Virus record (IMG/VR): IMGVR_UViG_3300049489_000540
Reading direction: 5' to 3' (one strand)
From: a virus
Taxonomy: Duplodnaviria; Heunggongvirae; Uroviricota; Caudoviricetes
DNA: 64,000 nucleotides
The position numbers and the translations under genes were made by a program. The notes beneath the pieces are model-generated. The model saw nothing but the letters and a program-made list of their open reading frames with translations, was not told where the DNA came from and searched no databases. Shown here piece by piece: positions 1 through 64,000 of the stretch (positions are counted from its first letter, which is position 1; each line of letters opens with the position of its first letter).

Positions 1-26
1 GTATAAATAGTAGTAGGTAAAATTAC

Positions 27-2111
27 ATGCCACAGCTTCCTTCGTATAAAGACGGTCAATGGAATGTTCAGCTTATAAATGTTTACACATTTAGCGCAAA
101 TGATATTCAGCTTATCGGTGGACCTGGCTTCGACTCTGGTTGGATAGGACCACCAAACGGTCCACAAACACGCACCGTCATTAGTAAAATATCGTCAAAG
201 TGCAATATTCAGAAATGTTTTGAAGGTCTATCAAGCAACTCAAGTATCTCAAGCAAATCGAGCAACTCAAGCTCATGGTCATCGTCCAGTAAATCGTCGC
301 AATCGGGCTTTTCAATATCTTCTCTTTCGTCACCAAGTTCAGTTTCCTCACCTAGTTCCTTTTCGTCACCGAGTTCACTTTCATCACCAAGTTCAAAATC
401 GTCTACATCGTCATCAAGTTTCTCAAGTAAATCCAGTAGCTCAAAGTCGAGTAGCTCAAAATCTTCAAGTAGCTCATCTGGACCACAGATTAACGGATAT
501 ACGGTATCTGGTTCGTGTGTTGATGGTCTATTTGTCCAAGCTGGTTACGGTGAATGGAATGGTTCATTTATTTTTGGCGGTAGCTTCCCATACTACACCA
601 GCACACTAGATCCTAATTTCGCTATATTTTTTCATTCGGGCGCTGGTTGTTGGGTTTTAGATTATTACTTGTCATATGCTGGTGATTGTCCATATTGTGG
701 TTACAGTTGTACATATGCATTTACACCACCAGAAGGAACATGGTCATCGTGTGGAATTGGATCCCCGACTGTTACAGCATACCCACCACCGCCACCCCCA
801 CCTCCTGTTGTTGGCTATACGGTAGTTGGATCGGACTCCTGTGATGGTACATATTTGGCGGCTGGATATGGTTATATACAAAGTTGGTCATATTCTTTCA
901 TTCCTGGCGGAACATATCAATACTTTGTCAACCAAGCGAATCCTAATCAAGCAATCATATATGTGCCAGATTGGGGATGCTGGTACATCGACAACTATCT
1001 CTCGTTTACTGCTAATTGTGCATGTGGTTATGATTGCAGTTATTCTCAGACCCCATACTCAGGTATGTGGTATTCGTGTGGAATGGGTTATCCAACCGTA
1101 ACACAAATAACTGATAATAATTCATCAAGCTCCTCAAGTAGCACGTTACAGCAACAGTCATCAAGCAACTCATCCAGTTCATCGTCATCAAGCTCATCAA
1201 GCTCTTCGTCATCAAGCTCATCCAGTTCATCATCAAGTTCACTTGATAATGATGTTATGATCGTTGAATACCGCAACTTTAATGGTTGCGATTTGATTAC
1301 AAAAACATTGTTACCAAACGGTGCTGATGTTGGTTGGTCATGTGGATACACAGGAACATGCGCTTCTCTCACAACCATACCAGTTTCGGCATGTGTTTCT
1401 ATTGATCAAGTATCTATAGACATGAATTGCTTAAGGACAACAGATCCTTCTGGAAGAATATATCTCAATGCATGCTGGGGAACAACCGTTTCACCAAGCT
1501 CGTTTAAGATTGATGTTTGGTGGAATAGCGTTCATCAGACAATCAATGTCACAACACCATTGCAGATGATAACATGCTGTGATAACCAAGTCGCATATAT
1601 CGATTACTACGCAAACGATGTTTACAATCTTGTAAAGCTTAACAGAAAGCCACACATTTCCAATGGACCAACGAATGCTATAGTTACTGCAACACCATCA
1701 GCATACCCAACACAAGATGTCGATGTCATATTAGCACCAACATTTGAATTACCAAACATTTCGATATATGTACCATATCTCGTTGTTGGTGGTTCCTTTG
1801 AAAATGCACTTCCAACATACGATCCTAATATTCTTGTATACGATGAAGAATTTACAGTCAACATATCAGGCAGTAACTATGGAGATTGGATACTTCCTTC
1901 GTATGTGGTTGGTGCTTCCGGTCAGTTTATAAATGCACCAGTTGTTTCTGGACCATATATCGTACCTGATTACGACATCATTATTGAGGTACTTGACCTC
2001 CATCCCGATAATGATTTCGTTATTGATATAAGCACATCGAGCAACTCAAGCTCAAGCGATTCAAGCTCAAGTGATTCAAGCAGTTCGAGTAATTCAAGTT
2101 CATCTAGTTAA
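27..2111 (+). CDS. Ser-rich putative structural/adhesin protein with two tandem ~95-aa Cys/aromatic-rich domains separated by a poly-Pro (P9) linker
   Basis: 694-aa ORF with ATG at 27; poly-Ser low-complexity linkers at both ends; internal duplication GYTVSGSCVDG...CGIGSPTVTAY vs GYTVVGSDSCDG...CGMGYPTVTQI; no catalytic motif seen. Confidence 0.55.
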   Translation: MPQLPSYKDGQWNVQLINVYTFSANDIQLIGGPGFDSGWIGPPNGPQTRTVISKISSKCNIQKCFEGLSSNSSISSKSSNSSSWSSSSKSSQSGFSISSLSSPSSVSSPSSFSSPSSLSSPSSKSSTSSSSFSSKSSSSKSSSSKSSSSSSGPQINGYTVSGSCVDGLFVQAGYGEWNGSFIFGGSFPYYTSTLDPNFAIFFHSGAGCWVLDYYLSYAGDCPYCGYSCTYAFTPPEGTWSSCGIGSPTVTAYPPPPPPPPVVGYTVVGSDSCDGTYLAAGYGYIQSWSYSFIPGGTYQYFVNQANPNQAIIYVPDWGCWYIDNYLSFTANCACGYDCSYSQTPYSGMWYSCGMGYPTVTQITDNNSSSSSSSTLQQQSSSNSSSSSSSSSSSSSSSSSSSSSSSSLDNDVMIVEYRNFNGCDLITKTLLPNGADVGWSCGYTGTCASLTTIPVSACVSIDQVSIDMNCLRTTDPSGRIYLNACWGTTVSPSSFKIDVWWNSVHQTINVTTPLQMITCCDNQVAYIDYYANDVYNLVKLNRKPHISNGPTNAIVTATPSAYPTQDVDVILAPTFELPNISIYVPYLVVGGSFENALPTYDPNILVYDEEFTVNISGSNYGDWILPSYVVGASGQFINAPVVSGPYIVPDYDIIIEVLDLHPDNDFVIDISTSSNSSSSDSSSSDSSSSSNSSSSS

Positions 2112-2138
2112 TAAATATAAATAGTCATAGGAGTTATT

Positions 2139-4394
2139 ATGGCAGACTTCGTAAATTATAGAGGTGTCAGTCACCAAGTTGTATATGTTGACCCAACATT
2201 AGGTTCGGGTCTTAATGACGGAACGACAACGGCTGACGCATTTCAGCAACTTCCACACACGGTTTCCTTGTCTGGAAATGCTCTCTATTTACTTCGTCGT
2301 TCAAATACTCCAGTAATAGCACAAAAAGGTAATTGTCCAAATAGCCACGTTTTGGTTGTCGGTATGCCAGCAACCTCTGGACAAATGTTCTTTACCGATT
2401 TACCAGCAACTGTCAGAAATACATGGGGTCTTGATAGCGAACCTAGTGTTACTGTATTTGTGAGTGGAGCCGCCGCAAATACACCTTGGCGTTTTGGTTT
2501 GTCTGATTCAAACGCTGGTTATGGTTTATTTAATTTGTTCATTCATACATCACCAACCATAAATCAAAAATATGGAATGGTTCACATTTATGGACCAAAT
2601 GTTACTGTTGATAGCTGCACATTTACGATATCTGGAACGCCAATTTCTGGAAATGCATCGTCATCCTTGACTGAATGGACCGGTTTACATATAAGTAATG
2701 GTGATGGCTGTTCCATTAATAATATAGATACTATTTCATATGGTTATGGAGATAGTTATTCGGACCCAAACAGCTATCAAATGCCTAGTGCTTTATTCGT
2801 TGAAAACTACTACTCTGGTGGCATGTCAAATGCATGTATATCAAACTCAACCTTCAGATGCATAACGAACCCATCAGTTAACTCAAGAACATATGGATTG
2901 AATATAAGAGGCTGGTCATATGCCAGTGTATTCAAAAACTTAAAGTTCTACACAAACTTATCGTATACGGGAAATAGTAACTCTTACACACTCATGCGCC
3001 TTGGAAGTATTTCAAATGCATGTGTCGTTGACGGTATTTCTGGATGGTGTGGATTCAATCATAAAAATCCCGCACAGAACCAAACTGGATATGGCATATA
3101 TGTCGATTATGGTGTTAACGCAACAAGCGAAAGCTACATGCACAGAAAAGTTTCAAAGCACACATTTAAAAATATCTACTTCGATGACCAATCAGATTAC
3201 TACGGATGTTTCTGTGGTATTCGTTTAGGTGATTACTGGCAAGATTGCACATTTGATAACATAAAGCTATATTCACCAAATGCATCAAATCTTTTAGGAA
3301 CTCCTATATTTTCTATCGGTGCATACACAAACCATCTTACATTCGATAACATAGATTTAGACGCTGGAAGTAACTTATCACAGCCTATTCCAAATAATAA
3401 CAACATTCATGGTTTATACATTGGTGGTGATATAAACCAGCAAAGATCAGCTAAGAGCTACCTGAAAAATTCAAGAATAAAGTCCAGCAAGTTAGGAATT
3501 TATTCTCTAGGAAGTCTGGATATCAGCAACACATCGGTAACTGGTGGTGTATATGTGTATGGTGATGCTGTAGAATTAAATACTTTGGCAGCACCTCTAT
3601 CAAGCGGAAGATTCTCGTCAGCACCAAATCTTCTATACCATATTGGTGGCTCTGGTGACGAAAGATGGGCAACAAATTCGGTCATAAAAATTAATGAATT
3701 AGTTAATAGAAGTATAATTGGACACTCTATTAATTTCGGATCAGCATTAGTTGCTGTTGAATGTATGTCGGCTGCTGGCGTTTTAAATTCAATTGGCGGT
3801 CCAACATACGATACAACTGTTCCAAATGCTGGTGCAATATATGTGAACAATTTCCCACAAGATGGATACTGGCTTGGTCAAAATGCATGGCATCGCTTTA
3901 GCACATCAGTTGTACAATTTACAACGGCAAATAGCGTAAATTCTGGATTTAGTCTTGAATACATGCAAATTACATCATCGAACTTTACTGGCGCGGTCGA
4001 ACAAGCATTTGAAATATCCCCACCGCCATACAAAGGAAATGAAGTTTCGACCACAACATTAGCAGCACAAAGACAATATAAAGCTGTCTTGTATTTCGCA
4101 ACAAAATACGCTACAGCAGTAACCAGCAGCGAATTGTGGTTCGAGATAGAGATACCAAGTGGAGTTTCTGGAACAGACACCAGAATCATGACCACCAGAG
4201 GAATGCTTGATGGTGTGCAAGTTGATAATACAGGAACCGTATGGCTTGGTGAATCACCACTAAGTATTTACAGGATCGTGTTACCATTCATTCTTGATCG
4301 TCAAGAAAGCATATACACAAGAATATTCTGGAACAAGACATTCGGACCACCGGGCAAGGCATTCATTGCTCCAAGAATAATTATCGAAGAGTAG
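2139..4394 (+). CDS. putative tail spike/fiber-like protein (Asn/Gly/Ser-rich, beta-helix-like repeats)
   Basis: 751-aa ORF 27 nt after the previous gene; many short N/G/S/I-rich repeats consistent with a right-handed beta-helix; function inferred from composition only. Confidence 0.5.
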   Translation: MADFVNYRGVSHQVVYVDPTLGSGLNDGTTTADAFQQLPHTVSLSGNALYLLRRSNTPVIAQKGNCPNSHVLVVGMPATSGQMFFTDLPATVRNTWGLDSEPSVTVFVSGAAANTPWRFGLSDSNAGYGLFNLFIHTSPTINQKYGMVHIYGPNVTVDSCTFTISGTPISGNASSSLTEWTGLHISNGDGCSINNIDTISYGYGDSYSDPNSYQMPSALFVENYYSGGMSNACISNSTFRCITNPSVNSRTYGLNIRGWSYASVFKNLKFYTNLSYTGNSNSYTLMRLGSISNACVVDGISGWCGFNHKNPAQNQTGYGIYVDYGVNATSESYMHRKVSKHTFKNIYFDDQSDYYGCFCGIRLGDYWQDCTFDNIKLYSPNASNLLGTPIFSIGAYTNHLTFDNIDLDAGSNLSQPIPNNNNIHGLYIGGDINQQRSAKSYLKNSRIKSSKLGIYSLGSLDISNTSVTGGVYVYGDAVELNTLAAPLSSGRFSSAPNLLYHIGGSGDERWATNSVIKINELVNRSIIGHSINFGSALVAVECMSAAGVLNSIGGPTYDTTVPNAGAIYVNNFPQDGYWLGQNAWHRFSTSVVQFTTANSVNSGFSLEYMQITSSNFTGAVEQAFEISPPPYKGNEVSTTTLAAQRQYKAVLYFATKYATAVTSSELWFEIEIPSGVSGTDTRIMTTRGMLDGVQVDNTGTVWLGESPLSIYRIVLPFILDRQESIYTRIFWNKTFGPPGKAFIAPRIIIEE

Positions 4395-4398
4395 TAAG

Positions 4399-5814
4399 TT
4401 ATATAAAAGCACTTACGGTTGGGTCACACGCATAGCTGTACCATTCGAAACCAGCGTCATACCTATAATGTTGTAATGATGCTCCACCGGCAACTGGTTG
4501 ACTAAAATAAGTCGTGACTACACGCGAACTTGTAAAACCAATCTTCATAATTTGGAATACAGTTATTTGATATGTCCAACCAGCGGGTAATGTGCCGCTA
4601 AAACATACACAATTAGAGTTCGGTCCATATGTTTGTACGGGTGGACATGGTGCTAAGTTTGTGTTGTTACAGTAAAGAGAAACACTAATAGTACCACGGT
4701 AATTATTTTCCCATGGGGCATTTTCGAATACGGTATAAGAACCAGAATTGTTGTTCATTTCTATTCCAAATGTTCCGTTCATTCGTGGATCGTATTCACT
4801 AGATCCAGCCGTATTAATAGTTACCGATACATAACCAATTGGTGGCATCGACGGACATACTGCTGGTGGAGTAGATGTTGGCGAACATGTTAAGCATGTT
4901 TGGCTAGGCGCAACTGCTGGTTCTCCACATGATCCGGTCGCCCCCGGTCCACTACCAGAATTCCTTGTTAACCAATATATCTTATCATCGGCACATGTTT
5001 CTACATTATTCCAATCTTTTAATGGTTGCTTATTTAAAAGTGGTCCAAGTGGGGCTGATTGATAAACATCCCATATAACCGTCGATCCGCTGCACGCAAC
5101 ACCAGCATTACAAGCAACACGATAGTAATCACAGCAACCTTCACCCGGAGAAATTGTTGGATCAGCCTCGGAAGGAATTGTACAATCACCATCAACCAAA
5201 CACGCAGATCCTTTAACCACTTTAGTTGCTTGACAAGGTGATCCGTCAATTTGCCAACCATGGATCGTGTGGGCATTATCTAGGTCACATGATTTCGTCG
5301 GCACTCCTTGAGTCCATACCGAAGAATTACAATCATATGTTGCCGTATAGAAGTACCAGCATACCAAACCATCACTTGATGGACTACTTGGGTTTGGACT
5401 GCTCGAACTGCTTGGACTACTTGGGCTATTTGGTGATTCACTTTGTGATAAGCTCATCGATTCACTTGGCGACATGCTCTGTGAAATACTTTCACTTGGC
5501 GACATGCTCTGTGAAATACTTTCACTTGGTGATTCGCTTTGTGATTCGCTTTGTGATAAACTTTCACTCTCGGATTGTGAGCTATTACTTGACTCTTGTG
5601 TTCGTCTCCACACATAGACGCAGTAGCAGCAACAACCGTCCGTGTTTTCTGGATGGTCAAAAGGTATATCTGGACATGCTTCCGTATAAATTGGATCTGG
5701 TGGTACAACGGTCCTTGTATAAACACAATTTCCACCAACCCATCCCGTATCAGTACCAGGAACGACTTGATGAGGCTTGACTTTTCTAACAACCAGCTTC
5801 CTAATCCATGCCAT
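4399..5814 (-). CDS. Cys-rich putative adhesin/structural protein with Ser/Glu-rich repeat linker
   Basis: 471-aa ORF convergent with the previous gene; >40 Cys; central linker SESESLSQSESQSESPSESISQSMSPSESISQSMSPSE encoded by tandem DNA repeats. Confidence 0.5.
   Translation of the reverse strand: MAWIRKLVVRKVKPHQVVPGTDTGWVGGNCVYTRTVVPPDPIYTEACPDIPFDHPENTDGCCCYCVYVWRRTQESSNSSQSESESLSQSESQSESPSESISQSMSPSESISQSMSPSESMSLSQSESPNSPSSPSSSSSPNPSSPSSDGLVCWYFYTATYDCNSSVWTQGVPTKSCDLDNAHTIHGWQIDGSPCQATKVVKGSACLVDGDCTIPSEADPTISPGEGCCDYYRVACNAGVACSGSTVIWDVYQSAPLGPLLNKQPLKDWNNVETCADDKIYWLTRNSGSGPGATGSCGEPAVAPSQTCLTCSPTSTPPAVCPSMPPIGYVSVTINTAGSSEYDPRMNGTFGIEMNNNSGSYTVFENAPWENNYRGTISVSLYCNNTNLAPCPPVQTYGPNSNCVCFSGTLPAGWTYQITVFQIMKIGFTSSRVVTTYFSQPVAGGASLQHYRYDAGFEWYSYACDPTVSAFI
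5461..5553. repeat. perfect 30-nt tandem repeat x2 (plus partial third copy) followed by 12-nt x2 repeat, inside the 4399..5814 CDS
   Basis: ttcacttggcgacatgctctgtgaaatact at 5461-5490 and 5491-5520, partial 5521-5529; tgattcgctttg x2 at 5530-5553; in-frame, encodes the Ser-rich linker. Confidence 0.85.
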
Positions 5815-5831
5815 ATCACTATTTATAAAAA

Positions 5832-6266
5832 CTAATTATTTTTCTTAATACTTTTCAAAATCTTCATAGTGTCTTCTATTTCTTTTTTATCTTCAAAAAC
5901 CCACTGATCGCCGTAGGACATCTGTGTTGTGTACTTCACAGGAGAATATGGAACGATTAACATTCCTGTTATACAAAAATACTTAAAGTCAAATCCATCT
6001 TTTTCAAATCTCTTTTTGAAATCTTTTCTAAAACTACTCCAGTGTCTTTTTAAATGCTTGCATGCTTCAAGGCTGTCACGAAATTGAAGGTCATCGGTCC
6101 ATGGCACACCAATAAGATGACCATTAACCCGCATGAATAGGGCAATAGAATAAGATTTCTGCCGACCCAACAGATCGCTGTAGTGTTCATTTAGTTTTTG
6201 TGATTCAGCAAGAAGAGCTTGTAGCTCTTCATTCTGCTTCTCGATATCCTCGACATACTTACTCAT
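5832..6266 (-). CDS. family-1 small protein (conserved N-terminal LE-x3-EELQE-x-LA motif)
   Basis: N-term MSKYVEDIEKQNEELQALLAESQ from the internal Met at 6266; the longer ORF start at 6302 precedes the motif. Confidence 0.65.
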   Translation of the reverse strand: MSKYVEDIEKQNEELQALLAESQKLNEHYSDLLGRQKSYSIALFMRVNGHLIGVPWTDDLQFRDSLEACKHLKRHWSSFRKDFKKRFEKDGFDFKYFCITGMLIVPYSPVKYTTQMSYGDQWVFEDKKEIEDTMKILKSIKKNN

Positions 6267-6456
6267 GCGACCGTTCCTCGTCGCACATGTCTTGGATATC
6301 ACCTATACATGATCCACACCGAGTTCCAGCGGGACAATGCTTTTGAACATCTTTATAGGTTACACACTTATGTTTTCGAATGACCTCTTGAATATCAATA
6401 TATGGAATATTCAAACAGACACATAAACGAGGCACTTCTAGTGGTATCATGACCAC
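6259..6456 (-). CDS. small Cys-rich (CxxC-type, Zn-binding-like) protein
   Basis: 65 aa; CPAGTRCGSCIGDIQDMC; tightly packed between family-1 genes. Confidence 0.4.
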   Translation of the reverse strand: MVMIPLEVPRLCVCLNIPYIDIQEVIRKHKCVTYKDVQKHCPAGTRCGSCIGDIQDMCDEERSHE

Positions 6457-6472
6457 TAGATTATATCATAAA

Positions 6473-6880
6473 TTATCTTTTATCTAATGAGTGTTCGAAA
6501 AATTCTGGCTCTTTTTCTAAGTAGCCCGCCTCTTTTATGGCATATACGACCGCATCACGAATATCACCTACATAGCGTCCAGTTTTCGTCCGTCTGTCTG
6601 TAAACGGTTTGCCTTCCTCATACTCAGCACCATACAATATCTGCCACGCTTTTCCCATGCGGTGGATAACACACAAACCGATAGATTTGGCGTTGTCGCC
6701 AGTATACATGCCCTTGGAATTATGATATTTCGCATACAAGTAGATAACGGCGAACTTAGGTTCATTTTTTAAATTATAAATCGCCGCCACCAGGCTGATC
6801 TGGTGTTCGTAGGCTAGGACTTTTTCTTGGAGAATCTCACAACGTTCTTCAAGTTCTTCAATATACTTCTTAGTGTCCAT
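6473..6880 (-). CDS. family-1 small protein
   Basis: N-term MDTKKYIEELEERCEILQEKVLAYEHQ; overlaps the upstream gene's 3' end by 67 nt. Confidence 0.6.
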   Translation of the reverse strand: MDTKKYIEELEERCEILQEKVLAYEHQISLVAAIYNLKNEPKFAVIYLYAKYHNSKGMYTGDNAKSIGLCVIHRMGKAWQILYGAEYEEGKPFTDRRTKTGRYVGDIRDAVVYAIKEAGYLEKEPEFFEHSLDKR

Positions 6881-7482
6881 GGTGACGATTCTACAGGCTT
6901 TTCTGATTTTGCAACGAATTTTTTCATGTTGTCTATTACTTCATCTGTGAAAATTTCATTGAATTTCTTAAGATTTACAAGGTTTTTACCAAGTTCATCA
7001 TATGACATCGAATCAGCTTGTGAATTGGAAGTAATACTGATATTCCCATATGTCGTAAAAGAACCACTTGAATCTGAATACGCTAACAATCCTTTAAGCA
7101 TATTGTGATCTGTTTTAGCTTTGACATCTTTGGACGTTGTATATCCAAGTGCTGCAAGACCAGTATACTCCATAGCGTACTGGATAACTTCATCGTAGCT
7201 ACATTCTTTTACAACTTCTGTAGTATCTTTTGTATCATTTTGAAAATATATATGCCACTTTTTATCTGGATTTTTAATGGTACATGCGGTATTCTTATAA
7301 CCTAATCTACGAGAAGCATCACTAAAAAAGCTCATACTTATGGTAATTTCATCTACTGTTGTCTCGTCCGATTCATATATGGTATACACATGAACATGAA
7401 CAAACTTTCCAATATTGGCATACGATGCTAATTTTTCTTCTAGTTCTTCACAGCGTTTTTCCAACTCATGTACATATGTCAT
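6814..7482 (-). CDS. family-1 protein (222 aa)
   Basis: N-term MTYVHELEKRCEELEEKLASYANIG. Confidence 0.65.
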   Translation of the reverse strand: MTYVHELEKRCEELEEKLASYANIGKFVHVHVYTIYESDETTVDEITISMSFFSDASRRLGYKNTACTIKNPDKKWHIYFQNDTKDTTEVVKECSYDEVIQYAMEYTGLAALGYTTSKDVKAKTDHNMLKGLLAYSDSSGSFTTYGNISITSNSQADSMSYDELGKNLVNLKKFNEIFTDEVIDNMKKFVAKSEKPVESSPWTLRSILKNLKNVVRFSKKKS

Positions 7483-7838
7483 CGTAGTATCTCCACCTTA
7501 TAGGTAATGCCCGTCATGTGCATTATATCTAATATTTTTTCAATATAATACTGCACGGGTTGATTGTCTTTTATATCTTTTTCCACCTGACCAAATGCAT
7601 CCGTTGAGAATACCCATTTCCTATTGCTTTTTGCCAATGAAGCCAAATACAAACTATCATCCAGAGCGGCTTCGTGTCCCATCATAAAGCTGATATCTTT
7701 TACTTTATTATTATGAACTTTACATACGAAACTAAATGTTACTTTTTTATAAACTTCTAATAAACGCTCTGTGCATGCAAGCTGCTCTTGAAGCTCTTCG
7801 ATGTTCTTTTCCAATGATGCCGTATACGAAATACTCAT
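7479..7838 (-). CDS. family-1 small protein
   Basis: N-term MSISYTASLEKNIEELQEQLACTERLL; ATGA overlap with upstream gene. Confidence 0.65.
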   Translation of the reverse strand: MSISYTASLEKNIEELQEQLACTERLLEVYKKVTFSFVCKVHNNKVKDISFMMGHEAALDDSLYLASLAKSNRKWVFSTDAFGQVEKDIKDNQPVQYYIEKILDIMHMTGITYKVEILR

Positions 7839-8170
7839 GCTTTAAAAGAATATCTAACCTTGATGCCACGCAAGTTATAGGATTCTAAAATCTTCTCTAC
7901 AACATCTTGGATAGTCAGCCTCCTATCATAATACTTATCTTTTTTACTGGTCATGGTCCACACCCAAACAGGCTTTTCATCAAGTGTCGTATCAATAATG
8001 GTAAATAGCGGCTCTATATGACTTTCAAACAACGACATAGTTAATTCACATCTATATACCTTGCCGCTTTTTGTGATAACAGCAGAAAACATGGAACGCA
8101 ACGAAGCCGCTTCCATAAGCTGCTCTTGTAATTCCTCGCAGCGTTTTTCAAGCTCCGTCACATAGCTCAT
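7835..8170 (-). CDS. family-1 small protein
   Basis: N-term MSYVTELEKRCEELQEQLMEAASLRS; ATGA overlap. Confidence 0.65.
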   Translation of the reverse strand: MSYVTELEKRCEELQEQLMEAASLRSMFSAVITKSGKVYRCELTMSLFESHIEPLFTIIDTTLDEKPVWVWTMTSKKDKYYDRRLTIQDVVEKILESYNLRGIKVRYSFKA

Positions 8171-8760
8171 TATCGTTTAGCTTTTTCAACGGTTATTGGT
8201 GGTTGGTTTGCATTGACAACCATGACAACACCAGCGGTGTATACGAAGAGTACAAACAAACATGCCGCTACATATCCCAAGATTTTGGCGATATGCTTTC
8301 TAGCGTTCCACGAAACAATAATATATTCTTCATTGTTATTGTCGTATCTTATCCAAAATTTCCGTCTTTTTAGCTCTTTTAAAACTTGTTTTTGTGCGCC
8401 TGGTGAAAGCGTCTGTAAAGACACCCATGCTTCAAACTCTCCACGAAGCGAACATTTTGCAATGTAGGTGCAAATAGCATCCATACACTTTTTATAATCA
8501 TCGGGATCGTATGTATATTTAATACGACATGATTCTTTAAAGGCATCTTCGGCAGTAAACGAATCTGGATTGACTTCGACTTCTTTCGGCTTCATATCTT
8601 TTAAAAGAGCTTCGGCTTCTTTCTCTTTTAATTTTTGTAGACGAATTTCTTCCATTCGTGCTGTATAGGGATCGATATTCGAAGCCCCATTTTTCAGCAT
8701 TTTAGACCATGCATCGTAGTTTCTGCGTATATCGTCGGTTGACATTGCCATAATACGCAA
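8170..8760 (-). CDS. hypothetical protein with coiled-coil and C-terminal transmembrane helix
   Basis: 196-aa ORF; C-term ILGYVAACLFVLFVYTAGVVMVV hydrophobic segment. Confidence 0.5.
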   Translation of the reverse strand: MRIMAMSTDDIRRNYDAWSKMLKNGASNIDPYTARMEEIRLQKLKEKEAEALLKDMKPKEVEVNPDSFTAEDAFKESCRIKYTYDPDDYKKCMDAICTYIAKCSLRGEFEAWVSLQTLSPGAQKQVLKELKRRKFWIRYDNNNEEYIIVSWNARKHIAKILGYVAACLFVLFVYTAGVVMVVNANQPPITVEKAKR

Positions 8761-8790
8761 AGTATAAGAATGAATTAATATTATTCAATA

Positions 8791-8825
8791 GACGAGCGGC
8801 TGGTCTAAAAAACCAGCCGCTCGTC
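8791..8825 (-). terminator. 13-bp perfect hairpin downstream of rIIB (likely bidirectional)
   Basis: gacgagcggctgg-tctaaaaaa-ccagccgctcgtc; AT/T-rich on both flanks. Confidence 0.55.
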
Positions 8826-8847
8826 GTAGCATCACCGCACGGTGTTT

Positions 8848-9786
8848 TTAGTGCTTACGGATGAAGTGCCCGTGAGCATCGCGGGGCTGCCGCAGATGGT
8901 TCTTGTCGGTCGGACGGTGACCATCGGCGCGGAGCCGCCGCGCACCCACCTTGTCAGCGACCGCACTATCACCAAGCACGAAGAGCGGCTGTTCCTCGGG
9001 CGTCTTTTGCGCTTCCGCCTGGTTATCGACACCAGCATTGTAGACGGGCTTGGTGATGGGCTTGCTCACATCCACCATGACTTCCAGAACATCGTACCCA
9101 CAAGTACGCATCTTGGTCATGTTGTAGTCGGGCGGGATCGCGCACACATTCTTCGGATGGACCTTGATGGCGATCAGCACACCACAGCCGCTCTGGTACT
9201 GGTCACGCGCATATTCCAGCGAAGCGACATGCAGACCACGCGAACAAGTGTTCTTCGGATTGCAGTCAACCTCGTTGCGAGGCATGGACGGACTTACACC
9301 CACGGAGTTGTCGATGGTGCCCGTATAGTGGTCGGTGAAGTTATCACGGACACGCTTGTAGGCGATGAAGCAGCCATCATCGGTGATCGGATGCTGGCGA
9401 CGATCAAGGAAGGTATACAGATCCTTCACAGCGACGGGATCGGGATTCATCTTGATGTTCGCCCACAGCGCGAGCAGCGGTCGGACATTCAGACCAAGAT
9501 CCGCCATTTCCAGCGCCCGCTTGGCGAAGAGGTCGGGAGTGCGCTCACCGTTGATGTAGACGCCGCCATTGCAGACATCGAACAGACCGCACGCATGCGC
9601 CTTGATACGCATGGACGGGTCGAGGAAGGTCAGAATTTCCTCAGTCGTGGCGGGATTGTCCTCGCGCAGCATTTCGATCAGCTTGGGGAAAGCCGCATCG
9701 GTTCGTGCCACCGTCTTGGTAACCGTACCGAAGTAGACGGCGATGGGACCATTGGAAGTCAAGATGAAGTAAGGCTTGATAGCCAT
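8848..9786 (-). CDS. rIIB: rIIB-like protein
   Basis: 312 aa (same length as T4 rIIB), immediately downstream of and co-oriented with the rIIA-like gene; ~50% GC island. Confidence 0.8.
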   Translation of the reverse strand: MAIKPYFILTSNGPIAVYFGTVTKTVARTDAAFPKLIEMLREDNPATTEEILTFLDPSMRIKAHACGLFDVCNGGVYINGERTPDLFAKRALEMADLGLNVRPLLALWANIKMNPDPVAVKDLYTFLDRRQHPITDDGCFIAYKRVRDNFTDHYTGTIDNSVGVSPSMPRNEVDCNPKNTCSRGLHVASLEYARDQYQSGCGVLIAIKVHPKNVCAIPPDYNMTKMRTCGYDVLEVMVDVSKPITKPVYNAGVDNQAEAQKTPEEQPLFVLGDSAVADKVGARRLRADGHRPTDKNHLRQPRDAHGHFIRKH

Positions 9787-9843
9787 GGGTTGCTCCTTGC
9801 GTATGGGTTTGATGTTAGCTTGGTTTCTCGGAATGTCAATCTT

Positions 9844-11991
9844 TTACTTAAGTCCGTTCGCAGCATCGACTAGCATGATGTAGTTGAGCAGGTCTTTCGT
9901 GGCGACCTTATCTAGCGTAAGGTACTTCATCATGGGATAGGTGCTGGTGACTTGATTGTGGAAGCGCACAACCTCATGTTGGGGGGTGGTCGTTTCATTG
10001 ATCACCTTCACCCTCTTGAGGTTTGCAATGGCTGCGGTGCAGCACGAACCATCCACATACAGCGTACCCAGCGCCAACTTATTCTGCTTGAATTTGATAA
10101 CAGCCTCCAGCCACAGCCGCATGGGCGAATCGGCATGAAGAGCATTTGGATCAATCTTGATGTATGTGTTGTCAACAGCAGTATCAACACCATTACTTCC
10201 TCTGGTCGCCTGATATGTTTCGATATCATTCATAACATCGTCATTATCAACGATTTCGTGCAGCGGCTTCCAGTTTTTTGGATTCAGAAACTTGACATTA
10301 CCAGGCGCGACACCGACAATCTGAATCTTGAATGCGCTCTGCACATCATGCATACTACGGTTATCCATGGTGCGACCATTTCCGAGAATCGCATTCGAAT
10401 GATCATTCTTTTTATCATACAAGAAGTAATAGCCGTGATCGTCATTATTATCGTAATCGAATTCACCACAGACTTCAAACTTCCGACGCCACGAATTCGA
10501 AGCCTTCCACTTATTGATCGTCTTGGTGGGTCTGACATACTGACCCTTCACCCGCTTTGCCTTGACATATCCGCATGTATCGATATCGAACATGGTCGGA
10601 ATGACTTCTTCCAAGTTATTATCACTCAGGAAGCTATCAACATTGTGTCTAGCACCCTTGAAGATAACCATCTGCTGGTTGCGCCAATTCAGACCCAGCT
10701 TGCTGAACGCAAACTTGATGCATGCGACATCGTAGGTCTTGGAAGTATAGAAAACGGGAATGTTAGCCTTCTTCATGTTGACGAACATTTCGATTTGTGC
10801 GGAATCATACTTCTTGCCACACATCTTGTTGTCATAGTCGATAGCGAAGGTCATGCATGACACGGGCATCTTTTTCTTGTCGTATGCATCACCAAAAGCA
10901 TTGCACTTGGGTGCCGAGACGCTGTATACGATCCTTACACCGTTCCATGTCACATCAGTATGGCTATCAAGCCAATTCGCATCACGCAGCAGCTTGACAT
11001 AATTCCATGCGTCAAGGTAGGTCTTTTGCGAATCGATGATGCGGAACAGATGTTCCTTGATGGTCGCAAGTGCCTCATTGAATCGATTGTTGATCTTGAT
11101 CTTCGCATCATCATCGATCTGGAGCGATTCGCGGTTCAGTGTCGGCAGCAATTCACCGATACCGAAGTGAAGGAAGATATTTCCAGCAAACGCCTTGTTG
11201 TTGATGACACTGGAATGGATGGGATACTTGATGCCGTTCACAACGGCATATAGCTCTGATTCGTAGCATCGGCTTGACATGACGAAATCAAACGCCTCAC
11301 AGCGGTGCATCCAATTGCGCTCAGGATACGTCAGTTCATTTTCAGCAGCACCCGTAATGGTCGGGCGAACCTTCCAGAATTCGGTCTTGGCAAGGACGGC
11401 ATTCCGTACTTCACCGAAATCCTCGGGCTTGACGGGAATGGTGATGGAAGTGCCAGTGTGCTGATCACCCTCGGGATCGGATGAATTCACGATATGCGGC
11501 TCACCGAGTTCAAGCAGCTTGATGGAGAAGTCATCCCGCTTCACCACAGCATAAAGGCGGCGAACCAGATTGTCATCTTCACGAACGACCGTCTTGACGG
11601 TAAACTGATCAGTGTAGGCGAGGGGGATTTTCGAACCGATGCCGAATGTACCATCGCTCTTATCATCCTCACGCTTCGTGGAATTACCAATCAGCACGAA
11701 CACCGTATGCATACGGTGCGGTGAGATACCAATGCCATGGTCGGAAATGATAAGGTTATTGTCGAGTGTGCTTGGCACTTGGATCTGAATAGGAACATCG
11801 GGATTACCAGACTCCACATTCGCATCGCGGGCATTGCTTGCGATTTCCTGCACCATCGTGATTTTCGGATACTGATAAACACTCTTCACAAGGTGATGGA
11901 TGATGATGCGCGGATCACCGACTCCCATATCGGTTTCAACCATTTCACCGCCGCCCACGAACAGGTCATTGATTTTGAGGGACATCTTCAT
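9844..11991 (-). CDS. rIIA: rIIA-like protein with N-terminal GHKL (histidine-kinase-like) ATPase domain
   Basis: 715 aa; GHKL motifs EIASNARDA (N-box), DHGIGIS (G1), GTFGIGSK (G2); IQVP...LD pattern as in T4 rIIA. Confidence 0.9.
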   Translation of the reverse strand: MKMSLKINDLFVGGGEMVETDMGVGDPRIIIHHLVKSVYQYPKITMVQEIASNARDANVESGNPDVPIQIQVPSTLDNNLIISDHGIGISPHRMHTVFVLIGNSTKREDDKSDGTFGIGSKIPLAYTDQFTVKTVVREDDNLVRRLYAVVKRDDFSIKLLELGEPHIVNSSDPEGDQHTGTSITIPVKPEDFGEVRNAVLAKTEFWKVRPTITGAAENELTYPERNWMHRCEAFDFVMSSRCYESELYAVVNGIKYPIHSSVINNKAFAGNIFLHFGIGELLPTLNRESLQIDDDAKIKINNRFNEALATIKEHLFRIIDSQKTYLDAWNYVKLLRDANWLDSHTDVTWNGVRIVYSVSAPKCNAFGDAYDKKKMPVSCMTFAIDYDNKMCGKKYDSAQIEMFVNMKKANIPVFYTSKTYDVACIKFAFSKLGLNWRNQQMVIFKGARHNVDSFLSDNNLEEVIPTMFDIDTCGYVKAKRVKGQYVRPTKTINKWKASNSWRRKFEVCGEFDYDNNDDHGYYFLYDKKNDHSNAILGNGRTMDNRSMHDVQSAFKIQIVGVAPGNVKFLNPKNWKPLHEIVDNDDVMNDIETYQATRGSNGVDTAVDNTYIKIDPNALHADSPMRLWLEAVIKFKQNKLALGTLYVDGSCCTAAIANLKRVKVINETTTPQHEVVRFHNQVTSTYPMMKYLTLDKVATKDLLNYIMLVDAANGLK

Positions 11992-12081
11992 GGTTGTTGT
12001 TCCTTATGCCCGTACATTAGCAGCGTATTCGAAAAATGAAAGAGTATGTGTTGGTTGGTAAGATGCGTGTATCACACAGAC

Positions 12082-12510
12082 TTAGATGCCACCCTTGACC
12101 ATATCAGCGCAAATCTCTAAAGCCATGTCGTATGTCAGCTTATACTTGGTTCTTTTCATCGTCCATGCCTCAAAAATGCCAGTCGGATATAGGAAGATTT
12201 TCCGTTGCATGACCAATTCGCTGATTTCCGACATATGTACTTCATTTAAGTTTTCGTCTTCATTGATTTTAAGATACTCGTAAATATCAGAACCCATTAA
12301 AACATTAAATTCGCCTGGATTGAATGCGAAGAATTCAATCAAATGATGTGTTAGAATCTCGGTATCAAGAAAACGTTTATGGGCGATGATCATGGTAGCC
12401 AAATAATCTGTATCTGGAACACCATCTCTATCAGACAGACTAAAATCTTTCCGCCGCCGCCTATGAACAGCTTCAATTTCTTTTTTCAACTTCTTGTGTA
12501 TCAGGTCCAT
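12082..12510 (-). CDS. hypothetical protein
   Basis: 142-aa ORF upstream of rIIA, same strand. Confidence 0.5.
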   Translation of the reverse strand: MDLIHKKLKKEIEAVHRRRRKDFSLSDRDGVPDTDYLATMIIAHKRFLDTEILTHHLIEFFAFNPGEFNVLMGSDIYEYLKINEDENLNEVHMSEISELVMQRKIFLYPTGIFEAWTMKRTKYKLTYDMALEICADMVKGGI

Positions 12511-12932
12511 AAGTATTTTCTCAGTGCTATGAGTCGAGTGAGTTTTTCGTTTTCTATATCATAAGTTTCATACATACCCTTTTTTTGAAACTCAGGATAT
12601 TCCTTTTTCCACCAATCATATAGTGCCATGATTTCTTTTAAATCATTATTTTCTTTTGTAAAACTAACCTCGTCACCAGGAATGGTCGCATCATTCATGT
12701 CACGGAACGGTGGGTTATTATGCCACTCCCCCTCTACAAATTCGACCAGTATGGCGAAACTCGCATGTAGTAATGCATAGTCACGATCACAGAAACCAGG
12801 CTCAAGTGTCGGCACTTTTATAGTATGGTGACTTTCAAACCCCATGATGATGTCTTGTAATTCCTCGCAACGAATTTCCAATTCTTTTATATACAAATCC
12901 TTATTCATGCGACTGACAAGCATATCAGCCAC
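12501..12932 (-). CDS. family-1 protein (motif slightly internal)
   Basis: ...DLYIKELEIRCEELQDIIMGFESHH near N-terminus. Confidence 0.55.
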   Translation of the reverse strand: MADMLVSRMNKDLYIKELEIRCEELQDIIMGFESHHTIKVPTLEPGFCDRDYALLHASFAILVEFVEGEWHNNPPFRDMNDATIPGDEVSFTKENNDLKEIMALYDWWKKEYPEFQKKGMYETYDIENEKLTRLIALRKYLWT

Positions 12933-12956
12933 ATCATAGATATCAAATAAAAGCTT

Positions 12957-13904
12957 TTAGAGCGTCTTTACATGTTGAAACATGGTGTCAATGGTATCAC
13001 TGACATCAAAACGCCGCATGTCTGTCGATGATTTGGCGTATTTCTTTTCAATGGCATCGACATACATGGTGAATTGTCCATCGTCACCCATATAAAAAGA
13101 GTCCCATTCGTCTTGTAAAAGCATACGACGGACTTTGAGTTGCTGAATTGCCAAGTTATCGAACGACACGACTTTAAATTCGCGCCGAATCCACGGCAGC
13201 ATATCGTACATGTCTTTCATGCGCTGATCTACTTCGGCATTGTGATAGGAAGCACCACGCCGAATATCCTTATAGCCCAATATAAGGATCTTGCGTCCAT
13301 ACAGTGGTTCAAGATCCTTTGGATCGACTACGCCGTTGATAACATGGAAAACCACATTATCTGATTCAATGACATTGATCACATCCTTTTTACCAAAGTA
13401 TGAAATACCAAGTCCTCGAATCAGATTCTCACGCATCAGCTTGTTGATGATGGATGGTTTCAAGGAATTTTGATGCATGGTCAAGTTGCACAACACACCT
13501 TGATCCTTCATATCATTCAGAAATTGAAAGATATGGGGATGGAGCATCGGATTTCCACCACCAATAGCTAGCTCTGTGCCTGGTCGTAGAGTCTTGAAGA
13601 ACGGTAGATGTAAATCTCCGTGTTTTCCAGTTGGAACGGAGCCTTCATGACAGAAATGACATGCCTGCTCACACGCATTGGTGATTTTCACATCAATGTT
13701 TTCTGGAAACGCTACATTGAAGTTGCTATCATTTGTCTGACGGATCTTCGTACCATCAGCATAAATCGTAATAACACTGTTTCCGTTTTCGTAGGTACGA
13801 ATGACGGGACTAGTGGTTATCGTTGTCGATAACGATGGTGTACTTCCGATTGAAGATAAGCTCTCCGATGTCATTCTTGAAATCTTCATCGGTTTTTCCT
13901 TCAC
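12957..13904 (-). CDS. radical SAM domain protein
   Basis: CxxxCxxC cluster (NACEQACHFCHEG) and Gly-rich SAM motif AIGGGNP; 315 aa. Confidence 0.7.
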   Translation of the reverse strand: MKEKPMKISRMTSESLSSIGSTPSLSTTITTSPVIRTYENGNSVITIYADGTKIRQTNDSNFNVAFPENIDVKITNACEQACHFCHEGSVPTGKHGDLHLPFFKTLRPGTELAIGGGNPMLHPHIFQFLNDMKDQGVLCNLTMHQNSLKPSIINKLMRENLIRGLGISYFGKKDVINVIESDNVVFHVINGVVDPKDLEPLYGRKILILGYKDIRRGASYHNAEVDQRMKDMYDMLPWIRREFKVVSFDNLAIQQLKVRRMLLQDEWDSFYMGDDGQFTMYVDAIEKKYAKSSTDMRRFDVSDTIDTMFQHVKTL

Positions 13905-14373
13905 TCAAATAGTCGCTTAATGTGTCATGAGATTGGTGGTCAATGTAACCATATGGATGGTAGCCTTGAAGCTTTTGTAAATTGACGCTCAATCCAGTGA
14001 AGTCAGCAACGACTTCCTTTACGAGCCGATACTGGCGATTATTTTCAACATCGCTTATTTCTGGAGTATCATTCATATGACTGATGATACTAGTCACAAC
14101 ATAAGAAAGCTTGGAATCCCACGATTCACATGTGTCTGGACCCCAGCCAAATTCACCACATGTAAGGGTAAATTCTCTGTCTTTTCCCTTGGTCTTGAAC
14201 GAAACATATCCGTCTTGCTCGACACTCATGGAAATGGAATGTACGGAGCTAGAATTTGTTTCAAAAACATTCTTTCTTATAACGGTCTTCATATATGCGT
14301 CCTTTGTAGATAGGATAATAGCACAAGTTTCGGGAAAGTAAACTACTTTTCGCTTAGACGCTTTTCGACCCAT
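13810..14373 (-). CDS. hypothetical protein
   Basis: 187-aa ORF; 3' end overlaps the radical-SAM ORF start region so one of the two boundaries is uncertain. Confidence 0.45.
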   Translation of the reverse strand: MGRKASKRKVVYFPETCAIILSTKDAYMKTVIRKNVFETNSSSVHSISMSVEQDGYVSFKTKGKDREFTLTCGEFGWGPDTCESWDSKLSYVVTSIISHMNDTPEISDVENNRQYRLVKEVVADFTGLSVNLQKLQGYHPYGYIDHQSHDTLSDYLSEGKTDEDFKNDIGELIFNRKYTIVIDNDNH

Positions 14374-14615
14374 GCCATAGCGTCTTTTTTGCTTTTAAAA
14401 TCACTAACTGTCTTACCATCATCAATTTGCATTGTTAAGACGGCTCTCCAGGTTGATGCCTTTATTTTATTAACAAAGGCTACTTTGATTTTATAGATAC
14501 CAAAGTACCACAAGCCATCACCTTCATGCCACTGTAAGTACCAGCGTTCCGTGGTGGCTAGCCGCTCTTGCAATTCCTCGTTATGTTTTTCCAATTCTTC
14601 GCTATATTTTCCCAT
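14343..14615 (-). CDS. family-1 small protein
   Basis: N-term MGKYSEELEKHNEELQERLATTERWYLQW. Confidence 0.65.
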   Translation of the reverse strand: MGKYSEELEKHNEELQERLATTERWYLQWHEGDGLWYFGIYKIKVAFVNKIKASTWRAVLTMQIDDGKTVSDFKSKKDAMAWVEKRLSEK

Positions 14616-14931
14616 TGTTCTCGTTTCTTAGGTAAAGGTCATGTGAAATAACTGAAAAAATAACCGATGGTTTGAGTGTACATGCAAGCATAAAAGCTAA
14701 AAAGATGCGCCAATCACCAGCCACTCTACGGCATTGCTGTATATATCTCCATACGGGTTTGCGTGCCGTCATTGGTGGTATATCATCCTTGAGTTTATAG
14801 GTAATCCAGATGATGTTATCAATAAAATCGTGGACGCCGCGCCGATACACAAACACATACAAGGTCAGAATGATTGGTCCAGTGGATATATAAATGCCGA
14901 TGATAATCAGGAAGCAATATAAAAATATCAT
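14602..14931 (-). CDS. small integral membrane protein
   Basis: 109 aa; N-terminal hydrophobic helices FLYCFLIIIGIYISTGPIILTLYVFV; ATGA overlap with upstream RHH gene. Confidence 0.5.
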   Translation of the reverse strand: MIFLYCFLIIIGIYISTGPIILTLYVFVYRRGVHDFIDNIIWITYKLKDDIPPMTARKPVWRYIQQCRRVAGDWRIFLAFMLACTLKPSVIFSVISHDLYLRNENNGKI

Positions 14932-15071
14932 TTTCTCTTGGTTCGTTTAATGTGTTTGTTTAATAGCTTAACGATTAGAGCATTAAGGGTGATCCGCCGC
15001 TCATGTGCCATCAGCGCCAATTTAAGCAGCAAATCATCGTCAATATCAATCGTTATGGTGACTTGTTTCAT
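14928..15071 (-). CDS. small ribbon-helix-helix (CopG/Arc-like) DNA-binding protein, not in ORF track
   Basis: 47 aa MKQVTITIDIDDDLLLKLALMAHERRITLNALIVKLLNKHIKRTKRK; ATGA overlaps at both ends (15068-15071 and 14928-14931). Confidence 0.55.
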   Translation of the reverse strand: MKQVTITIDIDDDLLLKLALMAHERRITLNALIVKLLNKHIKRTKRK

Positions 15072-15769
15072 TTCACTTTCACCTTCACTTTGTTACTTTT
15101 GACTTTTTTGAAGTAATCGTGTAAAAACTTACTTGCCACAAATTCATCGTCCCACAAGAATGCTGCTGCTGGCGGTGATGTATTATTGTTGAATCCATTT
15201 AGTACATACTGTAAATCCAAATATGCATACGGATATGTATCTACTGAATGTGTATAGATGCACCACTTACTAGAAGTCTTGTGTTTGTGAATGGTAAACG
15301 CATATTTGCTATATGCAGCAGTTGGTTCGATAATCACATAATTCAAGTTAACGATTTTTTTGATATGATCAGCTAACGTAAATGGTTTCTTCTTTTTGTG
15401 CTTCTTCGTCACATCTTCCAATTTCTTGGCTTCAAGAAGATTACCATCCAAAAATTTGAATTGAAGTGTAATTGAACGGGTTACGCGGGAATCACCATTC
15501 TTGTATGTTTTTAATGTCTGGTAATCGTAGATTTCAACGATGCCAGTATGGTTACAAAAGACCCAACGATCAGGCAATGTCGGTGTTACATCCTCATTGG
15601 ATGTTTCCAATCGCATCAATTTACGGGTTGCGCTAATTTTATACTGCCACAGCAAATTTTCTAATGACTTCGTTTGATAGTCGTATTTACTGTATGTATT
15701 AAGCAGCTTTCCCATGTCATCTGCGATGACCAAAGGTGGCTCTATGGTAACTGAATCAAACATACCCAT
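15068..15769 (-). CDS. hypothetical protein
   Basis: 233-aa ORF; Lys-rich tail; translationally coupled to the RHH gene. Confidence 0.5.
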   Translation of the reverse strand: MGMFDSVTIEPPLVIADDMGKLLNTYSKYDYQTKSLENLLWQYKISATRKLMRLETSNEDVTPTLPDRWVFCNHTGIVEIYDYQTLKTYKNGDSRVTRSITLQFKFLDGNLLEAKKLEDVTKKHKKKKPFTLADHIKKIVNLNYVIIEPTAAYSKYAFTIHKHKTSSKWCIYTHSVDTYPYAYLDLQYVLNGFNNNTSPPAAAFLWDDEFVASKFLHDYFKKVKSNKVKVKVK

Positions 15770-15770
15770 G

Positions 15771-16103
15771 TTACTGTATCTCTAAAAATCTTGGTGAAAT
15801 CAACGCAATATCTTCTGGTGTTGGCGGCACACCTTGAGTGATTAGATCGTATTTTTTTAATTCCTTATGAGGAATAACTTCAAGAATATACGAATCGTTT
15901 TCCATTCTTTTCATAAGTACATCACCAGGATACATCTTACAAACAATGAGGTCATCGTCGCAAATATAGATGACTTCTGACGAATGACCACTATCATGGT
16001 GGGTTACCGTATATTCGTCGCTTACAAATTCACTGATATTTTCACTATGTCCAGATATAAACATTTCAGCATCATATGTTTGGTTAGGACGGATCTTAAG
16101 CAT
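15771..16103 (-). CDS. hypothetical protein
   Basis: 110-aa ORF, 1-nt spacing to next gene. Confidence 0.5.
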   Translation of the reverse strand: MLKIRPNQTYDAEMFISGHSENISEFVSDEYTVTHHDSGHSSEVIYICDDDLIVCKMYPGDVLMKRMENDSYILEVIPHKELKKYDLITQGVPPTPEDIALISPRFLEIQ

Positions 16104-16171
16104 GGTCCCAATTCTAGGTGTTTTTTTAATAAGTCAATGAATATTCTACTTGATTATTTTTAGATACTTAT

Positions 16172-16510
16172 ATGATGGTCGCTATGGCAAAGAACGATCC
16201 AGTTGACTCGTCCGATGAATACAAGGTATTTCGAGTACATCTTTTTGACTATAATAGGCTTACCCAGCCACAAAAGAACTTCCTTCAAGAGTATGAAACT
16301 ATTGAGTTTTATCCGAATGGTCGTAAACACGGAAAGAAAATTGATAAAGTGAAAGAGTTACTTGCCAGAAACAAAGAGCGGCTACGCATACAGAAGAAAA
16401 ACAAAAACAAAGAAAGTAACGAAGAATGCATATGCGTCTCGATTATGTTAGAATTAATGGAGCGCATGCTTCTAAAAGATTTTAGGCGCATACACATATC
16501 AGGAAAGTAA
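16172..16510 (+). CDS. hypothetical basic protein
   Basis: 112-aa ORF, Lys/Arg-rich centre. Confidence 0.45.
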   Translation: MMVAMAKNDPVDSSDEYKVFRVHLFDYNRLTQPQKNFLQEYETIEFYPNGRKHGKKIDKVKELLARNKERLRIQKKNKNKESNEECICVSIMLELMERMLLKDFRRIHISGK

Positions 16511-16924
16511 ATGAATCCAAATTTTCAACATGAATTGTTCAGCCAATTTCCACAGTTATATCGGCATCGTATTTTGCCCGATACGGAGTCTCGTATGTGT
16601 GAGGGATTCTGTTGTGGTGATGGCTGGTATAAGCTGCTGTATGGTTTGTCAGAAACCATAGACAGGATCTGTCAACAATATAACTTGCGTGGCGAGACAT
16701 ACCCTACGGTTTTCCAGGTGAAAGAGAAGTATGGTGGTCTGCGTTTCTACATAGATACACACAAGAAAACACCAAAGGCGGCGTACCTTGCCATTCGAGA
16801 AGCCGTACACTATATCGAAATAAAGTCAGAAGAAACATGTGAAGTATGTGGTGCCAAGGGTCGCATTGTCGAAGTCAGGAATTGGATCTTCACCCGATGT
16901 GACCAACACATTCCAGCCGAGTAA
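16511..16924 (+). CDS. hypothetical Cys-rich protein
   Basis: 137 aa; CEGFCCGDGW and CEVCG...RCDQH; abuts previous gene. Confidence 0.5.
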   Translation: MNPNFQHELFSQFPQLYRHRILPDTESRMCEGFCCGDGWYKLLYGLSETIDRICQQYNLRGETYPTVFQVKEKYGGLRFYIDTHKKTPKAAYLAIREAVHYIEIKSEETCEVCGAKGRIVEVRNWIFTRCDQHIPAE

Positions 16925-16927
16925 TAC

Positions 16928-17167
16928 TTACTCAACAGAAATTGATATTTTGAGCTTATTTGTCCCATTAAAAAATACATGTGGGTAAATCAGCATATAG
17001 TCTTGTTTGATGTAGGGTAGTCCAGATTCTTGGGCAAGTATCTGCTGATAGTCAATTTCAGCGTCATATGCCTTTTTACCCATAAGTGCAATGTATGTTT
17101 CTTTATCGACTTTGAAACAAAAACATTCGCCGTCACCAGAAGGTATAGCTTCGAATTTATAATGCAT
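16928..17167 (-). CDS. hypothetical protein
   Basis: 79-aa ORF. Confidence 0.4.
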   Translation of the reverse strand: MHYKFEAIPSGDGECFCFKVDKETYIALMGKKAYDAEIDYQQILAQESGLPYIKQDYMLIYPHVFFNGTNKLKISISVE

Positions 17168-17168
17168 G

Positions 17169-17462
17169 TTAATTCCTTAAGCGAAAAACTTCGCGTTGAT
17201 GATCGAGAGATACTTCGAATTTCGTGCGTTCATCACTTGTCATGGCTACAATCGCATCACCAATAATGACATTGAATATAATCAAATCAACTGGAGTGAT
17301 GAATTTCTCTCGCAGAAGAATATCATAGGCTTCCATGAACAGCAGCTTGGATTTCAACTCATCGGGTTCGTCCAATGACTTCTGTAGACTCTTCACAAAC
17401 ACATCCGGTATACCAGGCTTGGAATACGCTGTAACTATTTTTTGAAGATTATCGTGCCACAT
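17169..17462 (-). CDS. hypothetical protein
   Basis: 97-aa ORF, 1-nt gap to previous. Confidence 0.45.
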   Translation of the reverse strand: MWHDNLQKIVTAYSKPGIPDVFVKSLQKSLDEPDELKSKLLFMEAYDILLREKFITPVDLIIFNVIIGDAIVAMTSDERTKFEVSLDHQREVFRLRN

Positions 17463-17715
17463 TGAAAATACTCACTTGAGAAAAATATCTGCGATCTGGT
17501 CGGTGTGTTAATACAGCATATACATTTGTTCTTCCGTTACCCACAAATTCAAAACCAGGGATGCGTTGAAGGTCGCAAAAATTTTCCAGATGCTTTTCGT
17601 TTTTAAACTTGTATCCCGCGACAACAATAGGACCATCATTTATAAAAATAGTCCAGTCATCAAAATGCTTTTTTAAATCATCTGGTATTGGCGAGTATTT
17701 TGGCTCGGTAACCAT
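17449..17715 (-). CDS. hypothetical protein
   Basis: 88-aa ORF. Confidence 0.45.
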   Translation of the reverse strand: MVTEPKYSPIPDDLKKHFDDWTIFINDGPIVVAGYKFKNEKHLENFCDLQRIPGFEFVGNGRTNVYAVLTHRPDRRYFSQVSIFNVAR

Positions 17716-17750
17716 ACACGAATTATATCTTTGGATTTATAAATGCAATA

Positions 17751-17777
17751 TTGATTTCATAAAACAGTCTATATAAT
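17751..17777 (+). promoter_or_regulatory. sigma70-like promoter TTGATT-N15-TATAAT
   Basis: ttgatttcataaaacagtctatataat; the -10 overlaps the annotated ATG at 17776, so the gene may be translated leaderless from the in-frame GTG at 17785 (MPTYVHELEQ). Confidence 0.4.
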
Positions 17778-18267
17778 GGCTACGGTGCCTACCTATGTTC
17801 ATGAATTGGAGCAGCGAGTTGACGAATTGGAAAATTTGTTAGGTCATCTTTCAAAAAGACACGAAGACTTACAAAATCGATATGCTCTATTAGACGAGTA
17901 TTCAAAGCAATGGTGTGCGTTTCTAAAAGCCGATAATTCATATATAAATTACACACAATTTGAATATCATACAATAAAGGCGGCTAGTTTATGTAATATG
18001 CTGCGAAAGCTCGGTTGTTGGCGAAAGAAAAGTGAGACATTAGCTTTAACCATCGGTAAACGGGGTGTGCCATGTTGGCATGTTATATTTGTGAAAGTGA
18101 GAGATAAAAAAACACGCGACATATGGACATATGAGTTAACTATATTCGGTGATAAAGATGTTACGCCATTACCTAGAAAATATGTAAAAACCGGTGAGGT
18201 ATCATGGAGACAAATTATAGCATGGGCTAAAAAACGTTGGTTAAATCGAGACGGAGTATTACCATGA
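17776..18267 (+). CDS. family-1 protein
   Basis: N-term MATVPTYVHELEQRVDELENLL; ATGA overlap with next gene at 18264-18267. Confidence 0.65.
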   Translation: MATVPTYVHELEQRVDELENLLGHLSKRHEDLQNRYALLDEYSKQWCAFLKADNSYINYTQFEYHTIKAASLCNMLRKLGCWRKKSETLALTIGKRGVPCWHVIFVKVRDKKTRDIWTYELTIFGDKDVTPLPRKYVKTGEVSWRQIIAWAKKRWLNRDGVLP

Positions 18268-18614
18268 CCTACACACATGATCTTGAAAAGCATGTCGAAG
18301 AGTTACAAGAAAAGCTAGCAGAGGCTGAATTGTATATATCGTCAGTTAAAAATTTACATATTCGTTTAAAACCATCTAGTTTCGCATACGGTACAAAAGA
18401 AATTATTGGATATAAATTTATGATTGGACGATTTGAAGTTGGATCTATCTGCCAACATAATAACAAGTCTAAGAGATGGTTTGGAAATTTATATGTTGGA
18501 CAACGATTCTTAGAACTAGGTGGCGGCGCGGTGTATGGTCGTGGTCACAACACACCACAAGAAGCTATGAACGAGCTTGAACAACTGCTATCGTTCAATC
18601 CTTCAGAAGCTTGA
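18264..18614 (+). CDS. family-1 small protein
   Basis: N-term MTYTHDLEKHVEELQEKLAEAELYIS; ATG at 18264 overlaps previous TGA. Confidence 0.7.
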   Translation: MTYTHDLEKHVEELQEKLAEAELYISSVKNLHIRLKPSSFAYGTKEIIGYKFMIGRFEVGSICQHNNKSKRWFGNLYVGQRFLELGGGAVYGRGHNTPQEAMNELEQLLSFNPSEA

Positions 18615-18867
18615 AAAATTCAGTCAACTCTCTGATTTCGCGTTCTTCGCTATGATCACCAGAATCAACCCATTCGATAGTATGGGCTATTTCAGCCACC
18701 TTGCGCATATGATCAACAAATTTTTGCCGCATATCTAGATGCTCTTTCGTATAGCCAGGCGACCAATCACCTTTTTCGGGATTTCTAAAATTGGCTATTT
18801 CATGATCCATTTCGTCACACAATTCCATGACTTTGAAAGATTTATAGTCGTAGTGTCCACCGCTCAT
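18595..18867 (-). CDS. hypothetical acidic protein
   Basis: 90-aa ORF, ATGA overlap with the upstream family-1 gene. Confidence 0.45.
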   Translation of the reverse strand: MSGGHYDYKSFKVMELCDEMDHEIANFRNPEKGDWSPGYTKEHLDMRQKFVDHMRKVAEIAHTIEWVDSGDHSEEREIRELTEFFKLLKD

Positions 18868-19154
18868 ACAAACTCCTTTTCGTATTTCTTTTTATATGTA
18901 TCTTTTACACTGAAAATTTCTTGCATGATTGTAAATGCAGCAAAATTCGCTTGTCTACGAGTTTTTATAAATTTTCCATCTATTAACGACATGGCGATAT
19001 TACAGTGAAATGTCCACGCATAGTCTGGATCTTTATCTAATCGTTCGCATAAATTGATATATGGATTGGACAATTTAGCAAGGGTCGTTTCCGCTTGAGT
19101 CAGTTTCTCTTGCAGTTCTTCAACATGCTGTTCAAGTGACTCGTTATATTTCAT
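18864..19154 (-). CDS. family-1 small protein
   Basis: N-term MKYNESLEQHVEELQEKLTQAETTLAKL. Confidence 0.65.
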   Translation of the reverse strand: MKYNESLEQHVEELQEKLTQAETTLAKLSNPYINLCERLDKDPDYAWTFHCNIAMSLIDGKFIKTRRQANFAAFTIMQEIFSVKDTYKKKYEKEFV

Positions 19155-19534
19155 TCTGGATTTTTCCTGACGAGATTAAGATACTCCAACAGAACAGACT
19201 CCAAAAATTCCGAAAAAGCTTCATAATTATCGGATGAAAGCGGCATATGGTAATGTCGAAGATTGGTCGCTGGTAACGGTGTTTTCCCCCAATATTCATC
19301 TACAACTTTTCTACAACCAATATTTTCAATATATTGAACAAATGGTACTATATATTTACCAGATAAATCTTTTTTCGCGTTTTTATGGTACTGGTCGGCA
19401 AAATACATGAGGATGAAATCGCGGACAAGTAGATTTGAAGCATGTGTAGATTCAACTTCCTTTTCCTTTTCAGCCAACCGCTCCATCAATTCTTCATTCT
19501 GCTTTTCTAACTCATGTGTATATTTTCTTTTCAT
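19151..19534 (-). CDS. family-1 small protein
   Basis: N-term MKRKYTHELEKQNEELMERLAEKEKEVE. Confidence 0.65.
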   Translation of the reverse strand: MKRKYTHELEKQNEELMERLAEKEKEVESTHASNLLVRDFILMYFADQYHKNAKKDLSGKYIVPFVQYIENIGCRKVVDEYWGKTPLPATNLRHYHMPLSSDNYEAFSEFLESVLLEYLNLVRKNPE

Positions 19535-20145
19535 TCTTTATTCTTCTCCAAAAATTCTTCTATTTCCTCCCGGTTCCACAAACCTTGTATCTTGGGTGCG
19601 AACCATGCGACATAGGGAAAGATCAGTCCCGAATCAATCGCTTTACGATATTTCATCCATACGAAGTTGATGAGACGATCTTTACCTTCATCTGTACATG
19701 GGCAGCCAATATGTCCTCCACCCATTCCAAATCCCCTGTCTGTTATGATATAACCCATCTTTACAAGGTCTTTGGATACTTGGGCAATAACTCCATTGCT
19801 TGAGTATTCTGTGAATTTTTGCGGATCATCAAGTAAAAGTTGTAGTTTATTGATGACCACATCTTCATCTTCGTCGCCACATTCTATAGGCTTGCCGAAA
19901 GGTATCTCTGATCCGAATCGTATATCAACCATCCATGGTGACATGATATGACGCAAATGTGGAGTGGAATAAATGTACTTACCGATCTTTTCCAGATCAT
20001 GTTCAATAGTTTTTGTAATGATGTTAGCGTTTTCATCTTGTGTATCCGGCGAACAACATCCACCACCACCATTCTTGTCGTACATATTCAGCAACTCCAG
20101 GCGCTTTTTCGCCCACATGATACGAGCTTGTAATTCAGTGATCAT
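19531..20145 (-). CDS. hypothetical protein (weak family-1-like N-terminus)
   Basis: 204 aa; N-term MITELQARIMWAKKRLELL; Gly/Cys-rich segments GGGGCC, GGGHIGCPC. Confidence 0.5.
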   Translation of the reverse strand: MITELQARIMWAKKRLELLNMYDKNGGGGCCSPDTQDENANIITKTIEHDLEKIGKYIYSTPHLRHIMSPWMVDIRFGSEIPFGKPIECGDEDEDVVINKLQLLLDDPQKFTEYSSNGVIAQVSKDLVKMGYIITDRGFGMGGGHIGCPCTDEGKDRLINFVWMKYRKAIDSGLIFPYVAWFAPKIQGLWNREEIEEFLEKNKE

Positions 20146-20588
20146 TTGTGAGGCTCCTTCTCTTCGGGTTCGGTATTGCGTATGATAATGCGTCCAAGTA
20201 TATTGATACCGTTTTGCATGGTTGCTTCCAGATGCTTGGCGTACTTATCAAGATCCTCTGGATTATCGAAATTCAACTTGTCGGCTTGCATCCTCTTGCT
20301 GTCACCCAAAAAGCGAATGAAGTCACCAAGTAAGTTGGCATTGTATTGGGCGGTCGATTCTTGCTTATAACCAATAGCTTCCTTAGCGATATCTCGCTCG
20401 ATACGAAGCTGATTGTTCAGTGACAGTTGCTTACGATACTCAAGAGTAGCTTCTTCAAGCTGCTGGTGTTGAACAGCTAATTCTGCTTGCAATTTGGTAA
20501 TTTTTATAGCTAGCATCGAAACGACTATGCCACCCACAAACGAAAAACATATAAGAAGGAGTAAAAAACTTCGTTCGGGTTTGTGCAT
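20142..20588 (-). CDS. type-II membrane protein with periplasmic coiled coil (i-spanin-like)
   Basis: 148 aa; N-terminal TM FLLLLICFSFVGGIVVSMLAI followed by long coiled coil KLQAELAVQHQQLEEATLEYRKQL. Confidence 0.45.
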   Translation of the reverse strand: MHKPERSFLLLLICFSFVGGIVVSMLAIKITKLQAELAVQHQQLEEATLEYRKQLSLNNQLRIERDIAKEAIGYKQESTAQYNANLLGDFIRFLGDSKRMQADKLNFDNPEDLDKYAKHLEATMQNGINILGRIIIRNTEPEEKEPHK

Positions 20589-20633
20589 AGAATCCTCAAG
20601 CCACGGATTCTACATTGCAATTTTTATACGCAA

Positions 20634-21260
20634 CTATATTTTTATATCTAAAACTTTTGGAAACTTATCGGGATTTGCATAGCACATGATTTTATTGGCA
20701 CCATCTTCTGGATCATGCACAAGCTTTACAACAACACTATAATCCCGATCCCGTGTGAAATCATTTGGAGCAGTACCATCACTCCACCTATTCGCATTCG
20801 GTTTATATTGAAGTAGCTCATAAAACTTTTCAACGGCTGCTGTCATCTTCTCAACCAATGCCTTTTTATCCAGCAATATGACGCGATTATCAATAGTCTT
20901 TACGGAGTAGTATCGAGCTTGACTCAATAGATCACGACCAGGCTTCTTGGTTTTGTAGTCTTTATAGAATTCAAAAATGATGTCTTTACCAGTTTTCTTG
21001 TCTAGGCGACTTTTTAAAGTTACGGACAAGCGTTTATCATCGGACAGAATGATCCAGCCATCGATTTTTTGTTTATGATCTTCGGCATGTGAGCTATGGA
21101 CAACATTTTTAATCTTGCCTGGAAACTTCGCTTGTAAGCCTTTGCGCAAAGCATGTAGGATGACTTCTTCATCACGATTGCCGATACCCGTGGCGTCGAT
21201 GAATCCCGCTTCAAGTGCAAGATAAGCCTCTTGGAGTTGGCGGAATAATATGTCACTCAT
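20634..21260 (-). CDS. hypothetical protein; N-terminus resembles the family-2 C-terminal motif
   Basis: 208 aa; starts MSDILFRQLQEAYLALEAG (compare SQLEAAYLALERI). Confidence 0.5.
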   Translation of the reverse strand: MSDILFRQLQEAYLALEAGFIDATGIGNRDEEVILHALRKGLQAKFPGKIKNVVHSSHAEDHKQKIDGWIILSDDKRLSVTLKSRLDKKTGKDIIFEFYKDYKTKKPGRDLLSQARYYSVKTIDNRVILLDKKALVEKMTAAVEKFYELLQYKPNANRWSDGTAPNDFTRDRDYSVVVKLVHDPEDGANKIMCYANPDKFPKVLDIKI

Positions 21261-21269
21261 GTAACATAT

Positions 21270-21788
21270 TTATATTTTATAACCGTATCTCCTTAAAAAT
21301 TTATTGTATGGTGCAATGGGGTGGGATGCCCAATTCGGGCTGGTGCAGATAACCAATTTATCAATGTGATCCAAGTTGAGTTTCGCAATGGTTTCCAGTT
21401 TTGTATACTTCACATGCGTTATCTTAGGCACGGCTCGATTGCCTATACATATGCCTTCTCTGCGGCGTATACACTCGGTCTTGTCGGGGTATATCCATAC
21501 GAATTCTTTGACAGCTTTTGGAATGAAGTTGCCCCATGTTCCTTCATTCAAATCCAGAGTCGGATCAACATCAACTACATCATTATGAAAATCGATGTTA
21601 TAAATGATTTCAGTATCTTTTGGAATAAGCCGCTTGGTCACAACATGATGGTGATAGCGCACCACCCGAGATACTTTTGAAATTTCTATAAGATACTCTA
21701 GATAATTCGTATGCGCTTTGTCGTACTCGTTTAAAATCGTCCAGTAATCCAGATCAATCGTCACGAAATTTTTTCTCATAAGGCGCAT
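21270..21788 (-). CDS. hypothetical protein
   Basis: 172-aa ORF. Confidence 0.5.
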   Translation of the reverse strand: MRLMRKNFVTIDLDYWTILNEYDKAHTNYLEYLIEISKVSRVVRYHHHVVTKRLIPKDTEIIYNIDFHNDVVDVDPTLDLNEGTWGNFIPKAVKEFVWIYPDKTECIRRREGICIGNRAVPKITHVKYTKLETIAKLNLDHIDKLVICTSPNWASHPIAPYNKFLRRYGYKI

Positions 21789-21833
21789 GAGTGTATGCGC
21801 CTGGTATGTGATGTAAAGAAATATGTATAAAAA

Positions 21834-22613
21834 TTACATCATTACGGTAAGTGTGGTTCCGTCGATGTGTACAGCCTTGTCGGAAAATATCTCCAACAGC
21901 TTCGCAAAAATTCTTTTAGTGTTTTCGACGCTGTAGGTTGATGTCAGACGAAAGGTATTTCCGTGCCAAGCATACGATATGCCACCCGAATCTGGCTGAA
22001 TCAACAGACCCAATTTCCGTTGAGCATAGACGATAATATCCTGTCGAACGCGCCAATCATCGACAGTAGGAACCCTGTCGTTACACTCTTTCATAAAATG
22101 ATTGAATTCTGTTTCGGACAAGGACTTTGTTTCCTTCTCACATATGAATATGTCGTATTTAAAAATATAGAGATTATCTTTCAAGTCCCATGCTGGCGTT
22201 GATGCCACTTGAAACCTGTGCCGCAGTAATATGTTGCGCAGCTTAGACAATATCACATGAAAAATAACATTATCATCAGTCGATATGCGACAATGATGAA
22301 AGCCGCTCGTCTTAAAATGATCGGTATGTTCTAAAATGTCATATTTTGGTATGTTAGATATGTTCTTATCATGTATCGAGCAGAAATCTGATGCATGAAT
22401 AGACCATGTTCCCTTTTGATATGTGACTGACGCGGCGTACTCACCAAGCACATCCCGTAACTCACACAAGGCGGCTACGAGTGTCTTCTTATCATGTTCT
22501 TTTAATTGTATTTGCGCTTTGGCGTTGATGTGGCTCTCATCATCACTCTTCTTAACCGCTATGTGCATCAATGACTCCGACTTACAACTATATTCTTCAT
22601 TTTTAGAACGCAA
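21834..22613 (-). CDS. hypothetical protein
   Basis: 259-aa ORF. Confidence 0.5.
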   Translation of the reverse strand: MRSKNEEYSCKSESLMHIAVKKSDDESHINAKAQIQLKEHDKKTLVAALCELRDVLGEYAASVTYQKGTWSIHASDFCSIHDKNISNIPKYDILEHTDHFKTSGFHHCRISTDDNVIFHVILSKLRNILLRHRFQVASTPAWDLKDNLYIFKYDIFICEKETKSLSETEFNHFMKECNDRVPTVDDWRVRQDIIVYAQRKLGLLIQPDSGGISYAWHGNTFRLTSTYSVENTKRIFAKLLEIFSDKAVHIDGTTLTVMM

Positions 22614-22689
22614 TCCATATATTTATGAGTACCTTGTAAATATGTTAGAACGCCCATTCTATGTAAAAAGTCACATATGTCAATACCCA

Positions 22690-22716
22690 TTGACTTTTAT
22701 GGCTGATTGTTAGACT
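22690..22716 (+). promoter_or_regulatory. sigma70-like promoter TTGACTT-N15-TAGACT
   Basis: ttgacttttatggctgattgttagact; same consensus as the GC-rich-module promoters; -10 ends 8 nt before the ATG at 22725. Confidence 0.5.
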
Positions 22717-22724
22717 GCATGCCT

Positions 22725-23153
22725 ATGGCATCATACGCACAAGGATTAGAAGAGCAAATTGAGGTTTTACAAGAGAAACTTGCTAACTCTGAAATGACTA
22801 CGCAAGTTATTGCTAAGATGCTTCTAAAATTACATGAAAGTCTTGTGCTAGCCAACAACGGAACACTTCGATTAAATGCCCCATTACAATTCAACAAACA
22901 AGAAGTAGATAATATTTTAAAACAAATGAATGATGAATGGAAACCGATTTTTAAAAAATCGTTCGATGATCTACAGAAAAAGATAGAAAAGAGTCCATCG
23001 CCACCTTGGAAGATGCCTTCTCCATCTCCATCAGTACCAACACAAGCAGAAATTGCGAAAAAATATTTTGATCACATATCCCAATACACAGCAGACAAAA
23101 ATGAACAATTTCGTAAGATAGAACAATTCCGTAAGATTTTCTTACAGCCCTAA
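22725..23153 (+). CDS. family-1 protein
   Basis: N-term MASYAQGLEEQIEVLQEKLANSE; start moved from the TTG at 22707 to the ATG at 22725 after the promoter, so possibly leaderless; ATG 22719 is the alternative. Confidence 0.55.
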   Translation: MASYAQGLEEQIEVLQEKLANSEMTTQVIAKMLLKLHESLVLANNGTLRLNAPLQFNKQEVDNILKQMNDEWKPIFKKSFDDLQKKIEKSPSPPWKMPSPSPSVPTQAEIAKKYFDHISQYTADKNEQFRKIEQFRKIFLQP

Positions 23154-23750
23154 CTGCGAACGAATCTTATCTCGGAATTCGTCTATCTTCTTTTTCTTAT
23201 CAACTTTCTTGTCATTGATAAGGTTCTGAATTTTTGCTATTTTAGCGTCAACAGAACCGTGATCATTGAAGCCAACCACTTGCTTGCCACCATTTTTGGT
23301 AATCAATTCAAAGACCAAACCATAGAAACCATACTCAGCAAGTATATCTTTAATGGTTCTGATTTGTGCGTCAGTGAGTGTCAGACCACCACTAAATGCA
23401 TCGGTTTCTGGTGACCAACGCACCCAGCCTGTTGCCTTATAAAAATCATCAAGGCGACGGAAGCCGGTATAGCCCATTTCATGCACAGATTGGTCGTGTC
23501 CCATTCCACCAATTTCAATAATCTTTCCTTCAGGATCAATGAATCCTCGACGATCACGGTATGGTTTGACATCGGCTCCACCCAAGTCAGGAGCCTTAGA
23601 CCGGTTATACTGCACTTCAAATTCATTTGATTTGCGCAATGCTTCTAAATCTTCTGGCGACATGCCACCAAGGTAATCACCTGGATCATCATATTCAACA
23701 ATATCAGCTTCGACAAATAGCTTGCGTAGGGAGTTAGTGCGGTCACTCAT
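23142..23750 (-). CDS. hypothetical protein
   Basis: 202-aa ORF. Confidence 0.5.
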   Translation of the reverse strand: MSDRTNSLRKLFVEADIVEYDDPGDYLGGMSPEDLEALRKSNEFEVQYNRSKAPDLGGADVKPYRDRRGFIDPEGKIIEIGGMGHDQSVHEMGYTGFRRLDDFYKATGWVRWSPETDAFSGGLTLTDAQIRTIKDILAEYGFYGLVFELITKNGGKQVVGFNDHGSVDAKIAKIQNLINDKKVDKKKKIDEFRDKIRSQLGL

Positions 23751-23795
23751 ATTATCTTATTTATAAGCTCTTGCTTTTTAAAAACTCACGATAAC

Positions 23796-24179
23796 ATGTC
23801 CTACGGCATGACTGTATATACTGAGGAATTGGAAAAGACCGTTAATGAGCTACAAGACAGGCTGACACAAGCTGCTTGTTGGGAGCCTCAGTGGGTGCGT
23901 GATAAGAAAAACCATTTAAAAGTAGAGCCATGGTTTCAAGATAAAGAATGCCGTATACATTATTACATGTCACAGTACATCATATATGCATATGTGATGC
24001 CCGTGGTCAGAGATAACGATAATGGAAAATCTGTATTAATATACGCAGCAAACACTATTCAAGCAGTTACTGATTTTCAGAAGTCACCCCATAGGCAATT
24101 TACGGACATGCTTCAAGCTATGTCGTGGGTGGAAACACATATGAAAACAATGTTTTCAGGTATTACAATACAGTATTAA
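23796..24179 (+). CDS. family-1 protein
   Basis: N-term MSYGMTVYTEELEKTVNELQDRLTQAACWEPQW. Confidence 0.65.
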   Translation: MSYGMTVYTEELEKTVNELQDRLTQAACWEPQWVRDKKNHLKVEPWFQDKECRIHYYMSQYIIYAYVMPVVRDNDNGKSVLIYAANTIQAVTDFQKSPHRQFTDMLQAMSWVETHMKTMFSGITIQY

Positions 24180-24181
24180 CT

Positions 24182-24709
24182 ATGCCGACATACATTGAAG
24201 AATTAGAGAAACAAAATGAAGAATTGCAAGAGAAGCTTGCAATAGCCGAAAAGTTTATTGCGGAACACAACATATGCATCGAAAATGGTGATGGTAAGCC
24301 GTATGCACCTTCATCAACAGAAATCGTTCGTGGTTGGCATTTACATGATATCAAACGCACATGCTACGAATGGGGCGTAGTCATTACTTGTAAAAAATCT
24401 TCTAAGACCTGGCTGGGCAAGACTAATGTTTCTTTATATTCGTTTGTATGTAAAATAAAGTTTGCTGCCAATACGACAAATTTTTCTGTCACCTATGCCA
24501 CATATCCTTCAAACGAATCCATATATCTAACACATGAAGAAAAATTCTGTGAATCAATGTTTGAAATGGCTCGACACAATCGCTTTGTGTTCATTGGAAC
24601 GATAAATAGTAAATCCACTGTTTTAGATTATGTTCAAATTGAAAAAAATGGAAAAACTTTTCACCGATGTCTTGAAAACGGTATAATACGATTAAAGTTA
24701 CCTTCATGA
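24182..24709 (+). CDS. family-1 protein
   Basis: N-term MPTYIEELEKQNEELQEKLAIAEKFIAEH from the ATG at 24182; the longer ORF from 24125 precedes the motif. Confidence 0.65.
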   Translation: MPTYIEELEKQNEELQEKLAIAEKFIAEHNICIENGDGKPYAPSSTEIVRGWHLHDIKRTCYEWGVVITCKKSSKTWLGKTNVSLYSFVCKIKFAANTTNFSVTYATYPSNESIYLTHEEKFCESMFEMARHNRFVFIGTINSKSTVLDYVQIEKNGKTFHRCLENGIIRLKLPS

Positions 24710-25260
24710 ACTATACACGGCAGTTAGAGCAACATGTCGAAGAGCTTCAAGAGAAGCTTACACATGCACATGATGTGATACATATGCATGAGAATAAAGA
24801 AAAGTTGCTAAAGAATTCATACATGTATTGTCCGTTTTATGTGCGTGTGGTACGATTCGATCAAGTTGCAAGTAAATTAGACACCAAGGAAGAAAGATAC
24901 GGTTGCATAGATTCTTTATTGTTAAATTTATCATTTTTAACACTTGATAAACGAGTGGTAGCTATACATATAACCAAATATGGTTTATTCAGTAAATTAG
25001 TATTTCATACGCTAGCTTTTCCACCAGAAGTTGCATTGCTCTCAACATCCATGTTATCATCTACGGAGAAGAAATGTAATCATAAAACATTTGCGTTTTA
25101 TGTGAAATATTCTGGTGATCCCATTCTAGATGCCATGGGTGGCAAATATATACATATATTAGACCACAATCCAACAGCCCACACCGTAACGCATTTTATT
25201 GATTTACATGAGATTTTGAAGAAGCGTTACCAGAGGCGAGGCGATCCTCTATCTCTTTAA
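24706..25260 (+). CDS. family-1 protein
   Basis: N-term MNYTRQLEQHVEELQEKLTHAHDVIHMHE; ATGA overlap with previous gene. Confidence 0.65.
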   Translation: MNYTRQLEQHVEELQEKLTHAHDVIHMHENKEKLLKNSYMYCPFYVRVVRFDQVASKLDTKEERYGCIDSLLLNLSFLTLDKRVVAIHITKYGLFSKLVFHTLAFPPEVALLSTSMLSSTEKKCNHKTFAFYVKYSGDPILDAMGGKYIHILDHNPTAHTVTHFIDLHEILKKRYQRRGDPLSL

Positions 25261-25459
25261 TGACCAACATCGTCATGGCATGCATATAGAAAAATTCTTG
25301 AATTGAAACGACTTTGTTAAGTGTTGGATCAAAAACGGTACGCTGCGGATTGCAGCGCATATCACGAATGACATGACGCTGAACAATGATCGATTCATCG
25401 TCAGTCGGGCATGGTATTTCTTCACCATCACTTTGACCATCGGGATAACGGACGATCAT
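25196..25459 (-). CDS. hypothetical protein
   Basis: 87-aa ORF; 3' end overlaps the convergent family-1 gene by 65 nt. Confidence 0.35.
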   Translation of the reverse strand: MIVRYPDGQSDGEEIPCPTDDESIIVQRHVIRDMRCNPQRTVFDPTLNKVVSIQEFFYMHAMTMLVIKEIEDRLASGNASSKSHVNQ

Positions 25460-25710
25460 AATTGTTTAAATTCTAAAAAAGTATCGTACATATCCTTGTC
25501 CATATGATTCCACCATCGACAAAAACAATGTGGGCATTCCCTGGCTATAACAGCGTACCCATTCCAATCATAGAATCCAATGACATACTCGATATGGCAC
25601 GCATCATATGCACATTCAGGACACGCAGAAACAAGTATATTACTGCGTAGACTAGGTACTATACCAAGTCTGTATTTTTTATCAATATCAATATACAGTA
25701 TCATATTCAT
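25456..25710 (-). CDS. small Cys/His-rich (zinc-finger-like) protein
   Basis: 84 aa; CPECAYDACH...CPHCFC; ATGA overlap. Confidence 0.45.
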   Translation of the reverse strand: MNMILYIDIDKKYRLGIVPSLRSNILVSACPECAYDACHIEYVIGFYDWNGYAVIARECPHCFCRWWNHMDKDMYDTFLEFKQL

Positions 25711-26204
25711 CGTTTAGGATGCGTTCGTATAATATACGAATCTACTTCAACATCCTCAAGTCGCTCGAAGTAGCCGATCCATGAACACCATATTTTCCCA
25801 TCATATGGCGTTTTCGGTGTGAATGAATATGACTCTTTTCTATTCTTCCTGGTGTCGTAGTGTTTTTCTATCTCTCTTGCCAATTCCTTCGCCATGTCAT
25901 AGGTATCATAACATGCAACGAACACAAATTTTCCGCTGGTGGTTCCGAATGTGCTTCCCGTCTGATACCGTGCTGTGACGAGATAGCCATCATCACCAAC
26001 TTTAGGCTCAAAAAACGCCTTGACTTCCTCGGCGTAATTGTCCTTTTCGGTGTATAGATGTTTAATCGTCAAGTCAATATATTCGGGTTCGTGGCTTGCC
26101 CATGGACCATCATCCATGGCTTCGCCACCACGCCGAGATTCAGAATAATTGACATACAATGGGTGTACGATCATAGCAAAGATCCAATAAACATCATCTG
26201 CCAC
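25707..26204 (-). CDS. hypothetical protein
   Basis: 165-aa ORF. Confidence 0.5.
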   Translation of the reverse strand: MADDVYWIFAMIVHPLYVNYSESRRGGEAMDDGPWASHEPEYIDLTIKHLYTEKDNYAEEVKAFFEPKVGDDGYLVTARYQTGSTFGTTSGKFVFVACYDTYDMAKELAREIEKHYDTRKNRKESYSFTPKTPYDGKIWCSWIGYFERLEDVEVDSYIIRTHPKR

Positions 26205-26228
26205 ACTTGAAGTATGACAGATGATAGG

Positions 26229-26891
26229 TTAAACGGGCGCAGTAACGGGCGCTACTTCGACCGGCACTTCGACCGGCTTGGTTGCCACTTCGACCGGCAC
26301 GGTCGGAGCCGCCGTAGGAGCCTCGTCCAGCCAGCCGCGACCGCCGCGCTTACGAAGCGGAAGGTCCACTCCACGCTGACGCAGACGGTGTACCTTCTGG
26401 ATGACGGTGCCCTCGGTGGTCTTGAGCGCCTTGGCGATTTCCAAGTACGAAGCGCCAGCATTCCACATTTCGATCAGGCGCTCTTCCTTGCGCTTCGTCT
26501 TTTCCGATCTGATGCGTAGTGCGACCTCGCGCCGATCAACTTCGACGCCCATGATCTGGCGCAGCTTGAATACCTCGTCGTAGCCAAGGTTCAGACCGCC
26601 CTCATACAGCTTCGCCTTCAATTCCTCTTGGGTCAGCCCGAGACGGAGGCACACGCCTTCCAGATAGAATTTGCGCTTGTCACTGATGATGGTGTCGTGC
26701 TGCCGTTCAACCTCCAAGTGGCGGCAGTAGCGGTCTATGACCCACCACTCAAGCCCAAGACGCTCACGGCATTCCGTGGCGAGGCGGTTGCGGGCAGCTT
26801 CAACGCTATCGACATTCAAGGTCTTAAGTGCCTCGGCAATGTTGCGACTGCGCGTATCAGGGGTATTACTCATAGTATTCCTACCTTTCAC
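26229..26891 (-). CDS. DNA-binding regulator with sigma-70 region-4/LuxR-type HTH (paralog of 46841..47749)
   Basis: 220 aa; HTH IEMWNAGASYLEIAKALKTTEGTVIQKVHRLRQRG; N-terminal region alignable with the 47749 paralog; GC-rich; Pro/Val/Ala-rich tail. Confidence 0.65.
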   Translation of the reverse strand: MKGRNTMSNTPDTRSRNIAEALKTLNVDSVEAARNRLATECRERLGLEWWVIDRYCRHLEVERQHDTIISDKRKFYLEGVCLRLGLTQEELKAKLYEGGLNLGYDEVFKLRQIMGVEVDRREVALRIRSEKTKRKEERLIEMWNAGASYLEIAKALKTTEGTVIQKVHRLRQRGVDLPLRKRGGRGWLDEAPTAAPTVPVEVATKPVEVPVEVAPVTAPV

Positions 26892-26986
26892 TGGTCATAT
26901 TACCAGCCTAGCCAACGAATGCAAGCACTTCTTTCTACCATCAACTTGGACAACATGTAACCTCTTATATGGGCTATCTTTAAAAC

Positions 26987-27019
26987 GGCATAAGCGGAGC
27001 CAAAAGCCCCGCTTATGCC
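26987..27019 (-). terminator. 11-bp hairpin downstream of the SPFH gene
   Basis: ggcataagcgg-agccaaaagcc-ccgcttatgcc followed on the minus strand by GTTTTAAAG. Confidence 0.5.
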
Positions 27020-27039
27020 CGTGCGACATGTCCGACTAC

Positions 27040-27999
27040 TTACTTGGAAGTTTTAGTCGGAGTTTTTGGTTCCACGATATTCGGTGGATTCTCTATCCCA
27101 TCGCCCATGTGAAGCAGCGGAACGGGGTACTGTCCCTTGTTGTCGATGAAGAACAGCTTGTGGGCTGGGTTCTTGCTCAACTCGTTCAGCGTCTCCAGTG
27201 CCTTAAGCTGCACATAGACGGGCGATGATGCCGCAGCTTCATTCAGCGTCTTGATCTTATATGCCTCGGCATCGGCTTCGATTCGCATACGAAGTGCGGC
27301 TTGTTCGGCTGCTGTCTTTTCTGCGGTAGCTTGTGCGACCTTCTGTTGCTGTTCGACAGTGAATCGCTGCAATTCAGCCTCTTGTCTGACGGCTGCTTGT
27401 TCGCGTTCTTTCTTCTGCTGCACAGCGGTCGAAATGACGGGTGGCAGCTTGATATCGCGCACCAGCACTTCGCTGATAGTGATGCCCATCGGTTCAAGTG
27501 TCTTCAATTCCGTTTCGATGAAATTCTGTAACTTTGTCTGTGTTTCATTGGTCATGTAATCTTCGGCACGATCAATCGTCTTGGTTGCTTCACGCAGCGC
27601 AGAACGCAACTTTGGTTGTAGAACAATAGCCTTCACACGTTCAATATCTCCAATTTCCTTGAGAATCTTGGGTGCCAGTGCTGGGTTGAGCGTGTATTGA
27701 ACGCTGACATCCAACTGGCTTTGAAGCTGATCGCGGCTCGGAACCGCAACATCATCTTCGGTGTGTGATTGTTGGCGAATATCAAATTCCACGACATGGC
27801 TCATGGGATTGATAGCATGCATGCCTTCACGCAGCGCCTGTTCATTGACGCTACCAAAGGTGACTTGAACACCAGCATGTCCGGGTTCAATGACGGTACA
27901 TGACTTGACCCCAAGGATCAAGAATGCTACGACGATGACCAAGAGAACGATCATGATGACGATATTGCCTTCGGTGAAGGCTCTGCGACTGTGATTCAT
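27040..27999 (-). CDS. SPFH/band-7 (stomatin/prohibitin/HflK-C-like) membrane protein
   Basis: 319 aa; N-terminal TM IVIMIVLLVIVVAFLILGV then VIEPGHAGVQVTFG band-7 start and long Ala/Gln/Glu coiled-coil tail. Confidence 0.7.
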   Translation of the reverse strand: MNHSRRAFTEGNIVIMIVLLVIVVAFLILGVKSCTVIEPGHAGVQVTFGSVNEQALREGMHAINPMSHVVEFDIRQQSHTEDDVAVPSRDQLQSQLDVSVQYTLNPALAPKILKEIGDIERVKAIVLQPKLRSALREATKTIDRAEDYMTNETQTKLQNFIETELKTLEPMGITISEVLVRDIKLPPVISTAVQQKKEREQAAVRQEAELQRFTVEQQQKVAQATAEKTAAEQAALRMRIEADAEAYKIKTLNEAAASSPVYVQLKALETLNELSKNPAHKLFFIDNKGQYPVPLLHMGDGIENPPNIVEPKTPTKTSK

Positions 28000-28002
28000 G
28001 GG

Positions 28003-28104
28003 TTAGTTTTCCTTTTTATTTTGTCCGGCAGTATAGCCAAGACGGTAGGCGACATAAAGCAGACCTGACACGATGATGACGCTGAGTGCGCCGAGAATAA
28101 ACAT
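28003..28104 (-). CDS. tiny single-TM protein directly upstream of the SPFH gene (NfeD/YbbJ-like partner position), not in ORF track
   Basis: 33 aa MFILGALSVIIVSGLLYVAYRLGYTAGQNKKEN; RBS aaggagaagcct; stop 3 nt before the SPFH ATG. Confidence 0.45.
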   Translation of the reverse strand: MFILGALSVIIVSGLLYVAYRLGYTAGQNKKEN

Positions 28105-28160
28105 AGGCTTCTCCTTGTGGATGGGTACTCTACCGATGATTTTTAAACATCAAGATCATT

Positions 28161-28544
28161 TTATATGCAGCCAACAAGCTTCTCAACCATGGCTTTTTCG
28201 ATGATCTTTTTAGAGATTGACAGATGGGGATGGGTCTTGTTCCAATCGAGCATGCCTTCCAGATCGTTTTCACTGATCAACTTCTGGCGCACCACCGCCT
28301 GGTGGTTTGGATCTGATGTGGCTTCGGCTGTCAGCGACCGTTTCTTCAAGATACGGTTTTTGATGGTGTCTTGCACCGCCTTTTCTTCTGGTCGGTACCG
28401 TGGAGAACTGGTCAGATGAAAGTCGCCGCAGCTTGGGCATGCGTACCAATACAATGACTGTCCACGAATTCCCTCGTACAGCAGAGCAGCAGTCGCAACC
28501 GAGTTTTCATCTCGGTAGCCTTGCTTACCGTGACACATGTGCAT
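28161..28544 (-). CDS. hypothetical protein with CxxC motif
   Basis: 127 aa; YACPSCGDFH. Confidence 0.45.
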   Translation of the reverse strand: MHMCHGKQGYRDENSVATAALLYEGIRGQSLYWYACPSCGDFHLTSSPRYRPEEKAVQDTIKNRILKKRSLTAEATSDPNHQAVVRQKLISENDLEGMLDWNKTHPHLSISKKIIEKAMVEKLVGCI

Positions 28545-28643
28545 GGTAACCTTTCGTTACTGGTTTAGGTCATAGTACCATGTGGGGACGAAAATCAATA
28601 AAAATCCATAAGATACAATCTTGTAAGGGTTTGGGTGTTTAAT

Positions 28644-28671
28644 TTGACAATAGCTCAATGATTGCTAGTAT
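28644..28671 (+). promoter_or_regulatory. sigma70-like promoter TTGACA-N16-TAGTAT
   Basis: ttgacaatagctcaatgattgctagtat, then SD aggag 7 nt before the ATG at 28690. Confidence 0.55.
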
Positions 28672-28689
28672 ACCCACTAGGAGTAATAT

Positions 28690-29106
28690 ATGGCAAAAGA
28701 ATTCCATACTGGCGATCTGGTCTGGGTCGATAAAAAGAAAGTGCCATCACATTTTACTGGTGATTGTTATGCACTGGTGTTGGAGAAGTCCAATCATTTA
28801 GATGATTATTCTTTAATGTTACATGGCACGGATTTTCATGCGTGGTATCCAGCCGAATGTCTTGAATTGATTCAAGAGGGTAATTTCCAACTGTTGCAGC
28901 AAAAAGAAAAAGAGTTGAAAGCTGCTAACGAAAAACCATACATCAGCCATGTTGTTGTCTCGACGGAACAAAGATACAATCCCGAATATGGGGATGAACG
29001 CATTTGCACATGTGGTCATGTCTATCGTCGCCACTTCGATACCTACGATAATATGGCAGCTATTGGCTGCAAATATTGCCAGTGCCGTACATTCGTTGAG
29101 GCTTAA
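28690..29106 (+). CDS. hypothetical protein with C-terminal Cys cluster
   Basis: 138 aa; CTCGHVYRRHFDTYDNMAAIGCKYCQC. Confidence 0.5.
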   Translation: MAKEFHTGDLVWVDKKKVPSHFTGDCYALVLEKSNHLDDYSLMLHGTDFHAWYPAECLELIQEGNFQLLQQKEKELKAANEKPYISHVVVSTEQRYNPEYGDERICTCGHVYRRHFDTYDNMAAIGCKYCQCRTFVEA

Positions 29107-29111
29107 CACCG

Positions 29112-29285
29112 ATGATTAAAACATTTGAAGATTTCATCAAGTACGCCAACAAAACTCCAGAATTACTATCATTGCTCTATGATTTGGGGCTTATGCCTGA
29201 GCAACTCAATACTCCCGAAGAAAAGCGAGCATTCTTGGCATGCTGCATTGGCTATGCGTTGGGGAAGGGCGGGAAGGATGAATAA
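29112..29285 (+). CDS. small hypothetical protein (alternative to the track ORF 29125..29316)
   Basis: 57 aa MIKTFEDFIKYANKTPELLSLLYDLGLMPEQLNTPEEKRAFLACCIGYALGKGGKDE reads as a real protein whereas the overlapping-frame track ORF is low-complexity. Confidence 0.35.
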   Translation: MIKTFEDFIKYANKTPELLSLLYDLGLMPEQLNTPEEKRAFLACCIGYALGKGGKDE

Positions 29286-29290
29286 AACCA

Positions 29291-29635
29291 TTACGGCATT
29301 AAATAGAAAACAGTAAGTTGTTTTTCAACATGCTGTTGAGCATCTTCTTTCGTTTTGAACATACCTATTTCAAGTGTTAATACGGCATGGTGATCATCAA
29401 TGTGTGGCATCGGTCGCCCCAACCAATAATCGCCGCGCCTGGTTACAGATCCATGTACATTACCAAGATTCGATGTTGGGCGTATTACCAAATAATACAG
29501 ATCATCTGTATCTTTGACCCACCGCAACATCAAATGCTCGCGTTTTCTAAACTGGTCTACTGTTTTTTCAGCAGCGGCAAGTAGCTCTTGTAATTCTGCA
29601 TTCTGCTTTTCTAGCTGTTCAATGTACTTATTCAT
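29291..29635 (-). CDS. family-1 protein
   Basis: N-term MNKYIEQLEKQNAELQELLAAAEK from the internal ATG at 29635; 8-nt overlap with upstream gene. Confidence 0.6.
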   Translation of the reverse strand: MNKYIEQLEKQNAELQELLAAAEKTVDQFRKREHLMLRWVKDTDDLYYLVIRPTSNLGNVHGSVTRRGDYWLGRPMPHIDDHHAVLTLEIGMFKTKEDAQQHVEKQLTVFYLMP

Positions 29636-29942
29636 TTTTGAGTTTTCGTAAAATAACATTAAACATGACTTTTTCGACATGTTCTTTACATTGTGACAAC
29701 GACTTACCTCTGGTCCCTTCCATGATAATGCCTGTTTCTGTATCGGAAACCAAAACATGCACACCATATGAGATATTATAATTTTTATCAACTTTATATA
29801 TCTGTGCAAGGTGAATACCCATGAAAATATAGGCTCCATTTGACCATCGTGGAGTATATACATGTTGCTTCGTCAACTCATTGGACAGTTGCTCTTGCAA
29901 CTCTTCACACCGCTTCTCAAGCTGCTCTGTGTATTTACTCAA
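29628..29942 (-). CDS. family-1 protein, probable TTG start
   Basis: (M/L)SKYTEQLEKRCEELQEQLSNELTKQ; TTG at 29942 preceded by GAAGGA SD; the track ORF start at 30047 is also TTG and lies upstream of the motif. Confidence 0.5.
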   Translation of the reverse strand: MSKYTEQLEKRCEELQEQLSNELTKQHVYTPRWSNGAYIFMGIHLAQIYKVDKNYNISYGVHVLVSDTETGIIMEGTRGKSLSQCKEHVEKVMFNVILRKLKNE

Positions 29943-30747
29943 AGCGTATCCTTCTAAAGTATCTTGGAGTATATTCGTCAGAACATAGTGCCCGATTGTC
30001 TCCACACGATACAACAGTAGCACCACAATCATTGCCTTTACTTCCAATGTATGTTATCAATGCTGTTTTTTCCGATGTCATTTTCGAATCTACAATGAAA
30101 GAAAATCTGCCTCTTTGCATACTGGAAAATCTGCTATTCACACTAAACTTATGAATATCATTTGTTATGATAGAACTATTATCATATTTAATTATATCAT
30201 CCCAAAGATGTGAGCTTACTAGACATACATTTCCAGCCCCCCTTCTCGTATCTCTGGCAATTTTATTTGACTCAATAACAAATAAGGTCAATGCGTCAGG
30301 TAATTTTGCTAATGGATATGCAGTTAATTCTCCGAAGTTCCAAAATTGTTTGTATACATCAAATGGATTTATGTTTGGTTTAAGAGTACATGCTATTTTG
30401 TGTATTGTAAGTCCCATGTAATTAGTAGTAGCACCATTATTATCATAGACATAACGCAAAAAATAAGCATGCGCCTCCGTGACATCCTTTTGATCTATAA
30501 CTTGTTGAGGTATTATTTTATATACCTCTGCGTGCAATTGATACAAATATGTATCCCATTCCATCAGAAGACTATCAAGGTATTCTATACCAGTTTCGTA
30601 ATGGCTGAATGAACCATCGTGCTGTGGTTGTATGACACCTGTAAATTGTGTGTCTATTGACTTAATGTTGTTTAAGAGTGTTTCTGCACGAAACACTCGT
30701 TGCTGATAAGCCTCTTTCAATTCATGTAAATATTGTTCTTTATACAC
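29935..30747 (-). CDS. hypothetical protein (270 aa; weak family-1-like N-terminus)
   Basis: N-term MYKEQYLHELKEAYQQRVFRAETLL. Confidence 0.5.
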   Translation of the reverse strand: MYKEQYLHELKEAYQQRVFRAETLLNNIKSIDTQFTGVIQPQHDGSFSHYETGIEYLDSLLMEWDTYLYQLHAEVYKIIPQQVIDQKDVTEAHAYFLRYVYDNNGATTNYMGLTIHKIACTLKPNINPFDVYKQFWNFGELTAYPLAKLPDALTLFVIESNKIARDTRRGAGNVCLVSSHLWDDIIKYDNSSIITNDIHKFSVNSRFSSMQRGRFSFIVDSKMTSEKTALITYIGSKGNDCGATVVSCGDNRALCSDEYTPRYFRRIRFE

Positions 30748-31051
30748 GGCGACCTCTTAATTGCTTCATGACTTCTCTTTCAACCCATTCCTTAGCTGTT
30801 TCAACATTGGCATATATATTCGTCACAAACTGATGTACCGCACTGTATCCCATTGCGATATGTCCAGCACGATAGGTATTTTCTTCACACATCAGGTCAT
30901 TGACGTATCCATATGTGCAGACACCATTCGTGTAATCCCACGCATGACCATCTTGATTACACACCCATCGAGGAACCCACATAGCTTGCTCGATGCACAA
31001 CGACTCTAGCTGTTCGCATCGTTTCTCTAGCTGTTCTACATATTCGCTCAT
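30740..31051 (-). CDS. family-1 protein
   Basis: MSEYVEQLEKRCEQLESLCIEQAMWVPRW from the ATG at 31051; ATGA overlap with upstream gene at 31048. Confidence 0.6.
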   Translation of the reverse strand: MSEYVEQLEKRCEQLESLCIEQAMWVPRWVCNQDGHAWDYTNGVCTYGYVNDLMCEENTYRAGHIAMGYSAVHQFVTNIYANVETAKEWVEREVMKQLRGRRV

Positions 31052-31494
31052 GTTGGCTCTTCTGGCATCCATAGGTAAATATTTTTTGGTGGTGTGATTG
31101 GAATTGGAGCCATATATCTAGATCCAGGGACTACCATGCAGGTTCTAGCATCCATAACCTGACACAATACTGCCATTTCTATGAAAAAACTAATTCTTAC
31201 AATTGTATGTGATTCCATGATAAATCGTAATGCAGATGATTCGTTTTTAAAGTATTCAAGTCCTTTAAGTTTGAGTAATTTTATCGTATCTCGAAATTCT
31301 GGTCGAGTCAAACTGAATGTTACACGGTTATATGTACGCACATCTTCCATTTCGACACGCATTGTGTATAAAAAACACCTATTACGCCTACGCCGGTTTT
31401 CATTATCCGAAATATTGATATATGTTAGAGCATCTGCAAGTAGCTCTTGCAACTCGGCATTCTGCTTCTCTAGTTGTTCACAATAGTTAGCCAA
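31048..31494 (-). CDS. family-1 protein
   Basis: N-term MANYCEQLEKQNAELQELLADALTYINIS. Confidence 0.65.
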   Translation of the reverse strand: MANYCEQLEKQNAELQELLADALTYINISDNENRRRRNRCFLYTMRVEMEDVRTYNRVTFSLTRPEFRDTIKLLKLKGLEYFKNESSALRFIMESHTIVRISFFIEMAVLCQVMDARTCMVVPGSRYMAPIPITPPKNIYLWMPEEPT

Positions 31495-31813
31495 GGAATA
31501 TTTTCCTTATAATTAACTTTTCCATAACTCGTTCAACATGATTTTTACATTGAGTCAATGATTTTCCTTTCGTTCCCCCTCTTATAGTACCGGCATTCAA
31601 ATCTTTGGTTTTTAATGGTATACCATATACAATAGTGAAGCTATCTCCATTCGGTAGGATTTCAGCCAGCGATATATCTAAAAATACATAGTGGTGATGA
31701 TTGGCAGTTTTTCTCCATATAGGCACATATTTGCTGTGTTTCGTCATTAATTCTGACAGTTGCTCCTGCAACTCGTCACACCGCTTCTCTAATTCATCAA
31801 CATATATACTCAT
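31487..31813 (-). CDS. family-1 protein
   Basis: N-term MSIYVDELEKRCDELQEQLSELMTKH. Confidence 0.65.
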   Translation of the reverse strand: MSIYVDELEKRCDELQEQLSELMTKHSKYVPIWRKTANHHHYVFLDISLAEILPNGDSFTIVYGIPLKTKDLNAGTIRGGTKGKSLTQCKNHVERVMEKLIIRKIFLG

Positions 31814-31821
31814 AATTTCCT

Positions 31822-32304
31822 TTAAGTCATAACCACGATAGGATGCTTATTTCGTATTATCGAATACAGATGTTGAAAGACTCTATCTTCGTCAATAGTA
31901 TTTAAAAAATTATCAAGCAAATAAAGTTTATATACGACATTTATTCTTTGAAATTCCGAGAATGTTTTCATACCCGGTATAAGTCGTTTCATGCCAGGAA
32001 AAGCCGTACAGAGCAGCGTATTCTCTGGATCCGATGTGTATATGTTTTTTAGGGCTGTCGTATGCCCCTCTCGTCGCCCCATATTAAGTCGAATTGTAAA
32101 CAATTCGCGGACGCGATTTTGATCAATGGAATATGTAGTATTAGTGACAATCTTATCGATACTTTTACGCTTCATGTCGATAGCCATGCGCAGTATATTC
32201 TCAAGCGACGGTTCACGCCGTGCCAATTCAGCTTCTAGCTGCGCTTGTTTCTCTTCTAGCTGCTCAACATGCTGTTCAAGTTGTTCGATATACTTCACGA
32301 TCAA
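31822..32304 (-). CDS. family-1 protein
   Basis: N-term MIVKYIEQLEQHVEQLEEKQAQLEAELARREP. Confidence 0.65.
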   Translation of the reverse strand: MIVKYIEQLEQHVEQLEEKQAQLEAELARREPSLENILRMAIDMKRKSIDKIVTNTTYSIDQNRVRELFTIRLNMGRREGHTTALKNIYTSDPENTLLCTAFPGMKRLIPGMKTFSEFQRINVVYKLYLLDNFLNTIDEDRVFQHLYSIIRNKHPIVVMT

Positions 32305-32629
32305 GTCTCTCTAAGGTTTTAAAATAAAATTTTTGTACGGCATCCATCGCATCGTTGATACATTTATAATCGGATCTTATTGCGCCACCACACCAAAAAT
32401 TTGTTAAGTTACAACTATGTTCGTTCTCTATTACAACTGTAGCGATAAGATTTCCGACACTATTTGTAGCAATATATTTGACACCCATGGGATTTTCTTC
32501 TTTTCGCCAGTGGACACTAGACATCATTTGTCTATATGGCGACAAATCCTCGACCATTTTATGACTGATCGCCAATTCCTCTTCAAGATCATGAATATGC
32601 TGTTCGAGCGCGTTCACATATGACGGCAT
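32276..32629 (-). CDS. family-1 protein
   Basis: N-term MPSYVNALEQHIHDLEEELAISHKMVEDL. Confidence 0.65.
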   Translation of the reverse strand: MPSYVNALEQHIHDLEEELAISHKMVEDLSPYRQMMSSVHWRKEENPMGVKYIATNSVGNLIATVVIENEHSCNLTNFWCGGAIRSDYKCINDAMDAVQKFYFKTLERLDREVYRTT

Positions 32630-32740
32630 CGTGATAGCTTATCTATATATAAAAATTAGCAAGAAGATTATAAAGACATACAACACAAGTCATTAAGCAA
32701 GACATTGACAATATAGAATGATAATGTAATATGCGTCCGC

Positions 32741-33172
32741 TTGCATAGTTATACTACCAATCTTGAGCAGCATGTTGAGCAACTTCAAGAGTTGCTTGCA
32801 GCCGAACAAGCTGCGCACGCTCATACTAAAGTCTGGTCTGATCAGCGTATTGTACTATCATATAAAGCGTACTATATAATCATAACGACACTTAAATCAC
32901 GCATACGATCCAGAGAACTAACACGGGCTGGCGCAAAAGAATGTTTCCGCAACAGAAGATTTACATTATCCGATCAATTGAAAATTATAGGAAGATATTA
33001 CGATGCCAATTTCTATGCCTTTATAAACAGTCTCGATGATGTCTTAAATATACAACTTTCAATATCCAATGTAAAACCCATAAAAAGTTCAGATGGAATT
33101 CATTATAATTACACCGTATCAAATTACACAGAAATATATCTCTACATGAAATCACATGCCGTATACACATGA
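32741..33172 (+). CDS. family-1 protein
   Basis: N-term MHSYTTNLEQHVEQLQELLAAEQAAHAHTKVW. Confidence 0.65.
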   Translation: MHSYTTNLEQHVEQLQELLAAEQAAHAHTKVWSDQRIVLSYKAYYIIITTLKSRIRSRELTRAGAKECFRNRRFTLSDQLKIIGRYYDANFYAFINSLDDVLNIQLSISNVKPIKSSDGIHYNYTVSNYTEIYLYMKSHAVYT

Positions 33173-33551
33173 TCTAGAAAAGCATATTGACGAGTTGCAA
33201 GAGTTGCTTGCAGCCGAACAAGAGCGTTCCAAGTGGCTGGAAGCCTGGGCGGATCAACGAGTCAATTATGGTAAGAAATTTTACTCGATGGTCGCAAACG
33301 TTGGCTACATGCACATACAATCCGCATATTTTACAAAATCCATTGCTAGGTCGTTTTTTTCGCCGGAATTACCACCACCAAGTAATCGTTTATCGACACT
33401 ATTGTCTACATATTTTACTGCTTCGATAAGTGAGAAAAATCTTGTGTCACTTCATTTGATTATAGGCTACCAGAAAATATTCCGTAGAGTTAACCGTCCT
33501 ACATATATTGAAACAAAATCAAAAGAAATATTGCTGTACAAGAAATTTTAA
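33156..33551 (+). CDS. family-1 protein
   Basis: N-term MPYTHDLEKHIDELQELLAAEQERSKWLEAW. Confidence 0.65.
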   Translation: MPYTHDLEKHIDELQELLAAEQERSKWLEAWADQRVNYGKKFYSMVANVGYMHIQSAYFTKSIARSFFSPELPPPSNRLSTLLSTYFTASISEKNLVSLHLIIGYQKIFRRVNRPTYIETKSKEILLYKKF

Positions 33552-33967
33552 GTCGATTGATTTATGTTTTTGATATGAGTATGAATAAGTTTTCTGGTGA
33601 GTTTCGGACACCAATGTATCATGGCAGCTTCGAATTCTTCCTCAATATACTTCTTCATTGAACGAATATCATGTGATTCAACTATGTCTTTCATTGGATT
33701 GATGCTGTTCAAATAAAAAGACTTAATTCTGCATTTACCAGTTCTTTTTTCTTCTGCTAAAATAGCAAATGTACAAACCGATGATTTGAAAATATGTTGA
33801 ACGCTTGGTCTTTCAAAGTCTGGTGATGGTGAAAATGTATCTGGTCCCACATACCATTCAGGTAGCAGCGCCCCAAGCAAGAAAGCATATTCTTCACATA
33901 ATGTGGACTTTTCTTGAAGTTCCTCAATATGACTTTCAAGTTGCTGAATATACGCATCTTTTGACAT
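33548..33967 (-). CDS. family-1 protein
   Basis: MSKDAYIQQLESHIEELQEKSTLCEEY from an internal Met; ATGA overlap with the convergent gene end. Confidence 0.55.
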   Translation of the reverse strand: MSKDAYIQQLESHIEELQEKSTLCEEYAFLLGALLPEWYVGPDTFSPSPDFERPSVQHIFKSSVCTFAILAEEKRTGKCRIKSFYLNSINPMKDIVESHDIRSMKKYIEEEFEAAMIHWCPKLTRKLIHTHIKNINQST

Positions 33968-34085
33968 GGTAAGCATCCTAGCATCTTTGTCGCACATATC
34001 AAGCGTGTCATCCACTATCGGCTTTAAAAAACTTTATGGTGGCTATTTCAGAATATGATGATAAGGTCCGCAGCACGGAGGACGT

Positions 34086-34400
34086 ATGGCAAATATTCAA
34101 TTGAAGTCGATTGGTGAAATCGTCGCATTGGTTAAACAGAAGGCTGAATTACCTGATGAAGTCATCGAAAAGCTGAATACCATGCTATTCAATGCGACCT
34201 ACAATGCCAACACTGACCATGGCATGCAGTACCTTTCCATTCATGCGGAAGACCTCAAACCGGCAAAGAATGTTCCACTTCCACTTATCGCAGCGATTCT
34301 ATGCAATGCTGGCTGGAGCGCCAAGTTCGAATCGTGTCAGCGGGATGGTTCGTGGGTTCATGTCGATCTGCCGCTGATCCCATTGGCAAAGTTAAAGTAA
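34086..34400 (+). CDS. hypothetical protein
   Basis: 104-aa ORF, GC-richer island. Confidence 0.5.
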   Translation: MANIQLKSIGEIVALVKQKAELPDEVIEKLNTMLFNATYNANTDHGMQYLSIHAEDLKPAKNVPLPLIAAILCNAGWSAKFESCQRDGSWVHVDLPLIPLAKLK

Positions 34401-34410
34401 GGACCGCACC

Positions 34411-34617
34411 ATGCTCTATGCTCTTGATCCCGTGAAGGTGCGTGCCACTCCTGAATGCAGAGCAAGCACAGCCATTGCCGAAGCAAAGGCTCTATCATAT
34501 ACGCTCGGTACATGTATTGTTCATTTGTATATACCTGGATCGGGATTGCATATCATCGAAGGTGATAGTGTGAAAATGCAATCAAATCTCAAGTCAAGTG
34601 AGGATTCGGGATTATGA
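34411..34617 (+). CDS. hypothetical small protein
   Basis: 68-aa ORF, ATGA overlap with next. Confidence 0.4.
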   Translation: MLYALDPVKVRATPECRASTAIAEAKALSYTLGTCIVHLYIPGSGLHIIEGDSVKMQSNLKSSEDSGL

Positions 34618-35039
34618 ATTACAATGATTACAAGCTGCATGCTATTCTCTATGCCAAGGGGCATTACAAGCAAGATCGTAAGATGACGGGTCTGCGTATC
34701 ATTGTTGGGCATTATGCATGTATGGATCCCCAACATATTGATGATGAACACTTGATGCATTTCGCACTCATGCTGCTGGAAGAATTCACCCCCGCTTCTA
34801 AAAAGAATGTGAGCGATGTCATATTCGCTACATTCAAAGATTGCTGGATGTGGCGACCACGCCGCAGAGTCTTCAATAGGATTCATCACATCAATCGGCT
34901 GGACATCGTGCAAGGCGTCTTAATGGTGCTGCGCCACATCATGGTCAAGGATCTTCCACCACTTCCGGTTGCTGATGAAAAAGTTGCGCCACTCAAGGTT
35001 AAGGTCAAGTATCCTTTACCAAACAAGGATGTTGATTGA
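34614..35039 (+). CDS. hypothetical protein
   Basis: 141-aa ORF. Confidence 0.5.
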   Translation: MNYNDYKLHAILYAKGHYKQDRKMTGLRIIVGHYACMDPQHIDDEHLMHFALMLLEEFTPASKKNVSDVIFATFKDCWMWRPRRRVFNRIHHINRLDIVQGVLMVLRHIMVKDLPPLPVADEKVAPLKVKVKYPLPNKDVD

Positions 35040-35142
35040 CCATTCAGATCATACAAACCCATTCCAACACACACATTACAAAATCCTCTTGATTCTTTCT
35101 TGATCGTGTTATTATATAGGTCACCCGCCAGAAAGGCATAAT

Positions 35143-35586
35143 ATGAGTACCATTACGGAAACCATCAACGAAATCAGCCAAGCCGCCAAGCCGCGCCAGG
35201 AAATGCGCGTCATCAAGTCGATCCAGCCAGGGCAGATGATCCGCCAAGGCGACATCTATCTCGTCTGCATCAGCGGCATGACGGACATCAAGGTGTTCGA
35301 CAACATCAAGGTCACCGTCGCTGAATACACCAAGCCCGTCAAGACCAACAAGAAGCATCACCAGCTTGTGCCTGGCTCCACCATGGGCAGCCGCCACATG
35401 GTCGATTCCAAGGTCATGATGTCGCTCAACCCCACCAACAAGAGCAGCCTCGTCGGTCCCATCTTACGCTCGGTCGAAGCGTTCGAAGTGACCCACCCCG
35501 AACACGCTCACTTCCGCATGCCCGCTGGTGAATACCTCGTCTGCTACCAGTTGAACGACAAGACGAAGGAACGGGTCAAGGACTAA
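35143..35586 (+). CDS. hypothetical protein (GC-rich)
   Basis: 147-aa ORF, ~55% GC. Confidence 0.55.
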   Translation: MSTITETINEISQAAKPRQEMRVIKSIQPGQMIRQGDIYLVCISGMTDIKVFDNIKVTVAEYTKPVKTNKKHHQLVPGSTMGSRHMVDSKVMMSLNPTNKSSLVGPILRSVEAFEVTHPEHAHFRMPAGEYLVCYQLNDKTKERVKD

Positions 35587-35625
35587 TCGGTTCAAACGCA
35601 GCATCATAGACGCTAAAGGAAAACC

Positions 35626-36540
35626 ATGATCCAGAAGCTGACCGTTGAGCAAATCAACTTGTTCCCCCATTATGTTGAAAAGTGGACCAAGCACGGCTAC
35701 GACACTTCACCACTTGATCCCGTAGCCGTGAAGTCAGCTATCGAAAAGCTGTACACATGCGGCGGCTTGAAGCCACCCGAAAAGATTGTGTTGTGTCGCG
35801 GTCCAATCGAAGCGATCCTCACCGTCAACATGTACTTCTTCAAGAAGGAAAATCCGAAGGCGACGAAGAAGGAAATCATCGCTTTCGCCAAGAAAAACAG
35901 CGTATTCACATCATGTGGCTATGGAAGCTTCGACGCTAGCTGGGTCAGCTTCTATGATTTCTTCCAGAACGAAACCGATATCGGCAATCTGGATATCATC
36001 AATGGTATCAAGGAAACCACGCTTGCGTGTGGCTGGTATTGGGCATATTCTGATATCTGCTTCGTCAGCGAAAAGCCGTACATTCTCAAGGTCAATGATG
36101 TGAATATGCTGCATTGCGAAGATGGTCCAGCCCTGGCATATCACGACGGCACCGAATTGTATTTTTACAACGGTGTTATGATGGACAAGGAAACCATCTG
36201 CAATCACGCTTCGATCACGCCCGAGTCGATCAACAACACCGACAACGAAGAACAGAAGCGCATCAAGATCGAAATCTACGGCGTCAACAAGTACCTCGAA
36301 GATATCAAGGCTGATGTGATCGACATGGATATGGTCAAGATCAACAGCTACGACAAGGACTCCGACGCCATTCCTCGCGCACTGATCAAGGACAAGGACG
36401 GCAACCACTACCTCGTCGGCACGGACGGATCCACGGAACGCACGTACTACATGAACGTGCCGAACACCGTCAAGACTTGTGCCGCAGCCCACAACGCTAT
36501 CGCACCGCTTAAAGAGAGCAACTGCATAGCCTCGTCGTAG
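35626..36540 (+). CDS. hypothetical protein (GC-rich)
   Basis: 304-aa ORF. Confidence 0.55.
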   Translation: MIQKLTVEQINLFPHYVEKWTKHGYDTSPLDPVAVKSAIEKLYTCGGLKPPEKIVLCRGPIEAILTVNMYFFKKENPKATKKEIIAFAKKNSVFTSCGYGSFDASWVSFYDFFQNETDIGNLDIINGIKETTLACGWYWAYSDICFVSEKPYILKVNDVNMLHCEDGPALAYHDGTELYFYNGVMMDKETICNHASITPESINNTDNEEQKRIKIEIYGVNKYLEDIKADVIDMDMVKINSYDKDSDAIPRALIKDKDGNHYLVGTDGSTERTYYMNVPNTVKTCAAAHNAIAPLKESNCIASS

Positions 36541-36547
36541 TGGTCAG

Positions 36548-36817
36548 ATGAAACGCAAAAAATGCTTTCAGAACCGTCTCTGTGATGCTAGTGTCATGGA
36601 GACGGTTTATACAAAACAACTTGATAGCTGTTATGCGAAAAGGCATGATGCTGGATATATTGCTTGGATCCCAGCGAGAGATAATATTTTACACAATGTT
36701 GGAACAAATCTATGGGAAAATATCGCAGAACATATACGCAATAAAGTTTCAGCACATATACTAAAGGATATATACACAAAGTCACAGCTTGAAGCAGCTT
36801 ACGGTAACTTATTATGA
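36548..36817 (+). CDS. family-2 mini-protein (divergent body, conserved C-terminal helix)
   Basis: ends ...TKSQLEAAYGNLL; ATGA overlap with next gene. Confidence 0.6.
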   Translation: MKRKKCFQNRLCDASVMETVYTKQLDSCYAKRHDAGYIAWIPARDNILHNVGTNLWENIAEHIRNKVSAHILKDIYTKSQLEAAYGNLL

Positions 36818-37062
36818 TGATAGTGAGCGATAATGTTTGGTGTAAAATAGCACACGATATTTCGCTTCGTCTTGCTGATATTTTATCAAAAAGGGATATT
36901 GAACATTCTGCTCAATACGATGTTATTAATAATGTCAGGACATTGGTTCATAACAATGTTATAGATAATGTTAAAGACCATGTTAGTACATATGCCAGTT
37001 GTTACACAAAACCAACCAGATCACAGCTTGAAGCAGCTTACAAGGTCTTGGGGCAGATATGA
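36814..37062 (+). CDS. family-2 mini-protein
   Basis: V-x-x-N/H tetrapeptide repeats; ends TRSQLEAAYKVLGQI; ATGA overlap. Confidence 0.65.
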   Translation: MMIVSDNVWCKIAHDISLRLADILSKRDIEHSAQYDVINNVRTLVHNNVIDNVKDHVSTYASCYTKPTRSQLEAAYKVLGQI

Positions 37063-37313
37063 AACTTGTTAGCGTTTATGAAGATGTTAGTGCGAATGTT
37101 TACCAGAATGTCATGACCGCTGTCTGGGATAATATCAGGACTAATGTCAAGGATAATGTCTGGAATACTGTCAGAAATAATGTCTGGAATAATATCTGGA
37201 ATAATATCTGGAATAATACCAAGATTAATGTTGAGGATAATGTCAGGAATACTATCAGAAATGATGTCGTTGCTGATTCGCAGCTTGAAGCAGCTTACGG
37301 TAACTTGTTGTAG
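37059..37313 (+). CDS. family-2 mini-protein
   Basis: VWDNIRTNVKDNVWNTVRNNVWNNIWNNIWNN tetrapeptide repeats; ends DSQLEAAYGNLL. Confidence 0.65.
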   Translation: MKLVSVYEDVSANVYQNVMTAVWDNIRTNVKDNVWNTVRNNVWNNIWNNIWNNTKINVEDNVRNTIRNDVVADSQLEAAYGNLL

Positions 37314-37627
37314 CTCGATCGCGTCTTAAGATACATGATCACCAATAGACCAAGAGCCATTGGTGTAGAAAGCCACCATGGCATCCAATTGTTGCTGATG
37401 ATTTGGATATATTGTTCTTTACCAATAATATCTTGATTTATACTTATTGCGAGTATTCCCACAATTGTTCCAGCATCAAATCCTCGCATGTAGTCTTCTT
37501 GTACTTTTGCGGCTTTGAAGAAGAAATGTCGAAGAATAACAAATATCACAAGAAGTGTTACTATATACATATTATCACTCCTTCGGCTTTTCGACTGATG
37601 CTTTTGGTGTGTATGGCATGATGCCAC
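37295..37627 (-). CDS. small integral membrane protein
   Basis: 110 aa with 3 hydrophobic segments. Confidence 0.45.
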   Translation of the reverse strand: MASCHTHQKHQSKSRRSDNMYIVTLLVIFVILRHFFFKAAKVQEDYMRGFDAGTIVGILAISINQDIIGKEQYIQIISNNWMPWWLSTPMALGLLVIMYLKTRSSYNKLP

Positions 37628-37850
37628 CAGCGGAAGTCATCAAGAATTGCTGTCCTTGTGGATCAGTTAAAAGATATACTTTAGGAGCAGCCACCTTTGG
37701 AATAAGGTCAGTTGTGCATGACCAATCAGGCTGGATTGGTTTTGTTTGCGTTGTTGGTTCTCCTTGCAACATTAATGCCGAAAGGATAACCACGACACAT
37801 GCAGCGACAACGCCAATGGCAATCGCAGCGTCTTTTGTAATTAATGTCAT
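37575..37850 (-). CDS. single-TM protein, paralog of 44091..44369
   Basis: N-terminal TM AIAIGVVAACVVVILSAL; shared C-terminal motif GQQFLM...MPYTPKA versus GQQFMV...LPYTVPA. Confidence 0.5.
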   Translation of the reverse strand: MTLITKDAAIAIGVVAACVVVILSALMLQGEPTTQTKPIQPDWSCTTDLIPKVAAPKVYLLTDPQGQQFLMTSAGGIMPYTPKASVEKPKE

Positions 37851-37988
37851 GGTGATTCCTTGGTTATTTGAATACTATCGAAGTGTTTCTTAGCGGTGTA
37901 TACATGTATTCCGATAACGATACAACTTACCAGGCACACGACAAAAAGCGCATATGCTGATATAAGTACCATTTTCTCATACGGACTC

Positions 37989-38267
37989 TTAAGATGCATC
38001 ATTCTCTTTTTCCTTTAAAAGTTTTGCATACAACATATCTGCATGTCGTATGGCTTGAACCATATTCTTACCATAATCAGCAACAGCAATCTTGGGTCCG
38101 TAGATATGACATATCCAGCCATCTATATAGCGGCGACACCGTACCTTTTTTTTAATTTGCTGGGGGTTTATCGGTCTTGACATGTGCTTCAAATCACGGA
38201 GCATGTTGGAAACAGCCCATTCCATGTCTCGCATTTTGTGAAGCCTTCGACAGTACGCTTGATGCAT
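37989..38267 (-). CDS. hypothetical basic protein
   Basis: 92-aa ORF. Confidence 0.4.
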   Translation of the reverse strand: MHQAYCRRLHKMRDMEWAVSNMLRDLKHMSRPINPQQIKKKVRCRRYIDGWICHIYGPKIAVADYGKNMVQAIRHADMLYAKLLKEKENDAS

Positions 38268-38335
38268 AGTTGTAGTATCCTATCGTCATTTTATAGCTCT
38301 GCAACACTTTAATTATCTGCTATTAATAGCAACCA

Positions 38336-38626
38336 TTAATCACCGAAAATCATTTTCTCAACATACTTTTTTGCTTCTTCAATATCAACAAATCGTATTT
38401 CATCATCATTAAATTTTAAAACACTTTCCAATCGAGGAATGAAATACCCATCTATCGTTTCAATACTGGCAATGTATGCACGACCAATCGCATAGTGCCA
38501 GGTTCCAGCTTGTGTGAGTTCTCGAAGCCACTCTGGCTTATATCGGCTCAATTCTGTTTGAGCAACGGCAAGAGCGTCTTGCAGTTCTGTATTTTGCTTC
38601 TCTAGAGAATCGGTATATTCGCTCAT
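38336..38626 (-). CDS. family-1 protein
   Basis: N-term MSEYTDSLEKQNTELQDALAVAQTELSRYKPEW. Confidence 0.65.
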   Translation of the reverse strand: MSEYTDSLEKQNTELQDALAVAQTELSRYKPEWLRELTQAGTWHYAIGRAYIASIETIDGYFIPRLESVLKFNDDEIRFVDIEEAKKYVEKMIFGD

Positions 38627-38958
38627 GCGTATCGTTTAAGTATTTCTTCTTCAAAGGCTTTCATAGCTTCTGCTGGGGTATCATATACTTTATTATGAGA
38701 TATGTTATCTATGGGTTCATCATCGCGTTTTTTGAAAAAAAGATTATATTTCCTATCTTTTTCTCGTAACCAAACCGACCCAAACGAATAATATCTTTTT
38801 CCATATAGCACATTTGTTGTGACGAATTCATAGTTTTCATCTTTGCATCGTACAGTTTTTATCCACTTGGGTTTCCATTTCGACAAGTCATGTTCAGTCT
38901 CGGCAAGCCGCTGTTCCAGTTCAAGAACATGCTGCTCTAGTGACTCGGTGTAAACCAT
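38623..38958 (-). CDS. family-1 protein
   Basis: N-term MVYTESLEQHVLELEQRLAETEHDLSKWKPKW; ATGA overlap. Confidence 0.65.
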   Translation of the reverse strand: MVYTESLEQHVLELEQRLAETEHDLSKWKPKWIKTVRCKDENYEFVTTNVLYGKRYYSFGSVWLREKDRKYNLFFKKRDDEPIDNISHNKVYDTPAEAMKAFEEEILKRYA

Positions 38959-38997
38959 AAGCAGCTATCCTATACCCTATATGCAGTTTTTCAACAA

Positions 38998-39354
38998 CTA
39001 TTTTTTAGATGTATACGGTACAACAGTACGACCATGGGCATAATTCCTCAACATATCAATGTCATAAATGGACCCACAAGGATTACAACGGTCTTTAACT
39101 GACTTATATAGTCTGCTACTGCTATATGGCGTTGGCGACGATAATGGAACCACATAAACAACGTCCAGCATCGGAACAACCACCAAATCAGCAGTAATAT
39201 TCAAAGCAGCTTCTCTAGAAACATTACCATCACAAATAACAACGAATCGTGTATTGTTTTGTAAATCTTCAACTGTCTTTTGTTGAATAGCAAGCTGCTC
39301 TTGCAGTTCCTCGATGTGTAATTCCAATTGGCGGGTATAGGATTTATGCTGCAT
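38998..39354 (-). CDS. family-1 protein
   Basis: MQHKSYTRQLELHIEELQEQLAIQQKTVEDL from an internal Met; 11-nt overlap with upstream gene. Confidence 0.55.
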   Translation of the reverse strand: MQHKSYTRQLELHIEELQEQLAIQQKTVEDLQNNTRFVVICDGNVSREAALNITADLVVVPMLDVVYVVPLSSPTPYSSSRLYKSVKDRCNPCGSIYDIDMLRNYAHGRTVVPYTSKK

Positions 39355-39667
39355 ATTTAGGTCCAAATAGCACTTCGACATGCGCTTTCGCCTCTTCAAT
39401 CGAAGTAAAAAATTTCTGCACAGGAGGACTCATATCAACATGATATTTACTGTCATCGGTTATTGATTGCCGTATGGTAGCTAAACAGATACCGTTGATC
39501 ATATATTTTGTGTACCAACTGAAAATTGCTCTTGGTGGCTGTGCAGCATCTTCCCATCGCGGAACCAATCGTTGTAGTGCTTCAACTTTAGCTTCCGATA
39601 CTGCAAGCTGCTCTTGCAGTTCTTCAATGTGCTGTTCTAGGTCCAACACATAACTCACAAAACACAT
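39344..39667 (-). CDS. family-1 protein
   Basis: N-term MCFVSYVLDLEQHIEELQEQLAVSEAKVEALQRL. Confidence 0.65.
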   Translation of the reverse strand: MCFVSYVLDLEQHIEELQEQLAVSEAKVEALQRLVPRWEDAAQPPRAIFSWYTKYMINGICLATIRQSITDDSKYHVDMSPPVQKFFTSIEEAKAHVEVLFGPKYAA

Positions 39668-40062
39668 CCTTTGAATAACACGATTTCTTTAAATGTTTCT
39701 TGCATGTACACGGTCCCATCTTCATCTTTTGCCACGCGAGTAAACCCTTGAACACGGATACACGCATGTGCAATCATGAATCCTTGTTGTATGTTTTCTG
39801 CATGCGTCACAAACATATACCATGGGAGATAGTTTGGCAATTCTGGCATATCAACTGTAAATTTACGCTTAATAAGATCATGGGCTACGGATCTTGTTAT
39901 CTCTTCACGCAATCCTGTTATTCCATGTTCTTTGGTGTAATTAATATGAAGTTCGTAGTAATACCGTGGTCTATGCCACAGCCAATCATTGGTTGCTTGC
40001 TCTTTAGCAAGCAACTCTTGTAGCTGCTCAATATGCTCTTCAAGTTGCTTCGAGTAGCTCAT
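39655..40062 (-). CDS. family-1 protein
   Basis: N-term MSYSKQLEEHIEQLQELLAKEQATNDWLW. Confidence 0.65.
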   Translation of the reverse strand: MSYSKQLEEHIEQLQELLAKEQATNDWLWHRPRYYYELHINYTKEHGITGLREEITRSVAHDLIKRKFTVDMPELPNYLPWYMFVTHAENIQQGFMIAHACIRVQGFTRVAKDEDGTVYMQETFKEIVLFKGCVL

Positions 40063-40424
40063 CGGTGTAGCTCATACATAATTTTTATATTTGTTGTTTT
40101 TGCACTCATTCCGTCAAACTCGTCATGGTTATGGTAAGGAAGAGCAACCAATGTGAGCATGAATGTTCTTATATGCTTTTTTGGAAACATAGCCATGAGA
40201 AGGAAATCTATTCCATTCTCTTTAATACTTTTCAGCATGCGAGTCATATGACTTCGAACGATGAATCGCCGTTGAGATTCTTCATCCGTTTCATGAAGCA
40301 TAACATAGTAAAAGTGTAATCTTTGCCTTTCTTTCCAGGCAATGAATGCCCGAGCCTCACTAAGCAACTCTATAAGCTGCTCGTTCTGCTTTTCCAGAGA
40401 TTCAGTGTAGGCTTTAGAGTTCAC
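40059..40424 (-). CDS. family-1 protein
   Basis: N-term MNSKAYTESLEKQNEQLIELLSEARAFIAWKE; ATGA overlap. Confidence 0.65.
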   Translation of the reverse strand: MNSKAYTESLEKQNEQLIELLSEARAFIAWKERQRLHFYYVMLHETDEESQRRFIVRSHMTRMLKSIKENGIDFLLMAMFPKKHIRTFMLTLVALPYHNHDEFDGMSAKTTNIKIMYELHR

Positions 40425-40698
40425 TTGTCTCTTTATTGGTATTACGATTAGCTATACCATAACTCGCCTCTTCGCTCCGTCGATACCGCGCCAGGTACGC
40501 ACCATATAGCCGACCTCGTTCATCTGGACTGTGTGTTGATAGTTTCCGACCCTTAATACGATCCGACAATCGACACCATTCTTCGTAGGTCATCGGTGGC
40601 AATCGTTTCAACAACGGATCATTCTTACGGTATTTAACTACCTTGACCGATCCAAGTCCCCTGGTAGCTCCTACAAAGTTGTGTGAGTGTATGCCCAT
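40414..40698 (-). CDS. hypothetical basic protein
   Basis: 94-aa ORF, Arg/Lys-rich. Confidence 0.4.
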   Translation of the reverse strand: MGIHSHNFVGATRGLGSVKVVKYRKNDPLLKRLPPMTYEEWCRLSDRIKGRKLSTHSPDERGRLYGAYLARYRRSEEASYGIANRNTNKETSEL

Positions 40699-40709
40699 AA
40701 GTTATATCT

Positions 40710-41072
40710 TTATATGTATTTTTCTTTGTACTCTTTATGAACCATATCCATAGCCTTGAAAATTTTCTCCATATGTTGTTTCACTTCGTCAAATGTTCTG
40801 AAATCACTAAATTTAAACTCCCATTTATCATCCGAAAATACTTTATATAAGTCTTCCGAGTAAGAAATACAAAATTTACTACTGGCATGTTGTCGAGTCA
40901 CAGAACAGAGAATTATTGTGGACATATATAATTTTGCTTCAAATACATTGTGTCGTGGTTTTGGATTTATGAACCACTCTGGTGTCCACCTTTCGGCTAC
41001 TGCCAGGCGCTCCGTCAAATCCTCATTCCGCCTTTCTAATTCGGCTACATACTGTTGCATGGGGGTCGGCAT
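40710..41072 (-). CDS. family-1 protein
   Basis: N-term MPTPMQQYVAELERRNEDLTERLAVAERWTPEW. Confidence 0.6.
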   Translation of the reverse strand: MPTPMQQYVAELERRNEDLTERLAVAERWTPEWFINPKPRHNVFEAKLYMSTIILCSVTRQHASSKFCISYSEDLYKVFSDDKWEFKFSDFRTFDEVKQHMEKIFKAMDMVHKEYKEKYI

Positions 41073-41075
41073 ATG

Positions 41076-41348
41076 TTATTTTCCAGAACGCTGCCGCCTC
41101 GGCTTCACGGTACCCCAGCGTGTCTTGTCCCGATCCGGCAGCGTCTTTCGTCCCTTGATCGACACAAACTGCGCCTTGTCAGGAAAGTCAGCGACTCCAA
41201 GATACAAGTGCCGTATGGTATTCAACATAGGATACTTGTCCACATCAAGGTCCATATAATGCAGATACTCACATACCCGCATAAAGGCTATGAATTCCTT
41301 GGTGTCTTTACACTGAATATGCATGGTGAGCCACATGCTACATAACAC
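41076..41348 (-). CDS. hypothetical protein
   Basis: 90-aa ORF. Confidence 0.4.
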   Translation of the reverse strand: MLCSMWLTMHIQCKDTKEFIAFMRVCEYLHYMDLDVDKYPMLNTIRHLYLGVADFPDKAQFVSIKGRKTLPDRDKTRWGTVKPRRQRSGK

Positions 41349-41384
41349 ATGCCATTTTTCAAGACATATTCTAAAAACAGCAGC

Positions 41385-41412
41385 TTGACTATTTCCTAAA
41401 GCCTATTAGTAT
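41385..41412 (+). promoter_or_regulatory. sigma70-like promoter TTGACT-N16-TAGTAT upstream of the + family-2 array; near-duplicate of 43786..43813
   Basis: cttgactatttcctaaagcctattagtatcaacc versus cttgactattttttaaaacctactagtatcacc. Confidence 0.55.
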
Positions 41413-41460
41413 CAACCATGTGTCATTTTATAGGTACTGTGAATTACTCAAAGGATTGAC

Positions 41461-41742
41461 ATGAACATTGTTAAATACAATGCTTGTAGAGACATTTGCC
41501 TTTATCATGTCATGGATAGTGTTAAGAATGATGTTGGCATGCTTATGCATAACGAAATAGAACACAACATTACGAAGTTCGTTACCAGCCTCGTTTTCGA
41601 TAATATTGAAACTCACGTTGAGTCTTCCGTAGACGATAATGTATGGGAACCTGTATGGGATAGTATGTTCAGTAATGTTGTATGTAAAATATTTACGGAT
41701 TCACAGCTTGAAGCGGCATTTGCAGCACTGGAGCGGATATGA
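41461..41742 (+). CDS. family-2 mini-protein (array 2, gene 1)
   Basis: SD aaagga; V-x-x-x-V-x-x-N octad/tetrad repeats; ends DSQLEAAFAALERI; ATGA overlap. Confidence 0.65.
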   Translation: MNIVKYNACRDICLYHVMDSVKNDVGMLMHNEIEHNITKFVTSLVFDNIETHVESSVDDNVWEPVWDSMFSNVVCKIFTDSQLEAAFAALERI

Positions 41743-42005
41743 AATCCATTATTAACGATGTTTGCGATACTCTGGATAAGTTAGATAATGTTGAAGGTAT
41801 CAGAATATATATTCAGGAGCATGCTTCGGTGCGTGCATATAATCCAGTCTGGGACATTGTTCAGTTAACTGTCTGGGATAATGTCTGGGAGAATGTGTTA
41901 AACCATCTTGATGCTGAAATTACAAGCACATTTTGTCATATGAAATATAAAAGATTCACCAAATCACAGCTTCAAGCCGCTTACCAGGCACTGGAGCAGC
42001 TATGA
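41739..42005 (+). CDS. family-2 mini-protein
   Basis: ends KSQLQAAYQALEQL; ATGA overlap. Confidence 0.65.
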   Translation: MKSIINDVCDTLDKLDNVEGIRIYIQEHASVRAYNPVWDIVQLTVWDNVWENVLNHLDAEITSTFCHMKYKRFTKSQLQAAYQALEQL

Positions 42006-42253
42006 AGGATAATGTGAGGGTCCGTATATGGGTTGATGTTCGTAGCAACATCATAGATAATGTTTGGAGTATTCTCAAACGGATCATTAGGGAACATACT
42101 GGTGTTAACGTCAGAAATAGTGTATGGGATAATATTCCAGAGCGCACTACGGATGACATGGAGGGTCTTACGAAGCCACATATCATGCATCATCTATGTA
42201 AGTCAACGGACCAACAGCTTGAAGCTGCTTACTTAGCACTGGAGCGGATATGA
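42002..42253 (+). CDS. family-2 mini-protein
   Basis: ends DQQLEAAYLALERI; ATGA overlap. Confidence 0.65.
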   Translation: MKDNVRVRIWVDVRSNIIDNVWSILKRIIREHTGVNVRNSVWDNIPERTTDDMEGLTKPHIMHHLCKSTDQQLEAAYLALERI

Positions 42254-42513
42254 ACCAGAGCCATCATAGAGATATTGTGATACGCCATGAAATAAAGGAT
42301 TATGTTGGTAGTATTGTCAGAAGTAAAGTTATAAGTCGTTGTGTAGACAAAGTAAAAGCTAATACCTTGGGTAATGTGTATGCTGATGCTACATCACATA
42401 TTCGTGATAATGTTAGGAGTTTTATTGATACAAATACTATAGCTAATGTTGGAAAAAGATCATGTACAGATTCACAGCTTGAAGCAGCTTACCAGTCACT
42501 GGAGCAGATATGA
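42250..42513 (+). CDS. family-2 mini-protein
   Basis: ends DSQLEAAYQSLEQI; ATGA overlap. Confidence 0.65.
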   Translation: MNQSHHRDIVIRHEIKDYVGSIVRSKVISRCVDKVKANTLGNVYADATSHIRDNVRSFIDTNTIANVGKRSCTDSQLEAAYQSLEQI

Positions 42514-42767
42514 TCGAGGATTATATAAAAGATTCTGTCTTGGAAACTATTCGGTCAACAACCAGTAACCGTTTAGATTCTATTATCATGGATAAGGCTT
42601 ATGACATTATGGATATTGTCAGAGAGAATGTTTGGGATCATCTTGATGGCAGTATATGGTCTAATGTCGATATGAATGTTAGGAATCAAATATGTCATGT
42701 TGCCCGTTATCAGTTGTTCACTCATTCACAGCTTGAAGCAGCTTATACCGTATTGGAGCAGATATGA
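42510..42767 (+). CDS. family-2 mini-protein
   Basis: ends HSQLEAAYTVLEQI; ATGA overlap. Confidence 0.65.
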   Translation: MIEDYIKDSVLETIRSTTSNRLDSIIMDKAYDIMDIVRENVWDHLDGSIWSNVDMNVRNQICHVARYQLFTHSQLEAAYTVLEQI

Positions 42768-43015
42768 GTAATGCAAAAAATGAAGAAATTTTATGGTGTA
42801 AACTCTGGAATAAGATCAAACAACGAAGCTGGAGTGTTGTCGCAAATAGTAATAGGGTTCACAATGTTCATGCTCATATCTGGACCAATGTTGATAATAG
42901 GATTGATTCGTGGCTCATGAGACATATACGGTCGGAAGTTAAGGAGACTATTCGTGATCGTAGATATGCTGAATTGCAACTTGAGGCAGCTTACCAGGCA
43001 CTGGAGCAGATATGA
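42764..43015 (+). CDS. family-2 mini-protein
   Basis: ends ELQLEAAYQALEQI; ATGA overlap. Confidence 0.65.
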   Translation: MSNAKNEEILWCKLWNKIKQRSWSVVANSNRVHNVHAHIWTNVDNRIDSWLMRHIRSEVKETIRDRRYAELQLEAAYQALEQI

Positions 43016-43263
43016 AACGTATATATATCCAAGTCAACGAAAAGGTTTGGGATGCGGTTAAGAAAGCAACAGATAGGCATATAAAACAGACATTTAAATA
43101 TGGTGTAGATCCCGTCAGCAGGCATGTTGATGATGTTGTCTACGATAATGTTTGGAATAATGTCTTGATGCATATTCGTATACGAGTAAACCATTCCAAC
43201 ATACGCAGATTATATACTGATTCGCAGCTTGAAGCCGCTTATGAGTCGCTGGAGGGATTATGA
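43012..43263 (+). CDS. family-2 mini-protein
   Basis: ends DSQLEAAYESLEGL; ATGA overlap. Confidence 0.65.
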   Translation: MKRIYIQVNEKVWDAVKKATDRHIKQTFKYGVDPVSRHVDDVVYDNVWNNVLMHIRIRVNHSNIRRLYTDSQLEAAYESLEGL

Positions 43264-43505
43264 ACCGATGTGAAAATACAGCCATCAATGATGTTTGGGA
43301 TAATATCTTATACAAAGCGCGGGAAGCCGTTAGATTCAGCATCGATAATGAATTATTTGAATTTGTTGAACTTCATATCGATATGAGAGTCCACAGTAGT
43401 GTGTGGAGTAACATCGGTGCCCCGACTTTTAACATGAATTTTAAACATATAATATGCACAGATTCGCAGCTTGAAGCCGCTTACCAGGCACTGGAGCAGT
43501 TATGA
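43260..43505 (+). CDS. family-2 mini-protein
   Basis: ends DSQLEAAYQALEQL; ATGA overlap. Confidence 0.65.
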   Translation: MNRCENTAINDVWDNILYKAREAVRFSIDNELFEFVELHIDMRVHSSVWSNIGAPTFNMNFKHIICTDSQLEAAYQALEQL

Positions 43506-43789
43506 TACTGGATGATATTTTCGCGGCTACTACGAATACTTCTGAGGGTACAATTAGACATGGTGTTGCGTCCATTGCCAAGACGAGAATCAAAGATAAT
43601 GTCGATGAGAATGATTATTGGAGCGTGTGGAACAGTGTGTTGGTTAGTAGTAGGAGTAATGTTATGGATAATGTCAATGAACATATCGCTAATAATACTT
43701 TGCGCAAATTCAAATACTTTTTCAGAGATGCGTCAATTACTGATTCGCAGCTTGAGGCTGCATATGCTGCTTTAAAAACTACAACTTGA
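43502..43789 (+). CDS. family-2 mini-protein (last of array; modified C-terminus)
   Basis: ends DSQLEAAYAALKTTT; stop overlaps the duplicated promoter. Confidence 0.6.
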   Translation: MILDDIFAATTNTSEGTIRHGVASIAKTRIKDNVDENDYWSVWNSVLVSSRSNVMDNVNEHIANNTLRKFKYFFRDASITDSQLEAAYAALKTTT

Positions 43790-43813
43790 CTATTTTTTAA
43801 AACCTACTAGTAT
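43786..43813 (+). promoter_or_regulatory. sigma70-like promoter TTGACT-N16-TAGTAT (duplicate of 41385..41412)
   Basis: -10 ends 10 nt before the ATG at 43824, so a near-leaderless transcript. Confidence 0.5.
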
Positions 43814-43823
43814 CACCAGTGTA

Positions 43824-43985
43824 TGACGCTTATCATTAGCACTATCATCGCCTTTATTCTCGTTCGATTCGTTATCTATCTGTTTAGCGATGATGAACAA
43901 ACATCATGCCCGACATGCGACGATGCTCGCTTTCAGAGCAACGATGACAAATGCCCTGTATGCCGCAAGCCTCGCCACCGATAAT
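43824..43985 (+). CDS. small membrane protein with C-terminal zinc ribbon, not in ORF track
   Basis: 53 aa MTLIISTIIAFILVRFVIYLFSDDEQTSCPTCDDARFQSNDDKCPVCRKPRHR. Confidence 0.4.
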
Positions 43986-44090
43986 GCTAAGGAATCTTAT
44001 GATTGGTTTCGTGCTTATTTCAGCATGCTTTATTTTTCTAATCGTCGCTATTCTCTTTATCCTATTTAAATCTGATAGGCAATAACGGGA

Positions 44091-44369
44091 TCAAAATCCC
44101 TTGTGCGGCTCGATCCCAGCGGGCACGGTATATGGCAGCACAACCACGCCCTGCGCCGTTCGCACGACCATGAATTGCTGCCCATAAGCATCAGCAATAA
44201 CCGTGACGAGGAAGTTGAATCCTACCTTATCATCTGAAATGATTTTGAATGCTGATGGGGCTACTTCAACGGGAGCTTCTGGTTTAGATGGGCTAAAAAT
44301 CATATAAATCCAAAAGATAACCACCGACACTATCGCAATCGCTATCAAACAATCAGCGAGGAACCTCAT
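44091..44369 (-). CDS. single-TM protein, paralog of 37575..37850
   Basis: N-terminal TM LIAIAIVSVVIFWIYMIF; C-term GQQFMVVRTAQGVVVLPYTVPAG. Confidence 0.5.
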   Translation of the reverse strand: MRFLADCLIAIAIVSVVIFWIYMIFSPSKPEAPVEVAPSAFKIISDDKVGFNFLVTVIADAYGQQFMVVRTAQGVVVLPYTVPAGIEPHKGF

Positions 44370-44419
44370 AGTTTATTTCTCCGTGCATATTATAGTTGTA
44401 TATGTATAAAGTCAATGGT

Positions 44420-44674
44420 CTACGGTGACTCTTCCATAACTCTGTAAGCTGCTTGAAGTTGTGATTCTGTAAATGATGCGTATTCGAAATGAGCAATAGT
44501 AATAGCTCTAATGTTCCATCCAACATTATTCCAAACATTAATTCCAGTATTATCATCTATATGATCTCCGACTAAAATCCAATCATCCTCACCGACATGA
44601 GTTCTGACAGCACCGTAGCTTTTAACTCTGATACTTATCCCAACATCAGGATCTACATTATGTAGGATTTTCAT
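44420..44674 (-). CDS. family-2 mini-protein (minus array, last gene)
   Basis: ends ESQLQAAYRVMEESP. Confidence 0.6.
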   Translation of the reverse strand: MKILHNVDPDVGISIRVKSYGAVRTHVGEDDWILVGDHIDDNTGINVWNNVGWNIRAITIAHFEYASFTESQLQAAYRVMEESP

Positions 44675-44922
44675 ATCCGCTCAGTCGCTTCATAAGATGC
44701 TCGAAGCTGTGAATCAGTGAACGATGTATATCCGACAGTATCATGAACATTATTCCAGACATTGCGTTTGATATTAATCCATATATTATCATGAATATTA
44801 GCTCTGATATAAGCTCCGACATAAGTTAATGCAATAGTTTCAGCACCACGCCCGATAATACCATGTGCATTGCTCCATATATCAGCCTTGACAGTTTCCA
44901 AGACACTATTTTTAACTCTCAT
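44671..44922 (-). CDS. family-2 mini-protein
   Basis: ends DSQLRASYEATERI; ATGA overlap. Confidence 0.65.
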   Translation of the reverse strand: MRVKNSVLETVKADIWSNAHGIIGRGAETIALTYVGAYIRANIHDNIWINIKRNVWNNVHDTVGYTSFTDSQLRASYEATERI

Positions 44923-45158
44923 ATCCGCTCCAATGCTTCAAATGCCGCTTCAAGTTGTGATTCGACATTCTTTTTACTAATGAATGTAGACGAAACCACA
45001 TGTCCGATATTGCGTCTGACATGATCTATGACATTAGCACTGACATTATTAAATATATTATTCGTGACAATGTGCATGATGTCAGCACCAACATGATTCT
45101 CGGCATTATCAAAGCCATTTTGTAAGATCCGGTTTTTGACAAGATTCCTGACATTCAT
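44919..45158 (-). CDS. family-2 mini-protein
   Basis: ends VESQLEAAFEALERI; ATGA overlap. Confidence 0.65.
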   Translation of the reverse strand: MNVRNLVKNRILQNGFDNAENHVGADIMHIVTNNIFNNVSANVIDHVRRNIGHVVSSTFISKKNVESQLEAAFEALERI

Positions 45159-45394
45159 ATCTGCTCCAATGCTGCATAAGCACCTTCAAGCTGCGAATTG
45201 GTACATGAATTTCTTTTAAACCTAGTCTTGACCGTATCTCTAACATTCATATAGAAATTGGTTCTGACATTGGCTCTGACATGAAACCAGACCTTACCTT
45301 GAAGATTATTTCTGACATTATTCTTGATATAAGACCATGTACTGTCTCTGACATCACTTCTAATATCTTTTGTAATACCTAGCATAATACTCAT
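45155..45394 (-). CDS. family-2 mini-protein
   Basis: ends TNSQLEGAYAALEQI; ATGA overlap. Confidence 0.65.
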   Translation of the reverse strand: MSIMLGITKDIRSDVRDSTWSYIKNNVRNNLQGKVWFHVRANVRTNFYMNVRDTVKTRFKRNSCTNSQLEGAYAALEQI

Positions 45395-45672
45395 ATTTTC
45401 TCCATTGCTGCATACGCTGCTTCAAGCTGCGAATACATGTGTGGTAGTCCGCGTCCGTAGTTGAATCTATTTCTGACATCCTCCCAAACACGATCACCCA
45501 CATTAGCCCATACATTGACTCTGACAGTATTTCTAACATTCATAAAAATAAGAGCAATATTACCATTATTATTTTTATCTATACAAATATCAGCTTTATA
45601 TCGGGCAAGCTTTAAGACAGTATAATCGACACTACCCCAAATATTATCCCAGACATATTCATCTGTACTCAT
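45391..45672 (-). CDS. family-2 mini-protein
   Basis: ends MYSQLEAAYAAMEKI; ATGA overlap. Confidence 0.65.
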   Translation of the reverse strand: MSTDEYVWDNIWGSVDYTVLKLARYKADICIDKNNNGNIALIFMNVRNTVRVNVWANVGDRVWEDVRNRFNYGRGLPHMYSQLEAAYAAMEKI

Positions 45673-45914
45673 ATCCGCTCCAATGCTGCATAAGCGGCTT
45701 CAAGTTGCGAATCATCATGTAGTGATTTGAATGCGAAATTATCTACAGTATCATAATAAACATGACTACCGACATTAGCCCATACGGTATCTCTGACAGT
45801 ATTTCTGATATTAATATAAACATCATTAACATATTCACACTTATCAGCTTTAGATCGAGCAACACCAAAGACATTATCTCTGACATCTTTCCAGCAATTA
45901 TGTCCAAACATCAT
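45669..45914 (-). CDS. family-2 mini-protein
   Basis: ends DDSQLEAAYAALERI; ATGA overlap. Confidence 0.65.
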   Translation of the reverse strand: MMFGHNCWKDVRDNVFGVARSKADKCEYVNDVYINIRNTVRDTVWANVGSHVYYDTVDNFAFKSLHDDSQLEAAYAALERI

Positions 45915-46162
45915 AGCTGCTCCAGTGCTTCGTAAGCTGCTTCAAGCTGCTGGTTTGTATATACTTTACGAATAGTATAACTTTTAACATACATTCTGGC
46001 ATTACTCCTGACATTATCGGAGACATTGGTACTGACAAATGCTAAAATATAATCCACAGCATCGGCTCTGACGCCAATCTCAACATTACTCGCAGAATTT
46101 ATCCTGGCTTGAGCCTTAATACTATCCCAGACATAAGCCAAAACAGATTTATCTACTCTCAT
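45911..46162 (-). CDS. family-2 mini-protein
   Basis: ends NQQLEAAYEALEQL; ATGA overlap. Confidence 0.65.
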   Translation of the reverse strand: MRVDKSVLAYVWDSIKAQARINSASNVEIGVRADAVDYILAFVSTNVSDNVRSNARMYVKSYTIRKVYTNQQLEAAYEALEQL

Positions 46163-46476
46163 ATTTGCTCCAGTGACTTGTAAGCGGCTTCAATCTGCGA
46201 ATCACATTCACATTCAATTTTATATTCAAGATTGGTGTCAACATGTTTAGCCACATGAGCATAAATGTGAGCCTCAACACCAAGCCAAACATTTCTTTCA
46301 ACACGCTCCCAAATATTACTCTCAACAAGGTTGAAGATAGATAGCTTGGTTTGTTTAAAAACAACAGCCTTAGCGGTATGTCCAATGTCAGACCAGACAT
46401 TGACCCGAACATCGTTACGGACAACATGCATGTTGCTACACCTATCGTTGCATTTAAGCTTACGAGTATTCTTCAA
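46159..46476 (-). CDS. family-2 mini-protein (true start may be the internal Met at 46431)
   Basis: ends CDSQIEAAYKSLEQI; NVWxxV repeats. Confidence 0.6.
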   Translation of the reverse strand: MKNTRKLKCNDRCSNMHVVRNDVRVNVWSDIGHTAKAVVFKQTKLSIFNLVESNIWERVERNVWLGVEAHIYAHVAKHVDTNLEYKIECECDSQIEAAYKSLEQI

Positions 46477-46535
46477 AAAGTCAACAATGACTTTTTAAAG
46501 TACCTATGAATGTAAACACATGCAGCTAAAGGTGT

Positions 46536-46844
46536 TTATTCCAATGCGGCATAAGCAGCTTCGAGTTGACTTTCGATATTTGGTGTGTTGAGGAAATTAC
46601 CTCTGATATTTCCGTCAACATTATTACTGACATTTTCAATAACATTATCCCAAACATTCCTATTTACATGAATCTTAACATTATCAAAAACACGAACATT
46701 GGTATTATTCTTGACATGATTCCTGGTACGATTCTTGACACTATCCCAAACCTTTGTCATGACATCGTTCCAGACAGCATTTTTGACATGAAGCCTGGTA
46801 CTGATCTTCATGACATCGTTCCAGACAGCATTTTTGACACTCAT
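46536..46844 (-). CDS. family-2 mini-protein (first gene of minus array; internal 31-nt duplication)
   Basis: ends IESQLEAAYAALE; the VKNAVWNDVM segment appears twice because of the direct repeat catgacatcgttccagacagcatttttgaca; ATGA overlap with the regulator gene. Confidence 0.6.
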   Translation of the reverse strand: MSVKNAVWNDVMKISTRLHVKNAVWNDVMTKVWDSVKNRTRNHVKNNTNVRVFDNVKIHVNRNVWDNVIENVSNNVDGNIRGNFLNTPNIESQLEAAYAALE

Positions 46845-47749
46845 ATCTGCTCACCTTCGACTTCGCGGACATAGGGAATGAGGTCGGGATGCCGCTTACG
46901 CCACCCATACACCAGCGCATGGAAACTCTGTATTTTATCTTCCTTACCAAACGACCTGGCAATATCTGAAATGGATTCACCATTGCGCATGCGCCGACCA
47001 ATATTCTCTGGTGTATATCCTTCGGGGCGAACCCAGCCATATGGCTGACGCTTCGGCATATCAATGCCACGCTTCCGTAAACGGTTCACATGTTGTATGG
47101 CACTACCGATAGAACATTTCATTGCCAGAGCGATTTCTTCGTAGGTCTTGCCTTCATGCCACAGTGCGATCAATCGCTTCTCACGACTAATGGTGCTGAT
47201 TCCTCTGGTCGCCATGCGATACCGAATACGATCAAATTTTACACCCAATGTTTCACGCATGAGAGTTGATTTGTTTGGATCATCGTCCACACACAAATAC
47301 TCCAATCGACGCTTCAATTCTTCCACGCCGATATGCAGCCGCGCACAGACTTCCTTCACAGCAGCTTCACCTTTCTCTCGCTGCCGCTCGACGAACAGAT
47401 CCTTCACATTCATGTCGAATATGCCGCGCAATTCACCAGCCAAGTATCGTGTCAGACCAGCAGGAGCAGGATCTTTCACATGCTCTCGCAATTGATCCTC
47501 AGTCATACCCAGCATCTTGCAGCATCCTTGGACTCGCTTTTCGTTTTGAAATTCCCGCTTGTCCATGAGCCTGGCTGTCTCGTCGGACAGAAAACCATAT
47601 GCTCGTTGTAATGCATGAAAGGTAGCACAGTCGATACCTAGCCGCTGGTTGCACTTGGTCTGTAACAGTCGGATGACAGCAGATGTGTCGGCTGCTCCCG
47701 TATGAGCAGCAATCTTCCGCATCCATGTATCTTTTTTGTCTTTGTTCAT
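46841..47749 (-). CDS. DNA-binding regulator with sigma-70 region-4/LuxR-type HTH (paralog of 26229..26891), first gene of the family-2 minus-array operon
   Basis: 302 aa; HTH LIALWHEGKTYEEIALAMKCSIGSAIQHVNRLRKRG; ~50% GC; stop overlaps the ATG of 46536..46844. Confidence 0.65.
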   Translation of the reverse strand: MNKDKKDTWMRKIAAHTGAADTSAVIRLLQTKCNQRLGIDCATFHALQRAYGFLSDETARLMDKREFQNEKRVQGCCKMLGMTEDQLREHVKDPAPAGLTRYLAGELRGIFDMNVKDLFVERQREKGEAAVKEVCARLHIGVEELKRRLEYLCVDDDPNKSTLMRETLGVKFDRIRYRMATRGISTISREKRLIALWHEGKTYEEIALAMKCSIGSAIQHVNRLRKRGIDMPKRQPYGWVRPEGYTPENIGRRMRNGESISDIARSFGKEDKIQSFHALVYGWRKRHPDLIPYVREVEGEQI

Positions 47750-47770
47750 GTGGGTATTTCTTGCTTATTA

Positions 47771-48010
47771 CTACTGAATGACTGATAGAATCTCGTTCCA
47801 CTGATTATCGGGAATTCGTAGTTGCTTTCCAGCGTGTCGTTCAATTTCTTTAACCAGTGATCGCAACAAGGACACATCGCTGTAACCTGGACCAATATCA
47901 GGATTTGCGTCATCATCGCTTTTCTTATATTTGAGAGCGACTTTGAGCATTGCTAATTCCGTAGGAGTTAGTGCATCATCGTCTTCAACTTCTCCTGCCG
48001 ACATAATCAT
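47771..48010 (-). CDS. small acidic protein
   Basis: 79-aa ORF. Confidence 0.4.
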   Translation of the reverse strand: MIMSAGEVEDDDALTPTELAMLKVALKYKKSDDDANPDIGPGYSDVSLLRSLVKEIERHAGKQLRIPDNQWNEILSVIQ

Positions 48011-48116
48011 GCTCCTTGAGCCACCACTCTACAGACCCCATGCTATTTTTCAAGTGCGTATTTTCGCTTGCTTTTTTAAAGACTTCTCTAACATATAGGG
48101 CTGAAGGGGCACTATC

Positions 48117-48356
48117 ATGGCTACCAATAAGCATGAGCGGAATTACCTGAGATTTGTCGAAGCTCAACAGAACGAGGTCATCAATGAACGGAACCGATTC
48201 CAGACCCAGCTAACGCTGTCGATTTACGATCTGGAAACCATCATCTGCCTTCTGCCGCCCGGCAGACTCAGTGCCAAACTCCAAGGTGCGCTCAAGCATG
48301 CTGAACAACAGTTCAAAATACGAGATGTCGATTTCGGTGATTTGAAAGAGGACTGA
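48117..48356 (+). CDS. hypothetical small protein
   Basis: 79 aa; stop overlaps the next gene's ATG at 48356. Confidence 0.45.
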   Translation: MATNKHERNYLRFVEAQQNEVINERNRFQTQLTLSIYDLETIICLLPPGRLSAKLQGALKHAEQQFKIRDVDFGDLKED

Positions 48357-48640
48357 TGAAGTCCTATACGCAGCAGCTTGAGGAACATATTGAGCAGCTA
48401 CAACAGTCGCTTGCCAAGACGCAAGCACATTCGTTACAGTGGTATAAGGTTTCACCACGACTATACGAATTCCGTGTAGGTGCATATGCCATTGGTAAAG
48501 TCGAAAAATACAATGATCATTGGGTAGCTATGATCATTGCAAAAGGATTCAATAACGGATCGGGTGGATTCTGCGTACATCAGACGCCGGAAGCCGCCAA
48601 GATGGATGTAGAGGAAACCATATTCAGTACCATACCATGA
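48356..48640 (+). CDS. family-1 protein
   Basis: N-term MKSYTQQLEEHIEQLQQSLAKTQAHSLQWYKV. Confidence 0.65.
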   Translation: MKSYTQQLEEHIEQLQQSLAKTQAHSLQWYKVSPRLYEFRVGAYAIGKVEKYNDHWVAMIIAKGFNNGSGGFCVHQTPEAAKMDVEETIFSTIP

Positions 48641-49149
48641 GCGAATACACCACAAAACTAGAGAACCATATCGAGCAACTGGAAGAGCAGCTTGCCGATG
48701 CTGAACGGAAACTTGCCAAGTTTCCATCCATCAATAAACGAGATATCAATCCCGAGTATATGACCAGCCCCATGTATCCATTCTTGCAAAAGCTGCATGC
48801 GCTGCCAGGAATCATGGTTGATTGGGTACATCCACATGCACCTATTATTGAAAGTTTTGCAATTAAAATAGGTTTTACAGCAATACCATGTTATGACAAT
48901 ATTGGTCTATGGATCTTTCTGCGTGCCATAAACCAGAGATATTGGAATTATGCTGATGATTGGATGTTAGAATCAGCCATAGATGATGTCAGTATCCGCA
49001 CGCGGTTCGTGTTCCTTTCGAAAAAACCATATAAAGAAGCCAAATCCGAATTAGATAATCTTGGACGGCAAATAGATTTCATAGTCAATCATCCGAATTT
49101 ATCTCAAGATTTTGGCATCACCAAAGAACGATTACATGAACCCGTATGA
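48637..49149 (+). CDS. family-1 protein
   Basis: N-term MSEYTTKLENHIEQLEEQLADAERKLAKF; ATGA overlap. Confidence 0.65.
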   Translation: MSEYTTKLENHIEQLEEQLADAERKLAKFPSINKRDINPEYMTSPMYPFLQKLHALPGIMVDWVHPHAPIIESFAIKIGFTAIPCYDNIGLWIFLRAINQRYWNYADDWMLESAIDDVSIRTRFVFLSKKPYKEAKSELDNLGRQIDFIVNHPNLSQDFGITKERLHEPV

Positions 49150-49472
49150 GCAGCTACACACAACAACTAGAAGAACACATCGAGCAGCTACAAGAGAAAC
49201 TTACCCGTGCTGAAACATTACTGCATGCATCTGTTGTCTTAACATGGTATCGACTGCCTAAAAATGAAAACCGATGGGATTTGATGATCATAGGAATTCC
49301 AAATACGCATATTGCGACAATATTACGATTTCAAGATTATTATCAATTATCATGGGCAGGAACAAACCCAATATATATTCCATCGAATTATCCGTCGCTT
49401 AAACAAGCACAAGACGAAGCACGGGAAATTCTCAAGGTACGCGCCGAGTCATACATTAAAATCGCATTGTGA
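49146..49472 (+). CDS. family-1 protein
   Basis: N-term MSSYTQQLEEHIEQLQEKLTRAETLLHAS; ATGA overlap. Confidence 0.65.
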   Translation: MSSYTQQLEEHIEQLQEKLTRAETLLHASVVLTWYRLPKNENRWDLMIIGIPNTHIATILRFQDYYQLSWAGTNPIYIPSNYPSLKQAQDEAREILKVRAESYIKIAL

Positions 49473-49480
49473 TTGTGGCT

Positions 49481-49762
49481 TTACTGCTTATGATCAATAG
49501 ACCATTCAGCTAACAAAGCCATGACCGCATCATGACACCGATGTATGTCCATTTTCGTTACATACCAGTCAAGTTTCCTATTCTGTAGACCATAGAACAA
49601 TTCAATCCAATCCAGACCGCCCCGCTGCGCCAGTTGTTCAAGCGTCTGCCCATGGTTCGATTCAATGCGTGCCCGCGCTGGCTCAACAAATGCCCACGGA
49701 ACCGCCCGCAGCCAGATGTTCTTGTTATATCGCCACGGCGTGAGTATGGGAAACGAACGCAT
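49481..49762 (-). CDS. hypothetical protein
   Basis: 93-aa ORF. Confidence 0.45.
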   Translation of the reverse strand: MRSFPILTPWRYNKNIWLRAVPWAFVEPARARIESNHGQTLEQLAQRGGLDWIELFYGLQNRKLDWYVTKMDIHRCHDAVMALLAEWSIDHKQ

Positions 49763-49763
49763 G

Positions 49764-50222
49764 CTATTTTCGATGTGCTATTTGATCAGCAACTTCGCCA
49801 GTAGCATTTTTGAGAGCCTCGATCTTGATTCCCAGCTTGGTGGATATCTCTTGTAAGTATGCACTCATGCTCACGACCGTTTCACGACCGTCCACCGTAT
49901 AGATCATAACCATATTGGCAGTTGCATACATAGGAAACTCTTGGCTCGCAATTACCCGCAATGCAGCGATTCCCAACATGTCCACACACGGATCATCACG
50001 AACCAATATCACACCACGGATCTTCGCATTCCCCGTAGACTTATGGATGAAACCTAAACAGAGAACCCGCATATCGGAACCATCAGGAGAACCATGCATA
50101 CCATCAATGGAATAGAATTTATGCCTATATGCAGGATCAGCAATCTCTTGGCTCACATGCGAATGCAAGCGAGCGTCCATAACAGCCGTGTACTCGGTGA
50201 GCGGAATGTTGGTGTAGAGCAT
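49764..50222 (-). CDS. hypothetical protein
   Basis: 152-aa ORF, 1-nt gap to previous. Confidence 0.5.
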   Translation of the reverse strand: MLYTNIPLTEYTAVMDARLHSHVSQEIADPAYRHKFYSIDGMHGSPDGSDMRVLCLGFIHKSTGNAKIRGVILVRDDPCVDMLGIAALRVIASQEFPMYATANMVMIYTVDGRETVVSMSAYLQEISTKLGIKIEALKNATGEVADQIAHRK

Positions 50223-50225
50223 GGT

Positions 50226-50501
50226 TCAAACGACCTTGACCGTATAGGTTTTCTGGACTTGAACCTTAACGGGTTTCAGAGCATGGTAACGACAATAGAC
50301 GCATTGCTTGATCCAATCCCTGACTGATTGACGGGTATCCCATATGGCTGCACTTTGAATACGATCCGTGAATTGCAGTCCAGTATATCCATGGTCAGTT
50401 GTAAGCTGCTCATAGAACTTACCACAGTCACTACGGATAGCCCACATGTAGTCCGTTTCGACCGTCGAGTAGACCCAGGCATTGTTCACGGTGCGTTTCA
50501 T
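50226..50501 (-). CDS. hypothetical protein
   Basis: 91-aa ORF. Confidence 0.45.
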   Translation of the reverse strand: MKRTVNNAWVYSTVETDYMWAIRSDCGKFYEQLTTDHGYTGLQFTDRIQSAAIWDTRQSVRDWIKQCVYCRYHALKPVKVQVQKTYTVKVV

Positions 50502-50554
50502 AGGGCACTCCTTGTGCCACTATACTAGCAGCCGTTTTTCAAAACGCAAGAGGC

Positions 50555-50830
50555 TTATTTTTCAGTAACTATTTTATAAGCTGCTTCAAGCTGCGAATCC
50601 GTGAACAATTCATTACTAACATACCCACTGACGCAAGCCCAAACAATGGTCCCAATAATATCCCATACTCTACCTCCAATATTCCTTCGAATATTCGCAC
50701 CAACCAGATCGACAATATCGTTCTCGACACGATACATAACACAATTATACGCCATATCACCGCACTGGTTCCGCACATCACAACCAACATTAAGAACATT
50801 TACAAACACATCCGTTCGTAATTGCTTCAT
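50555..50830 (-). CDS. family-2 mini-protein
   Basis: ends FTDSQLEAAYKIVTEK. Confidence 0.6.
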   Translation of the reverse strand: MKQLRTDVFVNVLNVGCDVRNQCGDMAYNCVMYRVENDIVDLVGANIRRNIGGRVWDIIGTIVWACVSGYVSNELFTDSQLEAAYKIVTEK

Positions 50831-51102
50831 AGCTGCTCCAGTGACTCATAAGCTGCTTCAAGCTGTGAATCCGTATGTGTGTTAGCTTTGATATTATTCC
50901 AAACATGAACATAGACCCTATCCTTGACACTACGTTTGATATTGGTCAACGTATGATCCCGCATATGAGTCAAAGCATAATTCCAAACAGCAGCCTTGGA
51001 ATTACTTTTGACGGCATTCCAGCCGCTGTCCCCGACATATTTCCTGACTAATAAATGAATAGGCGCACTACAAATCATGTCTTCAATAAAGTCACTACTC
51101 AT
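50827..51102 (-). CDS. family-2 mini-protein
   Basis: ends HTDSQLEAAYESLEQL; ATGA overlap. Confidence 0.65.
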   Translation of the reverse strand: MSSDFIEDMICSAPIHLLVRKYVGDSGWNAVKSNSKAAVWNYALTHMRDHTLTNIKRSVKDRVYVHVWNNIKANTHTDSQLEAAYESLEQL

Positions 51103-51401
51103 AGCCGCTCCAATGCCATATATGCTGCTTCAAGCTGCGACTTGGTTACTCTCGCTTCCATATCTTCCACACCAATGTCCCAAATATCATCCCTGATAGC
51201 ATCAATACGCTCGGTAGCATTCCAGACGTTCTCCACAACGAGATTCCAAACAATATTCGTAACATTCTTACCAATATGACTATGGAACGTATTCTTGACT
51301 TTGCGTATAACGCCATCCTCAACGTGATCCCATATACGATCATTGACTCTATCAAGAGTACGCATGCCGTTATACATTACTGTCATCTTTAAAAAGAGCA
51401 A
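51099..51401 (-). CDS. family-2 mini-protein
   Basis: ends TKSQLEAAYMALERL; ATGA overlap. Confidence 0.65.
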   Translation of the reverse strand: MLFLKMTVMYNGMRTLDRVNDRIWDHVEDGVIRKVKNTFHSHIGKNVTNIVWNLVVENVWNATERIDAIRDDIWDIGVEDMEARVTKSQLEAAYMALERL

Positions 51402-51404
51402 GTG

Positions 51405-51671
51405 CTATTTTCGAGGGGCTTTTCTGGCTTGCTCGTAGAGCTTATGGGTTATTTTGCCGCACTCAGACTTCAGTTCACAGTCATTGCAGCCTTGGATGTA
51501 AGCCATTTCGCCACCTTGGGGCTGCGTGCCATAGCAGTCAGGACAGGTATCAATGGTATAGTGCCGTTCGATGGGCTTGAAGTTCTTGACCGCTTGCTTG
51601 GCAAGTTTCTTCCAGCGTTTACAATGGGCAAGGATTGTGTCTGCCATGGTCGGGTTCTCCTTCCATGTCAT
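51405..51671 (-). CDS. small zinc-ribbon protein
   Basis: 88 aa; CPDCYG...CNDCELKSEC. Confidence 0.45.
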   Translation of the reverse strand: MTWKENPTMADTILAHCKRWKKLAKQAVKNFKPIERHYTIDTCPDCYGTQPQGGEMAYIQGCNDCELKSECGKITHKLYEQARKAPRK

Positions 51672-51701
51672 ACTAGCAACGACTTACTGAAAGTCAATGG
51701 T

Positions 51702-53006
51702 CTATTTTAGAGGGTCTATTAAGACCCTCTTTAGCTCTTGTTTTATTTCTTCCCATGTTTGTTTATAGGTAAAATAGAGAAGCTGATATCCATTGTCAGC
51801 AGCCCATGCTTTCTTAATAGCATCATGTCGTTGCCGTTCTTCAAAATTCAATTGAGCATCTTCAGTGGATGAACCAAACACTGGTCTAAAATGCTGCTCA
51901 CCTTGATACTCAATAAGCAACTTGCGCTGATCAATATAAAAATCAAATGGTAACGGTCGAATGTTTCTACATTCTTCAAACTTCTTCTGGTGTACATATG
52001 TAATTTTATGCCTATCTAAAAACTCAAATATGTTCTGCTCTCCTAATGATGACGCACATCGAGGACAACCATATCCTTGTAAAATACTAGTTGGACAAGT
52101 CACCCATTCATGCCCATCAATTAAACACTTCCATGCTATTTTTATTCCAGAATTAACAACATTACCAAGCCGCCGAATGTGCATATCAGCAATTCTCTCA
52201 TCTACACGCTCATTCGTTAGTGGAAGATTACCAGCACACTTCGGACATCCACTTTTATACGATACACTACTTGGAGTAGCCATCCACTCATGCCCATCCA
52301 CTAAACATCTAAATAAAATTCTACTACCAGAATTTATAATGTTACCAAGCCGCTGAATCTGCTTATCCTTAAGCCGCTCGTCCATAATCTCGTTCGTTAT
52401 TGGAAGTTTACCAGCACACTTCGGACATCCTTTACCTTTCGATATATCATTTGGTCGAGCCATCCACTCAAGACCATCAATCGTACATTTCCATAATACG
52501 CATGTTTCTGTATCAACAACCTCACCAAGACGCACGATAGGTCGATTCTTAATCCTCTTGTCCATAATCTCATTTGTTAGCCGCCGTGCTTGTGAGGCTT
52601 GCTTACGCATTAACTTACCACATTTCGGACATCCCTTACCCATCGATATATCATTTGGACTTGCCATCCATTCATGTCCATCAATCGTACACTTCCATAG
52701 TACCTTTGTTTTGCTTGTCGTAACATCACCAAGCCGCTGAATTGGTCTATCCTTAAGCCGCTCATCCATGATTTCGTTCGTTACATGAGCCGTACCAGCA
52801 CACTTCGGACAACCATGACCTTTTGAAACTTCGGATGGTGTAGTCATCCATTCATAACCATCAATTAAACATTTAAATAAAGTCTTTGCCTTACCATGAG
52901 TAACATCACCAAGCCGCTGAATAGGTCTACCTTTAAGTCGTGTATCGATTATCTCATTGGTTAGCTTCCTCATCCATGTATTATAGGAAACCGTCCTAGG
53001 TTTCAA
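51702..53006 (-). CDS. putative endonuclease: five tandem ~55-aa zinc-ribbon repeats plus C-terminal restriction-endonuclease-like (PD-(D/E)xK-type) domain
   Basis: 434 aa; repeat unit TNEIMDERLKDRPIQRLG...W(K/R)C.IDGHEW...GCPKCAG x5; C-term PFDFYIDQRKLLIEYQGEQHF; homing-endonuclease-like architecture inferred. Confidence 0.55.
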   Translation of the reverse strand: MKPRTVSYNTWMRKLTNEIIDTRLKGRPIQRLGDVTHGKAKTLFKCLIDGYEWMTTPSEVSKGHGCPKCAGTAHVTNEIMDERLKDRPIQRLGDVTTSKTKVLWKCTIDGHEWMASPNDISMGKGCPKCGKLMRKQASQARRLTNEIMDKRIKNRPIVRLGEVVDTETCVLWKCTIDGLEWMARPNDISKGKGCPKCAGKLPITNEIMDERLKDKQIQRLGNIINSGSRILFRCLVDGHEWMATPSSVSYKSGCPKCAGNLPLTNERVDERIADMHIRRLGNVVNSGIKIAWKCLIDGHEWVTCPTSILQGYGCPRCASSLGEQNIFEFLDRHKITYVHQKKFEECRNIRPLPFDFYIDQRKLLIEYQGEQHFRPVFGSSTEDAQLNFEERQRHDAIKKAWAADNGYQLLYFTYKQTWEEIKQELKRVLIDPLK

Positions 53007-53041
53007 TACACCAGCTTATTTTTTAATGGCTATTCTTTCAG

Positions 53042-53165
53042 CTATCAAACCGTCTATTTTTTAGAGTCTATTTTGTAGCTGCTTATTTTGTAGCCTTCTA
53101 TTTTGATACATCTATTTTCGCTCGTCTATTTTGAGCCTTCTATTTTCAGCTTACTATTTTTAGAG
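53042..53165. repeat. array of ~9 direct 12-14-nt repeats TCTATTTT(G/T)(A/T)GCC (iteron-like)
   Basis: gtctatttttt agagtctattttgtagc tgcttattttgtagcc ttctattttgataca tctattttcgctcg tctattttgagcc ttctattttcagc ttactattttt; non-coding, at the AT-rich/GC-rich boundary. Confidence 0.7.
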
Positions 53166-53299
53166 AACTATATCTAGTACCCTTCCAAACACTATTCTAT
53201 ATATGGTATGTTCTTATTTATAAAAGATCCCGTGGTTTTTATAAGAGTGCAACTGCCAGCTACTTACAACTACTTGCAACTACCATTATCCCATACCAG

Positions 53300-54040
53300 G
53301 CAATAGACGAAAGAGAGAGGCACTAGAAAGGGCTTGTTCAGTTCCATAGGAAGGCTCATAGATAAAAGAAATAGAACATGCCTCTGGTCGAGTCAGAGAG
53401 GTTACTTCATAGGTCGCTGGATAGGCTGCTGATAGGCTGCTGGTGAAGCTGCTTGTCAAGTTGCTGGATAGGCTGCTGGATAAGCCGCTGGCATAGCTAC
53501 GAACCAAGCTGCTTCTTTCTCGTAAGTATACCTCAAGCAGCTTATACGCCCCTTCCGAGTAACTGAAAAATCCGCCAGGAAATCGGACCAGCAGCTTTAT
53601 AGGGGTCCAAAAGAACCCCTTATGAGCCGCTTGAAGTGATTTCGAGTCCTTGAAAAATCGGAAGGACTTGTCAAGCGGCTTTTCCAGTGTATGACACAGC
53701 CGCTTGGACCAGCAACGTGTAGTGTACCTGGCGGGCGGAACTTTGCAAGCGACTTCCCTGCCGCTCGAAAGCTGCTGTGTGACACACTCGCCCAGGTCCA
53801 TGACACAGCGGACACGCCGGTCCAGGCTGCTCTTGAGAGCAGACTAAGCCACTTACCATGCTCTTGCGAGCAGCTATGCAGTCCCCGTATAGCCGCTTGC
53901 TAGTCCCTCCAAGGACTTACAGGAAATAACACAATACCTGCTATCGGACAAATCGACTGTCAAGCCGCTCGGAAGGGAATGGAAAACTGCTCGGAAGCTG
54001 CTGGCAGAGTGACACACCGGATACGCCCGCCTGGACCTGG
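53300..54040. repeat. non-coding GC-rich zone dense in AAGC(N)GCTT / TCAAGCGGC motifs in both orientations (iteron-like; relics of the family-2 junction repeat)
   Basis: e.g. caagcagcttatacg 53531, gagccgcttgaag 53622, tgtcaagcggctt 53668, cagccgcttgg 53697, tagccgcttgc 53887, tgtcaagccgct 53957; the track ORFs here translate to low-complexity junk. Confidence 0.55.
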
Positions 54041-54050
54041 AATCTCGATG

Positions 54051-54077
54051 TTGACTTTCTACAAAGCATGGTAGGAT
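54051..54077 (+). promoter_or_regulatory. promoter TTGACTT-N15-TAGGAT (early-module consensus)
   Basis: gttgactttctacaaagcatggtaggat; SD aaggag precedes the ATG at 54096. Confidence 0.55.
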
Positions 54078-54095
54078 GATGGGTACAAGGAGCCA

Positions 54096-54545
54096 ATGAC
54101 CATGGGCTACTGCATCGAGATGGATGTCAACGACCTCATCATTCCGCAGAAGCACATGGCAAAGGCTCTCAGTGACATCAATGCGCTGCACAAGGACCAG
54201 GCGACCATCATCAAGAACCATGGTGGCGGCATGTCCACTTGTGGCGGCAAGACCACTTACAGCTACTCCTGGGTCGATCAGCCGCCCGAAGGTGGTTTCA
54301 AGACGCTGGTGGAAGCGTTCGATGCGTGGCGATACGAAGCTCGCATCACCGAGAACGGTGATTGCCTGGTCGATGCGTTCCAAGGTGAGAAGCTGGGTGA
54401 TTGCCATGTGCTGTGGTCGGCAGTCGCCAAGTACGTCAATCCCAAGGCATGGATTCATGTCAAGGGTGAGGACGGTGACCAGTGGAAGTGGGAGTTCAAG
54501 AAGGGGAAGTTCAAGGAGTTCAAGGGCAAAGTTTCTTTCCGTTGA
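54096..54545 (+). CDS. hypothetical protein (GC-rich early-module gene)
   Basis: 149 aa MTMGYCIEMDVNDLIIPQKH... Confidence 0.55.
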   Translation: MTMGYCIEMDVNDLIIPQKHMAKALSDINALHKDQATIIKNHGGGMSTCGGKTTYSYSWVDQPPEGGFKTLVEAFDAWRYEARITENGDCLVDAFQGEKLGDCHVLWSAVAKYVNPKAWIHVKGEDGDQWKWEFKKGKFKEFKGKVSFR

Positions 54546-54569
54546 CTTTCATCCGAAGTCTGATAGAGT
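54542..54569 (+). promoter_or_regulatory. promoter TTGACTT-N16-TAGAGT
   Basis: gttgactttcatccgaagtctgatagagta; SD aaggaa before the ATG at 54598. Confidence 0.55.
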
Positions 54570-54597
54570 ACAAACACAACCAAGGAATCCTTTTCCC

Positions 54598-55092
54598 ATG
54601 AGTACCCGCTCGAACATCGGCTACAAGCATCCCGTCACCGGCAAGTACCACTACTGCTACTGCCATTGGGACGGCTACATGTCATGGAACGGTCGCATCC
54701 TGCGCGACAACTACAAGTCGCTCCAGAAGGTCAAGATGCTGGTCAATCTGGGGGACATTTCGGTTCTCAAGAAGAATGTGCGTCCTCCGAAGAAGCCGAT
54801 GTATGAGGACTACACCAAGCGGGTCGGGAACAAGCGGGTCTATGTGCCCGTGGAGAAGCATTCCTTCGAGACGCCCGACCGCAATACGGTCATCGCGTAC
54901 CATCGGGACCGTGGTGAGCCGCTGAACAAGCCCAAGGTCAGTGACGAATTCCCCGTGGAGCAGGAATGGGCGTACTGCTTCATCGACGGTCGCTGGTTCT
55001 TCAAGTGGGGTCGGATGAAGGAGTGGCACAACATGCCCTCTGGTGACCAGAAGGCATTGCAGGCATTCGAAAAGAACTTATACGGAGACTAG
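54598..55092 (+). CDS. hypothetical protein
   Basis: 164 aa from MSTRSNIGYKHPVTGKYHYCYCHWDGYMSWNG; the upstream part of track ORF 54124..55092 is a spurious alternative frame of gene 54096..54545. Confidence 0.55.
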   Translation: MSTRSNIGYKHPVTGKYHYCYCHWDGYMSWNGRILRDNYKSLQKVKMLVNLGDISVLKKNVRPPKKPMYEDYTKRVGNKRVYVPVEKHSFETPDRNTVIAYHRDRGEPLNKPKVSDEFPVEQEWAYCFIDGRWFFKWGRMKEWHNMPSGDQKALQAFEKNLYGD

Positions 55093-55295
55093 TGCGCTCC
55101 GACCGCATACCGTTACATCCAGGCACCCATCTCTCTGACATGGGGGCACTGGTCAAGCTGCGGGACAAGTGGCTGCACTCGTCCCCAGCGGAGCGGCTTG
55201 CCATAGTGCAAAACATCTGGTACGAGATAGATACCTTCGGGGACATCTATCGCATGGATTTAGAAGGAGACGATGATGGACCAGGCACAGATTGA
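55092..55295 (+). CDS. hypothetical small protein (GTG start; may start at a later ATG)
   Basis: 67-aa ORF, start overlaps the previous stop. Confidence 0.35.
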   Translation: MRSDRIPLHPGTHLSDMGALVKLRDKWLHSSPAERLAIVQNIWYEIDTFGDIYRMDLEGDDDGPGTD

Positions 55296-55548
55296 TCGCA
55301 TCCATGATGCCACGAAGCATGCACGATCCTATGAGCGGTATGGTATGGTTGGCTGGGTTCGAAGTATTACATATCTGTTGAAGTATTTTTCCGAAATTCA
55401 GACAACGAAGATCATGAAATCGCAGTTTCCTCGATGGGCAGCCCAGATCCATATGACTGACAAGCCTTTACGAGAAGACGCACTGGAGTATTACATTGAA
55501 ACGGAAAGCATACGGCACGAATTGCCGTTGATCTTCCCAGACAGTTGA
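55273..55548 (+). CDS. hypothetical protein
   Basis: 91-aa ORF. Confidence 0.45.
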   Translation: MMDQAQIDRIHDATKHARSYERYGMVGWVRSITYLLKYFSEIQTTKIMKSQFPRWAAQIHMTDKPLREDALEYYIETESIRHELPLIFPDS

Positions 55549-55572
55549 CATTCTCGAAGATCCTGGTAGGAT
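55545..55572 (+). promoter_or_regulatory. promoter TTGACA-N16-TAGGAT, 6 nt before the ATG (leaderless)
   Basis: cagttgacattctcgaagatcctggtaggat gtgggc ATG. Confidence 0.5.
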
Positions 55573-55578
55573 GTGGGC

Positions 55579-56148
55579 ATGAACATCGATGAGATCCGTG
55601 CCCACCTCTCCTACCTGGATCGGGAGTTTCCCGACCGTGGGGACTTCAACGAAGCGGTCGGCTGGGACTTTCCCGAGATGGGCGGCGGTCTGTTCCGCAC
55701 CGTCTACGATGCTGGTCCGTATGTGGTCAAGCTGCTGAACACGGTTGGTGAGTTCGAGCGGCATAACATGTTCCATGACCGCCGGGAACTGCATCGTGCC
55801 AATACGCAGGAGTTGAAGGCATGGAAGCAGATCGAACGGAAGTATCCGAGTCTGCTGCCGTTCTTGCTTGAGCCGCATCTGTGGAAGGGTATGTTCAACG
55901 ATGCGATCATCATGGAGAAGGTCGATGTGTTGAAGTATGCGTCCAGCGGTGGTCTGGAGAAGATCAAGCCGCTCTGGTCGGAGCGCATGAAGAAGCAGTA
56001 CAAGTTCATCGAACAGCACTTTGCCGACACCCATGTGGGTAACATCGGCTGGTCGATTGAGCGTGATCGGGTCTGGTTGATCGACTTCAACATGCATTGG
56101 GACGATTACACAACCGAGTGTCTGGAGGAAGCGAAGCTCGTCGCTTGA
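55579..56148 (+). CDS. putative small protein-kinase-like/phosphotransferase-fold protein
   Basis: MNIDEIRAH...; catalytic-loop-like HVGNIGWSIERD and DFG-like LIDFN; start placed at the ATG 6 nt after the -10, whereas the track start 55573 is GTG. Confidence 0.45.
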   Translation: MNIDEIRAHLSYLDREFPDRGDFNEAVGWDFPEMGGGLFRTVYDAGPYVVKLLNTVGEFERHNMFHDRRELHRANTQELKAWKQIERKYPSLLPFLLEPHLWKGMFNDAIIMEKVDVLKYASSGGLEKIKPLWSERMKKQYKFIEQHFADTHVGNIGWSIERDRVWLIDFNMHWDDYTTECLEEAKLVA

Positions 56149-56171
56149 CTTTCCAAATAGCTTGCTAGAAT
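56145..56171 (+). promoter_or_regulatory. promoter TTGACTT-N15-TAGAAT, 6 nt before the ATG (leaderless)
   Basis: gcttgactttccaaatagcttgctagaat acattc ATG(56178). Confidence 0.5.
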
Positions 56172-56177
56172 ACATTC

Positions 56178-56762
56178 ATGATACGACACGACACCCCTTA
56201 CGGTGACCTGATCCAGCGGCTGGAAGAGAAGCTGGTGAGCTTCGGCTACAAGCTGGATCTGGAACTGTGGACGATCGAGATGGATCCACGGCAGCGCACC
56301 AAGGGTGGTTGTTGCTCCGTCAACTTCCACTTCGGCACGGTTCGGCTGCGGCTGAATGAGCGGCTGTTCAAGACGCTGACCGATGAGGAACGCTGGAACA
56401 TTCTGGCGCATGAGGCAGCGCACGGTGTCTGCTTCAAGACGGGTGCTTGGAAGGACGGGCATGGTCCGATCTGGAAGGTGTGGCATCGGCGGCTGGGTGG
56501 TACTGCCGAGCGGTGCCATGATCATGAGGTCAAGCACAATCTGGTGAAGCGGTACATTCTGACGGATCGGACTCGTCCTGGCGTCCACTACTCGGTGAGC
56601 AGCCAGAAGGCACGGAAGTATCTGGCATGGAACGCCATACGCTTCACGCTCGTCGGCATCACTCTCTGTGATCGCAACACCATGACATGGCGCTGGGAAA
56701 AGCTCTACGATGCCAACATGCGTGAGGCTGCGATCTTCACCAAGCTGCGGAGGATTGAATAA
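56178..56762 (+). CDS. SprT-like zinc metalloprotease domain protein
   Basis: 194 aa; HExxH motif NILAHEAAHGV, size and context typical of the SprT family. Confidence 0.55.
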   Translation: MIRHDTPYGDLIQRLEEKLVSFGYKLDLELWTIEMDPRQRTKGGCCSVNFHFGTVRLRLNERLFKTLTDEERWNILAHEAAHGVCFKTGAWKDGHGPIWKVWHRRLGGTAERCHDHEVKHNLVKRYILTDRTRPGVHYSVSSQKARKYLAWNAIRFTLVGITLCDRNTMTWRWEKLYDANMREAAIFTKLRRIE

Positions 56763-56763
56763 C

Positions 56764-57018
56764 ATGTGTGATAATCCCTTCGAACTGTACGCTTCGATGC
56801 CGGGTGTATGTGGTGCTACTCGCTCCATCAAGGCTGCGATCAAGCGGGCGCAGCACAAGGTGATCGAAGGCATGCCTGCCCAGATGGCATATAAGGAGGT
56901 CCGCAAGGTGCTGGACCGCTACACGCACCTGGGTGCGGGCGACTCCGAGCCACGCTGGCATGCTGCCAAGCTGTTCGCTCAAGGCTGCGGTCTGGATCCC
57001 GACGATTTCTACTGCTAG
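56764..57018 (+). CDS. hypothetical small protein
   Basis: 84 aa MCDNPFELYASMPGVCGATRSIKAAIKRAQHK... from the internal ATG of the track ORF. Confidence 0.45.
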   Translation: MCDNPFELYASMPGVCGATRSIKAAIKRAQHKVIEGMPAQMAYKEVRKVLDRYTHLGAGDSEPRWHAAKLFAQGCGLDPDDFYC

Positions 57019-57026
57019 CCGCTGGG

Positions 57027-57060
57027 AAAGCCACTCGTCAAGAGTGGCTTTCTTGGTTTT
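57027..57060 (+). terminator. rho-independent terminator
   Basis: aaagccactc-gtcaa-gagtggcttt cttggtttt. Confidence 0.65.
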
Positions 57061-57112
57061 ATTCGAGAGAGTGATACAGCGGATACGCCAGCCGCCTGGT
57101 CAAGAAACGACA

Positions 57113-57150
57113 AAAGCCACTCCGAAGAGTGGCTTGTCGGTTTGCTTATT
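57113..57150 (+). terminator. second near-identical hairpin, 86 nt downstream (tandem or bidirectional terminator)
   Basis: aaagccactc-cgaa-gagtggctt gtcggtttgctt. Confidence 0.55.
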
Positions 57151-57159
57151 CAGCCGCTA

Positions 57160-57396
57160 TCAGCCTACTGGTTCCAGCTTGAGAACGCTTTCTTGAAGGA
57201 TCTTGCTGGAAATGTAGATCGCAGCACCTTCACGCGCAAACTTGATGTAGGTGGTTTTACCCGCCGCGCCCATGGCAAGCATGTCTTTCAGTTCCTTGAT
57301 TTCATCTGCCGTATGCTCGTTGGGGTCCGAGTAGTAGGTCGAACCTGACGGCAGATGATGAACGACGATGCGGTGTCTGGTCACGGTCGCCATCAA
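57160..57396 (-). CDS. hypothetical protein
   Basis: 78-aa ORF. Confidence 0.45.
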   Translation of the reverse strand: MMATVTRHRIVVHHLPSGSTYYSDPNEHTADEIKELKDMLAMGAAGKTTYIKFAREGAAIYISSKILQESVLKLEPVG

Positions 57397-57590
57397 GCCA
57401 TCTCGCTCAACAGCTTGAGGGCGGTGACCGCCTTGTGCTTCTTGAGGACGCGCTCGACCTTGAACGCCTTGACCTTGCTGGACGGGCGACCGCGCTTGCC
57501 CGTGTGGGAGAGAGCCTTCAGGTGTGGCACGACATCGGGATCGACGGCGCAGACCTTGATGACTTCGTTGAGGTTGAGGATTCGGCTCAT
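57393..57590 (-). CDS. small basic, possibly DNA-binding protein
   Basis: 65 aa, Lys/Arg-rich (GKRGRPSSKVKAFKVERVLKKHK); ATGA overlap. Confidence 0.45.
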   Translation of the reverse strand: MSRILNLNEVIKVCAVDPDVVPHLKALSHTGKRGRPSSKVKAFKVERVLKKHKAVTALKLLSEMA

Positions 57591-57621
57591 GGTATTCCCT
57601 TTCTTGGGATGTTGTGAATTT

Positions 57622-57648
57622 AATTTACCGTAAATTTGAAGAAGTCAA
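57622..57648 (-). promoter_or_regulatory. promoter TTGACTT-N15-TAAATT (minus strand)
   Basis: minus strand reads ttgacttcttcaaatttacggtaaatt; SD aaaggga before the ATG at 57590. Confidence 0.45.
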
Positions 57649-57656
57649 TAGTGTTT

Positions 57657-57989
57657 TTAGAGGCACTTCAGATTTTTGGTATCCCAGCGATCTTCCACGA
57701 TGATGGAATCAATTTCATCGGGAGTCGGGAACTGATTCTGAGCGAGCGACAGATCGATGAAATTGAACGGGATGCCGCGATTCGTCTCGAAGTAGTCGGC
57801 ATTGTGGCGCATGAACTTCGAGAACAGAATCCATTCCGTCTGAGCGACCGAGTAGCGCATGAGCAGCTTCTGGACGCAGCGCCTCCACAGCTTCTCACCG
57901 TAGCGGTCGCGGCTGTAGGCGTCCTCAGTGCGATCCATAATGGACTGCACGATCTGCTTGCCGATCTGGGCATCAAGGCTGTTGCTCAT
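57657..57989 (-). CDS. hypothetical protein
   Basis: 110-aa ORF. Confidence 0.5.
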   Translation of the reverse strand: MSNSLDAQIGKQIVQSIMDRTEDAYSRDRYGEKLWRRCVQKLLMRYSVAQTEWILFSKFMRHNADYFETNRGIPFNFIDLSLAQNQFPTPDEIDSIIVEDRWDTKNLKCL

Positions 57990-57995
57990 GGTTGT

Positions 57996-58023
57996 ACTCT
58001 ACCTTGGTTTTGTAGGAAGTCAA
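57996..58023 (-). promoter_or_regulatory. promoter TTGACTT-N16-TAGAGT, 6 nt before the ATG (leaderless)
   Basis: minus strand reads ttgacttcctacaaaaccaaggtagagt acaacc ATG(57989). Confidence 0.55.
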
Positions 58024-58472
58024 CGATGAATCTTGGGACGGGGCTTCATGCCCTCATCCGTGGATTCGTAGATGCCAGGCACGGTGCAGTTGATACCCGA
58101 CGCATGCAGTTCTGCCACGCTCACATCGGATAGTTCCGACCACATCAATTCCAATTCCCGCTTGCCAATGATCGGATTGCGGAAGGTCGGATTGGCGACT
58201 TGAATGGCACCGAATTCATCGGCAGCGACGATCAGACAGTGACCATGCTGCTGGTGCTTGTCATTGTCACCAGATTCGCCAGCGACTCCCGTGAGCCTCC
58301 AGACACGCAAGGCACCAGGCAGCTTGGAATCGTCCTTGGTCTTGGACGCATCGACCTTGGGCAGCGGCTCACCAGCCATCATGGCACAGACCCACAGCGG
58401 CTTGCGCCCACGCTTGCCGCTGGTCCAGACTTCGCCCGTTTCGGGATGCGTGAGGCTGATGGGGTCAGCCAT
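58020..58472 (-). CDS. hypothetical protein
   Basis: 150-aa ORF. Confidence 0.5.
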   Translation of the reverse strand: MADPISLTHPETGEVWTSGKRGRKPLWVCAMMAGEPLPKVDASKTKDDSKLPGALRVWRLTGVAGESGDNDKHQQHGHCLIVAADEFGAIQVANPTFRNPIIGKRELELMWSELSDVSVAELHASGINCTVPGIYESTDEGMKPRPKIHR

Positions 58473-58656
58473 GGGTGTACATGTCCTTCAAGATGTCATC
58501 GATCAGCGACTGTGCCGACTTGGTAGTATCGACAAAGCCTTCGCGGGTAAGATTTGAAATCTGTGCGCTGTCGGCAGCCTTGATCGTGGCTTCCACCACG
58601 GCAGCCAGAGCCGCCAGTTCCTTGGCGCGAATCTCACGTTCTTGTATGGTTGGCAT
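58465..58656 (-). CDS. hypothetical small protein
   Basis: 63-aa ORF. Confidence 0.45.
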   Translation of the reverse strand: MPTIQEREIRAKELAALAAVVEATIKAADSAQISNLTREGFVDTTKSAQSLIDDILKDMYTHG

Positions 58657-58663
58657 GGTTATT

Positions 58664-58691
58664 ACTCTACCAGAGGTTTCGAGGAAGTCAA
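58664..58691 (-). promoter_or_regulatory. promoter TTGACTT-N16-TAGAGT, 7 nt before the ATG (leaderless); the -35 lies in the 16-bp palindrome GAAGTCAATTGACTTC
   Basis: minus strand reads ttgacttcctcgaaacctctggtagagt aataacc ATG(58656); palindrome at 58684-58699 gives a TTGACTTC on both strands. Confidence 0.55.
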
Positions 58692-58969
58692 TTGACTTCT
58701 GAAAGCGCCATCTTTTTGCGCCGAGCCGCTTCGTTTATCAACTCCGTTTTCATTTTCAGAACGACCAAGCTGACGCGAATGGTATTTGCCATGTCACCAT
58801 TGGCACATGAAGCTGCGCCGATCATCATCACTTGCCAGATCACAGCGCCTTCGGGTAGACTCTTGCAGAGCCGAGCGCAGACCTTCACGATGCGACGGGC
58901 ATATACCCGCTGCTGCTCGTCTTGCTTCTTGAGCATATTACCGAAGGCGAGCAACATGCAGAAGAGCAT
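58688..58969 (-). CDS. hypothetical protein (start uncertain)
   Basis: C-terminal ~93 aa of track ORF 58688..59185 (MLFCMLLAFGNMLKKQDEQQ...); the upstream part overlaps 58984..59220 and looks like an alternative frame. Confidence 0.3.
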   Translation of the reverse strand: MLFCMLLAFGNMLKKQDEQQRVYARRIVKVCARLCKSLPEGAVIWQVMMIGAASCANGDMANTIRVSLVVLKMKTELINEAARRKKMALSEVN

Positions 58970-58983
58970 GTAGTCTTTGAGCG

Positions 58984-59220
58984 TCACTTGCACCGCTCCC
59001 AGAACTTCTTGACGCCTTCCTCTTCGGTCTTGCAGTAGCTGCCATTCTCGTAAGCCCAGCCGCCATTGTACTCGTAGGCGTTGTGGACCACGAAGGGATG
59101 GTAGCCGTCGCACTTGTGCAGCACGGTCTTGACGCGAGTGCGGTAGCCATCGCCAGCAGGGATCACTCCACTGTGGAGAATCCAATCGGCAGGGATGGCG
59201 GGGATGGTGATCGTGTTCAT
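58984..59220 (-). CDS. hypothetical small protein
   Basis: 78 aa from MNTITIPAIPADW; the longer track start at 59280 would overlap its own promoter. Confidence 0.45.
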   Translation of the reverse strand: MNTITIPAIPADWILHSGVIPAGDGYRTRVKTVLHKCDGYHPFVVHNAYEYNGGWAYENGSYCKTEEEGVKKFWERCK

Positions 59221-59227
59221 GTTGGTC

Positions 59228-59255
59228 ACTTTACCACGATCACACCAGAAGTCAA
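59228..59255 (-). promoter_or_regulatory. promoter TTGACTT-N16-TAAAGT, 7 nt before the ATG (leaderless)
   Basis: minus strand reads ttgacttctggtgtgatcgtggtaaagt gaccaac ATG(59220). Confidence 0.5.
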
Positions 59256-59368
59256 TAGAGAGTTTATCACCCATGGGCACATGCTACCAAGGACTATAAA
59301 AATTACAAGAGAGTGATACACCAGAAACGCCGCCCGAATTCAAAATACACTCTAGACTTTTTTCAAAC

Positions 59369-59731
59369 ATGTGCTATGATATTGGCATGAAGACAGCATC
59401 GAAATCTGATCCATCCACCGATCTGCTCAAGCTCAGTGACTTCTGCTGCATCATCAATGCCATAGAGGGAATGGATGCGCTGAATGATGATCGCCCAGCC
59501 AACTGTGGTGATGAAGCGGTCGATGCCTACCATACCAGGCGGCGGAAGCGTCGGACGAACCTGGAACGGCAGCGGCAGATGATCTACGATCTGATGATCG
59601 CCCATGCCAACAAGCTGGTCGCCGCCCAAGTGCCGCTCCCACAACTCGATGCAGCTATTCATGCTGCTGGCTGGACCGATCAGCACTTCATTGCCGATGC
59701 TCGTCCCTCCGTCACGATTGTTGAGAATTGA
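59369..59731 (+). CDS. hypothetical protein
   Basis: 120-aa ORF. Confidence 0.5.
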   Translation: MCYDIGMKTASKSDPSTDLLKLSDFCCIINAIEGMDALNDDRPANCGDEAVDAYHTRRRKRRTNLERQRQMIYDLMIAHANKLVAAQVPLPQLDAAIHAAGWTDQHFIADARPSVTIVEN

Positions 59732-59925
59732 TGCCTATTACGATTGATCGCATCGAGCGGCTGGAAAAGCTGCTGACCCGCACCGATCTTCCCGTCCAGA
59801 AGAAGCAGGGTTTCGACCGCAACATCAATCGCGTCCAGTGGTTGAAGGACAACTTCGATGTACGGAACAAGGATCATCCCAAGCGGGATGAAATTATGAA
59901 ACTGATCGATGATATCTTAAGTTGA
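59728..59925 (+). CDS. hypothetical small protein
   Basis: 65 aa, ATGA overlap. Confidence 0.45.
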   Translation: MMPITIDRIERLEKLLTRTDLPVQKKQGFDRNINRVQWLKDNFDVRNKDHPKRDEIMKLIDDILS

Positions 59926-59945
59926 AAGTTTTTGAAAATAGATGA

Positions 59946-59972
59946 TTGACCTCTAAAAAGGTTTGCTATTAT
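59946..59972 (+). promoter_or_regulatory. promoter TTGACC-N15-TATTAT
   Basis: ttgacctctaaaaaggtttgctattat; SD aggaga before the ATG at 60011. Confidence 0.5.
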
Positions 59973-60010
59973 GAGTGTCTCAATATGCGGCACAGCCGCA
60001 GGAGACACGG

Positions 60011-60352
60011 ATGAAGAAGGCTACAGCTACAAAAGAGAAAACAACTAAAAAGGAACAGGCGGAACCAAAAGCCACGCCGCGTGCCTATACGTTCTACGAT
60101 GTTTTTAGTAAACAGCGTGGATACCTCTGTTCATGTATAGATGAAAATGCTGTACATAAAACGCTCTATGCACTGTTCCGAGAAAATGAAAAGTATTGGC
60201 ACCGTGATCGTTCAGAGGGCAAGAAGTCACGGGCGTTCGATTGCTACGGTATTGCCAGGTGCGGTAACTCCAGTCGTATCATCGAGTTGATGTTCGAGGA
60301 AGAAACCGAAACCGATACCTATGATGATGTGGTGGAGCAGTCGAACAAATGA
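60011..60352 (+). CDS. hypothetical protein
   Basis: 113 aa MKKATATKEKTTKKEQAEPK...; the track ORF starts at the GTG at 59975. Confidence 0.5.
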   Translation: MKKATATKEKTTKKEQAEPKATPRAYTFYDVFSKQRGYLCSCIDENAVHKTLYALFRENEKYWHRDRSEGKKSRAFDCYGIARCGNSSRIIELMFEEETETDTYDDVVEQSNK

Positions 60353-60558
60353 TATATATCGGAATTGTTTCATCGAAAAGCCAGCAAGACGGTAGTGGCA
60401 CATTCAAAGCTATCTACCCCGAAGGGCAAATCGCCATCGTCAATGACAATGGTACCTACGGTGCATACGTTGCTGGGCGAACCGAAGGCATACGCATCGA
60501 AGGTTATCAGGTTTTTGAGAACGCTCAAGATGCATTATCATGGGTGATGCAAAAGTGA
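60349..60558 (+). CDS. hypothetical small protein
   Basis: 69 aa, ATGA overlap. Confidence 0.45.
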   Translation: MIYIGIVSSKSQQDGSGTFKAIYPEGQIAIVNDNGTYGAYVAGRTEGIRIEGYQVFENAQDALSWVMQK

Positions 60559-60610
60559 TTGACACGGTACGGATTTCGTTTACATTACTCCCCTCTCTAC
60601 AAGGAACCGC

Positions 60611-60988
60611 ATGAAGAAATCAGCAGGCAAAGGACACTTCACAGCAACACCACTTGAGTTCCAACTCGATGGTAAGACATATACTTATGCCGGTCGTGGG
60701 CGCTGGTCAGTCCAGCTTGCGACCCGCATTGCCACCGACAAGAAGGCTCCTGTCAAGGCAGAAGATGGAACTTGGACCTGGCGTGATGCCACACCGTCCG
60801 AACTCGCATCGGCTGAGAAGCTGACTGCCAAGGTCGCCAAGTCGTTGGAGGACAAGGCTGCGAAGGCTACTGCCCGCATCGCTCGTAAGGCTGCCAAGGG
60901 TCGCAAGAAGGCGACCGAGGAAGTGCCCGTCGAAGCTGCTGCCGAAGTAGCCGAAGCCGCTCCCGAAGCCGCCAAAGCTGGGGCTTGA
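60611..60988 (+). CDS. hypothetical protein with Ala/Lys-rich (histone-H1-like) C-terminal tail
   Basis: 125 aa; tail AKVAKSLEDKAAKATARIARKAAKGRKKATEE. Confidence 0.5.
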   Translation: MKKSAGKGHFTATPLEFQLDGKTYTYAGRGRWSVQLATRIATDKKAPVKAEDGTWTWRDATPSELASAEKLTAKVAKSLEDKAAKATARIARKAAKGRKKATEEVPVEAAAEVAEAAPEAAKAGA

Positions 60989-61019
60989 TATTTTCTGATG
61001 GTGTGTTAGACTACGCATG

Positions 61020-61320
61020 TCAACATTCCGATAAGCAATGACCGCCGAGTGGGATCAGCCCGCTAGGTCGCTAGAGGATGGCGAACAAGCCCATCGGTCC
61101 ATTAGACTTTAGATCCGGTCGATGTTGACGCTCTTTTTCAACCCAAGGCTAGGTTCAGCAAATCCTAAAATAAAGGACGCCGTAAGGGCACAACGGTCTT
61201 CGATTTCTCCGTGGGCAACGCCAGGAAACTGGTAAAAGCCCTAAATGAAGTAGGCAACTAGCCTGTTTTTCTCTCTCATAAGAATCCGTCAGCAATCCCG
61301 CTCATAGCGGATTCTGTTAA
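61020..61320 (+). ncRNA. candidate structured non-coding RNA in the 350-nt ORF-free gap upstream of the vWA/TROVE-like gene
   Basis: no ORF; long-range complementarity catgtcaacat (61027) with atgttgacg (61121) and local hairpin aatcccgct-cat-agcggatt (61296-61316); strand and extent not determined. Confidence 0.25.
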
Positions 61321-61338
61321 CAAAGGAATATACTACCT

Positions 61339-62709
61339 ATGAGTATCAAGACTGTTACTGCCAATGGCGCTGCTACCTTCAAGTCCACGGGTGATGCGCT
61401 CGTCAACCTCTTCTTCCAGATCGGCGCGAGCCGCAACAATCCAGACGCTGCCAAGCGTCTGTTCGATGCTGCGATGGCTGATGATCTGCTCAAGGCAACC
61501 GCCATTCTCTGCTGGGCGCGTGACGCTCGCGGTGGTGCTGGTGAGCGTAATATCTTCCGTGTGCTGGTGAAGGAGCTTGTCGATTCCGACGAGTCGCTGG
61601 CTCGCAAGGTCGTGAACCTTGTGCCGCGCATCGGTCGTTTCGATGACCTCACCGTGTTCTACGGCACCAAGGTGGAAGCCGACGCCATCAATGTGTGGGT
61701 CGGTGCGCTTCGTTCCGACAATGCGCTCGCTGCGAAGTGGGCGGATCGTAAGGACAAGAAGCTCCAGCGTGCGCTGCGCATGAACGAGGCTGCGCTGCGT
61801 AAGTTCCTGTCGAACATGCGCAAGCACACCATCGTGGAAAACGCGATGTGCCAGAACGAGTGGTCCAACATCGAGTACGGCAAGCTGCCGTCCGTCGCTG
61901 GCATGCGCTACTCCAAGGCGTTCAAGAAGCACGATGAAACCCGCTATGCGGAGTTCATGGGCAACAAGAACACCAAGGTCAATGCTGGTGTCGCGTACCC
62001 ATACGATGTGTACCGTCTGCTCATGGCTGGTCAGAGCGATGCAACCGTGGTCGCAGCGGCTACCAAGTATTGGGAGAATCTGAACAAGCTGTCGGTGGCT
62101 GGCAACATCCTCTGCATGGCTGACGTTTCGGGTTCGATGGCTGGTGCGATAGCATCGGGTTCCGTCACATGCATGGATGTGTCGATTTCCTTGTCCGTGT
62201 TCTTGTCGCAACAGATCAAGGGCGCGTTCAACGGCAAGCTGATGACATTCAGTGAGTCCCCGACGCTGGTGAATCTGCCGTCCAAGGGCAATCTGCTTGA
62301 TCTGTTCCAGTTCACCAGCCGCATGAATTGGGGCATGAACACGAACCTTGAGGCAGCGTTCGCTGCGATTCTCAAGGAGGCGGTGCGCTTCAAGGTCAAG
62401 CCAGCCGACATGCCGACCATGCTGCTGGTTCTCTCCGACATGGAGTTCGACCGTGCGGCTGGTGGAGCGACCCTGAGCGATTCCATGAAGGCGCAGTACA
62501 AGGCTGCTGGCTACGAGCCGCCGAAGATGTGCTGGTGGAATCTGAATGGCAGCGGAAAGAATTTCCCTGTCATGAAGAACGAGAAGGGTTCCTGTCTGGT
62601 GTCTGGTTTCAGCCCGAAGGTGCTGGAAGCGGTCATCGCTGCCAAGGAATTCACGCCGATCAGCGTGGTTGAGGAAGCGATCAAGCCGTACCTTGACCTC
62701 TTGAAGTGA
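61339..62709 (+). CDS. vWA-domain protein (MIDAS motif DxSGS) with N-terminal alpha-helical domain, possibly TROVE/Ro60-like
   Basis: 456 aa; MIDAS CMADVSGSMAG near residue 264; SD aaaggaa. Confidence 0.55.
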   Translation: MSIKTVTANGAATFKSTGDALVNLFFQIGASRNNPDAAKRLFDAAMADDLLKATAILCWARDARGGAGERNIFRVLVKELVDSDESLARKVVNLVPRIGRFDDLTVFYGTKVEADAINVWVGALRSDNALAAKWADRKDKKLQRALRMNEAALRKFLSNMRKHTIVENAMCQNEWSNIEYGKLPSVAGMRYSKAFKKHDETRYAEFMGNKNTKVNAGVAYPYDVYRLLMAGQSDATVVAAATKYWENLNKLSVAGNILCMADVSGSMAGAIASGSVTCMDVSISLSVFLSQQIKGAFNGKLMTFSESPTLVNLPSKGNLLDLFQFTSRMNWGMNTNLEAAFAAILKEAVRFKVKPADMPTMLLVLSDMEFDRAAGGATLSDSMKAQYKAAGYEPPKMCWWNLNGSGKNFPVMKNEKGSCLVSGFSPKVLEAVIAAKEFTPISVVEEAIKPYLDLLK

Positions 62710-62714
62710 TCGTT

Positions 62715-62752
62715 GCAGCTACGATGGGCAACTGTCGTAGCTGCTTCGTTTA
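62715..62752 (+). terminator. rho-independent terminator after the vWA gene
   Basis: gcagctacga-tgggcaact-gtcgtagctgc ttcgttt. Confidence 0.6.
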
Positions 62753-62753
62753 T

Positions 62754-62839
62754 GCCCTTGTGGCGGAATGGTATACGCAAAAGTTTTAAAAACTTTCGGG
62801 GGAAACCCCATGTCGGTTCGAGTCCGACCACCGGCACCA
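62754..62839 (+). tRNA. tRNA-Leu: tRNA-Leu(UAA)-like gene (type II, long variable arm); acceptor stem has two mismatches
   Basis: anticodon stem aaagt/acttt with loop TTTAAAA (anticodon TAA); variable arm ggggg-aaa-cccc; T-arm gtcgg-TTCGAGT-ccgac; 3' caccggc-A-CCA; 5' strand gcccttg pairs only 5/7. Confidence 0.55.
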
Positions 62840-62848
62840 TTTCGTCTA

Positions 62849-62875
62849 TTGACTTCTCCTAGATCATGGTAGAGT
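62849..62875 (+). promoter_or_regulatory. promoter TTGACTT-N15-TAGAGT, 6 nt before the ATG (leaderless)
   Basis: ttgacttctcctagatcatggtagagt acaccc ATG(62882). Confidence 0.55.
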
Positions 62876-62881
62876 ACACCC

Positions 62882-63175
62882 ATGATCGAAGATACCGACC
62901 TCTACAACACCCGCCGCGCCGGTTCCGAAAAGACCGAAGACGGTGATCGCTACTTCTCCTTCGAAGTTCGCGCTAAGGGTTTCGCTGGGGTTCGCGCCTT
63001 TCATGCCGCTGCTGATCGCTTCATTCGGGATTGGACCGCTTGCGGCGATGGCTGGCTCAAGGGCACCTACGGCATCCTGGTCGATGGGGCGGAAATCGCC
63101 ATCGAAGCTCGCAACGACGAGTGGGCTTCCCGTCAGCAGGAAATCGAAGATCACGCTCTCGGATACTGGAGATAA
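62882..63175 (+). CDS. hypothetical protein
   Basis: 97-aa ORF. Confidence 0.5.
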   Translation: MIEDTDLYNTRRAGSEKTEDGDRYFSFEVRAKGFAGVRAFHAAADRFIRDWTACGDGWLKGTYGILVDGAEIAIEARNDEWASRQQEIEDHALGYWR

Positions 63176-63178
63176 ACC

Positions 63179-63427
63179 ATGAGTACCAAATCCTCGATCG
63201 AGTCCGTCTACAAGGTCTATGATGACGGCGAAGGCGTTTCCATCAACGTCGAAAGCGACTGTGATGCGCTGGGATTTGTCCGCATCACAACCGCCGATAA
63301 TCCGAAGTCGGTCGAGTTTTGGGGCAAGATCGACTTCACCATGGCTCCCGAGATTGCTGAAAATCTCGCCAAGGCACTTCTCAAAAAGGTCAAGGACATT
63401 CGGGACGAGGAAAAGACCAATGGATGA
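63179..63427 (+). CDS. hypothetical protein
   Basis: 82-aa ORF. Confidence 0.5.
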   Translation: MSTKSSIESVYKVYDDGEGVSINVESDCDALGFVRITTADNPKSVEFWGKIDFTMAPEIAENLAKALLKKVKDIRDEEKTNG

Positions 63428-63641
63428 TAAAAACATTCTGGATTGGATTCAAGAGCATCTGACGGATTTCCGTGAGACGGTATATGATGGTGTGGATGAC
63501 GATGGAAAGAAAGTCAGCATCTACGATATGGGATGGTTGGACGATGATGGAGTCCATCACAGTGTCAGGGGTAGAAGCCTCCGCGATTGCGTCAAAATCG
63601 CCATCAACCAGAACCCGCCCGTGCCTCCGTGGCTGAAATAA
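63420..63641 (+). CDS. hypothetical small protein
   Basis: 73 aa from MDDKNILDWIQEHLTDF; 8-nt overlap with previous gene; the upstream part of track ORF 63219..63641 is an alternative frame. Confidence 0.45.
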   Translation: MDDKNILDWIQEHLTDFRETVYDGVDDDGKKVSIYDMGWLDDDGVHHSVRGRSLRDCVKIAINQNPPVPPWLK

Positions 63642-63647
63642 GACTCT

Positions 63648-63674
63648 TGACTTCCTTCAACACTCTGGTAGAGT
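63648..63674 (+). promoter_or_regulatory. promoter TTGACTT-N15-TAGAGT, 7 nt before the ATG (leaderless)
   Basis: cttgacttccttcaacactctggtagagt aacaacc ATG(63682). Confidence 0.55.
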
Positions 63675-63681
63675 AACAACC

Positions 63682-64000
63682 ATGACCACCACCCTCTCCC
63701 CCGCCCCTCTCGCCCCCATCGCCACCAAGTACAAGCTGCTCGTTCGCACCCGCAACGATGGCTACATCTACTTGGGTAACGACTTCAAGCTCTACTTCTG
63801 CGATCACAGCGGCGATGACCGCTGGGACAATCCGCAGGGTCCAGAGGCATGCGAGGATAAGCCGTCCCCGCTCGTCATCGAGTCGCTGACGAGGCACGCT
63901 GGCAAGGACTTCTGTGGTCCCATCACCGTCAAGCGTGAGGATGGCTACTCCACGATGCTCACGACCGATGTGTTCCGCCGCACGCTGGATCTGATCAAGC
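63682..64000 (+). CDS. hypothetical protein (3'-truncated by the window end)
   Basis: MTTTLSPAPLAPIATKYKLLVRTRNDGYIYLGN...; ORF still open at the window edge. Confidence 0.5.
   Translation, partial: MTTTLSPAPLAPIATKYKLLVRTRNDGYIYLGNDFKLYFCDHSGDDRWDNPQGPEACEDKPSPLVIESLTRHAGKDFCGPITVKREDGYSTMLTTDVFRRTLDLIK

What the first reader, a model, noticed from the sequence alone, without database searches (positions are those of the whole stretch)
27040..28104. Phage-encoded SPFH/band-7 protein with a tiny upstream single-TM partner and its own terminator
The 319-aa ORF has the N-terminal TM plus VIEPGHAGVQVTFG start of SPFH proteins and a long coiled-coil tail. A 33-aa single-TM ORF, absent from the ORF track, ends 3 nt before its ATG. 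This mirrors the bacterial SPFH-NfeD/YbbJ operon layout. SPFH proteins organise membrane microdomains and regulate FtsH-type proteases, and they also occur in anti-phage systems. A phage copy in a GC-rich island next to an HTH regulator suggests manipulation of host membrane proteostasis or counter-defence.
Basis: partly seen in the sequence, partly recalled or inferred. Interest (0 to 1): 0.6.

Follow-up and report, generated by a model that had tools for sequence, protein, structure and literature searches.

The report
Phage prohibitin-like protein with micro-partner
An uncultured T4-like phage carries a small self-contained operon for a prohibitin/HflC-type membrane-scaffold protein and a conserved 33-residue membrane peptide; the scaffold type is already known in phages, and only the peptide partner is new.

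Summary
The 319-aa ORF (27040-27999, minus strand) is an SPFH/Band_7 protein (Pfam 82 bits against a cut-off of 23.6). A 33-aa single-TM ORF (28003-28104) ends 3 nt before its ATG. A 15-bp hairpin with a U-run follows 20 nt after the stop.

New here: the small ORF is a real gene. Orthologues of 33-38 aa lie directly upstream of the SPFH gene in nine independent phage-like lineages whose GC3 runs from 0.10 to 0.90. They show purifying selection, have their own Shine-Dalgarno, and mostly overlap the SPFH start (ATGA). The peptide's K/E-rich tail codons also form the SPFH ribosome-binding site. The family is very small (8 hits among 1.84 billion representatives) and is absent next to bacterial homologues.

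The NfeD/YbbJ analogy fails as membership. The SPFH belongs to the prohibitin/HflC branch, which has no known NfeD partners, the peptide has no NfeD domain, and about 74 bacterial cousins show no recurrent NfeD neighbour.

Phage SPFH genes have been annotated since 2006 and occur in 718 phage records. Function is untested. My best guess is an early-expressed, periplasm-facing cage that alters host membrane-protein quality control. Verdict: new variant of a known kind, moderate interest.

The parts
28158..28186 (-). Sigma-70-like promoter candidate (TTGAGA, 17 nt, TAAAAT; 10 of 12). It lies in the 3' end of the upstream gene, with the -10 box ending 53 nt before the small-ORF ATG.
   Evidence: Relatives have stronger sites at the same place: L057 has TTGACA-16-TATAAT (12/12). 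L001 and L062 have TTGACT-type sites scored 9/12. L061 has TTGACT-17-TATACT, read by eye from the printed sequence. These are consensus matches only; function is inferred.
28111..28116 (-). Shine-Dalgarno AAGGAG, 6 nt upstream of the small-ORF ATG.
   Evidence: Sequence. An equivalent AAGGAG, AGGAGG or AAAGGA is present in 7 of the 8 other loci that carry the small ORF. GC-rich L063 has only AAGG.
28003..28104 (-). Gene for a 33-aa single-pass membrane micro-protein. The TM is roughly residues 2-20, followed by a YRLGYxxG juxtamembrane motif and a K/E/N-rich tail. Predicted topology is N-out/C-in. The last codons (AAA AAG GAA AAC) double as the SD of the SPFH gene.
   Evidence: It is conserved in 9 lineages. 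dN/dS is about 0.19. The profile finds only 8 true family members (33-38 aa) among 1.84e9 representative proteins.
27040..27999 (-). Gene for a 319-aa SPFH protein of the prohibitin/HflC type.
27901..27969 (-). SPFH residues 11-33: the N-terminal TM anchor. It is preceded by an 11-residue cytoplasmic tail (MNHSRRAFTEG) and followed by Cys34.
   Evidence: AF2 helix 11-33 and the alignment. The lipobox rule is not met because K sits at position -2.
27448..27900 (-). SPFH residues 34-184: the alpha/beta SPFH (Band_7) body.
   Evidence: Pfam match over residues 36-223. AF2 strands and helices with pLDDT 85-92.
27172..27441 (-). SPFH residues 187-276: the long CC1 helix (187-258, 72 aa) and the CC2 helix (260-276), which form the cage wall.
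   Evidence: Foldseek top matches are the prohibitin, erlin and HflK/C cage protomers.
27106..27168 (-). SPFH residues 278-298: the highly conserved C-terminal motif PAHKLFFIDNKGQYPVPLLHM. By analogy with solved cages it is the presumed cap-forming segment.
   Evidence: Columns P278, K281, F284, P292, P294 and L295 are invariant across 34 homologues. pLDDT is low in the monomer model, as expected for a segment that folds only in the oligomer. Its role is inferred.
26978..27019 (-). Intrinsic terminator: a 15-bp GC-rich hairpin (26987-27019) followed by GUUUU, starting 20 nt after the SPFH stop.
   Evidence: The position is conserved in WIN, L001, L002, L055, L056, L057, L059/147/148, L060, L061 and L062.

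Best explanation
The locus is a compact, self-contained early transcription unit of an uncultured T4-like or large phage. It consists of a sigma-70-type promoter, a 33-aa membrane micro-protein gene, a 319-aa SPFH gene and an intrinsic terminator.

Shown:
- The SPFH protein belongs to the prohibitin/HflC branch of the SPFH superfamily. It has one N-terminal TM anchor, the SPFH body, a 72-residue CC1 helix, a CC2 helix and a conserved C-terminal cap motif.
- It is the only SPFH gene in the window.
- The micro-protein is a conserved coding gene that is always found fused in operon with this SPFH. Its stop overlaps or abuts the SPFH start, and its tail codons carry the SPFH Shine-Dalgarno.
- The pair is ancestral to two viral SPFH clades and was lost at least three times. 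In the two losses nested in the close clade (L061, L062) a sigma-70 promoter takes its place.
- The micro-protein's divergence tracks that of the SPFH N-terminal tail and TM segment more closely than that of the SPFH body.

Inferred:
- The two genes are translated in coupled, near-stoichiometric amounts.
- The SPFH assembles into a homo-oligomeric cage of roughly 22-24 subunits on the periplasmic face of the inner membrane, as HflK/C and prohibitin do.
- The N-out/C-in micro-protein packs its TM helix against the ring of SPFH TM anchors.
- The complex fences off a membrane patch early in infection.

Most speculative step: the cage captures or shields host membrane quality-control machinery (FtsH-type protease), or stabilises the energised membrane. 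That would protect phage membrane proteins and delay premature collapse or abortive infection.
For: SPFH identity and branch:
- Pfam Band_7 at 82 bits.
- The profile search against PDB is best to prohibitin-2 (1.2e-14), then prohibitin and HflC, ahead of QmcA and stomatin.
- The AF2 model has pLDDT 80.8. Foldseek ranks the prohibitin complex, erlin and HflK/C cages first.
- There is only one SPFH gene in the window.

Micro-protein is real and coupled:
- Orthologues lie directly upstream of SPFH in the window, L001, L002/3, L055, L056, L057/58, L059/147/148/149, L060 and L063.
- dN/dS is 0.17-0.47, with third positions saturated.
- SD motifs are present, and the SPFH SD is embedded in the tail codons.
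- Every family member with known context sits next to a Band_7 gene.
- Only 8 true hits turn up among 1.84e9 representatives.

Co-inheritance: Mantel r = 0.85 (p = 0.0006) against the SPFH N-terminus and TM, versus r = 0.56 (p = 0.03) against the body.

Ancestral pair with losses: NJ tree. A sigma-70-like promoter replaces the small ORF in L061 (TTGACT-17-TATACT, read by eye) and L062 (TTGACT-16-TAGACT, 9/12). L064 also lacks the small ORF, but nothing promoter-like was scored there.

Autonomous unit: terminator hairpins in 10 loci and promoters in several.

Age of the pair: the module's GC3 follows each phage genome, from 0.10 to 0.90, so the pair is old rather than a recent capture.

Topology:
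- The micro-protein has 3 K/R in its C-flank and none at the N-terminus.
- Eight of 34 family members have a lipobox and would therefore be exported.
- HflK/C are periplasmic with an N-terminal TM helix, and FtsH periplasmic domains bind their SPFH2 domains (PMC12624060).

Cage size: the regression y = 0.1782x + 10.22 on CC1 length (PMC12624060) gives about 23 subunits for 72 aa.
Against: - No experiment or expression data exist for any member.
- Positive-inside evidence for the SPFH topology is weak (net +1 against 0).
- Identity to HflC or prohibitin is only about 20%. The protein fails the NCBIfam HflC equivalog cut-off (30 bits against 134), so FtsH binding cannot be assumed.
- Three lineages keep SPFH without the micro-protein, so it is dispensable for SPFH function in some contexts.
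- If lipobox-bearing members such as P0017 are really cleaved lipoproteins, they would lose the TM helix that the micro-protein is proposed to bind, yet P0017 keeps the micro-protein.
- The correlation with the TM segment could simply reflect two fast-evolving segments tracking divergence time.
Confidence: 0.55

Rival explanations
1. The small ORF is only a translational leader. Its translation delivers ribosomes to the SPFH start by termination-reinitiation, or brings the mRNA to the membrane, and the peptide itself has no function.
For: - The stop and start overlap, and the SPFH SD lies inside the small-ORF tail.
- Three lineages lost the ORF but kept the SD-bearing tail remnant and the SPFH gene.
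Against: - The peptide sequence is under purifying selection (dN/dS about 0.2).
- The motif MFxLGxLSxIxLxxLLYxxYRxGYxxG persists across genomes with GC3 from 0.10 to 0.90 and saturated synonymous sites.
- The length (33-38 aa) and TM character are invariant.
Confidence: 0.15
2. This is a minimal SPFH-NfeD-type pair. The peptide would be a degenerate NfeD/YbbJ that regulates the SPFH cage from the same side of the membrane as in QmcA-YbbJ.
For: - The arrangement is co-directional and adjacent, with the small membrane gene upstream of SPFH.
- QmcA is among the structural matches (8z5g, E = 5e-11).
Against: - There is no NfeD domain hit, and 33 aa cannot hold an OB fold.
- The SPFH is closer to prohibitin and HflC than to QmcA or stomatin.
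- NfeD partners are known only for SPFH1, 2 and 5 (PMC2636767).
- There is no recurrent NfeD next to about 74 bacterial homologues.
- The small-protein HMM finds nothing in 80 bacterial loci.
Confidence: 0.05
3. The pair is a superinfection-exclusion or counter-defence module. An early-expressed periplasm-facing membrane complex would block DNA entry by other phages or neutralise membrane-targeting abortive-infection effectors, independently of FtsH.
For: - The unit is moron-like and autonomous, with a sigma-70-type promoter and its own terminator.
- It is predicted to sit in the inner membrane and periplasm.
- It lies in an early-type region that also has rIIA and rIIB.
- In T4-like phages Margaery and vB_Mm5 the SPFH gene lies two genes from a 'lysis inhibition' gene.
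- Pseudopilin-like genes recur next to phage SPFH genes.
Against: - There is no homology to any known exclusion or anti-defence protein, and no PADLOC hit.
- The support is purely contextual.
Confidence: 0.2
4. The peptide is a client rather than a partner. It would be a small membrane-active toxin or holin-like peptide whose activity is contained by the SPFH cage until the right time.
For: - It is a tiny hydrophobic single-TM peptide with a charged tail, which resembles small membrane toxins and holin-type peptides in general form.
- It is strictly linked with SPFH.
Against: - There is no lysis cassette nearby.
- Lineages that lost the peptide keep SPFH, whereas loss of the 'antidote' while keeping the toxin was never seen but would also be lethal, so this is uninformative.
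- There is no similarity to known toxins.
Confidence: 0.05

Closest known systems
HflK/HflC (E. coli), with the downstream small membrane gene yjeT
   Same: - Both have an N-terminal single TM anchor, an SPFH body, long CC helices and a C-terminal cap segment.
- HflK/C chains are among the best structural and sequence matches.
- HflK/C form a periplasmic cage that holds FtsH (PMC12624060).
- The E. coli operon also carries a tiny membrane-protein gene next to hflC: yjeT, 65 aa, DUF2065, 82 nt downstream.
   Different: - Identity is only about 20%, and the protein fails the HflC equivalog cut-off.
- There is a single SPFH gene rather than a K/C heteropair.
- The partner is upstream and translationally coupled, has 33 aa and one TM, and has no DUF2065 match.
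- It is encoded by a phage.
Bacterial 'prohibitin family' proteins (SPFH4, p-prohibitins of Hinderhofer et al. 2009)
   Same: - These are the closest cellular homologues, at 43-50% identity over the full length. They occur in Planctomycetota, Myxococcota, Acidobacteriota, Woeseiaceae, Opitutales and others.
- The architecture and the conserved C-terminal motif are the same.
   Different: - The bacterial genes stand among unrelated housekeeping genes and have no small TM ORF upstream (1 of 80, against 6 of 80 in the antisense control).
- The small-protein HMM finds no match in these loci.
- The viral clades have a distinct N-terminus ([ST]RRG-type tail and a Cys after the TM).
Phage SPFH proteins of PHROG 200 ('lipoprotein' / 'SPFH domain-containing protein') in T5-like, T4-like (RB43, 44RR, Aeh1), Vi01-like and Vibrio phages
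   Same: - The window protein matches the PHROG 200 profile (4e-55).
- 718 phage records have a tblastn hit.
- These genes have been noted in T4-like genomes since 2006 (PMC1524935).
- Their function is likewise unknown.
   Different: - Identity to the window protein is only 27-33%.
- No cultured phage has the micro-protein family.
- Some have other small membrane genes adjacent. Vibrio 495E54-1 has a 59-aa 2-TM protein upstream. Aeromonas phage 31 has a pseudopilin-like gene downstream. Margaery and PMBT1 have an unannotated 32-aa TM ORF downstream.
- T5-like bux has none.
QmcA-YbbJ and other SPFH-NfeD operons
   Same: An SPFH gene is paired with an adjacent membrane-protein gene in one operon, and the SPFH forms a cage (8z5g is among the structural matches).
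   Different: - NfeD proteins have a C-terminal OB-fold domain and usually several TM helices, and pair with SPFH1, 2 and 5, whose SPFH domains face the cytoplasm.
- Here there is no NfeD domain, the SPFH is of the prohibitin/HflC type, and the SPFH body probably faces the periplasm (PMC2636767).

Membership tests
SPFH / Band 7 superfamily (PF01145) | Match to the Band_7 profile above the curated cut-off | tested here: met
   82.1 bits against a 23.6-bit cut-off, E = 6.4e-23, residues 36-223.
SPFH / Band 7 superfamily (PF01145) | N-terminal membrane anchor, alpha/beta SPFH fold, then long coiled-coil helices | tested here: met
   The AF2 model (pLDDT 80.8) has a TM helix at 11-33, the SPFH body at 34-184, and helices at 187-258 and 260-276. 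Foldseek probability is 1.00 to prohibitin, erlin, HflK/C, stomatin and flotillin protomers.
SPFH / Band 7 superfamily (PF01145) | Assembly into a high-order ring or cage | not testable with these tools
   Only a monomer model was possible. About 23 subunits is an extrapolation from CC1 length (PMC12624060).
Prohibitin / HflK/C branch (SPFH3/SPFH4) | Closer in sequence and structure to prohibitin and HflC than to stomatin, QmcA or flotillin | tested here: met
   Profile against PDB: PHB2 1.2e-14, prohibitin 3e-12, HflC 9e-12, QmcA 3.6e-10, stomatin 2e-6. Foldseek gives the same order. NCBI names its bacterial homologues 'prohibitin family protein'.
Prohibitin / HflK/C branch (SPFH3/SPFH4) | Orthology to HflC (NCBIfam equivalog TIGR01932 / NF008259) | tested here: not met
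   30.2 bits against a cut-off of 134.4, and 29 bits against 427. It is therefore not an HflC orthologue.
Prohibitin / HflK/C branch (SPFH3/SPFH4) | SPFH body on the periplasmic side (N-in TM anchor) | tested here: inconclusive
   Flanking charges are +1 (N) against 0 (C). Eight of 34 family members carry a lipobox and would therefore be exported. This leans periplasmic but is unproven.
Prohibitin / HflK/C branch (SPFH3/SPFH4) | Physical association with an FtsH-type AAA protease | not testable with these tools
   This needs co-purification or a structure.
Prohibitin / HflK/C branch (SPFH3/SPFH4) | Two paralogous subunits forming heterodimers (HflK+HflC, PHB1+PHB2) | tested here: not met
   A tblastn of the SPFH protein against the 64-kb window finds only the gene itself. 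Related loci also show a single Band_7 gene.
NfeD / YbbJ partner proteins (PF01957) | NfeD C-terminal OB-fold domain | tested here: not met
   There is no Pfam, NCBIfam or PHROG hit for the 33-aa protein even at E <= 0.1. The protein is too short for the domain.
NfeD / YbbJ partner proteins (PF01957) | Adjacent and co-oriented with an SPFH gene in one operon | tested here: met
   The gap is 3 nt in the window, and the genes overlap in most orthologous loci.
NfeD / YbbJ partner proteins (PF01957) | Partner SPFH belongs to subfamily SPFH1, 2 or 5 | tested here: not met
   The SPFH is of the prohibitin/HflC type. Hinderhofer 2009 found no NfeD for SPFH3, 4 or 6-12 (PMC2636767). There is no recurrent NfeD beside 74 upstream or 73 downstream neighbours of bacterial homologues.
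Known anti-phage defence systems (PADLOC-DB v2) | Match to a defence-system protein model | tested here: not met
   No hit at E <= 0.01 for the SPFH, the micro-protein or the upstream 127-aa protein. The HTH-like neighbour has only weak CARF/CasR HTH matches.
Bacterial lipoproteins (the PHROG 200 label 'lipoprotein') | Lipobox before the Cys: no D/E/R/K in the six preceding positions, then [LIVMFWSTAG]2-[LIVMFYSTAGCQ]-[AGS]-C | tested here: not met
   The window protein has ...LGVKSC with K at position -2. Eight of the 34 aligned homologues do meet the rule.
Intrinsic (Rho-independent) terminator | GC-rich hairpin followed by a U-run just after the stop codon | tested here: met
   A 15-bp stem followed by GUUUU, 20 nt after the stop. 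It has only 4 U, so the strict scanner missed it. The position is conserved in 10 loci.

The most novel reading that the evidence does not exclude
The micro-protein plus prohibitin-like SPFH is a phage-specific two-component membrane-cage system. The 33-aa peptide would act as the specificity or assembly factor that lets a homo-oligomeric viral cage enclose a host inner-membrane machine (FtsH or another complex) within minutes of infection. That would be a previously unrecognised way for lytic phages to take over host membrane-protein quality control. The recurrent small single-pass genes next to unrelated phage SPFH genes (2-TM peptide, pseudopilin-like proteins, 32-aa ORF) would be analogous adaptors.
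Probability: 0.2. Interest if true: 0.65.

Novelty: new variant of a known kind. Interest (0 to 1): 0.4.

Why it matters
SPFH genes occur in more than 700 sequenced phages, including T5-like, T4-like and Vibrio phages, yet none has a demonstrated function. This locus shows that in one viral lineage the SPFH gene is inherited as a unit with a dedicated, translationally coupled 33-aa membrane peptide. That gives a concrete two-protein complex to reconstitute. It also gives a simple genetic handle, because natural variants with and without the peptide exist. Finally, it is a clean example of a conserved micro-ORF that length-filtered ORF tracks miss. If the cage acts on FtsH or on membrane integrity, it would add a new layer to phage takeover. 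If not, it remains an ordinary accessory membrane protein.

Tried and rejected
Searches that gave nothing useful:
- A megablast of 25.5-29.5 kb against 50,697 phage records found no match, so the phage is not close to any cultured one.
- An IMG/VR scan with the single protein found nothing. With the alignment it found only 38-45% relatives that lack the small ORF.
- Rfam found nothing between 25 and 30 kb.
- PADLOC gave no hit.

Ideas tested and dropped:
- Homology between the micro-protein and the small TM ORFs next to SPFH in Vibrio 495E54-1, S4-7, Margaery and PMBT1. HMM scores were negative. The 'MHVLGILTL' resemblance is not significant.
- Stop-codon read-through or a fusion of the two ORFs. 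They are in frame in the window and L001, but the frame relation differs in the other loci (ATGA or TAATG overlaps), so they are separate proteins.
- A Tat signal. The window protein has S-R-R-A-F. However, the RR pair is present in only about 10 of 23 viral orthologues, and the hydrophobic region is about 20 strongly hydrophobic residues. I read this as a positive-inside anchor.
- A lipoprotein. The lipobox rule fails.
- Recent horizontal capture from a GC-rich bacterium. The best bacterial identity is only about 50%. The module's GC3 follows each phage genome. Other conserved genes in the window are equally GC3-rich.
- Antisense ORFs inside the SPFH gene (26737-27228, 27251-27559 on the plus strand). 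Their 'homologues' are just the antisense of conserved SPFH DNA.
Full report
**Observation.**
- A 319-aa ORF on the minus strand (27040-27999, ATG to TAA) is preceded by a 33-aa ORF (28003-28104, MFILGALSVIIVSGLLYVAYRLGYTAGQNKKEN). The small ORF's TAA stop is separated from the downstream ATG by the three bases CCC.
- Twenty nucleotides after the 319-aa ORF's stop lies a perfect 15-bp GC-rich hairpin (26987-27019) followed by GUUUU. The 86-nt stretch folds at -31.3 kcal/mol, z = -3.5. The consensus scanner missed it only because it demands five U.
- GC content rises to 0.45-0.60 between about 25.75 and 28.75 kb, against 0.32-0.43 in the windows on either side.

**What the large protein is.**
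- It matches Pfam Band_7 at 82 bits (cut-off 23.6) and PHROG 200 at 4e-55.
- A database search finds 267 homologues. A tight group of metagenomic proteins is 69-90% identical. A second group is 48-57% identical. Chromosomal 'prohibitin family' proteins of many bacterial phyla are 43-50% identical.
- A profile of 34 family members hits solved structures in this order: prohibitin-2, prohibitin, HflC, prohibitin-1, QmcA, stomatin.
- The AlphaFold2 model (pLDDT 80.8) has a TM helix (11-33), the SPFH alpha/beta body (34-184), a 72-residue helix (187-258) and a second helix (260-276). The C-terminus has low confidence but carries the most conserved motif of the family, KLFFIDNKGQYPVPLLHM.
- Foldseek ranks the human prohibitin complex, erlin and HflK/C cage protomers first.
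- It is therefore a prohibitin/HflC-type SPFH (SPFH4-like in the scheme of PMC2636767). It is not an HflC orthologue (30 bits against a 134-bit cut-off).
- It is the only SPFH gene in the window.

**What the genome is.**
- PHROGs identify rIIA (9844-11991) and rIIB (8848-9786) homologues and an HNH endonuclease.
- rIIA is at most about 29% identical to cultured T4-like phages.
- There is no nucleotide match to 50,697 phage records.
- The window comes from a 91-kb JGI contig on which both genes were already called: 'HflC (stomatin/prohibitin superfamily)' and 'hypothetical protein'.
- Contigs carrying the close SPFH relatives encode CCA-adding enzyme, NAD-salvage enzymes, RNA ligase, UvdE, dCMP deaminase and many small ORFs. 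This is typical of large lytic phages.

**The small ORF is a gene.**
- An ORF of 33-38 aa with the same pattern (MFxLGxLSxIxLxxLLYxxYRxGYxxG plus a K/E/Q-rich tail) lies immediately upstream of SPFH in these loci: window, L001, L002/L003, L055, L056, L057/L058, L059/L147/L148/L149, L060 and L063. In L063 the SPFH is only 51% identical.
- These genomes span GC3 from 0.10 to 0.90, and the pair's composition follows each of them.
- Against the closest relative, dN/dS is 0.19. Overall, third positions differ at 0.48-0.79 and first and second positions at 0.15-0.47.
- All but GC-rich L063 have a Shine-Dalgarno-type motif (AAGGAG, AGGAGG or AAAGGA) ahead of the ATG. In most, the stop overlaps the SPFH start (ATGA or TAATG). 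The SPFH ribosome-binding site (AAGGAG or AAAGGA) is written in the codons of the peptide's lysine/glutamate-rich tail.
- A profile of the peptide finds 10 clusters in the 5.8-billion-protein index and 8 true hits among 1.84 billion representatives. All are 33-38 aa, and none is part of a larger protein.
- Every member with known context is next to a Band_7 gene.

**Distribution and history.**
- The peptide is absent from 80 bacterial loci encoding the closest cellular homologues. The HMM gives no hit there. A generic small TM ORF appears upstream in 1 of 80 loci, against 6 of 80 in the antisense control.
- It is also absent from ten IMG/VR loci with 38-45% SPFH relatives.
- Three viral lineages (L061, L062, L064) lack it. 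Two of them (L061, L062) nest inside the clade that has it, and L064 sits in the second viral clade alongside L063, which has it.
- In L061 and L062 a sigma-70-type promoter (TTGACT-type -35 box) sits where the TM-coding part would be, while the SD-bearing tail-like sequence remains.
- The pair is therefore ancestral to two viral clades and was lost at least three times.
- Apart from the closely related L002, which shares a syntenic block (127-aa Zn-ribbon protein / peptide / SPFH / 220-aa protein / 165 aa / 87 aa), the other relatives share only the two-gene module with the window.

**Transcription unit.**
- A stable hairpin, usually with a U-run, follows the SPFH stop in ten loci.
- Sigma-70-like promoters precede the module in the window (10/12), L057 (12/12), L001, L061 and L062.
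- In other loci the pair follows an upstream gene directly.
- The simplest reading is an early, host-RNA-polymerase-driven, terminator-bounded unit. This is inferred from sequence only.

**The NfeD idea.**
- The layout is similar, but membership fails.
- There is no NfeD domain, and 33 aa is too short for one.
- The SPFH belongs to the branch for which no NfeD partners are known (PMC2636767).
- Neighbours of 74 (upstream) and 73 (downstream) bacterial homologues are unrelated housekeeping genes without recurrent NfeD.
- A closer analogy is the E. coli hflK-hflC-yjeT arrangement, where a 65-aa DUF2065 membrane protein gene follows hflC. There is no sequence relation to it.

**How it probably works.**

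Shown:
- The SPFH has a cage-type architecture.
- The peptide is a strictly linked, selected, translationally coupled single-TM gene.
- The peptide's divergence correlates with that of the SPFH N-terminal tail and TM (Mantel r = 0.85, p = 0.0006) more than with the SPFH body (r = 0.56, p = 0.03).

Inferred:
- The peptide is N-out/C-in, because all three basic residues follow the TM.
- The SPFH is N-in with its body in the periplasm. The charge bias for this is weak. It is supported by lipobox-bearing relatives (8 of 34) and by the periplasmic location of HflK/C (PMC12624060).
- The two TM helices would then sit side by side, each with a short cytoplasmic tail.
- Extrapolating the published relation between CC1 length and subunit number (PMC12624060) gives about 23 subunits.

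Speculative: by analogy with HflK/C and prohibitins, which hold AAA proteases, the cage may sequester or shield FtsH or otherwise stabilise the membrane early in infection. Rival readings are a pure translational leader, an exclusion or counter-defence module, and a caged toxic peptide. These are listed with their tests.

**Comparison and novelty.**
- Phage SPFH genes are not new. Band-7 hits were tabulated for 44RR, Aeh1 and RB43 in 2006 (PMC1524935), and 718 phage records give tblastn hits.
- I found no paper reporting a function.
- What appears new is the dedicated micro-protein partner and its coupling. It has no family in Pfam, PHROGs or NCBIfam.
- I rate this a new variant of a known kind, with moderate interest.

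**Caveats.**
- There is no expression or interaction evidence.
- The topology is unproven.
- If lipobox-bearing members such as P0017 are truly cleaved, the TM-TM model needs revision.
- The TM correlation may only reflect two fast-evolving segments.
- The 'HTH regulator' neighbour (26229-26891) has only sub-threshold HTH matches, although it has a paralogue at 46841-47749.
- The GC-rich island is shared by other conserved genes of the window: rIIB GC3 0.71, rIIA 0.59, 35626-36540 0.70 and 61339-62709 0.75. It does not mark the SPFH unit as a special import.

Noticed in passing
window 36548-37313 (+), 41461-43789 (+), 44420-46844 (-), 50555-51401 (-): A large array of back-to-back paralogous genes for proteins of about 80-100 aa, 25-45% identical to one another and with at least 25 copies on both strands. 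This is an unusually expanded multigene family for a phage genome.
   Followed up: no
window 14343-14615, 18237-19154, 23796-25260, 29291-30047, 31487-31813, 33156-33551, 38336-41072, 48356-49472; L002 3822-4331: A second loose family of small proteins shares an N-terminal 'Y-x-EQLEK-x-x-EELQ' coiled-coil motif and is scattered through the window. One member sits directly upstream of the peptide/SPFH pair in the related contig L002.
   Followed up: no
window 8848-9786 (-) and 9844-11991 (-): rIIB and rIIA homologues (PHROG 609 at 1e-51; PHROG 612 at 2e-60) have the highest GC3 in this part of the window (0.71 and 0.59). The closest cultured rIIA is only about 29% identical.
   Followed up: partly
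window 26229-26891 (-) and 46841-47749 (-): The 220-aa 'HTH' neighbour has GC 0.59, weak sub-threshold GcrA / sigma-70 region 4 / NirDL HTH matches, and a Pro/Val/Ala/Glu-rich tail. It has a 302-aa paralogue 20 kb away (36% over 138 aa). The related contig L002 keeps it next to SPFH at 75% identity.
   Followed up: partly
L001 4830-5837; L057 180-1007; window 51702-53006: A DUF723/HNH-type (homing) endonuclease gene lies directly upstream of the peptide-SPFH module in L001 and two genes upstream in L057. The window's homologue is 24 kb away. This is a possible vehicle for module mobility.
   Followed up: no
L001 7072-7380; L059 397-696; L153 (Aeromonas phage 31) 2379-2597: Pseudopilin-like genes (N-terminal AFTLIELM / GFTLIELM class-III signal motif) recur next to phage SPFH genes that are only about 30% identical to each other. 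None was found in the window (the 44RR ORF097c/098c pair in PMC1524935).
   Followed up: partly
L154 (Citrobacter phage Margaery) 2382-2480; L155 (Klebsiella phage PMBT1) 2375-2473: An unannotated 32-aa TM ORF lies about 55 nt downstream of the SPFH gene and is conserved between two Straboviridae genera (MNIKQIILTIFISLFFGFIGGFLGVLVIASVL / MNIKQIVLTILISLFFGFIGGLFGVLIIASVL). Vibrio phage 495E54-1 has a 59-aa 2-TM gene directly upstream of its SPFH. Neither is homologous to the window peptide.
   Followed up: partly
window 27985-27999 region (SPFH residues 4-8): The SPFH N-terminus reads S-R-R-A-F, which resembles a twin-arginine motif, and a basic residue precedes Cys34. The RR pair is present in only about 10 of 23 viral orthologues, so it is probably just a positive-inside signal.
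   Followed up: partly
window 62754-62839 (+): A single tRNA-Leu (anticodon TAA) gene lies next to a DUF7788/DUF2828 protein (61339-62709; PHROG 850 'RNA-binding protein', GC3 0.75).
   Followed up: no

What the first reader, a model, noticed from the sequence alone, without database searches (positions are those of the whole stretch)
36548..51401. Four tandem arrays encode 24 mini-proteins built from phi-x-x-N tetrapeptide repeats with a conserved C-terminal helix
There are 24 ORFs of 79-105 aa, at 36548-37313 (+), 41461-43789 (+), 44420-46844 (-) and 50555-51401 (-). Each has a variable body of 4-residue repeats with a hydrophobic V/I/W at position 1 and Asn/Asp at position 4, for example VWDN IRTN VKDN VWNT VRNN VWNN IWNN. 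Each ends in ...(T/D)SQLEAAY(Q/A/E)ALE(Q/R)(I/L). The two central arrays are convergent and together span 5.4 kb. Tetrapeptide-period proteins are unusual, since known solenoids use repeats of 5 or more residues. The family looks specific to this element and undescribed.
Basis: seen in the sequence. Interest (0 to 1): 0.9.

Follow-up and report, generated by a model that had tools for sequence, protein, structure and literature searches.

The report
Phage arrays of tetrapeptide-repeat mini-proteins
A large uncultivated phage carries 24 small genes, each a free-standing copy of a four-residue-repeat segment that bacteria build into an uncharacterised protein (DUF6745) whose repeat-less version is encoded next door; the function is unknown, but the genes mark a recurrent, undescribed three-part gene module.

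Summary
There are 24 intact ORFs of 79-105 aa in four arrays. Val/Ile recurs with a period of exactly 4.00 residues (z = 17-19 against shuffles). All 24 keep a C-terminal SQLEAAY motif.

- **Not element-specific.** A profile of the minis finds 653 proteins. Of the 126 long hits in the top 150, 110 are homologues of the window's own DUF6745 protein (35626-36540). In those proteins the same [VI]-[WRGK]-[DNA]-[NQS] repeat sits between the N- and C-domains. The window's copy lacks the repeat, and array 1 starts 8 nt after it.
- **The arrangement recurs.** Repeat-less DUF6745, a ~140-aa RQGD/HPEHAH partner and 3 to about 40 minis occur together in more than 10 other phage-like metagenomic contigs. 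Contigs with fused repeats have no minis.
- **Translationally coupled.** The ALEQI codons supply GGAG and an ATGA overlap for the next gene.
- **Structure.** AlphaFold2 predicts one long helix, not a beta-solenoid.
- **Unannotated.** No Pfam, PHROG, NCBIfam, PADLOC, PDB or literature match was found.
- **Closest analogue.** Mycobacteriophage Tweety gp54, a tunable tetrapeptide-repeat counter-defence protein that I could not link by sequence.

Best guess: the minis are exchangeable trans-acting repeat arms of the DUF6745 module. The biochemistry is unknown.

The parts
35143..35586 (+). Partner gene, 147 aa. Invariant motifs are RQGD, GSRH and HPEHAH. It has no family annotation.
   Evidence: A homologue lies next to the DUF6745 gene in nearly every locus long enough to show it, in phage-like contigs and in bacterial MAGs. 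No Pfam, PHROG, NCBIfam or PDB hit.
35626..36540 (+). DUF6745 protein, 304 aa, lacking the internal tetrapeptide repeat
36548..36817 (+). Mini 1 (array 1), 89 aa, tail SQLEAAYGNLL
   Evidence: Starts 8 nt after the DUF6745 stop codon.
36814..37062 (+). Mini 2 (array 1), 82 aa
   Evidence: ATGA overlap with the neighbouring gene.
37059..37313 (+). Mini 3 (array 1, last gene), 84 aa, 17 repeats in register. This is the AF2 query.
   Evidence: TRF finds a 12-nt period x 12.3 copies.
41385..41412 (+). Sigma-70-like promoter candidate, TTGACT-N16-TAGTAT, 49 nt before array 2
   Evidence: Exact copies lie at 41385 (+), 43786 (+) and 51697 (-). There are 5 matches with at most 1 mismatch, against 0.42 expected. 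This is a consensus match only.
41461..41742 (+). Mini 4 (array 2, first gene), 93 aa
41739..42005 (+). Mini 5, 88 aa
42002..42253 (+). Mini 6, 83 aa
42250..42513 (+). Mini 7, 87 aa
42510..42767 (+). Mini 8, 85 aa
42764..43015 (+). Mini 9, 83 aa
43012..43263 (+). Mini 10, 83 aa
43260..43505 (+). Mini 11, 81 aa
43502..43789 (+). Mini 12 (array 2, last gene), 95 aa, tail SQLEAAYAALKTTT
44420..44674 (-). Mini 13 (array 3, last gene), 84 aa, tail SQLQAAYRVMEESP
44671..44922 (-). Mini 14, 83 aa
44919..45158 (-). Mini 15, 79 aa
45155..45394 (-). Mini 16, 79 aa
45391..45672 (-). Mini 17, 93 aa. With mini 18 it forms the closest paralogue pair (51% identity).
45669..45914 (-). Mini 18, 81 aa
45911..46162 (-). 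Mini 19, 83 aa
46159..46476 (-). Mini 20, 105 aa from TTG (90 aa from ATG at 46431). It follows a ~100-nt gap.
46536..46844 (-). Mini 21, 102 aa, tail SQLEAAYAALE. Its start overlaps the stop codon of the HTH gene (ATGA).
46841..47749 (-). 302-aa protein with weak helix-turn-helix matches that heads the array-3 operon. It ends ...GAGCAGATATGA, the same junction as between minis.
   Evidence: Whether it belongs functionally is an inference from the translational coupling.
50555..50830 (-). Mini 22 (array 4, last gene), 91 aa, tail SQLEAAYKIVTEK
50827..51102 (-). Mini 23, 91 aa. An orthologue lies in L001 (59% identity).
51099..51401 (-). Mini 24, 100 aa from TTG (92 aa from ATG at 51377). An orthologue lies in L003 (53% identity).

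Best explanation
Shown:
- The 24 ORFs are genuine protein-coding genes, translationally coupled, in a large uncultivated phage that also encodes rIIA/rIIB.
- Each protein is a free-standing copy of the tetrapeptide repeat [V/I]-[W/R/K/G]-[D/N/A]-[N/Q/S]. In bacterial, prophage and many phage DUF6745-family proteins this repeat is fused between the N- and C-terminal domains.
- In this phage lineage the DUF6745 protein has no repeat. It sits beside its conserved RQGD/HPEHAH partner, and the repeat is supplied as many diverged small genes.
- Each mini keeps one lineage-specific invariant 'handle'. Here it is the C-terminal T-D-S-Q-L-E-A-A-Y. In other lineages it is an N-terminal MINTDCVE, MIQTQSQNNEIRQI or MIQLNTKE.

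Inferred:
- The minis work in trans with the DUF6745/partner pair.
- The handle is the common docking or assembly element.
- The variable, fast-evolving helical bodies differ in length (4-20 repeats), charge (-9 to +7) and surface. They give the phage a panel of alternative 'arms' for one core machine.
- The role is probably in phage-host or phage-phage conflict. The model is mycobacteriophage Tweety gp54, where a tetrapeptide repeat of adjustable length tunes a counter-defence protein.
- The biochemical activity of the core is unknown.
For: Coding status:
- 24 of 24 frames are open, and 19 overlap the next gene by ATGA.
- In the SQLEAAY codons the variation sits at third positions: TCA/TCG 10:10, TAC/TAT 11:11, and all four GCN codons.
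- The second Glu is GAG, forming GGAG, in 17 of the 18 tails that end in (L/M/T)Ex(I/L) before an ATGA overlap; the exception is GGG. The first Glu is mostly GAA.
- An independent assembly is identical.

Relation to DUF6745:
- The mini profile finds 653 proteins at E <= 1e-3 among 1.84 billion.
- 110 of the 126 long hits in the top 150 are homologues of window 35626-36540. They match it in two pieces that flank the repeat (sequences; Pfam).
- Residue preferences per repeat position are the same in both sets.

Linkage:
- Array 1 starts 8 nt after the DUF6745 stop codon.
- Repeat-less DUF6745, partner and minis occur together in several independent phage-like contigs: L004 (386-kb contig; DUF6745 52% identical; 7-8 minis), L005 (23), L097 (about 40), L007 (10-11), L009 (5-6), L075, L071, L041, L025, L021 and L019.
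- Loci with long cis repeats have no minis.

Partner: it is adjacent to DUF6745 in phage contigs, in Planctomycetota, Binatota and Nitrospirota MAGs, in Microcystis phage Ma-LMM01 (gp175/gp174) and in M. abscessus prophage prophiGD102-1 (gp37/gp38).

Handle: it is conserved at protein level between phages whose DUF6745 proteins are only 52% identical (THKQLEAAYELLE in L004). The bodies of the least-diverged pairs show dN/dS of about 0.7-1.1.

Precedent: Tweety gp54 escape mutants change the repeat number to overcome Phrann gp29/gp30 (PMC9262239; repeat described in PMC2884959).
Against: - No physical or functional link between the minis and DUF6745 has been shown. The case rests on gene neighbourhood and on the complementary presence or absence of the repeat.
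- Many repeat-less DUF6745 loci have no detectable minis within about 8 kb (L018, L026, L029-L033, L049, L054-L059). The minis are therefore not obligatory for a repeat-less core.
- 21 of the 24 minis lie 5-15 kb from the DUF6745 gene, among other genes.
- Profile E-values between low-complexity repeats are inflated, and period-4 repeats could in principle be convergent. Tweety gp54 shows that such repeats arise independently.
- The conserved element always lies at a gene junction, either the tail of one gene or the head of the next. Part of its conservation may therefore serve coupling or recombination rather than docking.
- The helix prediction rests on a shallow alignment of paralogues. The bodies are rich in V, I, N and D, which are poor helix formers.
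- A 4.00-residue hydrophobic period does not fit a straight amphipathic alpha-helix.
Confidence: 0.4

Rival explanations
1. Self-assembling fibre or bundle. The minis are subunits of a homo- or hetero-oligomeric helical rope, or a solenoid-like filament, that acts independently of DUF6745. The invariant handle is the oligomerisation nucleus. Translational coupling ensures equimolar synthesis.
For: - AF2 gives a single 82-residue helix with no fold-back. Such helices are rarely stable as monomers.
- The Val/Ile stripe with period 4.00 would wind right-handedly around an alpha-helix, about one turn per 36 residues by standard helix geometry. That invites supercoiled packing.
- ATGA coupling across 9-gene arrays is typical of stoichiometric complexes.
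- 21 of the 24 genes are not adjacent to DUF6745.
Against: - A period of 4.0 is far from known coiled-coil periodicities (3.5, 3.67, 3.75). No solved structure matches by sequence or by fold.
- This model does not explain why the minis appear only next to repeat-less DUF6745 genes, or why the same repeat is an internal segment of DUF6745 proteins.
- Bodies that evolve at dN/dS near 1 are unusual for tightly packed structural subunits.
Confidence: 0.2
2. Substrate or precursor family. The minis are multi-copy substrates that the DUF6745 protein and/or the His-rich HPEHAH partner recognises through the invariant leader or follower. They are then modified or processed, as with multi-copy RiPP precursors such as prochlorosins. 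In bacteria the substrate segment is fused to the enzyme.
For: - The design is a short invariant terminal motif plus a variable core, in 3 to about 40 copies per genome. The motif is C-terminal here and N-terminal in L097, L075 and L041. This mirrors the leader/follower logic of RiPPs (established knowledge).
- The partner has invariant His, Glu, Arg and Asp residues (HPEHAH, GSRH, RQGD) suggestive of a metal site.
- Every repeat offers Asn/Asp/Gln/Ser side chains.
Against: - No known RiPP or modification enzyme domain was found in the proteins scanned.
- 'Cores' of 60-80 residues made of regular repeats are unlike known RiPP cores.
- A cis-fused repeat lying between two domains that AF2 packs into one globule looks structural rather than like a substrate.
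- There is no cleavage motif.
Confidence: 0.15
3. Decoys or mimics. The minis imitate the repeat arm of host DUF6745-type proteins, or another helical or nucleic-acid-like ligand. They titrate a host factor, acting as anti-defence decoys independently of the phage's own DUF6745.
For: - Cis-repeat DUF6745 proteins occur in bacteria and prophages.
- Phage tetrapeptide-repeat protein Tweety gp54 is a counter-defence factor (PMC9262239).
- The bodies diverge fast, and multiplicity is typical of arms-race genes.
- The genes sit among small early-type genes behind sigma-70-like promoter candidates.
Against: - The host is unknown, so no host DUF6745 system can be pointed to.
- PADLOC has no model matching DUF6745 or the partner.
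- The phage keeps its own DUF6745/partner pair next to the minis in every lineage that has minis. A pure decoy model does not predict that.
Confidence: 0.12
4. No protein function. The arrays are non-coding or decaying DNA repeats, or a selfish amplification, and the ORFs are incidental.
For: - The 12-nt periodicity also creates long ORFs in other frames and on the opposite strand.
- dN/dS is near 1 in the least-diverged pairs.
- There are no expression data.
Against: - 24 of 24 frames here are open and joined by ATGA. The same holds for 23 in L005 and about 40 in L097.
- Variation in the tail is at third codon positions.
- Val/Ile and Trp positions are conserved between orthologues in related phages.
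- The tail motif is conserved across phages with about 50% protein divergence.
Confidence: 0.03

Closest known systems
DUF6745 (Pfam PF20530) proteins with an internal tetrapeptide repeat.
   Same: - The repeat unit and per-position residue preferences are the same: hydrophobic V/I/L at position 1, W/R/G/K/E at 2, D/A/N at 3, Q/S/N at 4.
- The profile match reaches E = 1e-30 among the checked DUF6745 hits (P0012).
- The genes share a neighbourhood with a DUF6745 gene and the RQGD/HPEHAH partner.
   Different: - The minis have neither the N-domain nor the C-terminal DUF6745 domain (no Pfam hit).
- They are 79-105 aa stand-alone proteins in 24 copies and carry an invariant handle that is absent from the fused proteins.
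- The family is catalogued only as 'unknown function'. The repeat itself lies outside the Pfam model, and I found no paper on it.
Mycobacteriophage Tweety gp54 (also Che8 gp57 and PMC gp51), a tetrapeptide-repeat counter-defence protein
   Same: - It is a phage-encoded protein built on a strict 4-residue repeat, A-A-[G/W/Q]-[S/Y] x 48, with W/G alternation at one position (PMC2884959).
- The repeat number varies between phages.
- Changing the repeat number tunes activity against the Phrann gp29/gp30 defence (PMC9262239, citing Dedrick et al. 2017).
- Its architecture, N-domain then repeat then C-domain, parallels the fused DUF6745 proteins.
   Different: - There is no detectable sequence relation. 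The mini, DUF6745 and partner HMMs and Pfam all miss gp54.
- gp54 is a single gene with a cis repeat of Ala-rich units.
- It has no multi-copy stand-alone minis, no handle and no RQGD/HPEHAH partner.
- It is an analogue, not a relative.
Pentapeptide-repeat proteins (A(D/N)LXX; right-handed quadrilateral beta-helix, e.g. Qnr/MfpA) and other short-period beta-solenoids (hexapeptide LbH, insect antifreeze)
   Same: The repeat is very short, with a central aliphatic residue and recurrent Asn/Asp.
   Different: - The period is 4.00, not 5, 6 or 12.
- There is no Pfam or PDB profile match.
- AF2 predicts an alpha-helix.
Multi-copy RiPP precursor families (e.g. prochlorosins; established knowledge)
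   Same: Many small paralogous ORFs share an invariant recognition segment and a divergent remainder, and they are encoded near a conserved pair of larger genes.
   Different: - No RiPP enzyme domains were found.
- The variable part is a long regular repeat.
- In relatives the repeat is fused inside the putative 'enzyme'.
Right-handed coiled coils with 11- or 15-residue repeats (tetrabrachion, YadA stalk; established knowledge)
   Same: The hydrophobic periodicity exceeds 3.6 residues, which implies a right-handed stripe on an alpha-helix.
   Different: A period of 4.0 is well beyond 3.67 and 3.75. There is no sequence or fold match, and the oligomeric state is unknown.

Membership tests
Pentapeptide-repeat family (PF00805) | Tandem 5-residue repeats A(D/N)LXX | tested here: not met
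   Autocorrelation peaks only at lags 4, 8 and 12. The spectrum peaks at period 4.00.
Pentapeptide-repeat family (PF00805) | Match to the Pfam profile | tested here: not met
   No such hit even at E <= 10 for 8 minis.
Pentapeptide-repeat family and other beta-solenoids | Beta-helical fold | tested here: inconclusive
   AF2 gives one alpha-helix, pLDDT 84.7. The alignment is shallow and the composition is helix-poor. There is no experimental structure.
DUF6745 family (PF20530) | C-terminal DUF6745 domain | tested here: not met
   The minis have no PF20530 hit. The domain is in the neighbouring gene 35626-36540.
DUF6745-associated tetrapeptide repeat (unnamed) | Repeat unit [VIL]-[WRGKE]-[DAN]-[QSN], detectable by profile | tested here: met
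   653 hits were found. 110 of the 126 long top hits are DUF6745 proteins, matched in their repeat segment. Caveat: E-values for low-complexity sequence are inflated.
DUF6745-associated tetrapeptide repeat (unnamed) | Encoded with a DUF6745 gene and the RQGD/HPEHAH partner | tested here: met
   Window genes 35143-35586, 35626-36540 and 36548 onward are contiguous. The same holds in L004, L005, L007, L009, L019, L021, L025, L041, L071, L075 and L097.
Tweety gp54-type tunable tetrapeptide-repeat counter-defence proteins | Sequence relationship to gp54 | tested here: not met
   The mini, DUF6745 and partner HMMs give no hit on gp54, and Pfam gives none.
Tweety gp54-type tunable tetrapeptide-repeat counter-defence proteins | Unique N- and C-terminal domains flanking the repeat in one chain | tested here: not met
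   The minis consist of a repeat plus a ~15-residue handle only.
Tweety gp54-type tunable tetrapeptide-repeat counter-defence proteins | Repeat number tunes escape from a defence system | not testable with these tools
   This needs genetics. Only the spread of repeat numbers is seen: 4-20 among the minis and a median of 21 (maximum 96) per repeat run in the long hits, mostly fused DUF6745 proteins.
RiPP precursor peptides | Conserved leader or follower plus variable core, in multiple copies | tested here: met
   The handle is invariant and the bodies are 25-35% identical. Head-type handles occur in L097, L075 and L041. This is a resemblance of form only.
RiPP precursor peptides | Adjacent recognised maturation enzyme (LanM, YcaO, rSAM-SPASM, etc.) | tested here: not met
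   The neighbours have no such Pfam or NCBIfam domains. A weak radical-SAM ORF at 12957-13904 lies 22 kb away.
Canonical (heptad) coiled coil | Hydrophobic period of about 3.5 | tested here: not met
   Power at 100-104 degrees is at background, and the peak is at 90 degrees.
DGR (diversity-generating retroelement) variable proteins | Reverse transcriptase plus template/variable repeat pair with A-specific differences | not tested
   I made no dedicated search for a reverse transcriptase. Two assemblies are identical over 13.5 kb, and Asn is the conserved residue rather than the variable one.

The most novel reading that the evidence does not exclude
The tetrapeptide repeat is a new structural and recognition module, in which each 4-residue unit presents two variable side chains (positions 2 and 3, dominated by W/R/G/E/K and D/A/N). 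If the body is an alpha-helix, each unit adds about 6 Å and the Val stripe precesses about 40 degrees per unit.

The units would read or measure a periodic ligand such as an extended nucleic-acid strand, a filament or another repeat protein. DUF6745 and its HPEHAH partner would be the effector.

Bacteria and prophages hard-wire one arm in cis. Large phages have detached it and carry libraries of 20-40 interchangeable arms that plug into one core through a common handle. That would make a combinatorial, split targeting system used in phage-host conflict.
Probability: 0.12. Interest if true: 0.9.

Novelty: categorically new. Interest (0 to 1): 0.7.

Why it matters
- **A repeat class without a structure.** Strict 4-residue protein repeats that run for 60 or more residues have no structural description. 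Here the same unit is found in hundreds of proteins and, uniquely, as free-standing multi-copy genes.
- **A testable module.** The cis/trans alternation (repeat fused inside DUF6745 in bacteria and prophages, detached and amplified in large phages) defines a conserved three-component module: RQGD/HPEHAH protein, DUF6745 and repeat. It spans Planctomycetota, cyanophages, mycobacterial prophages and huge phages, and it has no assigned function.
- **A natural dissection.** The detached form provides separate core, arm and handle for working out what the module does.
- **A possible link to counter-defence.** The only characterised phage tetrapeptide-repeat protein, Tweety gp54, is a tunable counter-defence factor. 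These arrays may therefore be a pre-diversified counter-defence arsenal.
- **A useful marker regardless.** Even if the function proves mundane, the family is a clean marker for a clade of uncultivated large phages. It is also a clear example of dual coding constraint, where protein tail codons double as the next gene's ribosome-binding site.

Tried and rejected
- **Nucleotide similarity.** Megablast of the arrays and flanks against 50,697 phage records and against E. coli genomes gave no match.
- **IMG/VR.** A scan with the tail pattern gave 30 pattern matches, none confirmed.
- **Family libraries for the minis.** Pfam, PHROGs, NCBIfam and PADLOC returned only noise.
- **Is the tail a detached copy of the first helix of the DUF6745 C-domain (YGQHDAxWLxFYDFF)?** hhalign picks exactly that register (QLEAAY against xHDAxW), and one fused protein has GNLEASY there. 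The score is P = 0.23 over 6 columns, so the idea is not supported.
- **Generic promoter and terminator scans of 35-52.5 kb.** Counts equal the shuffle expectation. A TATAGGT motif is not enriched.
- **Are the small membrane proteins 37575-37850 and 44091-44369 paralogues?** BLASTP finds no alignment.
- **Do tandem neighbours form recent duplicates?** Only 45391/45669 are nearest relatives of each other. Otherwise the nearest paralogue is 2-20 genes away, so the arrays are old and shuffled.
- **Literature.** Searches for DUF6745, PF20530, repeat strings, 'tetrapeptide repeat' with 'solenoid', and Ma-LMM01 gp174 all returned nothing.
- **Tweety gp54 homology.** Rejected.

Full report
**1. The observation**

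Listing ORFs and scanning all six frames for the tail motif recovers exactly 24 ORFs at the coordinates given:
- 3 at 36548-37313 (+)
- 9 at 41461-43789 (+)
- 9 at 44420-46844 (-)
- 3 at 50555-51401 (-)

The four-residue period is strong. Pairs of V/I separated by 4, 8 and 12 residues number 204, 181 and 159, against 74, 69 and 66 expected from shuffles (z = 18.7, 16.4, 14.5), and every other lag is depleted. The hydrophobicity spectrum of the bodies peaks at exactly 90 degrees per residue (period 4.00) and is at background at the alpha-helical 100 degrees. Individual proteins hold 4-20 repeats in register, often with one register shift.

In the tail, Q is invariant and L, A, A and Y/F are each at least 90% conserved. 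A second, independent assembly (Logan SRR35532292) is identical over 13,527 nt that cover arrays 1-3.

**2. The genes are real, and the tail has two jobs**

Nineteen of the 24 genes overlap the next by ATGA. The consensus end CTG-GAG-CAG-ATA-TGA places GGAG about 7 nt before the next ATG.

Codon analysis separates two constraints:
- In S-Q-L-E-A-A-Y the differences between copies are synonymous: TCA/TCG 10:10, CAG/CAA 19:5, four GCN codons, TAC/TAT 11:11. This points to selection on the peptide.
- The second Glu is GAG in 17 of the 18 tails that end in (L/M/T)Ex(I/L) before an ATGA overlap (the exception is GGG), whereas the first Glu is GAA in 19 of 21. The five genes with no gene immediately downstream lose the LEQI ending. 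Those last four codons are therefore largely a ribosome-binding and translational-coupling cassette.

The 302-aa HTH-like gene 46841-47749 ends with the same GAGCAGATATGA and feeds into array 3.

An exact TTGACT-N16-TAGTAT element lies 49 nt before array 2, again just after it, and before the gene that heads array 4. There are 5 matches with at most 1 mismatch, against 0.42 expected. This is only a consensus match.

**3. Context**

The window comes from a large lytic-type phage:
- rIIA (9844-11991) and rIIB (8848-9786) homologues
- a phrog_850 RNA-binding protein
- a tRNA-Leu

It has no nucleotide relatives among deposited phages or in E. coli. The proteins map to a 91-kb JGI metagenome contig.

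**4. What the minis are related to**

No curated library recognises them, and neither does the PDB. An exhaustive profile search of 1.84 billion representative proteins returned 653 hits at E <= 1e-3.

Apart from the window's own minis and four from other contigs, the top hits are 300-600-aa proteins matched through profile positions ~5-70, which is the repeat body. Their sequences show long runs of DSVW/DSVR/ASVG, DQVW/AQVG or DKVW/AKVR. Of the 126 long proteins in the top 150, 110 are homologues of the window's own DUF6745 protein (35626-36540). They align to it in two blocks (about 1-66 and about 95-290), with the repeat inserted between (Pfam).

Residue preferences at the four repeat positions are the same in both sets: V/I/L; W/R/G/K/E; D/A/N/S; Q/S/N.

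The window's DUF6745 protein has no repeat at that site, only KKENPKATKKEIIAFAKKN. Array 1 begins 8 nt after its stop codon. A few other proteins carry the same repeat as a linker, including S8 peptidases, DUF5764 and a sacsin-like ATPase.

**5. The arrangement recurs**

The 304-aa repeat-less DUF6745 has a clade of relatives in metagenomes. Their contigs show the same picture:

| Locus | DUF6745 | Minis | Conserved handle |
|---|---|---|---|
| L004 (386-kb contig) | 52% identical | 7-8, on both sides | tail THKQLEAAYELLEINYD |
| L005 | repeat-less | 23 near-perfect (NVxx)16-20 minis | tail FTDxQLELAFSNLEQL |
| L007/L008 | repeat-less | 8-11 | tail SQLNDSYKLLETI |
| L009 | repeat-less | 5-6 | tail NKSFDFL |

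A scan of metagenome contigs with the DUF6745 alignment gave 80 more loci, and I ran a census on them:
- Minis occur only beside repeat-less DUF6745 genes in low-GC, phage-like contigs.
- L097 has about 40 minis, here with a conserved head MINTDCVE and QVxx bodies.
- L075 has the head MIQTQSQNNEIRQI. L041 has the head MIQLNTKE. L025, L071 and L021 also have minis.
- L019 has QLxx-type minis that the profile misses.
- Loci whose DUF6745 carries long cis repeats have no minis.
- Many repeat-less loci have no minis within ±8 kb. The relationship is 'minis imply a repeat-less DUF6745 nearby', not the converse.

**6. A third conserved component**

A ~140-aa protein with invariant RQGD, GSRH and HPEHAH motifs (window 35143-35586) lies next to DUF6745 in almost every locus long enough to show it:
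- the phage-like contigs
- Planctomycetota, Binatota and Nitrospirota MAGs
- Microcystis phage Ma-LMM01, as gp175/gp174, beside the DNA polymerase and UDG genes
- M. abscessus prophage prophiGD102-1, as gp37/gp38. Its gp38 has about 50 cis (D/G)QL(W/R/G) repeats

The partner family has more than 575 members, none annotated. It has no Pfam, PHROG, NCBIfam, PDB or PADLOC assignment.

**7. Structure**

AlphaFold2 on mini 37059-37313, with the 24 paralogues as the alignment, gives one continuous helix over residues 2-83 (pLDDT 84.7). This argues against the Asn-ladder solenoid, but with caveats:
- The alignment is shallow.
- The bodies are rich in V, I, N and D.
- A 4.00-residue period on an alpha-helix makes the Val stripe precess about 40 degrees per repeat, so it wraps once per ~36 residues (standard helix geometry). 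That fits neither an amphipathic monomer nor any known coiled-coil periodicity.

**8. Evolution**

- Paralogues are 25-35% identical.
- Only one adjacent pair (45391/45669, 51%) are nearest relatives of each other.
- Orthologues in related contigs (L001, L003) are 53-59% identical. They keep the V/I and W positions and the tail but change the rest.
- The least-saturated comparisons give dN/dS of 0.68-1.13.

So the bodies evolve fast under a periodicity constraint, while the handle is frozen. Handles are uniform within a phage and differ between lineages.

**9. Mechanism**

Shown:
- The genes are coding and translationally coupled.
- The repeat is the DUF6745 repeat.
- Presence in cis and presence in trans are complementary.
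- The three components are syntenic across many lineages.

Inferred (confidence about 0.4): the minis act in trans with the DUF6745/partner core. They use the handle for docking or assembly, and the variable bodies serve as alternative arms.

The one experimentally studied phage tetrapeptide-repeat protein is Tweety gp54, built as N-domain, then 48 x A-A-[G/W/Q]-[S/Y], then C-domain (PMC2884959). Defence-escape mutants gain or lose repeats, which suggests that the juxtaposition of the end domains must be tuned to neutralise the Phrann gp29/gp30 defence (PMC9262239, citing Dedrick et al. 2017). gp54 is not detectably homologous to anything here, so it is an analogue. It does make a conflict-related, length- and surface-tuned role the most economical guess.

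Rivals that the data do not exclude:
- self-assembling fibre (0.2)
- modified substrate or precursor family (0.15)
- decoy of host DUF6745-type proteins (0.12)
- non-functional DNA (0.03)

**10. Novelty and verdict**

The minis, the repeat unit and the partner protein belong to no described family. DUF6745 is catalogued only as a domain of unknown function, and I found no paper on it. A strict tetrapeptide repeat that is either fused or detached and amplified, within a conserved three-gene module shared by bacteria, prophages and huge phages, is not an instance of any known system. The finding is real and unusual. Its function remains open.

Noticed in passing
window 38336-41072 (-) and 48356-49472 (+): A second multigene family of 10 genes (94-170 aa). 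They share an N-terminal head, (S)YTxxLExHIExLQExLA, and have unrelated, variable C-terminal parts. This is the mirror image of the minis' design (conserved head, variable tail). The family sits between the mini arrays and has no PHROG hit.
   Followed up: partly
window 51702-53006 (-): A 434-aa protein with five tandem DUF4379 treble-clef zinc-finger repeats, two CapR-homology stretches and a weak DUF559 (endonuclease-like) C-terminus. It lies just upstream of array 4.
   Followed up: partly
window 54000-64000: GC content jumps from 0.38-0.44 to 0.53-0.55 at about 54 kb. The high-GC part holds a phrog_850 (Ro/TROVE-like; DUF2828/DUF7788) RNA-binding protein at 61339-62709 and a tRNA-Leu(TAA) at 62754-62839. 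It has no match to E. coli genomes.
   Followed up: partly
window 8848-11991 (-): rIIB-like (8848-9786) and rIIA-like (9844-11991, HATPase_c_3) genes. They identify the element as a large lytic-type phage. The best tblastn identities to known phages are only 25-29%.
   Followed up: yes
L001 8-481: In a related contig, two minis are fused into a single 157-aa ORF (…SQLGAAYKALGIHVFNK…). The stop/start junction between them has been lost, showing that junction mutations can concatenate units.
   Followed up: no
L004 (386-kb contig) 12732-19447; L018 1-4304: The DUF6745/partner/mini module lies a few kb from phage-encoded CRISPR-Cas-like genes. L004 has Cas1, a Cas3-like helicase and a Tad3-like gene. 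L018 has a Cas12-like protein and a Cas3-like helicase. This is typical of huge phages.
   Followed up: no
window 37144-37329 (+), 45743-45907 (-), 44658-44822 (-) and similar: Out-of-frame and antisense ORFs of 50-75 aa run through the arrays, with motifs such as MSGI(L/I)SEIMSGI or NIIPNI. They are by-products of the 12-nt periodicity and should not be annotated as genes.
   Followed up: partly
window 43823-43984 (+) and 44091-44369 (-): Two small predicted membrane proteins fill the 630-bp gap between the convergent arrays 2 and 3: a 53-aa protein with two CxxC pairs, and a 92-aa protein. A suspected paralogy of the latter with 37575-37850 was not confirmed by BLASTP.
   Followed up: partly
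L100 (Microcystis phage Ma-LMM01) 3540-5071: In this cultured cyanophage the partner/DUF6745 pair (gp175/gp174, both annotated as hypothetical) sits inside the replication module, between the DNA polymerase gp178 and the uracil-DNA glycosylase gp173. It offers a tractable system for testing the module.
   Followed up: partly
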